The notes beneath the pieces were generated by a model. It searched no databases and was not told the origin of the DNA. It saw only the letters and a program-made list of their open reading frames with translations. Source: Fidelibacterota bacterium (GTDB lineage: Bacteria; Fidelibacterota; Marinisomatia; Marinisomatales; JABMOV01). Taken from it: a stretch of DNA of 25,577 nt. The translations under genes were made by a program, and so were the position numbers. The stretch lies in NCBI GenBank assembly GCA_046861395.1, contig JBHHUC010000029.1:1-25577 (forward strand), read 5' to 3'. Each line of letters begins with the position of its first letter. Position 1 is the stretch's first letter. This document shows, in pieces, positions 1 to 25,577 of the stretch.

Positions 1-1
1 A

Positions 2-1441
2 TCAAGTGCCGTTCAGGTAATTATCGAAGATAATTCATTCGGGACCTGCGCGTATATGGAAATTCCACCATCAGCTCCCGGTCATATTGTAGTCCAGGAC
101 GGTGGCGGAAATGAATCGACTTCAATCAGAGCTGAGGTGTATGATGATCAGGGGAATCTCATTGATTATCCGGTTCCAGTTAATTTCATTCTTCAACCGG
201 CACCAGCGGGTGCCTTGTTAAATGAAACCGGTGCTGCAGTAACCGTCTACACCGTCAATGGTGTTGCTTCAGTTTCCATTAACAGTGGTACGGAGCCCGG
301 ACCGGTACGAGTCGTTGTTACTGTTGATTGTGACGAAGATGGTTCTACGGACCTGACATCGATTGCAGTCCCCGTCATTATTTCGTCTGGTGCACCGCTT
401 TACATTGAACCAGAATACAATCCAGGATCGACGGAACCCATTGGTGGCGGTTTTTATCAAACGGAAGCCGGTGCCCTCGTTTATGATCGTTGGTATAACC
501 CGGTCGAGGATTCAACCTACGTATACTGGTCAATTGACCCGATTCCGCCGGACACAGTTATCAATGCTGAAATCGACGGAATCAGTTTTACTGGAAATGA
601 GAATTCGGAGGGGAATTCCTATTCCGGTGTTTGTTATACCTTTATTCGTTACGCCACAGATGCCATCGGAGATTTTGGTCGCATTACCGCTACAACGTAT
701 GGTGCCAACGGTGATACTATTTCGGAACAAATTAATCCGGTCGGTGAAGATGCCGTCATGTTTTTTGTGCCCGGTGAAGTAAATATTACTACCAATATTC
801 AATACTGGGACTTCACGTTACCATTCCCCACAACCCAGGTTTCCGTGCTGGTAACGGCCCGTGTCATCGACTTCTACGGGAATGAAGTGGCGGATGTGCC
901 GATTTCTTTTGGTGGCATTGGTGTCGGTGCCTGGCAGGAGGTGGGATATGAATCCTATGTCGATATTGGTGTGAATGGATTGGGCGCCGGCGATGGATGT
1001 TTTACCTGGCGTGACTATGGTTTCGATAATTTGCCCGGTACCCTGGATATCGGGGAAGGCAATGACGACCATGATGGCTGGGATCTTGATGGTGATGGAA
1101 TAGCAGATTCATCGGAAGTTTCAGAACCTTGGGATGATTTTGGATTGGACGGTGTTCCCGGCACCCTGGACATTGGTGAAAATGATGGTCAATGGAATGG
1201 ATATCACATGATTGATTGCGGTCCTCTAGTAAAAACCGATCAGGACGGCATCGCCCGCATTACGGCGGTGTTCTCCCGGGGGCTTTGTATTTTGCAAAAT
1301 CAGGATGATTCGGTGAATCCACCGGTCTGCACCTATGAAGATTTCCAGGCTTCCGTTTTCGGTACCTTGCTTATTCCTGAAATAACCACCAGTGATCCGG
1401 TAGAAATTCAATTGGTACGAACCCCCGACAACTGTAATTAA
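2..1441 (+). CDS. 5'-truncated extracellular Ig-like (invasin/Big-like) protein with Asp/Gly-rich putative Ca-binding repeats
   Basis: The frame of ORF 56..1441 is open to the window edge (SSAVQVIIEDNSFGTCAY-M), so the true start lies upstream. Big-1/invasin-like segments: IRAEVYDDQGNLI..PVNF, VTARVIDFYGNEVADVPISF, KTDQDGIARIT. Very acidic, with a duplicated PGTLDIGE motif. Confidence 0.7.
   Translation, partial: SSAVQVIIEDNSFGTCAYMEIPPSAPGHIVVQDGGGNESTSIRAEVYDDQGNLIDYPVPVNFILQPAPAGALLNETGAAVTVYTVNGVASVSINSGTEPGPVRVVVTVDCDEDGSTDLTSIAVPVIISSGAPLYIEPEYNPGSTEPIGGGFYQTEAGALVYDRWYNPVEDSTYVYWSIDPIPPDTVINAEIDGISFTGNENSEGNSYSGVCYTFIRYATDAIGDFGRITATTYGANGDTISEQINPVGEDAVMFFVPGEVNITTNIQYWDFTLPFPTTQVSVLVTARVIDFYGNEVADVPISFGGIGVGAWQEVGYESYVDIGVNGLGAGDGCFTWRDYGFDNLPGTLDIGEGNDDHDGWDLDGDGIADSSEVSEPWDDFGLDGVPGTLDIGENDGQWNGYHMIDCGPLVKTDQDGIARITAVFSRGLCILQNQDDSVNPPVCTYEDFQASVFGTLLIPEITTSDPVEIQLVRTPDNCN
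1007..1200 (+). repeat. Intragenic duplicated acidic motif W-x-D-(Y/F)-G-x-D-x-x-PGTLDIGE
   Basis: WRDYGFDNLPGTLDIGEGND at 1007 and WDDFGLDGVPGTLDIGENDG at 1130. Also visible in DNA: cccggtaccctggatatcgggga versus cccggcaccctggacattggtga. Confidence 0.8.
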
Positions 1442-1443
1442 TT

Positions 1444-3168
1444 ATGAATCAACCTTTCAATCCACAATTTCAACGGATCGGAGAAATCCTGGTCCACGAA
1501 AATATCATTACCCGGGAACAGTTAAACGAAGCCCTGGCCAACCAGCAGACAACGCAGGAAAAACTGGGCGAAGTGCTGGTTCACTCCGGCGTGATTTCGG
1601 AAGAGGAACTCATGCAGTCTTATAGTCAGCAATTGGGCTATCGGGCCATCAGTGAGGCTGACTTATTTAGTGCCGATGTGGAAGCTGCCAAGCTGCTGGC
1701 GGAAGATTTTGCCCGGCAGAACATGGTACTGGCGGTGTCTCGCGATGATTCGCGCATCGTGATCGCCATGGAAGACCCGGAAGATTTGGTTACGGTCGAT
1801 TCCATCAAACGTGTGACGGGACTCATGCCCGACATTCTTGTCGCCGGACCTACGGCACTTGCCAGTGCTCTGGAACAGGTGTACGCCAAGATCAAGCAAT
1901 CCGGTGAAGTGGAGGAGGCCATTCAGGGATTGACGGTCATTTCCGGCGAGGATGATGATCAGGAAGAAGTGGATTTATCGCCGGAAAATGCCAGCAGTGA
2001 AGATGCTCCCGTTGTCAAGCTGGTCAACCTGATTCTTCAGGAAGCCATCAAAGAGCGAGCCACGGATGTTCACATCGAACCGCAACAGCAGCGCGTGATG
2101 GTCCGAATCAGAATTGACGGTGTTTTGCAAACTATCATGACACCGCCCATCGCGTCCCTAAGTGGTGTGGTGACTCGTATAAAAATCCTTTCCAAGCTGA
2201 ATATCGCCGAACGGCGTTTACCGCAAGACGGTAGAATGACAATCCGGTCGGCCAATCGTGAAATCGATGTACGTGTTTCTGTCCTACCCACCGTATATGG
2301 TGAAAAAATCGTAATGCGATTGCTTGATAAGACGGGCTTTGATTTCAGTTTGAAATCGTTGGGATTTGACAAGGATCGTTTCATGATTTTCAAGCGCATG
2401 ATATCCCAACCCTATGGGATGGTCGTCGTATCCGGTCCCACTGGTTCAGGAAAATCAACCACTTTGTATGCGTCTCTGAAAGAAATAAAAAGTGAGGGAA
2501 CCAATATAACCACGGTTGAGGATCCGGTGGAATATCAGATGGATGGCATCAACCAGATTCAGGTCAATGAAGATATTGGATTGACATTTGGTGCTTCGCT
2601 GCGGTCCATTCTTCGTCAGGATCCTGATATTCTATTGATTGGGGAAATCAGGGATGAAGAAACGGCTGATATTGCCGTAAAATTTTCCCTAACCGGTCAC
2701 CTTGTCTTTTCCACCGTTCATGCCAATGATGCCCCCAGCACCATTACCCGGTTACTGGATATTGGTATCAAGCCCTTCCTGGTGGGATCCTGTCTAAATC
2801 TGGTAATGGCACAGCGTCTAGTCCGAAAAGTATGTGAACATTGTCGTGAAGAATATGAACCCACGAAGGAAGAACTCGAAATTGTCGGTCTGGATCAGAG
2901 TCGGCTGAAGGGAAAAATGATTTATCGTGGCAGGGGCTGTACCCATTGCCGCAATACCGGATTTCATGGTCGTACCGCTATTTTTGAAGTCATTCCCATG
3001 ACCCGAACGATCCGGGGCCATATCTTTGATAATGCCAATGAGGATGTAATCCGAGAAACCGCCCTGAACGAAGGAATGGTTACATTGCGAGAAAGTGGTC
3101 TCCGGAAAGTCCTGGATGGAACTACGACCATTTCCGAAGTTGTTCGATCCACCGTTGAAGATATTTGA
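1444..3168 (+). CDS. pilB: Type IV pilus assembly / type II secretion ATPase (PilB/GspE family) with N-terminal MshEN-like domain
   Basis: Walker A GPTGSGKS, Asp box TVEDPVE, Walker B region RQDPDILLIGEIRD, His box TGHLVFSTVHAND, Zn-binding CEHC...GCTHC, and NIAERRLPQDGR motif. N-terminal RIGEILV/KLGEVLV repeats. Confidence 0.95.
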   Translation: MNQPFNPQFQRIGEILVHENIITREQLNEALANQQTTQEKLGEVLVHSGVISEEELMQSYSQQLGYRAISEADLFSADVEAAKLLAEDFARQNMVLAVSRDDSRIVIAMEDPEDLVTVDSIKRVTGLMPDILVAGPTALASALEQVYAKIKQSGEVEEAIQGLTVISGEDDDQEEVDLSPENASSEDAPVVKLVNLILQEAIKERATDVHIEPQQQRVMVRIRIDGVLQTIMTPPIASLSGVVTRIKILSKLNIAERRLPQDGRMTIRSANREIDVRVSVLPTVYGEKIVMRLLDKTGFDFSLKSLGFDKDRFMIFKRMISQPYGMVVVSGPTGSGKSTTLYASLKEIKSEGTNITTVEDPVEYQMDGINQIQVNEDIGLTFGASLRSILRQDPDILLIGEIRDEETADIAVKFSLTGHLVFSTVHANDAPSTITRLLDIGIKPFLVGSCLNLVMAQRLVRKVCEHCREEYEPTKEELEIVGLDQSRLKGKMIYRGRGCTHCRNTGFHGRTAIFEVIPMTRTIRGHIFDNANEDVIRETALNEGMVTLRESGLRKVLDGTTTISEVVRSTVEDI

Positions 3169-3179
3169 GAGTCTAACCC

Positions 3180-4418
3180 GTGCCGACCTATACCTACCTG
3201 ACAAAAGATTCCACTGGAAACCGCCACGAAGGAGAAATCCGGGCGGAAAATATTGATCTGGCTTCCCGTAAACTCATGGAAAATGACCAGATTATCATCA
3301 GCCTGAAAGAAACGGACAATTCTTTCGACTTTCTTGGGCCATTTCTGGATGAAATCAGCTTATCCTTTGAACGATGGAAAAACAGGATTCCATTGAGCAG
3401 CCTGGTGTTCTTCACCCGTCAGCTAGCAACGATGTATTCTGCCGGATTGACTCTGGAGCGTGCTATTCATGGTCTGGCCAATGAAGAACGGCATCCCCGC
3501 TTTCGCAAAGTTCTGCATCAGGTAAGTACGAATATTCGCAAAGGTATGGGTCTTTCCGAATCATTTGCCAAGCATCCCGGCGTTTTCTCCAATTTATTTG
3601 TAGCCCTGACCCGGGCCGGTGAGGTGAGCGGGAATTTAAATGAAATATTGGATCAACTAGCCATTTACCTTGAGAATCTCGACGATACACGTCGAAAAGT
3701 AAAATCGGCCCTCACGTACCCGGTGCTGATGCTGGTCTTCCTGGCTTTGATGCTCATGGCCATGTTTTTACTCATTATTCCCATGTTTTCCAATGTGTAC
3801 AATGAGCTGGGGGCTGATCTACCTGCAGCGACTCTGGTTCTGGTAAGTATGTCAAAATGGATGGCAGCCAATTTCGGGAAAATTATGTTTGCTACGTTTG
3901 CCTTTATTATTGCTACTTGGCTCATATCAAAGACACAGCGGGGCGGCTATTTTTTTGATTCCCTGAAACTCCGGTTGCCGGTATTTGGAGAACTCATTAA
4001 TCAGTCCATCCTGAATAAATTCTGCAAAACGTTCGGTATTTTGTTGAATGCCGGTGTCCCTGTCATGGAATCCATGGGACTTTTGAAGAAAGTTGTGGGG
4101 AACCGAGTGTATGAGGAAGCTGTGAACCGGACCTCCGAATCCATTCGTGATGGATTCAATATCAGTACGGCATTACGACGGACGGAAGTATTTCCCAGCA
4201 TCATGCTTCAGCTGGCCGCCACAGGAGAAGAGACGGGAGAGCTGGATAGTTTGCTGGATCATTCAGCCGAATATTACCATAAACAGGTTGATGCTCTGGT
4301 TGACCGGATGACGACGCTGATTGAACCATTATTAATCGTTGCCGTAGGTGCTGTAATCGGAATTATGGTTGTGGTAACATATTTACCGGTCTTTTATCTG
4401 GGGGCGGCATTGCAGTAA
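3180..4418 (+). CDS. pilC: Type IV pilus / T2SS inner-membrane platform protein (PilC/GspF family)
   Basis: GTG start. Motifs FFTRQLATMYSAGL, AGEVSGNL, KVKSALTYP, GEETGELD and LIEPLLIV..G. Two T2SSF repeats with TM helices. Directly follows pilB. Confidence 0.95.
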   Translation: MPTYTYLTKDSTGNRHEGEIRAENIDLASRKLMENDQIIISLKETDNSFDFLGPFLDEISLSFERWKNRIPLSSLVFFTRQLATMYSAGLTLERAIHGLANEERHPRFRKVLHQVSTNIRKGMGLSESFAKHPGVFSNLFVALTRAGEVSGNLNEILDQLAIYLENLDDTRRKVKSALTYPVLMLVFLALMLMAMFLLIIPMFSNVYNELGADLPAATLVLVSMSKWMAANFGKIMFATFAFIIATWLISKTQRGGYFFDSLKLRLPVFGELINQSILNKFCKTFGILLNAGVPVMESMGLLKKVVGNRVYEEAVNRTSESIRDGFNISTALRRTEVFPSIMLQLAATGEETGELDSLLDHSAEYYHKQVDALVDRMTTLIEPLLIVAVGAVIGIMVVVTYLPVFYLGAALQ

Positions 4419-4451
4419 TGATGATACGTCATTATGCAGACATCGACTTTT
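4411..4451 (+). terminator. Weak hairpin at the end of pilC (possible terminator)
   Basis: TGCA(G)TAATGATG-ATA-CGTCATTA-TGCA imperfect inverted repeat overlapping the pilC stop, followed by a short T run. The stem is AT-rich, so support is weak. Confidence 0.25.
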
Positions 4452-4491
4452 TACCAAACATAGATAAATTAATTGGGGGACTGAATACGCG

Positions 4492-4522
4492 GTTTGTTGA
4501 ACAAACTTGTATCGATTAACTT
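4492..4522 (+). promoter_or_regulatory. Candidate sigma70-type promoter with overlapping palindromic operator
   Basis: TTGTTG (4494-4499), 17-bp spacer, TAACTT (4517-4522), about 40 bp upstream of the ATG at 4563. The perfect inverted repeat GTTTGTT-G-AACAAAC (4492-4506) covers the -35 element. Confidence 0.45.
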
Positions 4523-4562
4523 AAATGCTTGAAATCCAATGGGATTTTAAGCATACAGGCCA

Positions 4563-7500
4563 ATGGAATTACAAAGGAGTACCTGGTTGCAGAATTTAAA
4601 ACATTGTCAGAATACCTATCCTAAGGGCAGCAGAATTATTGTTGCGCTTGCATTCATCTTTGCTTTCAGCCATGCCGCGGGAGGAGCAGACCCGACAAAG
4701 GTTCAATCCCATTTTCAATCCGCTGCAGGGATGCAACTTCAATTCGAATTAGGTGAATACAGTGTTGAAACGATTACTCATCAGGGCGTGACGTATCAAA
4801 GAATAAACGGTTCAATGTCCGGAACCGTCTCACGGGAAGGCGAACCGCAATTGCCGGTTTATACTACTTTCTACCAGGTAGATCCCCGGAAAACATATAC
4901 GATTTCCGCTGTCATTCGGAATAAAGAGACATTGTCGAATATTCACCTGATTCCGGTCCAATCCTGGGTAGATCCTGAGATTATGGATACGAAGCCATTG
5001 ATGAAGGATGTTTCACTCTATAATAGTCAGGAAGTATTTCCGGAAAATATCGTTACGGTTTCAGATGTAATGACTATGCGGGATGTCCATGTGATTCGCA
5101 TATCGTTGACACCATTTCGGTATATCCCTGGAACGGGAGAATTAGAAGTCATTACAGCGGCCACGATTGAGGTAACAGAGACAGGGAATAACCCCAATCC
5201 AGACTTTACACCGGGGAAAATAGCCAGGGAATTTGAACCGCTTTACCGATCATTAATTGCCAATTATGATGCTACCAGAAGTGAGCTGGTTGAATACCAG
5301 AAACCATCAATATTATACATTCTACCAGGTGACGGGTCCGGTGTCCTGGGCAATCTTGAACCATTGTTGAACTGGAGGAAACGTGCCGGATACGTTGTCA
5401 ATACTGTCACGACGAATGAAACGGGAGGTACTGCTTCCGCAATAAAATCCTATATTCTTAATGCCTATACAACCTGGGATAATCCGCCTGTATGGATTGC
5501 CCTTGTCGGGGACGCCAACGGGTCGTATTCAATTCCTACCTTCATTGAAAGCTGGAGTTGGTACAATGGTGAGGGCGATCATCCCTATACTGAATTGACC
5601 GGCAATGATATACTACCGGAAGTCCTGGTAGGACGCATTTCCATCAGCTCTACGACCGACTTGATCAATATTGTCAATAAAACGGTCCAGTATGAGACCA
5701 ATCCCTACATGGGGGAAAACTGGTTTACGCGAGCCGTCCTAGTGGGTGATCCCGGGTCTTCGGGAATATCCACTGTGATTACCAATCAATACATACAGCA
5801 GTTATTGTCCTATAACGGGTATGATGATTTACGTACGGTCTATTCCAGTCCATTTCCGTCGCAAATGGTATCCAATCTGGGAGATGGTGCCACGTTCTTT
5901 AATTACCGGGGGTATTACGGTGTGAGCGGATTTGATTGCGGTGATGTGGGCGCGGCCAACAACGGATTCAAACTGCCCATCGCCACCGTCATTACCTGCG
6001 GGACCGGTTCCTTTACTGGAACTTCCATATCGGAATGTTTCATTCGGGCCGGAACCGTGGCCAATCCGAAAGGAGCCGTGGCTGCGGTGGGAACGGCAAC
6101 CATCGGAACGCATACCATGTTCAATAATATTGTGGATATGGGATTCTACTACGGTATCTTCCAGAATGGCATGACGACGCCGTCCGGTGCATTGGCGCAG
6201 GGACAACTGGAATTGTTGCGCACCTATCCCTCCAATCCGAATAATTATGTCAGCATATTTACCCATTGGAATAATCTCATGGGTGACCCGGCCGTGAGAA
6301 TGTGGACGGCCGTGCCACAATATTTATCCGTCGGCTACCTTCCGGTCATTTCCAAGGGAACCAATTTCATCGATGTACACGTTCAGCTGACCAGTGGCAA
6401 TTCTGTTGCCGGGGCTTACGTAACCTTGTTCCAGGCTACGACCGGATATTCGGAATCGGCCTGGACCGATGAAAACGGCAACATTACAATACCGATAGAT
6501 ACGGATTTGAATGGTGAAATTCTATTAACGGTGATCAAAAATAATCATATTCCCTATCAGGGATCATTTCTCATTACCGAACCGGGTGTCAGTGTAAATG
6601 TATTACCGGCCATGGTCAATATCACTGATGACGGAAGCAATGGATCAGTCGGAAATGGTGACGGTATCATCAATCCCGGAGAAACAATTGCTCTGTCAGT
6701 GCCGGCGTTCAATTACGGCGCCAACGCTAGTGGTGATGTGTATACCAGGCTAATTACCAATTCACCCTATGTTAATTTGATCCAGGACAGCGTTCATATT
6801 GGTGTCGTTTCAGCCGGTACGTCGGTTGTGGGAAGTGACTATTTCCTGATCCAGGTCAATAATGGACTGGTTGACGGTACCGATCTTGGCTTACGGTATG
6901 ATTTTATCGATCCCGATAATGGCACATGGCAGGGAAATGTTGGCGGCCTGATAAGCGGTGCCAATATATCACCGCGTACGATTGCCGTGAATGATAACGG
7001 AGACGGAATCCTGCAACCGGGTGAAACATCGGAAATCCAGATAACATTGAAAAACGGGGGCAGCATCCTGGCCGGAAATGTCTATGCTACGATTACCTGT
7101 TCCAATCCCGACATTGAAATATTAGATAATTACGGATCCTGGGGCGATATGTATGCTGGGCAGATGTCCAATAACAGTGCAGACGAATTCACCATTTATG
7201 CTGCTGAAGGAATTATTCCCGGGACAATCGCCCATATTACAATGTCCATCAACGGTGACAATGGCGTTCATTTTTCCGGACTGATTGATCTAATGATTGG
7301 TGACCCCCAGGTGTCAGATCCGGTGGGACCCGATGAGCATGGATATTACATCTATGATAGTGGTGATTTGCTCTATGCTGTTGCTCCCTACTATAATTGG
7401 ATCGAAATCGATGATCGCTATGGCGGTGACGGTAACTATCTGAGTAATCTTGTGGACGGCGGTAACAATGGCGATGCTACGGTTACCGTACCACTTCCGT

Positions 7501-8210
7501 TTACATTTCGGATGTATGGCGAAGAATATTCCACAATTTCCATTTGTTCCAATGGCTGGATATCCATGGGCTCCACTGCCATGCGTTCATTCCGGAATTA
7601 TCGTGTACCCGGACCGGGGGGGCCGTCCCCCATCATTGCCGGTTTCTGGGATGATTTAACAACCACTGGGAATGGAAGAGTTTATACTAAATATGATAAC
7701 TCGGGTCACCGTTTCATCGTTCAATGGTCGCGGGTTCGTACCTATGATAAAAATGATACCGAAACTTTCCAGATCATTTTACGCGATCCCCAGTTCTATT
7801 TCACGCCCACCGGGGATGGTGAAATCGTTGTTCAGTACCATACCTACAACAATACATCCTCTGGGAACAGCAGTGCCCAGGCACACGGAAATTATGCCAC
7901 CATTGGCATTGAAGACCAGTCGGGCCAGATCGGTTTACAGTACACGTACCAGAATCAATATGCCAATGCGGCCATGCCGCTTTCGGGTGGGACATCCATT
8001 CTAATTACCACCAGGGGCAGCTCAATCCGCATGCGTGGCGACGTGACACAGGATAATATTGTGGATCTATATGACATCCTGACGCTGGTGGATTATATCC
8101 TGGCTGATGAAGTCGGATATTTGAATCCCTATCTGGCCGATATTAACGGTGACGGGAATGTCAATATTCTGGATGTGATTGGAATGGTTCAGTCCATCAT
8201 GAACTATTAA
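4563..8210 (+). CDS. C25 (gingipain-fold) peptidase-like protein: signal peptide, propeptide, C25 domain, Ig-like repeats, NIDO-like domain, C-terminal dockerin
   Basis: Propeptide_C25-like EGEPQLP and PFRYIP..GEL. C25 hallmarks WRKRAGY, IALVGD, DHPYTELTGNDILPEVLVGRIS, NYRGYYG, VITCGTG, KGAVAAVG, NLMGDP. Dockerin GDVTQDNIVDLYDI...ADINGDGNVNILDV at 8037-8207. Confidence 0.9.
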   Translation: MELQRSTWLQNLKHCQNTYPKGSRIIVALAFIFAFSHAAGGADPTKVQSHFQSAAGMQLQFELGEYSVETITHQGVTYQRINGSMSGTVSREGEPQLPVYTTFYQVDPRKTYTISAVIRNKETLSNIHLIPVQSWVDPEIMDTKPLMKDVSLYNSQEVFPENIVTVSDVMTMRDVHVIRISLTPFRYIPGTGELEVITAATIEVTETGNNPNPDFTPGKIAREFEPLYRSLIANYDATRSELVEYQKPSILYILPGDGSGVLGNLEPLLNWRKRAGYVVNTVTTNETGGTASAIKSYILNAYTTWDNPPVWIALVGDANGSYSIPTFIESWSWYNGEGDHPYTELTGNDILPEVLVGRISISSTTDLINIVNKTVQYETNPYMGENWFTRAVLVGDPGSSGISTVITNQYIQQLLSYNGYDDLRTVYSSPFPSQMVSNLGDGATFFNYRGYYGVSGFDCGDVGAANNGFKLPIATVITCGTGSFTGTSISECFIRAGTVANPKGAVAAVGTATIGTHTMFNNIVDMGFYYGIFQNGMTTPSGALAQGQLELLRTYPSNPNNYVSIFTHWNNLMGDPAVRMWTAVPQYLSVGYLPVISKGTNFIDVHVQLTSGNSVAGAYVTLFQATTGYSESAWTDENGNITIPIDTDLNGEILLTVIKNNHIPYQGSFLITEPGVSVNVLPAMVNITDDGSNGSVGNGDGIINPGETIALSVPAFNYGANASGDVYTRLITNSPYVNLIQDSVHIGVVSAGTSVVGSDYFLIQVNNGLVDGTDLGLRYDFIDPDNGTWQGNVGGLISGANISPRTIAVNDNGDGILQPGETSEIQITLKNGGSILAGNVYATITCSNPDIEILDNYGSWGDMYAGQMSNNSADEFTIYAAEGIIPGTIAHITMSINGDNGVHFSGLIDLMIGDPQVSDPVGPDEHGYYIYDSGDLLYAVAPYYNWIEIDDRYGGDGNYLSNLVDGGNNGDATVTVPLPFTFRMYGEEYSTISICSNGWISMGSTAMRSFRNYRVPGPGGPSPIIAGFWDDLTTTGNGRVYTKYDNSGHRFIVQWSRVRTYDKNDTETFQIILRDPQFYFTPTGDGEIVVQYHTYNNTSSGNSSAQAHGNYATIGIEDQSGQIGLQYTYQNQYANAAMPLSGGTSILITTRGSSIRMRGDVTQDNIVDLYDILTLVDYILADEVGYLNPYLADINGDGNVNILDVIGMVQSIMNY

Positions 8211-8246
8211 TTGCGGTAGGTGATATCGAAGTATCATTAATACATT

Positions 8247-9434
8247 ATGGATTTGCCGATATCACCACTCTTTCTGCTTACCGGAATATCATTAATACTG
8301 ATCATTGCCGGTCTAATTGAATTTCACACCCATCAACTGGTTCTGCAGAAAGTCCCGGTTCGAATCCACGTAAACGGTACCCGGGGCAAATCCAGTGTTA
8401 CCCGTTTGATTGCTGCCGGACTCCGGGCCGGAGGTATCAGGGTTTTCGCAAAGACGACGGGTACGGCTCCCCGTGTAATCGATGCCGCCGGAGTTGACCG
8501 TGTCATCCATCGCTTGCGCAAAGCATCGATTGGCGAACAGGTGCGACTCATGCGCTTCTTTGCCCGGGAAAAAGCGGAAGTGGTTGTCATCGAATGCATG
8601 GCGGTTCAGCCCCAGTATCAATGGATTTCGGAACATCAGATGATAAAAGCAAAAATAGGTGTGATAACCAATGTCCGTCCTGATCATTTGGATGAAATGG
8701 GACCGACGATGAAAGATATTACTCTTTCGCTGGGGAATACGATTCCAGTAAACGGCGCTGTCGTAACGGCCGATGAATCGGCTTATCCCGTTCTGGCCGA
8801 TATCGCTGCCAGCCGCCAATCATCCATTAAGCTTATTGATGAAAATGCGATTTCACGGGAAGATTTATTGCGTTTTTCATATATTGAACATCCTCAGAAT
8901 ATTGCCCTGGCTCTGGATGTTTGTGAAAAAATGGGCGTAGATCAGCGGACAGCCCTAGACGGCATGGTAACCGTACAACCTGATCTCGGAGCATTGATAG
9001 TCTGGAACCTGGATTTCTCCGGCAAATCGGTATTGTTCATCAATGGGATGGCGGCCAACGACCCCGTATCGACCTTGCAGATCTGGAATTTCATCATTGA
9101 TCGTTACCCAGTGGAGGGTGAAATATGTATTTTCCTCAATACCAGGGAAGATCGTAAAACCCGCACCCGGCAAATGTTACAATTGGTCATGGAAAACATC
9201 AAACCGAACCGGCTAGTGGTCCGCGGGAAAAATATCAAATCTATTCTTCAACATTTAAAACATTATTCACCGGAGACCGAAATGGCGGTTGTACCAATGG
9301 ATGCTCCGGTGGGCGAAACGATTGAACATTTGCAGAAATGCTCACGTGATTCTCTCATCTTTGCCATTGGAAACCAGGTGGGAAAAGGACAGGAAATTCT
9401 CATTGCCATGAAGGGATATCGAACTCATGGCTGA
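8247..9434 (+). CDS. pgsB: Poly-gamma-glutamate synthase PgsB/CapB (Mur-ligase-like ATP-dependent amide ligase)
   Basis: N-terminal TM helix, then RIHVNGTRGKSSVTRLIAAGL P-loop, AKTTGT, IECMAVQP, ITNVRPDHLDEMGPT, PDLGAL, NGMAANDPVST and NTREDR, all CapB/PgsB hallmarks. Confidence 0.95.
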   Translation: MDLPISPLFLLTGISLILIIAGLIEFHTHQLVLQKVPVRIHVNGTRGKSSVTRLIAAGLRAGGIRVFAKTTGTAPRVIDAAGVDRVIHRLRKASIGEQVRLMRFFAREKAEVVVIECMAVQPQYQWISEHQMIKAKIGVITNVRPDHLDEMGPTMKDITLSLGNTIPVNGAVVTADESAYPVLADIAASRQSSIKLIDENAISREDLLRFSYIEHPQNIALALDVCEKMGVDQRTALDGMVTVQPDLGALIVWNLDFSGKSVLFINGMAANDPVSTLQIWNFIIDRYPVEGEICIFLNTREDRKTRTRQMLQLVMENIKPNRLVVRGKNIKSILQHLKHYSPETEMAVVPMDAPVGETIEHLQKCSRDSLIFAIGNQVGKGQEILIAMKGYRTHG

Positions 9435-9876
9435 AATTACCGTAGGATTGGGAATCGCCTTAAGTTTGCTATTGTCGGAATTTCTCGGTGTGACGGCCGG
9501 TGGAATTATTGTTCCCGGCTACATCGCCCTATATTTGCACCAACCGGTTCAGGTTGTGGTGACCTTTCTGGTAGCATTGTTAGTCTTCGGAATTATCAAA
9601 GTCCTGAGTCATTATATGTTCATCTATGGGAAACGCCGGATTGTATTGGCGATCATTCTGGGATTCCTGTTTGGTTTCATAACGCGGAATTATCTTTTCA
9701 GTCCGGTCAGTACCATCTCATTTGCGGTCATCGGCAATATCATTCCCGGACTGATCGCCAACTGGATGGATCGCCAGGGCGTTCTGAAGACATTATCCGT
9801 TGTTATGATTACAGCCGTCCTGGTAAAATTGGTCGTAATTTTGTTGAGTGGGGGGCAATTATTTGAAACCCTCTAA
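9427..9876 (+). CDS. pgsC: Poly-gamma-glutamate biosynthesis membrane protein PgsC/CapC
   Basis: 149-aa hydrophobic protein with GVTAGGIIVPGYIAL, IYGKRR and IGNIIPGLIANWMDRQG motifs. Overlaps the pgsB stop. Confidence 0.95.
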   Translation: MAEITVGLGIALSLLLSEFLGVTAGGIIVPGYIALYLHQPVQVVVTFLVALLVFGIIKVLSHYMFIYGKRRIVLAIILGFLFGFITRNYLFSPVSTISFAVIGNIIPGLIANWMDRQGVLKTLSVVMITAVLVKLVVILLSGGQLFETL

Positions 9877-11011
9877 TCAACCGTTCATTCCTTCTATCCA
9901 GCGCACAGCGACCTTGGTGTGGTTGGCCCTGCTCAGTATGCTGTGCATTACCATCGCCCTGAATTCTAAAGTGGTTCATATTTCACCCACTTATGAAATA
10001 AAGATAAAAGCGGCGCAACGCATGCTCGACGCAATGACATTGCTGAAAGAGACGCGGATGGAAAGTAGTGTTTTCATAGATGTGGAAAACGACCCCAATG
10101 AAACGGGGTTGGTGGGGAATCAATTCAGTCTGATCACGACGGATGAAGGCGACCTGGATGCCAAACTTACCACCCTGGATCCCAATTTTGCCGCTGCCAT
10201 GGTGGAATTATTCACCCGTGCCGGATTTGAAGCGGGGGACACGTTAGCAATGATGGTCACGGGCTCCATGCCGGGGAGCAATATTGCCGTACTAATCGCA
10301 TGTGAAGTAATGTCGATTACGCCCATTGTTATTTCCTCTGTTGGAGCCTCCCAGTGGGGTGCCAATCAGCCTGATTTTAACTGGCTTGACATGGAGGAGA
10401 TTCTCTATGATAACGGTTTCATTCATCACCGATCCATTGCCGCTTCCATTGGCGGAAGAAATGACATGGGACGACTGTTAAGCCCCAAAGGACGACGACT
10501 GATAGAAGAATCGATTGAACATCATGGTTTATACCTGATAAAAAATACTTCATTGAAGGAAAATGTTCAGGAACGATTGACCTTGCTGGCTTCAATCCGG
10601 CCTTTGGACAGGTATGATGGGTTTATTAATATCGGCGGGGGTGTCGCCAGCCTGGGTACAACATTCAATCATAAGTTATTACCACCTGGCATCGTTACCC
10701 GTGCGGAAGTGGAGGCCATAACCCGTCCCGGGGGAATAGAAGGTGTTTTGAGCCATTTTGCCAAATCCGGTGTCCCCGTAATTCATGTATTGAATATTCA
10801 ACGATTGACGGAAATGTTGGGAATGCCGTATGCACCCATACCCTGGCCGGAAATCGGCGAAGGCGATTTATACTCGCAAAAACGCTATAATTTGGTCATT
10901 GGTTTTCTCAGCCTTTTAGTAGTCGGTGGTGCCGCCTTTATTATTGGGTATCGCAGTTTGCAGCAAATTAAACAAAGAATGGAAGAACATGAGCCGGACA
11001 GCGTCCTTTAA
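9863..11011 (+). CDS. pgsW: Poly-gamma-glutamate system protein (PgsW-like)
   Basis: N- and C-terminal TM helices. Motifs DPNETGLVG, ITTDEGDLDAKLTTLDPNFAA, GSMPGSNIA, ISSVGASQWGAN and FINIGGGVASLG, recognised from the family that accompanies pgsBC outside Bacillus. TTG at 9863 preferred over GTG at 9848. Confidence 0.85.
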   Translation: MKPSNQPFIPSIQRTATLVWLALLSMLCITIALNSKVVHISPTYEIKIKAAQRMLDAMTLLKETRMESSVFIDVENDPNETGLVGNQFSLITTDEGDLDAKLTTLDPNFAAAMVELFTRAGFEAGDTLAMMVTGSMPGSNIAVLIACEVMSITPIVISSVGASQWGANQPDFNWLDMEEILYDNGFIHHRSIAASIGGRNDMGRLLSPKGRRLIEESIEHHGLYLIKNTSLKENVQERLTLLASIRPLDRYDGFINIGGGVASLGTTFNHKLLPPGIVTRAEVEAITRPGGIEGVLSHFAKSGVPVIHVLNIQRLTEMLGMPYAPIPWPEIGEGDLYSQKRYNLVIGFLSLLVVGGAAFIIGYRSLQQIKQRMEEHEPDSVL

Positions 11012-11873
11012 AATTCTGCTAACAATCCTGGTCTCTCTGGGATTATCATCCGTTCTGTCGGCGAAACTATTGAAGCCGGTAAAAAATGGAGAAAAGAAAG
11101 AAATCCTTATCGTCAATTCCAAGCGTCGTCTTTATTATCCCGTGGAAGACGAAGGATTAACCTATCTGGTACAGGGACCGACGAGGATTGAATTTATTTC
11201 CCGTTATCCCTACCCCGGTAAAACCAAGAAGCGGCAAAGTTTCAAATATACCATTATCCTGGATAAGAGTGATTCGATCCATGTCAGTCATCGCTATAAA
11301 ATTCAATCATCGATAAAATCTGTCCAGCACCCCAATCATTCCTATACCTATTCCGGGAACTATTTTATCAATATTCCGGATGGGCAACATGAAATACGGG
11401 TGATTCCACCGCGCAGTAAACAAAAATATCCCGTATTGATTCGTGTGCTCAGTAAGGAATTCGATCCGCCCAGGAATAAATCGACGGTGTTGGTGCCGAT
11501 GGTATCCCAGTCCGCCAGGCATATTAATATAGAATCATCGGTGGTTTCATATTATTCCGGTACGAAAATGACACCGTTGCAGGTCGAGGTAAAAGGTAAT
11601 AAGACATTGCGAATCTATACTCGGCTGGCCTTCGAGGACTGGATGGGGCGGGAGGAATCCTACCGAATTCGTGTGCGCGAGGGAAAAAAGGTGATCGGGA
11701 CCTATTATTTCAGCTCTGAACGATCCAGCGATGCGATTATTGCGGAAGAACCGGAACGGGTACCGGGGAAATGGCGCAGTTGTGAAATCCATACACCGGA
11801 CAGAGGTGCTTCCTATACCATTGAAGTGGTCGAGAGTGACAGGGAAGTTTTGATGAGGTTTCTTGAATATTGA
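10989..11873 (+). CDS. Exported basic hypothetical protein with two similar beta-rich domains
   Basis: ATG at 10989 gives a clean signal peptide (MSRTASFKILLTILVSLGLSSVLSA). Lys/Arg-rich. Internal similarity YY..GLTYLVQGPTRIEFISR versus YY..PLQVEVKGNKTLRIYTR. Confidence 0.75.
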   Translation: MSRTASFKILLTILVSLGLSSVLSAKLLKPVKNGEKKEILIVNSKRRLYYPVEDEGLTYLVQGPTRIEFISRYPYPGKTKKRQSFKYTIILDKSDSIHVSHRYKIQSSIKSVQHPNHSYTYSGNYFINIPDGQHEIRVIPPRSKQKYPVLIRVLSKEFDPPRNKSTVLVPMVSQSARHINIESSVVSYYSGTKMTPLQVEVKGNKTLRIYTRLAFEDWMGREESYRIRVREGKKVIGTYYFSSERSSDAIIAEEPERVPGKWRSCEIHTPDRGASYTIEVVESDREVLMRFLEY

Positions 11874-12910
11874 AGTTTCCGGTCCCATTCATATTTTTAC
11901 TGGGAACAGTCTGGGCCGTGAATTGGAACGGTTTCTTTCCTATATCGAATTCATTTAGAATCATTTCCGGATACGATTCAAACGTGTTACGCCTATCACA
12001 ACAGGAGAAAGCCAAGGCACGTTTCGATGAGAATATTCTTGGAGCGGCTGACACTTTCGACTCAGCCTTTCTCCGTCTGGGATATTCACTTACGTCGACT
12101 TACCGGCTGGAGCAGCGCCATTCCTACCTGAAAATGCGGGGTGAAATCACATTCACGGATTACACGCATACACCCGACAAATCCTATTGGTCGGCAAATA
12201 GTTCATTGATCTACCAGCGGAAATACCACCAAAGGGTGGAAGTTAAATTTCGCCACTTGAACCGATATTATTTACGTGATTACAAGAATCGTGATATTTC
12301 CTCCATTGAATATGCCAATTGCTTTTTTACGGATCAGTCTGCGACTGTATCCGGGACCATGCCGATAACAAGTTTGCTATGGCTCAAAGGCGGTTTCGGT
12401 CTCACGAAACGTTACTATAATTCGGCCTTTGCAGAATTTGACCTGGATATTTATACGACAAGAATCCGGGCCACCATGCGACCGGTCCGTTGGTTTCAGA
12501 CCGCCTTAGAATACAGCCGCAGCCGGGCACAGAACATCACTTACCTAAAGACCGCCCGCAGCAGTGATTTCGACCGTACATATTCCAGCCGGGAAGTATA
12601 TATTCCCATCATTATTCGACCAGGCTCATTCCTTTTCCAGCGAATAGGATTTTCCTTTCGACAGGAAAACCGGTCCTATATTGCCGAAGCTTTGGATGAT
12701 CCGGTGCACGCCGGCCGTAATCACATTGACAGGAAACTCGATTTCTGGCTTCAGGAAAATATTACGGATGATATTGACGTTACGTTCAATATTCGTTACC
12801 GGACCAGACAGACGAAGAGTGATTATGCCTGGGTTGGCGAATTGAAATCATTTAACCAATGGCAGAGCCGGATTACAATCACCAAAGGATTTATCTATGA
12901 CCGCTATTAG
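11870..12910 (+). CDS. Putative outer-membrane beta-barrel protein
   Basis: TTG start overlapping the upstream TGA, short signal peptide, GYDSNV near the N-terminus. Many alternating amphipathic strands rich in Tyr/Phe/Arg, and an aromatic C-terminal residue. Confidence 0.65.
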   Translation: MKFPVPFIFLLGTVWAVNWNGFFPISNSFRIISGYDSNVLRLSQQEKAKARFDENILGAADTFDSAFLRLGYSLTSTYRLEQRHSYLKMRGEITFTDYTHTPDKSYWSANSSLIYQRKYHQRVEVKFRHLNRYYLRDYKNRDISSIEYANCFFTDQSATVSGTMPITSLLWLKGGFGLTKRYYNSAFAEFDLDIYTTRIRATMRPVRWFQTALEYSRSRAQNITYLKTARSSDFDRTYSSREVYIPIIIRPGSFLFQRIGFSFRQENRSYIAEALDDPVHAGRNHIDRKLDFWLQENITDDIDVTFNIRYRTRQTKSDYAWVGELKSFNQWQSRITITKGFIYDRY

Positions 12911-13949
12911 GAAAAACATATTCATCGGAGTAGCCATTCTCGGTATCTGGAGCTGTATAAAACCAGAATATGATTCCATCTGGACCCTGGAATTACAGGA
13001 AATTCACAATACCATCGGCTATTGTCGGGATGTGGCCATTCATGGCGATTTCGCATTTGTTGCTGCCGGTCAGGCTGGCGTACAAATATGGGATCGGACC
13101 CGCCAGGGTGATGACGCACTAATCATGGCTCTGGATTCCATTTCACCCCTGGATGATTTCAATGATATTTCCATCGTAGCCTATGATACCTTGAATCGTA
13201 TTTTATTTGCCGTGGAAAATAATAACCGGGTGCGGGTAATCGATGTAGGCGATCCGGCGAATCCGGAATATCAAGGTGAGGAATTAAGTGAGAAATCCCG
13301 GGATGTTGTAATAAAAAGTGAGCCGGGACGATTCCTGATGTTGGTGGCTGACAATGATGACGGTCTGAAATGGGCTTCTTTTAAACTGGATACAATTCCC
13401 GTGGGAAATGATACCTTGTATTTATGGTCCAACTATGCCGGTGGTGAAATCCCTACGCCTGGTGCTCCCACCGGTATAGCATACTTCGGGAATATGATTG
13501 CCATGAGTGTGGGACAGAAGGGGTTTGAACTGTATTCTTATCAATCCTTTACCGAAGCACCTGGTTTGGTTGGTCGTTATGATACACAAGGTTACGCTTC
13601 TTCCGTCACAATGCCGGATGAAAATACGGTATTTGTGGCAAGCGATGATGGTGGTGCCTATTATTTCGACCTTATGACGCTTCCCGTTGATACCAGCGGT
13701 CGGGTCGTGACCGGCAAGGGTGTTCGGTTTGCCGAAGGTCTGAGCGTTGATCATGTTAGTGTGGAAGGTAACGTTGCAGTATTGTCCTTGGGATCGGGAG
13801 GATTGGCACTCTATGATGTGAGTCACAGGGACCGGCCTGAATCGCGAGGTATCTTCGATATAGGGTACACTTACCGCTCTGAACTGGCGGGCGGAACGCT
13901 ATTCGCTGCAACGAGAGAAGGATTGCAGATTATTCAAATTAAACAGTGA
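12897..13949 (+). CDS. Lipoprotein with LVIVD-type beta-propeller repeats
   Basis: Lipobox-like LGIWSC after a hydrophobic stretch. Repeats GYCRDVAIHGDFAFVAAGQAGVQIWD, GYASSVTMPDENTVFVASDDGGAYYFD, VDHVSVEGNVAVLSLGSGGLALYDVS, GYTYRSELAGGTLFAATREGLQIIQI. Confidence 0.8.
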   Translation: MTAIRKNIFIGVAILGIWSCIKPEYDSIWTLELQEIHNTIGYCRDVAIHGDFAFVAAGQAGVQIWDRTRQGDDALIMALDSISPLDDFNDISIVAYDTLNRILFAVENNNRVRVIDVGDPANPEYQGEELSEKSRDVVIKSEPGRFLMLVADNDDGLKWASFKLDTIPVGNDTLYLWSNYAGGEIPTPGAPTGIAYFGNMIAMSVGQKGFELYSYQSFTEAPGLVGRYDTQGYASSVTMPDENTVFVASDDGGAYYFDLMTLPVDTSGRVVTGKGVRFAEGLSVDHVSVEGNVAVLSLGSGGLALYDVSHRDRPESRGIFDIGYTYRSELAGGTLFAATREGLQIIQIKQ

Positions 13950-13956
13950 CAGGATC

Positions 13957-16956
13957 ATGAAAAAATTCATTATTATTGTTTTCACCGTATTTTTAACAGC
14001 GCAAAGTCCATTGTGGGATGTACCGGCTGGAGCACCGATTCGACAAGGAATCCATGTCGAGTGGCAGCGGACCGTCGCACCGGGCGACAACGATGACGTT
14101 ATCGTTGTCTGGTCCGATACTCGGAACGGGTCGAGAAATATCTATGCCCAGAAAGTACTCCCGGATGGGAGTCAGTTATGGGGAGAATTCGGCTCACCCG
14201 TGACTAATTTACCTGGACGGCAGGAGGATCCCGTTGCCATTGAGGATGGTGCCGGAGGGGCTTTCATCGCCTGGGTGGATTACCGCTTTGACGTAGCAGG
14301 AGATATATTCGTACAACATATCAGTTCTTCCGGACAAGTTCTGATGAATCCGTCCGGTGTTCCTCTATGTCAGGTCGCAGGAACACAAATTACCATTGCC
14401 ATGTGTACTGACAGTCTGGGTGGTGTATTCGTCACTTGGCAGGATAACCGAAATGGTGTGGATCAGGATATTTATGGAACGCATATTTCCTTTGATAATA
14501 CGGTCCTGGCCGAAGGAACAGGACTGCCGCTGGCTACCATCAATGGTGACCAATATCGTAAGAGTCTGGAATATAGCGGAAATCATCAAGCACAGTTAAC
14601 GTGGACGGACGAAAGAGACGCGGTTAATCCTGAGATTTATGTTCAACGGTTTAACCCGGATATGTCCCTGATTTTCACTGAAAATGGAATAAATATATCC
14701 AACCACGAAGCCCTGGATGTGGGACCAAGGACCACATTCATGCGTGGTGACACCAGCCTCATAGCCTGGCAAAACGGTGATTTTCTTACGTCAAAAGTAT
14801 TGTATCAAATCATATCCAGCACCGGTCCCTTGTTTACCGCTCCCGGTGAAGTGACCAATGATCCCGCCATTGAACTGAGTCCCCGTATCAAGCGGGACGA
14901 CCTGGGTAATGTATTCATTGAATGGAAAGATTTACGCTTTGATCCGGTGAATGGTGATCATTTCGTGCAAAAAGTAACCCCACTGGGCACTCTGGCCTGG
15001 GATTCCACGGGTATCCTGCTCGATACGACGGATATGGTCAATCTGAATGTGCGGTTTGCTCCTGATAATTCCGGCGGGGCATATTTTTTCTGGGAACAGG
15101 GGACTTTTCCGCAAGTCGATATTCAATCGGTACATATTTTATCTGATGGAAGCAAAACATATGTTCCCGTAACAAATCAGCCGGGGTACCAATTTGCTCC
15201 CATTGCCGGTTCGTCGGGAGCGGGAGATGTCTTTATCATTTATGCCGACCAGGAAACGGGCAGCGTCTATTTGAAATGTCAGTTAATTTCGGGCGACCAA
15301 CTTCAGTTTTCCACCCCGGGACTTACTCTCCGGACGGGGCTGGATGGTGATGTAAAATATGTGCAACACGGTCTGACGTCCGATGGTGTGCAGCTATCAT
15401 GGGAAGACAGCCGCGACGGTAAAAAAATATGGGGGACTGCCATCGCAGTTGATGGAACCATTTCGGAATATAACGGTCACATTATGAGTTATGGTGATTC
15501 CCAATCTGTCCCGGCGGAAACGGAACCGGAGTTACTGGTGACCGACGGTAATATTTACACGTCCTATTTTTCCACGGTAACTGGAGTGAGTCAAATTCGT
15601 ATTAATAAATTGTCGATCGATATGTTAAACCTTTGGGATTCCACCGGGGTCATTGTATATGATGGAATTACTGACCAGCGGCGGTCGCGATTGATCGACA
15701 CTCCGAATGGTTTGGGGGTATTCTGGTCCGATATACGGAATAATATTGATTTTGATTTGTATTACCAGGTTTTGGATGCCGGTGGACTACCCTTATTGCC
15801 CGATGGCGGTGTTCTGATTGCTGATGCCCAATGGGTGGATGATTATGTTGTTGATGTTTTCCCCACGCCTGATAATCATATTTTAGTAATTGCCCAGGAA
15901 GACAGCTGGGGAAGCGGAAAGTATATTGCGAAGAAGATCGATTATAATGGTACACCCGCCGCCGACTGGCCTTCTTCCGGTATCATTCTGGCCGGACCAA
16001 TGGGTGATCCTGACAATTTGGTGGGGAAAATTATCGGCCCGTCGCAAGGCATATTTTTTGTCTGGACCGAGATCAATAATTTTTCCTCGGATGTGAAGGC
16101 CCAGGTACTACATTGGGACGGTACAACCGCCTGGTTCCAGGGCGGGACCTATTTAACGACTGCGGACAATGATCAATCGCATCTGGCCTTCGATTTTTCC
16201 CGCGACAGTTCGAAGGCCCTGGTTGTGTGGGAAGATTTTCAAAATGGATTGGATTTCAATATCAGCGGTCAGTTGGTCGACCTGGATAATGCCAGTTTAT
16301 TGGGCGATAATATTTTATTTACATCCGATACTAGTTTCCAGATTAATCCCACAGTCCAATCCATCAGCGAAGACCAGTTTGTGATTGTATGGGAAGATGC
16401 CCGGGGCATAAATAATCCCGATCCGGCCATCGCCATTGGCAATGATTTGTATGAAACATGGTTTTCGATGTCGGAACAATCTTTCGTATTGGATGGGGCA
16501 CCTCTTATCCAGGAATTCCACCGACAGGAAAATGCGGCATTTGCCCGCTTATCGGACACAGAATTGTTGTTGTACTGGGTTGATCTTCGTTCCAGCGGGA
16601 AAGAAGACTTTTCCAGTCTATACGGTAAACTCTACCTGAGCAGCGATTTCCTGACGGCTATTCCCAATCCTATTCCCGCCACCTATCCGACAGCAGTTGC
16701 CTTTCCCAACCCGTTCAATGGTAAAACCGTCATTTCCTTTTCGGTTCCTGAAGTGGCTCCCGTCTCCATTGCCATCGTAAATCTCATGGGACAGCAGATT
16801 TATGATGCCGTTATCGAACCTCAGTATCCCGGAAATTATCAATTTACCTGGTCGGGGAATGATATATTGCACCGTCCTGTAAGCAGTGGCGTTTATCTTT
16901 ATAAGATACAGGTAAATGATATAATATACAGCGGTAAATTGATGTACTTAAAGTAA
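13957..16956 (+). CDS. Secreted repeat (beta-propeller) protein with T9SS type A / FlgD-Ig C-terminal sorting domain
   Basis: Signal peptide and about 16 repeats of hhhWxDxR(N)G..DIYxQ. C-terminal FPNPFN...NLMGQQI...WSG...VSSGVYLYKI...KLMYLK from 16702. Confidence 0.85.
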   Translation: MKKFIIIVFTVFLTAQSPLWDVPAGAPIRQGIHVEWQRTVAPGDNDDVIVVWSDTRNGSRNIYAQKVLPDGSQLWGEFGSPVTNLPGRQEDPVAIEDGAGGAFIAWVDYRFDVAGDIFVQHISSSGQVLMNPSGVPLCQVAGTQITIAMCTDSLGGVFVTWQDNRNGVDQDIYGTHISFDNTVLAEGTGLPLATINGDQYRKSLEYSGNHQAQLTWTDERDAVNPEIYVQRFNPDMSLIFTENGINISNHEALDVGPRTTFMRGDTSLIAWQNGDFLTSKVLYQIISSTGPLFTAPGEVTNDPAIELSPRIKRDDLGNVFIEWKDLRFDPVNGDHFVQKVTPLGTLAWDSTGILLDTTDMVNLNVRFAPDNSGGAYFFWEQGTFPQVDIQSVHILSDGSKTYVPVTNQPGYQFAPIAGSSGAGDVFIIYADQETGSVYLKCQLISGDQLQFSTPGLTLRTGLDGDVKYVQHGLTSDGVQLSWEDSRDGKKIWGTAIAVDGTISEYNGHIMSYGDSQSVPAETEPELLVTDGNIYTSYFSTVTGVSQIRINKLSIDMLNLWDSTGVIVYDGITDQRRSRLIDTPNGLGVFWSDIRNNIDFDLYYQVLDAGGLPLLPDGGVLIADAQWVDDYVVDVFPTPDNHILVIAQEDSWGSGKYIAKKIDYNGTPAADWPSSGIILAGPMGDPDNLVGKIIGPSQGIFFVWTEINNFSSDVKAQVLHWDGTTAWFQGGTYLTTADNDQSHLAFDFSRDSSKALVVWEDFQNGLDFNISGQLVDLDNASLLGDNILFTSDTSFQINPTVQSISEDQFVIVWEDARGINNPDPAIAIGNDLYETWFSMSEQSFVLDGAPLIQEFHRQENAAFARLSDTELLLYWVDLRSSGKEDFSSLYGKLYLSSDFLTAIPNPIPATYPTAVAFPNPFNGKTVISFSVPEVAPVSIAIVNLMGQQIYDAVIEPQYPGNYQFTWSGNDILHRPVSSGVYLYKIQVNDIIYSGKLMYLK

Positions 16957-16959
16957 ACT

Positions 16960-19284
16960 ATGAAATGTATTCGGTTCTTGATCGTGTTGTCTCTGTGCTG
17001 GAGTCTGCAGGGACAGGCCCTGGATTCGCGCTTTCATTCGGTGGAAGAAATTGCTGCACTGTTTTCGGACTATGTTGCTGATTCGACCCTGAGTGGATTT
17101 TTTCGGGTTGACACGATCGGTTATTCTTCCCGGGAGCAACGTCCCATCCTAGCGGCCGTTATATCCAATAATGTAATGCAGAAAGAAGATGAGGCTCGAC
17201 TATTATTCGTTGGACAAGTACATGCCGAGGAAGTCCTTGGTGTGGAGATTACACTGGAATTAATCTCCGAATTGCTATTTCCTGATCCGGTGGATATACA
17301 GCATGCCATGATATTGCGCCAGAACCTGGAAATCTGGATTATACCCACACTGAATCCGGAAGGTTTGGCTGTTGTGCACGATGGTTTAGACGTCACCTAC
17401 CGCAAGAATAAAACTGATTTCAGTCCTGATGGTATGTTTCCTAATGGAATATTTGATTATGATCCCAGTATCGGGAATGACGTGGATGGAGTAGATATCA
17501 ATCGGAATTTTGATTTTAACTGGGCTTTTGGCGATACTTTTCTGGAACCGGATCCATCGGATTATGGCAGCCATTTCGATTATTTCCGTGGTCCTGCCCC
17601 TTTTTCCGAGGCAGAAACACAGGCGGTAAAAAGATTAGCCGAGGAACGGAGGTTTCTGGCGTCCATCGTTTTGCATAGTTCCCGCTCGGGGCGATTGAGT
17701 GAAAAGGTGTTCACCTCATGGGAATGGGAAAATACCAAATATTCACCAGACCATCTGGCCATGAAAACCATCGGTGATATGATAGCCACATTGATTTTAA
17801 AAGAAGACGGTTCCGATTCCTACCTGTCCAGCTGGAGTAAAAGTCGGAACGGAAAAGCCCACGACTGGTTTTATTCCCAGACAGGCTGTTTTCAGTATCT
17901 GATTGAATGTGGCACATCCAATATTCAACCGGACAGTGCCTTGATTGAGGATACCATTGACCGTGTGCTGCCGGCATTATATTATCTTATCGACCGCTCG
18001 CTGGGATACAATACCGATGCCGGACAGCTCAGTGGAATCATTTATGATGAAAGCACCGGAAGTCCCATCCCTGGTGTCGTAGTGAATATTGCCGAATTAA
18101 CGGGATCCGTTTTGAAAACAAGATCTACGGATGAATTTGGTCGCTTTCGCCGACTGGTTAATGCCGGAACCTACACGCTGCAGCTGAACCATCCGGCCTA
18201 TTTTCCCCGTGAAATCACTCTGACTGCCAATAACAGCATCGTTACTCAATTCAGTACAGGGCTGGTTCCACGACAGACCTATCAGCTTGATGTCAGTATC
18301 GTGACGGAATCGGATTGGCCTTCCGGTGAAATCCTGCGGCTAACTCTTACTTCGGAAATGGGTATAACCGATACCCTGTCTCTGGCAGGGAACACTCTGT
18401 CTTTCAGCCGAACCGAAGGGGAGTGGGAACTCACGCTGATAAGCGAAAACGGGATTGCGGTACAGAAGAAAGTCCTGCTGGATCAGGATAAGGCCGTCAA
18501 TCTTCTCTATCGTCATCCTGATATCAGTCATACCTTTTCCCTGAATGATGAAAGCGAATGGCAAACCGTTATTGGTGACTGGGTCTTCGAGCCGATGGAA
18601 ATACGTTCCCAGGCCGACGCCTATTATGCCAATAGCGATACACTCACCGCTACCCAAACTCTTGTATCTACACCGTTGTATGTCGGGTCTTATAATCGGA
18701 TAGTATGTACCATCGACCATCGTTATGAACTGGAATGGGATCGGGATTCCATCATGGTATCGATTTTCGATAATGCCGGACATTCTGTAACCGAATCATT
18801 CTCGGATCATCATTGGAATATGGCAACCCGGAATATTCTGACGTTCATAAATGAATTTATCTCCGATTCGGTTCGTCTGCTGCTGAAGTTCAAGAAAGAC
18901 CAATCGGTAAACTACCGCGGCTGGATCATTAACGGACTGAAGCTGGATGCTGTCAATGATAATTATCTGGGAACGGATAACAATTCCCATCATTCCATTA
19001 CCTATGCGCTGCCCACCCTGATCGGACCGTATCCAAATCCTTCAACGGGTAATATTAATCTGGAATTATCGAACTGGAGTGGAGAAACAACAATTACCGT
19101 GTTTAATCTGCTGGGACAGCAGGTTTACCGCGCTACATTGCCGAACCTGTCTCATAAAAGACAACACTGGTCACTGGATTTCAATAATTTATGGAACGTA
19201 AATCCGGCCTCCGGTGTGTATTTCCTGCATATTCAGAATTCTGAAAGGAAAATGATCAAGAAATGCGTCTTATTAAACCAATAA
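16960..19284 (+). CDS. M14 zinc carboxypeptidase with carboxypeptidase-regulatory-like domain and T9SS-type C-terminal domain
   Basis: DTIGYSSREQRPI, HAEE (HxxE Zn ligands), IIPTLNPEG, RKN, GVDINRNF, GPAPFSEAET, VLHS and IECG (catalytic Glu). Regulatory-like domain GIIYDESTGSPIPG..TDEFGRF. C-terminal YPNP...FNLLGQ...ASGVYF. Confidence 0.9.
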   Translation: MKCIRFLIVLSLCWSLQGQALDSRFHSVEEIAALFSDYVADSTLSGFFRVDTIGYSSREQRPILAAVISNNVMQKEDEARLLFVGQVHAEEVLGVEITLELISELLFPDPVDIQHAMILRQNLEIWIIPTLNPEGLAVVHDGLDVTYRKNKTDFSPDGMFPNGIFDYDPSIGNDVDGVDINRNFDFNWAFGDTFLEPDPSDYGSHFDYFRGPAPFSEAETQAVKRLAEERRFLASIVLHSSRSGRLSEKVFTSWEWENTKYSPDHLAMKTIGDMIATLILKEDGSDSYLSSWSKSRNGKAHDWFYSQTGCFQYLIECGTSNIQPDSALIEDTIDRVLPALYYLIDRSLGYNTDAGQLSGIIYDESTGSPIPGVVVNIAELTGSVLKTRSTDEFGRFRRLVNAGTYTLQLNHPAYFPREITLTANNSIVTQFSTGLVPRQTYQLDVSIVTESDWPSGEILRLTLTSEMGITDTLSLAGNTLSFSRTEGEWELTLISENGIAVQKKVLLDQDKAVNLLYRHPDISHTFSLNDESEWQTVIGDWVFEPMEIRSQADAYYANSDTLTATQTLVSTPLYVGSYNRIVCTIDHRYELEWDRDSIMVSIFDNAGHSVTESFSDHHWNMATRNILTFINEFISDSVRLLLKFKKDQSVNYRGWIINGLKLDAVNDNYLGTDNNSHHSITYALPTLIGPYPNPSTGNINLELSNWSGETTITVFNLLGQQVYRATLPNLSHKRQHWSLDFNNLWNVNPASGVYFLHIQNSERKMIKKCVLLNQ

Positions 19285-22200
19285 TATTTGGCTATCTGGG
19301 ATTCAGTCTCATGTTGGCTGCCGACCTAAAGTTCCGTGATTCGGAACGGAGCCAGGTTCAGGGACCTGTTCCGTTGGCATTTAAATCCTATCTCACCGTC
19401 GGACAAACAGAAGCCAGTAATTTGACCTTTGTCCGGGGAGAATACCTGATCATTACACCGGACGCACTTGAATCCTATCTAATCGATTTCATCCAGTTTA
19501 AAAAATCTCAGGGTTTTGATGTTGTAGTTGCCACGCTGTCACAGACCGGCACCAATCCCGATGATATAAAAGCATTTATATTATCTGAATTAGAGCAAAA
19601 TCCCTTACTGGAATACGTCCTGCTGATCGGCGATGTTGATGGTATCGGTGCCATGCCATCATTTTATTATGGTGATGCCAACGACGTGACGGATCAAAAA
19701 TACAGTCATCTGGTTGGCAATGATTATCTGCCTGATGTATTTGTGGGTCGGTTTTCAATTGATTCAATTCTGGAATTACTGGTCATCATCCAAAAAACTA
19801 TTAAATATCATCGTGATCCGTTGGCCGGAAATCCGAATTGGCTGGAAAATGCACTGGTGGTCGCTGGTAATTACTCCAATACAGTCCCCATCCCAGTCAC
19901 ACCGGTTTGGACCTCACACTGGGTTCGTGAAATTCTCTTGGACTATGGCTATACAACCGTGGATACGGTATTTTATCCGCCGTTGCAATATGGCGCACCG
20001 CAAATCCAGTCCGCCGTCAATAATGGTGTGGGGATCGTCAACTATCGTGGTTGGGGGGATGCCAATGGCTGGCATTACCCCGAATTTCATGTCAGTGATG
20101 TTTCGGCTTTGAACAACGGTTGGATGACACCGGTATTCACCAGTTTTGTCTGTAATGCCAATGATTTCGCCAATAATGTGGATCCCTGTCTGGGGGAAGC
20201 GTTGATTCGGTCCGGGTCTCCTTCATCACCCAAAGGAGGAGTAGCGGTAATCGGTCCCAGTGATTTACATACATCTACGAAATACAATAATATCATCAAT
20301 ACCTACATGTATGATGCTCTGCTGGATCATAATACGACTGAGCTTGCCCCGGCCATGCTGGCCGGTCAGCTGGGCTTATTCCGAGAATTTCCGGATCAGA
20401 ACGGGGCCGGGGAGGCACAGGAATTCTATTTACATGTTTACAATATCCTGGGGGATCCGTCCCTGGACATTCACTTGAGAACACCGGACACTTTTACCAT
20501 GACGGTTGATGACGCATCCTTAACCGATGGCTTCTTATCCTGTACCGTGCAAGATGGAGCCGGCAATCCGGTGGCGGACGCCGTCATTGCGGTTTTGGAA
20601 AATGATGAATTGATCGCCAAAGGGATAACGGACCGTAACGGGCAAGTGGCAATGAATCTTGCTATTCCGGCCACATCCAGTCTGGATATTTATGCCAATA
20701 AGAACGGATTTATCCAGGGACATATCACACGTTCCATTTCTGCCGGCAGTATGGTGATTGGTGGGTATGCCAATGCTGACGGACAATTGAATTTCCCCGT
20801 TCAGACTGGTGTGGAAACGGCGCTGTTCCCCGTATTGATCAATAATGGATCAACTACAATTCCCGCAGGCACGGGCACGGTAGCGGCCAGTCATGAAGGA
20901 ATTATTGTTACTGATAACAGTTTTGATTATCCAGCCATTCCGCCGGGAGAAAATCGTAGTGCCGCCACACCCGTCCAAATATATGTGCGTAACGGAGAAA
21001 CGACTTATCAAGCACTTCTGTCCCTTGCCGCCGGTGCTGTAACGGAAAAGACCCTGTCCCTGAAAATCGATCCGTTTAATGTTTTGGTTACACTGGGAAC
21101 ATCAGCAGCGCCAGATCCGAACTCCACGGTCCAACCCACACTTCATTTAAGCAACAAGAGCGGTCTCAATTATACGGGATTGACCGTGAAGCTGGAAACA
21201 TTATCAGATTTTACTACGATTAATCTTCCTGCGGCCTTGACGTCCGTTGCTGTAAACAGTTGGGATACAACGCTGGTTACCCTAAATGATTATACCCTAA
21301 CACTGGGTGATCTGTCTTGGGGCAGTACAATTACATTGCTGGTAACCCTGATGCAGGATACGGTGACGGTGTATAGCCAGAAACATCATATTCTGATTGA
21401 ACCGTCCGATACCAATCTCCCCACCAGTCCTTCCGGCTATGGCTATTGGGCTTACGATGATACAGATGTCGGCTATCCGGAACAGCCGGTATTTGACTGG
21501 ATCGAGCTGGATCCGGCTTACGGCGGGGAGGGCGGAACCGAATACCTGGTAGATGATGACGATCATATTAATATTTCCCTGCCATTTTCGTTTACCTATT
21601 TCGGCGATACCTATACCGAGGCTACTCTCAGCAGTAATGGCTGGATATCATTTGTTCCCTGTGAAATTGATTATTTCTGGAATTATACGATTCCCATGGC
21701 TCTGGGGCCTAAAGCCCAGGTTGCTGCTTTCTGGGATGATCTGGAAGTGGTAGGAACGGACCTGATCCGGATATATACACGGTTTGATGCATCAGAAAAT
21801 CGCTTTATTATTGAATGGTCCCGGGCCTTGAATAATTTTGATGAAATCACCATGGAAACCTTTGAAATCATTCTTTATGATCCGGCAGTATATCCAACCG
21901 TGTCTGGGGACGGCATCATTGAAATCCAATATCTGGATATTCTGGATGTGGACAGTCAAAAGAATTATGCTACGGTAGGAATTGAGGATGCTTACCAGAA
22001 TGACGGCATTCAATACGCGTTTAACAACACCTACGCCGCCGGTGCGGCACCCATTGCCAATAGCAGAGTCATTCGCTTTACCACCAATCCGCCGGATAAT
22101 TACCAGGCGCCGCTGACAATCAAATCCCCGACGCTTCCAACCGCTTTTCGCGTTGATCCGGTTTATCCCAACCCTTTTAATGCTACGGTTACCATTCCAT

Positions 22201-22418
22201 TTGTATCCCTGATAGCGGGCGAATTTCAATTCAAAATATTTGATTTGCTGGGGCGTGAAATCTATACGAAATCCGTCAGTCAGCTTCAGCCTGGGAATAG
22301 TCTGATCCGTTGGCACGGGACAACGACAGCCGGACAACCGGTTTCGTCGGGAACCTATTTTCTGGTAGTGTATTCCAGCCGGGAAAGAATTACACAAAAA
22401 CTAGTATTATTAAAATAA
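19263..22418 (+). CDS. Second C25 (gingipain-fold) peptidase-like protein with NIDO-like domain and T9SS-type C-terminal domain, no propeptide
   Basis: YLIITP, FKKSQGFDV, YVLLIGD, DQKYSHLVGNDYLPDVFVGRFS, NYRGWG, SFVCNANDF, KGGVAVIG, YNILGDP. C-terminal YPNPFN..FDLLGREI..VSSGTYF..KLVLLK. Confidence 0.9.
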   Translation: MRLIKPIIFGYLGFSLMLAADLKFRDSERSQVQGPVPLAFKSYLTVGQTEASNLTFVRGEYLIITPDALESYLIDFIQFKKSQGFDVVVATLSQTGTNPDDIKAFILSELEQNPLLEYVLLIGDVDGIGAMPSFYYGDANDVTDQKYSHLVGNDYLPDVFVGRFSIDSILELLVIIQKTIKYHRDPLAGNPNWLENALVVAGNYSNTVPIPVTPVWTSHWVREILLDYGYTTVDTVFYPPLQYGAPQIQSAVNNGVGIVNYRGWGDANGWHYPEFHVSDVSALNNGWMTPVFTSFVCNANDFANNVDPCLGEALIRSGSPSSPKGGVAVIGPSDLHTSTKYNNIINTYMYDALLDHNTTELAPAMLAGQLGLFREFPDQNGAGEAQEFYLHVYNILGDPSLDIHLRTPDTFTMTVDDASLTDGFLSCTVQDGAGNPVADAVIAVLENDELIAKGITDRNGQVAMNLAIPATSSLDIYANKNGFIQGHITRSISAGSMVIGGYANADGQLNFPVQTGVETALFPVLINNGSTTIPAGTGTVAASHEGIIVTDNSFDYPAIPPGENRSAATPVQIYVRNGETTYQALLSLAAGAVTEKTLSLKIDPFNVLVTLGTSAAPDPNSTVQPTLHLSNKSGLNYTGLTVKLETLSDFTTINLPAALTSVAVNSWDTTLVTLNDYTLTLGDLSWGSTITLLVTLMQDTVTVYSQKHHILIEPSDTNLPTSPSGYGYWAYDDTDVGYPEQPVFDWIELDPAYGGEGGTEYLVDDDDHINISLPFSFTYFGDTYTEATLSSNGWISFVPCEIDYFWNYTIPMALGPKAQVAAFWDDLEVVGTDLIRIYTRFDASENRFIIEWSRALNNFDEITMETFEIILYDPAVYPTVSGDGIIEIQYLDILDVDSQKNYATVGIEDAYQNDGIQYAFNNTYAAGAAPIANSRVIRFTTNPPDNYQAPLTIKSPTLPTAFRVDPVYPNPFNATVTIPFVSLIAGEFQFKIFDLLGREIYTKSVSQLQPGNSLIRWHGTTTAGQPVSSGTYFLVVYSSRERITQKLVLLK

Positions 22419-22431
22419 ATGGAGTGATAAA

Positions 22432-22662
22432 TTGATTAAAATATATACAACATCCTGGTGCCCATATTGTGTGGCCGCCAAACGTTTGCTCACTGAACGT
22501 GGTAAAGAATTTGAAGAGATTGATATTGAAGCACAAGGAATCAGCCGGGAAGACCTCGTTAAAATCACGGGGGGCCGGTCCGTTCCTCAAATTGTTATTG
22601 CCGGAAATCCAATTGGAGGCTATGATAATCTCACAGCGTTGGATGCCAAAGGGAAATTATAA
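22432..22662 (+). CDS. grxC: Dithiol glutaredoxin (Grx3/GrxC-like)
   Basis: WCPYC active site, SVPQI cis-Pro motif, IGGYDNL. TTG start with GGAG about 7 nt upstream. Confidence 0.9.
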   Translation: MIKIYTTSWCPYCVAAKRLLTERGKEFEEIDIEAQGISREDLVKITGGRSVPQIVIAGNPIGGYDNLTALDAKGKL

Positions 22663-23506
22663 TCACCTACTGGTTCTTTTAAGTTTACTCCTACTGTACA
22701 GCGGATGTACTTCCGGTCCGAAGCCGGTACCTGAAACCTTTACCACCCTTACCGCAATGGAAGCGCAGGTGGATACCTACTCCGGATGGATTGGCGTTCA
22801 TCGCCGTGAAGTCAAAGATTTGCAAACTATCATGGCTCCTTTTCTGGAGGAGCAGATGCGGCATGATTTTTCTTTCTACGAAAAACTCCAACCATCCTTC
22901 GAGGCAATTGTTTCCTCCTACGATTCCGTTGCCCGTCTTGGACAAGCCCAGTATCGTCTGGTCAAGCAACTGAAACGGCGGAAAAATCCCGATGTCTTGC
23001 GTCCGGTAAAAGGAAAGAAGATTACTTACTCCGACCTGTTCATGCAAAATGACCTTGCGATTCAGCGCTTCGAATATTTACTGGATTATCATAAGGGTAA
23101 ACTGATAAAGGCATTTCGTAAGGAAAATATGCGGATGGTTTTCCTCAGGGATCAGTATAGCAGCTGGCATGAAGAAATTACTTTGCTGCAGAATGAACGG
23201 AAGGCCTTATTGCCTTCGGAAAATATGTTGTTACACGATTTTAGCCGCAATATTACGGATCGTCAACAACCACGAAAGATTATGTTGAATCGTCTAAAAC
23301 GTATTAATGTAATCCAGGACAGACTGGACAATCTGGATACAGTCCTTGGTGAAATAGATCGTCTGGGCGTGTCTGAAATCAACAGTACGGTTTTTATCGC
23401 TCCCATCGGTACGCCGCCCCGGGAATATGAAAATCGCTATAAAAAAAGTGTAGTCCAGTATAAATCATTATTGGCCAAATTGGATAAATATTTACCGAAT
23501 CAGTGA
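22643..23506 (+). CDS. Alpha-helical (coiled-coil-like) lipoprotein of unknown function
   Basis: ATG at 22643 gives MPKGNYNHLLVLLSLLLLYSGC (lipobox), followed by long amphipathic helices. Overlaps the grxC stop. The longer 22469 start would overlap most of grxC. Confidence 0.7.
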   Translation: MPKGNYNHLLVLLSLLLLYSGCTSGPKPVPETFTTLTAMEAQVDTYSGWIGVHRREVKDLQTIMAPFLEEQMRHDFSFYEKLQPSFEAIVSSYDSVARLGQAQYRLVKQLKRRKNPDVLRPVKGKKITYSDLFMQNDLAIQRFEYLLDYHKGKLIKAFRKENMRMVFLRDQYSSWHEEITLLQNERKALLPSENMLLHDFSRNITDRQQPRKIMLNRLKRINVIQDRLDNLDTVLGEIDRLGVSEINSTVFIAPIGTPPREYENRYKKSVVQYKSLLAKLDKYLPNQ

Positions 23507-25374
23507 ATGAATGTCACAGGTAGCCAAACGGCCGTATCATCTGAAGCGGTAATAACAATAAAATACACCCCCGAGCTCACCATCTTTAGAGCACGGTTCT
23601 TTCCGTTCCAGCGGTAGGAATATGTTTCGTTTTCTAACCAGTCACCGGTAAAGACCGTACGGATCAATGCGCCGTTCTGATTGTAAATTTTTACTGATGC
23701 GTATTGATTCCTTAATGATGAAATCCTAAAAACAACTCCCTGTTGAAAAAATGGATTTGGCTGGGGACCGGATACCAGAAACGGTCGGGCTTGTTCTTCT
23801 TCCTGCTGTCCATCGGTAACAACCAATTGGTATTGATAATCCGATTCTTCCTCAATGGCGGAAACAACAATATACATCCAGGTAAAGCCGTTAGATACAG
23901 GGTCGATATTTACTTCATTGCCGGTTTTGATGTAGTACTGATTATCTGCTGTTTTGAGAATGGCAGAAATATGGTAATCGGTACTATTACCGATTTCGGG
24001 AAATAGTGAATATTTCATCGGCTGATCTGCGGATAGGAATATATAATTGGTCCCATATTGTTCCAGGTTTGAACTGAAGACCGTATCGCTGGTACCAGGA
24101 GTAAATCTGATGATATCGAGAACATGGGGACCGTCAGGATACACGGGATAAGCTTCCGCTTCATCATAGCTGTAAATCCCTGCTGTTGAAGAAGAGGAGA
24201 GAATGCGATTGGCAATGGCCATTTTGGTAAATGCATCCACAAAACCGGATGCCTCAGGAGCCAGAGCATTATCTATGATCAATGTACTGTTATCAATGCC
24301 GTAACTGTCGTGGATGCGGGATTCGTCGAACATCCTCCGAATAACAGCCTGACCACCCAGATGGGCTGTAATGTATTCAAAAAATATGTATGATCCATAC
24401 CATCGCGAATCGTTTTCCGGATTCAGAGACAGGTGGGGGCGAGAGAACCAATCGGGTAAATACTGATAGCAGTCATTGATATCATCATAGACCGTTTCTT
24501 CCATCCACACTGAAGTGGCTTCCAGCAACCAGTTTTTTTCCCAGGCATCGTAACCGTACTGGATTGCATGAAAAAATTCATGAGCCACAGTAACCCGGAT
24601 ATTATTCATCTCCGAGTTGGGAAAACCGTCATAATTATTCCGAATTGCCATGTAGCTGGTCCAGGCATTGGTTTCAGTCACCTGAGGCGAGTTGGGATTA
24701 TCGCCAACCTCTATCTCACCCTGTACATAACCATAATAACCAGAACTTAAATTCCGGATATAGACATCATAGGACGCAGAACCACCATTATCCATTCCGG
24801 CCGAATAGGACCCGTCATTCGGAGGTAAATCATATTCCAGTGCCAGGATTTCAGTCTGATATACCTCCTCAAAGATAGTGATTACAGAATCCACATAGTC
24901 CGGGATTCCATTGCCGGAAATATCGACAGGATCAGTGGCGTTTATTCCGGTCAGGGTATAATGAAATCGAAAAATTCCTGCATCCAGACTCAGCTCCAGG
25001 TTTTGGCTTTCCGGGCGATCCGTCCTGAGGCGAGTTGTGCCGTATATTTTATATCCCTGCGATATCAGAATTTGCTGTAAAGAATCGGGAAGGGTACTGC
25101 CGTGCAATAGAATATCCCGTAACCATAATGAGGGATGGACATCTGTTGCCTGGTCAGGATGAAGCAGAGATTGGGCGGATTGTACAATCGGTTGATACTT
25201 GCCGGCCTGCAATCCGAGTTGAGGCAGAGATAACAGGAGGAAAAGAAGGATAACTTTACCCGGAAATTTTCGGAATTTATCATTTTTCTTTTTGCGCAGA
25301 ATCACCCGCACATAAAGTCCCATAAGGATGATTCCCAATGCCCAGAACAAGGCAAAATACAGGGAATTATTCAT
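23500..25374 (-). CDS. Secreted HEXXH (gluzincin-type) metalloprotease, MXAN_6640-like, with FlgD-Ig/T9SS-type C-terminal domain
   Basis: VTVAHEFFHAIQYGY (HEFFH at 24568-24582), then WLLEATSVWME (third ligand Glu). DISGNGIPDYVD loop. C-terminal PNPF..IYNQNGALI..WNGKN..VSSGVYFI. Confidence 0.8.
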   Translation of the reverse strand: MNNSLYFALFWALGIILMGLYVRVILRKKKNDKFRKFPGKVILLFLLLSLPQLGLQAGKYQPIVQSAQSLLHPDQATDVHPSLWLRDILLHGSTLPDSLQQILISQGYKIYGTTRLRTDRPESQNLELSLDAGIFRFHYTLTGINATDPVDISGNGIPDYVDSVITIFEEVYQTEILALEYDLPPNDGSYSAGMDNGGSASYDVYIRNLSSGYYGYVQGEIEVGDNPNSPQVTETNAWTSYMAIRNNYDGFPNSEMNNIRVTVAHEFFHAIQYGYDAWEKNWLLEATSVWMEETVYDDINDCYQYLPDWFSRPHLSLNPENDSRWYGSYIFFEYITAHLGGQAVIRRMFDESRIHDSYGIDNSTLIIDNALAPEASGFVDAFTKMAIANRILSSSSTAGIYSYDEAEAYPVYPDGPHVLDIIRFTPGTSDTVFSSNLEQYGTNYIFLSADQPMKYSLFPEIGNSTDYHISAILKTADNQYYIKTGNEVNIDPVSNGFTWMYIVVSAIEEESDYQYQLVVTDGQQEEEQARPFLVSGPQPNPFFQQGVVFRISSLRNQYASVKIYNQNGALIRTVFTGDWLENETYSYRWNGKNRALKMVSSGVYFIVITASDDTAVWLPVTFIH

Positions 25375-25576
25375 CTACGGTAGGGGTTTTCCGAATAAAT
25401 TTATCGTAAATAAATGTAAGGGAAATTAAAGCCAGGCCGGTTTGAGTTTCCCATATCTGAGTCCGTCGTTCAGCCTGTGCTTCCATCAGTCCCGAGGCGG
25501 TAAGCATGAATCCCAATAAATAGCAGCTGTTCCTGGTATTCCGGTAGTTAAAGGTACTCATACGTGTTGCTGATGC
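25367..25576 (-). CDS. Partial hypothetical (membrane-associated) protein, probably 5'-truncated by the window edge
   Basis: The frame is open to the window edge (ASATR-MSTFNYR...). Two hydrophobic stretches. The stop overlaps the start of the metalloprotease by 8 bp. Confidence 0.55.
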   Translation of the reverse strand, partial: ASATRMSTFNYRNTRNSCYLLGFMLTASGLMEAQAERRTQIWETQTGLALISLTFIYDKFIRKTPTVDE

Positions 25577-25577
25577 C

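Follow-up and report, generated by a model that had tools for sequence, protein, structure and literature searches.

The window analysed here, which is an entire contig of 25,577 nucleotides from an uncultured ocean bacterium (Marinimicrobia), carries a block of genes that we infer, with a probability of about 0.68, to be a poly-gamma-glutamate (PGA) system adapted to the two-membrane envelope of FCB-group cells. What the analysis establishes is which genes are present, how their products are predicted to fold, how far they are conserved and fused, and which catalytic residues remain; the polymer, its route and each enzymatic step may be as follows. Glutamate would be polymerised at the inner membrane by PgsB and PgsC, a step based on strong family membership, and PgsW would fill the place held by PgsA in Bacillus. 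The polyanion would be received in the periplasm by the basic two-domain beta-sandwich protein g08 and conducted across the outer membrane by the basic barrel g09, with help from the lipoprotein g10. At the surface, proteins delivered by the T9SS or held by a dockerin would act on or organise the polymer, with trimming done by the intact M14 carboxypeptidase, and binding, shaping or tethering left to the repeat protein g11 and the two C25-fold proteins that lack the catalytic His. Two-membrane bacteria may use such a block to export PGA and to handle it, and our literature search found no paper that describes such a system and no relevant paper on PgsW / TIGR04332 or Marinimicrobia polyglutamate.

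Architecture of the cluster and the synthase trio

The run comprises 11 same-strand open reading frames, g04 to g14, between positions 4563 and 23506 (Table 1). The original prediction had counted 12 genes, the second C25 paralogue and the third sorting-domain protein being one and the same. It had also described tight junctions throughout, which is correct for g04 to g13 (−29 to +36 bp) and not for g13 and g14, where the gap is 50 bp if g14 starts at the GTG and about 200 bp if it starts at the Met ahead of the lipoprotein signal. The candidate promoter proposed upstream was not recovered, as the sigma-70 scan, the total of which was near chance (57 sites vs 40.8 ± 7.2), listed no promoter-like site on the + strand in 4419–4562. 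The presence of pgsBCW, the exported basic protein g08, the barrel g09, three sorting-domain proteins and two flanking C25 paralogues was confirmed.

Table 1 Genes of the cluster in the order in which they occur
Gene	Position	Strand	Description
g04	4563..8210	+	Secreted C25-fold protein, gingipain-type propeptide, C-terminal dockerin
g05 PgsB	8247..9434	+	TIGR04012
g06 PgsC	9427..9876	+	TIGR04011, PF14102
g07 PgsW	9848..11011	+	TIGR04332
g08	10989..11873	+	Exported basic tandem beta-jelly-roll protein (predicted structure)
g09	11870..12910	+	Predicted 14-strand outer-membrane beta-barrel
g10	12897..13949	+	Acidic lipoprotein, PF08309 LVIVD-repeat match
g11	13957..16956	+	999-aa acidic repeat protein, T9SS C-terminal sorting domain
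g12	16960..19284	+	M14 zinc carboxypeptidase, CarboxypepD_reg domain, T9SS sorting domain
g13	19263..22418	+	Second C25-fold protein, T9SS sorting domain
g14	22469..23506	+	Basic predicted lipoprotein; probable start near 22622

By family membership, g05 is PgsB, the putative ATP-dependent PGA ligase subunit (418.4 bits, cut-off 222.7), and the only PgsB over cut-off in the genome; on the same grounds g06 is PgsC (TIGR04011 at 123.5 bits, cut-off 96.45; PF14102 at 7.3e-32), predicted to be the synthase's membrane subunit. PgsW (305.3 bits, cut-off 100) has a domain of about 300 aa between hydrophobic N- and C-terminal segments and occupies the gene position of PgsA in Bacillus. A PDB sequence search with PgsW returned no relative, and comparison with the genome's PGA_cap domain gave no similarity (hhalign probability 0.1%).

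Compared to the PgsBCA(E)/CapBCADE systems of Bacillus, PgsB and PgsC are clear equivalogs and the order pgsB–pgsC–third gene is the same, whereas the cluster contains no gene for PgsA/CapA, CapD or PgdS, belongs to a cell with an outer membrane, and has seven further conserved envelope or surface genes attached. A search of the rest of the genome for capA and capD had a mixed outcome. There is no canonical CapA-type gene; the only PGA_cap domain lies inside a 1610-aa secreted PKD/CBM/dockerin protein outside the cluster, and the PGA_cap match is absent in 16 of 29 PgsW-positive relatives. One ordinary GGT, encoded on another contig, may be a CapD-like enzyme.

The envelope module, its linkage and its distribution

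The AF2 model of g08 (pLDDT 89.5) consists of two beta-jelly-roll (CBM-like) domains, for which tandem CBM51/CBM22 modules are the best Foldseek matches (E 4e-07). The protein is exported and has a pI of 9.7, with values above 8 in 40 of 41 orthologues, and we consider it a candidate for binding or carrying the polyanion in the periplasm. The model of g09 (pLDDT 86.5, pTM 0.80) has 14 strands and matches CymA at 1.1e-10 and OmpG with a TM score of 0.68; its orthologues also tend to be basic (pI above 8 in 27/40), and it is a candidate exit pore in the outer membrane. All other secreted members are acidic, with median pI values of 4.1 to 4.5. As modelled, the folds of g08 and g09 are generic, and the barrel matches general porins no less well than PgaA. 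The propeller lipoprotein of the original prediction, g10, has a single LVIVD-repeat match just above the cut-off (21.1 vs 20.2 bits) and probably a beta-propeller fold; it has a signal peptide followed by Cys, as is visible in nearly all of 39 orthologues. Of the 40 related loci, 38 have it after g09.

In synthase-dependent exopolymer secretion of Gram-negative bacteria, one operon encodes the inner-membrane synthase, its partner in the periplasm and a barrel of its own in the outer membrane. The layout proposed here would be alike to that of alginate (AlgE/AlgK), PNAG (PgaA) and cellulose (BcsC) secretion, and PgaA (4y25) is among the structural matches of g09. The polymer would however be a polyamide, the 14-strand barrel is nearest to CymA and OmpG, and a tandem jelly-roll protein would act as the periplasmic partner; no cluster protein matched a tetratricopeptide-repeat family, and there is no sequence relationship between these systems and the cluster.

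The expectation that the downstream genes co-occur with pgsBCW was borne out. They accompany the trio in all 40 related Marinimicrobia loci where the contig allows, and the order C25, pgsB, C, W, g08, g09, g10, g11, M14, C25 is retained in the 20 loci of the same taxonomic order and in further orders of the class. Beyond the class, the C25 gene has shifted to a position after g10 and the set remains together. Within one fixed sample of 301 genomes of the phylum, PgsW and g08 were both found in 116 and neither in 174, with PgsW only in 9 and g08 only in 2; thus, 116 of the 118 g08-positive genomes have PgsW, and in both exceptions the contig ends directly after g08. In five genomes of the phylum, pgsBCW is divergent and only a sorting-domain protein comes after it. 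The association is also visible as natural gene fusions: PgsW with g08 in P0124, P0159, P0129 and P0134 (hmmsearch E 1e-16 to 5e-31; hhalign probability 99.1%), PgsW with g09 in P0193 (E 2e-24), and all three in P0259. A fused form of 659 aa is covered for at least 97% by 65 among the 120 relatives listed, on contigs of up to 3.8 Mb.

Outside the phylum sample, 80 metagenome loci with a GC content of 0.31 to 0.73 were inspected. Where there was room, g09 came next in 46/52 and g10 in 23/32; the g08 count in this set is biased because the query contained g08. Among named relatives, Ignavibacterium (99% identity) and Krumholzibacteria come nearest, and the set of C25-like gene, pgsBCW, g08, g09 and g10 recurs in contigs resembling these two further FCB lineages. 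M14 and g11 are essentially absent outside the Marinimicrobia-like GC class. PgsB–PgsC–PgsW cassettes without PgsA are also found in Leptospira, Myxococcota, Planctomycetota, Verrucomicrobiota and others, and the present locus is like them in having the three genes side by side, with all three models far over their cut-offs (in 78 of the 80 loci of other phyla the trio is contiguous, the remaining two being cut by contig ends). Within 10 kb, and even at E <0.5, none of these 80 loci of other phyla has g08–g11, M14 or C25. Since diderms thus have PGA loci without the module, it is not the general diderm solution, and the locus is an FCB-group form of the cassette with an added envelope module.

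Surface proteins and alternative readings

For secretion, the genome has a true PorU at 618 bits and at least 30 sorting-domain proteins, and g11, g12 and g13 each carry a sorting domain. In g11 (TIGR04183 at 29.1 bits, cut-off 23; found in 35 of 40 related loci), a W-x-D-x-R motif occurs about every 54 aa, in ten copies with spacings of 54 to 168 aa that are mostly near multiples of 54. The M14 domain of g12 (PF00246 at 3.2e-31; PF18962 at 6.6e-12), which the earlier reading from the letters alone had not named, aligns to carboxypeptidase T at the HxxE, NRN, His and Glu positions with all catalytic residues retained, and these are invariant in 13/13 orthologues. In this it has the full catalytic set of M14 zinc carboxypeptidases and is a candidate polyglutamate-trimming enzyme. 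PMC4497714 describes PghP, a phage enzyme that hydrolyses PGA, as a carboxypeptidase-A-related zinc metallopeptidase, so that cleavage of gamma-glutamyl bonds is possible for an enzyme of this kind. Unlike PghP, g12 is a predicted 774-aa multidomain T9SS cargo protein; it has no direct sequence match to PghP.

The two C25-fold proteins, g04 (PF01364 at 1.4e-47, Propeptide_C25 at 3.3e-21, Dockerin_1 at 2.2e-06) and g13 (PF01364 at 4.4e-61, PF18962 at 1.2e-07), are 30% identical across the C25 domain and 37% across a common C-terminal domain. Both match gingipain RgpB (MEROPS C25, which includes Kgp and PorU) at E 1e-17 to 6e-31, g04 sharing the propeptide and g13 the sorting domain of this group, and both keep the Cys. 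In the alignment to RgpB (1cvr), however, the position of the catalytic His falls in a conserved YRG[WY] motif and is occupied by Tyr in g04 (Y/W/F in 12/12 orthologues) and by an invariant Trp in g13 (NYRGWGDANGWHYPEFH). Against the PorU model both fall far short, with 53 and 22 bits where the cut-off is 420. Trimming or covalent anchoring by these two proteins is thus not straightforward to infer: the paralogues and their Cys are present, but a simple protease or transpeptidase reading is weakened because the catalytic His is absent.

Clan CD members including PorU, legumain and GPI transamidase act as transpeptidases. In a rival reading the polymer would be a surface anchor or coat component, not a free capsule or slime, with the His-less C25 proteins serving as non-canonical clan CD transpeptidases or ligases that join polyglutamate to T9SS cargo, lipopolysaccharide or wall, i.e. 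doing the job of CapD with another fold. Such a role would agree with the linkage of a C25-like gene to pgsBCW in 37/40 related loci and 32/43 metagenome loci of other lineages, with the Cys kept in 42 of the pgs-linked C25 ORFs examined, and with the motif at the lost His of g13, which is invariant in 11/11 orthologues and includes two conserved His a little further on. The C25 proteins moreover bear a surface-targeting module, sorting domain or dockerin, and the genome encodes a cohesin-bearing sorting-domain protein. We nevertheless regard it as unlikely, as 39 of the 41 alignable pgs-linked proteins have another residue in place of the canonical His (W 22, Y 12, Q 2, E 2, V 1), whereas the genome's real PorU retains GHG at the aligned position.

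Somewhat more doubtful is the idea that the PgsBC-type ligase makes something other than long gamma-PGA, such as a short amide-linked product, a mixed one, or a modified envelope component, which the envelope genes would then serve. Profile comparison finds no relationship between PgsW and PgsA, and the literature search found no study of any PgsW-type cassette member in the phylum; against this, PgsB and PgsC score roughly double the cut-offs of their equivalog models, g08 and g09 carry a basic charge that suits a polyanion, and an M14 enzyme suits a glutamyl substrate. Least probable is that the peptidase-fold and repeat proteins are ordinary degradative or adhesive proteins of a protein scavenger that lie beside PGA genes without shared function. 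Marinimicrobia MAGs are reported in PMC8359207 to encode many extracellular peptidases including C25, and M14 and g11 are absent from the cluster in several lineages (after the core in same-order loci L038, L044 and L050–L052, and in L158). The linkage, however, persists through rearrangement between classes and recurs in two other phylum-level lineages, and the linked C25 proteins are of the His-less type, unlike a working gingipain.

The last gene, g14, is peripheral and weakly linked to the PGA cluster. Its description as a glutaredoxin was rejected, as it has no Pfam or NCBIfam match and no CxxC motif. Only 8 of the 40 related loci have a counterpart after the cluster, and g14 itself has an LLYSGC lipobox after an internal Met.

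Gene content of the pgs block

In Bacillus, poly-gamma-glutamate (PGA) is known to form capsules and slime. The gene cluster on the 25.6-kb contig, which is complete in the window and belongs to a 2.37-Mb, 94%-complete metagenome-assembled genome (MAG), is a real, strongly conserved gene set, and it is best read as a system with which FCB-group bacteria synthesise PGA, export it across the outer membrane and process it at the surface. Within this reading, the assignment of the PgsBCW synthase is solid, the designation of g08 and g09 as a candidate export pair is well supported by linkage, fusion, predicted fold and charge, and the roles of g10, g11, the M14 enzyme and the His-less C25 proteins are those that we infer. 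The close relatives of PgsW carry the labels Candidatus Marinimicrobia or Fidelibacterota, and the stretch is contained in four DNA sequencing runs, all from one study, of which three may be its source.

Features of the contig, with family assignments and scores
Feature	Position	Strand	Assignment	Score (bits)
PilB/PilC-type genes	1444-4418		PilB/GspE-type ATPase and PilC/GspF-type platform genes, directly upstream of the block	
Palindrome	4492-4506		15 bp, perfect (7+1+7), in the gap preceding g04	
Gene block	4563-23506	+	11 ORFs by ORF calling	
g04		+	C25 fold, gingipain propeptide, C-terminal dockerin	
g05		+	PgsB, TIGR04012	418 (cut-off 223)
g06		+	PgsC, TIGR04011	123.5 (cut-off 96)
g07		+	PgsW, TIGR04332	305 (cut-off 100)
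g08		+	Exported protein, no family match	
g09		+	No family match	
g10		+	Single LVIVD repeat match, Cys after signal peptide	
g11	13957-16956	+	999 aa, T9SS sorting domain	
g12		+	M14 carboxypeptidase and sorting domain	
g13		+	C25 and sorting domain	
g14		+	No family match	
Metalloprotease gene	23500-25374	-	MXAN_6640-family HExxH putative metalloprotease, T9SS sorting domain, convergent to g14	

The original prediction of an operon-like run on one strand proved largely right, with 11 genes instead of the 12 that had been counted. The junctions from g04 to g13 range from -29 to +36 bp, those within pgsB/pgsC/pgsW being overlaps (-8 and -29 bp), and g14 follows g13 after 50 bp, or after about 200 bp when its likelier start is used. 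Upstream of the block, a partial Ig-domain gene and the PilB/PilC-type genes are followed by a gap of 144 bp. The candidate promoter proposed to precede g04 was not recovered there, as a scan for sigma-70 promoters and terminators gave counts near chance overall and 0 sites in these 144 bp. Three sorting-domain proteins had been announced, and sorting domains were indeed found, one of them on an M14 enzyme. The glutaredoxin proposed at the end of the run is ruled out by the absence of both a family match and a CxxC motif in g14, which is a basic predicted lipoprotein.

The palindrome preceding g04, GTTTGTTGAACAAAC, was considered as a conserved operator and rejected, its 13-nt core being present in 0 of 186 fetched loci. 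At its N-terminus, the upstream PilB/GspE-type ATPase has an MshE-type motif for cyclic-di-GMP binding (68.8 bits, cut-off 38), and a PilC gene also lies upstream of the C25 gene in the related loci L034, L035, L037, L040, L042 and L048. A relative of the MXAN_6640-family gene occupies the same place in L035, L040, L046 and L048.

Conservation within and outside the phylum

Of 41 genomes from the same order, 29 contain PgsW (TIGR04332). When 40 loci (20 from the same order and 20 from other orders or classes) were scanned with HMMs built from orthologues, the unit pgsB-pgsC-pgsW-g08 was whole in 39, the other being cut by a contig end. The next gene was g09 in 39 loci at E < 1e-10 and in the remaining one at 1e-09, while g10 was found in 38, the other two stopping at g09. 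The frequencies further along were 35/40 for g11, 37/40 for a C25-like gene, 27/40 for M14 and only 8/40 for g14. Seven of the 13 loci lacking M14 reach the end of the contig or of the fetched region before or inside g11; in L038, L044, L050-L052 and L158 room was available and the gene is truly absent. In other classes, the C25 gene is located after g10 and not before pgsB; the genes have remained one linked set despite this relocation.

In a fixed sample of 301 genomes, PgsW and g08 occurred together in 116, neither in 174, g08 alone in 2 and PgsW alone in 9, counts that are descriptive and do not constitute a test because related genomes are not independent. Both genomes with g08 alone have a contig that stops just after this gene. 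The nine with PgsW alone comprise three fragments, one case in which PgsW leads directly to g09, and five with a divergent second type of pgsBCW that is followed only by a sorting-domain protein. The expectation that the downstream genes would co-occur with pgsBCW was thus borne out, both by this sample and by the presence of g08, g09 and g10 in 38 to 40 of the 40 loci.

The divergent pgsB-pgsC-pgsW type was seen in L166-L170, L172 and L173 (genomes G028, G070, G104, G137, G148, G234 and G125), where it precedes a sorting-domain protein of 400-950 aa and is accompanied by neither g08 nor g09; two genomes have both types. A further arrangement occurs in L171 (genome G226), with two tandem C25-like genes before pgsB and a 464-aa PgsW frame that is followed directly by the barrel gene, without a separate g08.

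Outside the phylum, two sets of 80 loci each were compared. Set (a), kept from species genomes with distant PgsW proteins as query, covers Leptospira, Myxococcota/Polyangia, Planctomycetota, Verrucomicrobiota, Lentisphaerae, Nitrospirales and others. In these loci pgsB, pgsC and pgsW are adjacent in 78 of 80, contig ends cutting the other two, and none of g08, g09, g10, g11, M14 and C25 was detected within 10 kb (0/80, filters off, E < 0.5); the same HMMs picked up distant fusions. Set (b) was kept from metagenomes, with PgsW+g08 fusions as query and a GC content of 0.31 to 0.73. Among the loci with room, g08 was found in 67 of 70, a count that is not independent since the query selected for it, g09 in 46 of 52, g10 in 23 of 32 and a C25-like gene in 32 of 43, and M14 together with the g11 body occurred in only six loci, which are Marinimicrobia-like (GC 0.38 to 0.48). 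The low-GC group has PgsW proteins 99% identical to proteins named Ignavibacterium sp., and for the high-GC group the nearest named relatives among the matches listed are Krumholzibacteria. These counts and relatives imply that a core of a C25-like gene, pgsBCW, g08, g09 and g10 is common to at least three FCB-group lineages. Judged by gene content, g11, M14 and the second C25 gene are additions of the Marinimicrobia to this core.

The candidate export pair

One line of support for g08 and g09 as a candidate export pair comes from gene fusions. In a library clustered at 50%, 1293 representatives match PgsW at E <= 1e-3, and several of the 150 that were listed are about twice the normal length. 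Four of these (P0124, P0159, P0129 and P0134) consist of PgsW with g08 behind it; hmmsearch E values lie between 1e-16 and 5e-31, and hhalign gave a probability of 99.1% over 248 columns. In P0193 PgsW is followed by the barrel g09 (E 2e-24), and P0259 contains PgsW, g08 and g09, all three. P0193 and P0259, each represented by one sequence on one contig, could be read-throughs of gene calling; at the least, they show adjacency. The PgsW+g08 fusion is real and widespread, as a search with one 659-residue fused form returned coverage of at least 97% in 65 of the 120 matches listed, on contigs of up to 3.8 Mb.

Structural models of both proteins were built on alignments of 19 to 21 orthologues. 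The model of g09 has 14 long strands (pLDDT 86.5, pTM 0.80), and its best structural matches are two 14-strand porins that are monomeric, CymA (E 1.1e-10) and OmpG (TM 0.68 by target), with the PNAG exporter PgaA also among the matches. For g08, two all-beta jelly-roll domains are predicted (pLDDT 89.5) that resemble the tandem carbohydrate-binding modules CBM51 and CBM22 (E about 4e-07); the TM scores are low, which a two-domain architecture would lead one to expect. No meaningful match among PDB sequences was obtained when g08, g09 and PgsW were searched as profiles. In the ESM Atlas, the matches of g08 were limited to Fidelibacterota clusters annotated 'hypothetical protein' and to CBM-like folds, and PgsW retrieved PgsW clusters across several phyla. 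A predicted complex of g09 and g08, based on custom alignments, had a median score of 0.08 against a mark of 0.32, which says nothing either way.

The charge of the two proteins is in agreement with a polyanionic cargo. Orthologues of g08 are basic in 40 of 41 cases (median pI 9.6) and those of g09 in 27 of 40 (median pI 9.0); orthologues of g04, g10, g11, M14 and g13 are acidic, their median pI values lying between 4.1 and 4.5, and not one of them is basic. A basic g08, as candidate periplasmic binder, and a basic g09, as candidate pore, would fit such a polymer. If so, the arrangement resembles AlgE/PgaA/BcsC-type secretion in that a dedicated outer-membrane beta-barrel, here the predicted g09, is encoded together with the synthase, but it differs in the periplasmic scaffold, which carries tetratricopeptide repeats in those systems, whereas no TPR family was found in the cluster proteins and g08 is all-beta.

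The PgsB amide ligase and the PgsC membrane subunit are shared with the Bacillus-type PgsBCA/CapBCADE systems, and PgsW directly follows pgsB-pgsC as in other cassettes of the TIGR04332 type. Loci with capB and capC have been reported in many diderm phyla, and the capsule-finding model, in the accessible part of the same source, holds only CapABCDE (PMC5542703). In a literature search, no description of the present module was found, and neither was an account of PGA crossing the outer membrane of a two-membrane cell. The cluster supplies named candidates for each missing step. Within an abundant ocean phylum, they were found in 116 of the 301 genomes sampled, and they are also present in Ignavibacteria- and Krumholzibacteria-like lineages. 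If the reading is correct, a polyanionic surface polymer would join the biology of marine particle-associated bacteria, with a bearing on metal binding, hydration and protection against grazers and phages, and a PGA secretion route for biotechnology in Gram-negative hosts would become available.

Proposed processing and anchoring at the cell surface

Bacillus-type systems encode PgsA/CapA (PF09587, PGA_cap) together with pgsBC, whereas no match to this family was found in the window. The sole match in the genome is a 1610-aa secreted protein with two PKD domains, a CBM_4_9 domain and a C-terminal dockerin (contig C64, L164:4107-8939), which has BipA/MarC on one side and a thioredoxin-reductase-like gene on the other. 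Of 41 genomes from the order, 13 encode similar giant proteins, and each of these 13 is PgsW-positive, yet PF09587 is absent from 16 of 29 PgsW-positive relatives. The giant protein may serve the PGA system as an accessory enzyme. Comparison of PgsW with the PGA_cap domain by hhalign detected no similarity. The cluster contains neither a CapD-type gamma-glutamyltranspeptidase (GGT) nor PgdS; one ordinary GGT of 575 aa is encoded on contig C17, where its neighbours are the genes for an aminotransferase and a TonB-dependent receptor, and it is a possible helper of the PGA system. A search for a second PgsB in the genome found none. With a single PGA_cap domain, in the giant protein, and a single GGT, which may be a CapD-like enzyme, no canonical capA/capD set was found elsewhere in the genome, as the original prediction implied.

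Trimming of the polymer by g12 is plausible. Alignment to carboxypeptidase T shows a complete M14 metallocarboxypeptidase set, with HxxE and His as zinc ligands, Arg and Asn-Arg for substrate binding, and Glu as the catalytic residue; no position of the set varies among the orthologues (13/13). PghP, a PGA hydrolase of phages, has been described as a carboxypeptidase-A-related metallopeptidase that uses zinc (PMC4497714), and this likeness, together with the intact catalytic set, would allow a PGA-trimming role.

The C25-fold proteins are a different matter. Peptidases of family C25 have been listed among the extracellular peptidases of Marinimicrobia MAGs (PMC8359207). When aligned to RgpB, both g04 and g13 retain the catalytic Cys, but the His-Cys dyad of an active C25 peptidase (gingipain/PorU) was found in neither, the His column being Trp in g13 (11/11 orthologues) and Tyr in g04 (Y/W/F in 12/12). 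The PorU of the same genome has kept His at the aligned position. In the pgs-linked C25 proteins of set (b), this column (n=41) holds Trp in 22 proteins, Tyr in 12, Gln in 2, Glu in 2, Val in 1 and His in 2. On the basis of these alignments, the pgs-linked proteins form a His-less branch of their own, marked by a YRG[W/Y] motif, which, if correct, would be a new and probably non-proteolytic branch of the gingipain family. Such proteins may bind instead of cut, or may use another base. It is rather unlikely that they act as polyglutamate-specific transpeptidases or lectins within a dedicated PGA-surface-layer machine of the FCB group, in which PgsBCW would be coupled via g08, g09 and g10 to the outer membrane and the polymer tethered to T9SS-anchored or cohesin-docked proteins; were it true, CapD-like anchoring would have been reinvented on the caspase/gingipain fold.

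Surface targeting is suggested by the type A sorting domain (TIGR04183), which scores over the cut-off at the C-terminus of g11, g12 and g13 as in T9SS cargo. The genome encodes PorU (618 bits, cut-off 420) and at least 30 further sorting-domain matches, which makes the three proteins credible T9SS cargo. The C-terminal end of g04 is a dockerin, and on contig C136 of the same genome (L176, L177 and L179) lies the gene for a protein of 1135 aa that combines three cohesin matches with a T9SS sorting domain. With five to seven dockerin-bearing proteins in the genome, including g04 and the PGA_cap protein (dockerin loci L180-L186), a cohesin-dockerin surface assembly may exist in this organism. 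In L142, L150, L152 and L155, from other orders, the M14 or g11 orthologue ends in a segment that matches the dockerin end of the g04 model, and the sorting-domain part of its own model is missing; dockerin and sorting domain thus appear, from these domain arrangements, to be interchangeable anchoring modules. In g11, the repeats of which matched no family, ten W-x-D/E-x-R/Q motifs are set 54 to 168 aa apart, most of these distances being close to a multiple of 54, a pattern that suggests about sixteen blade-like repeats.
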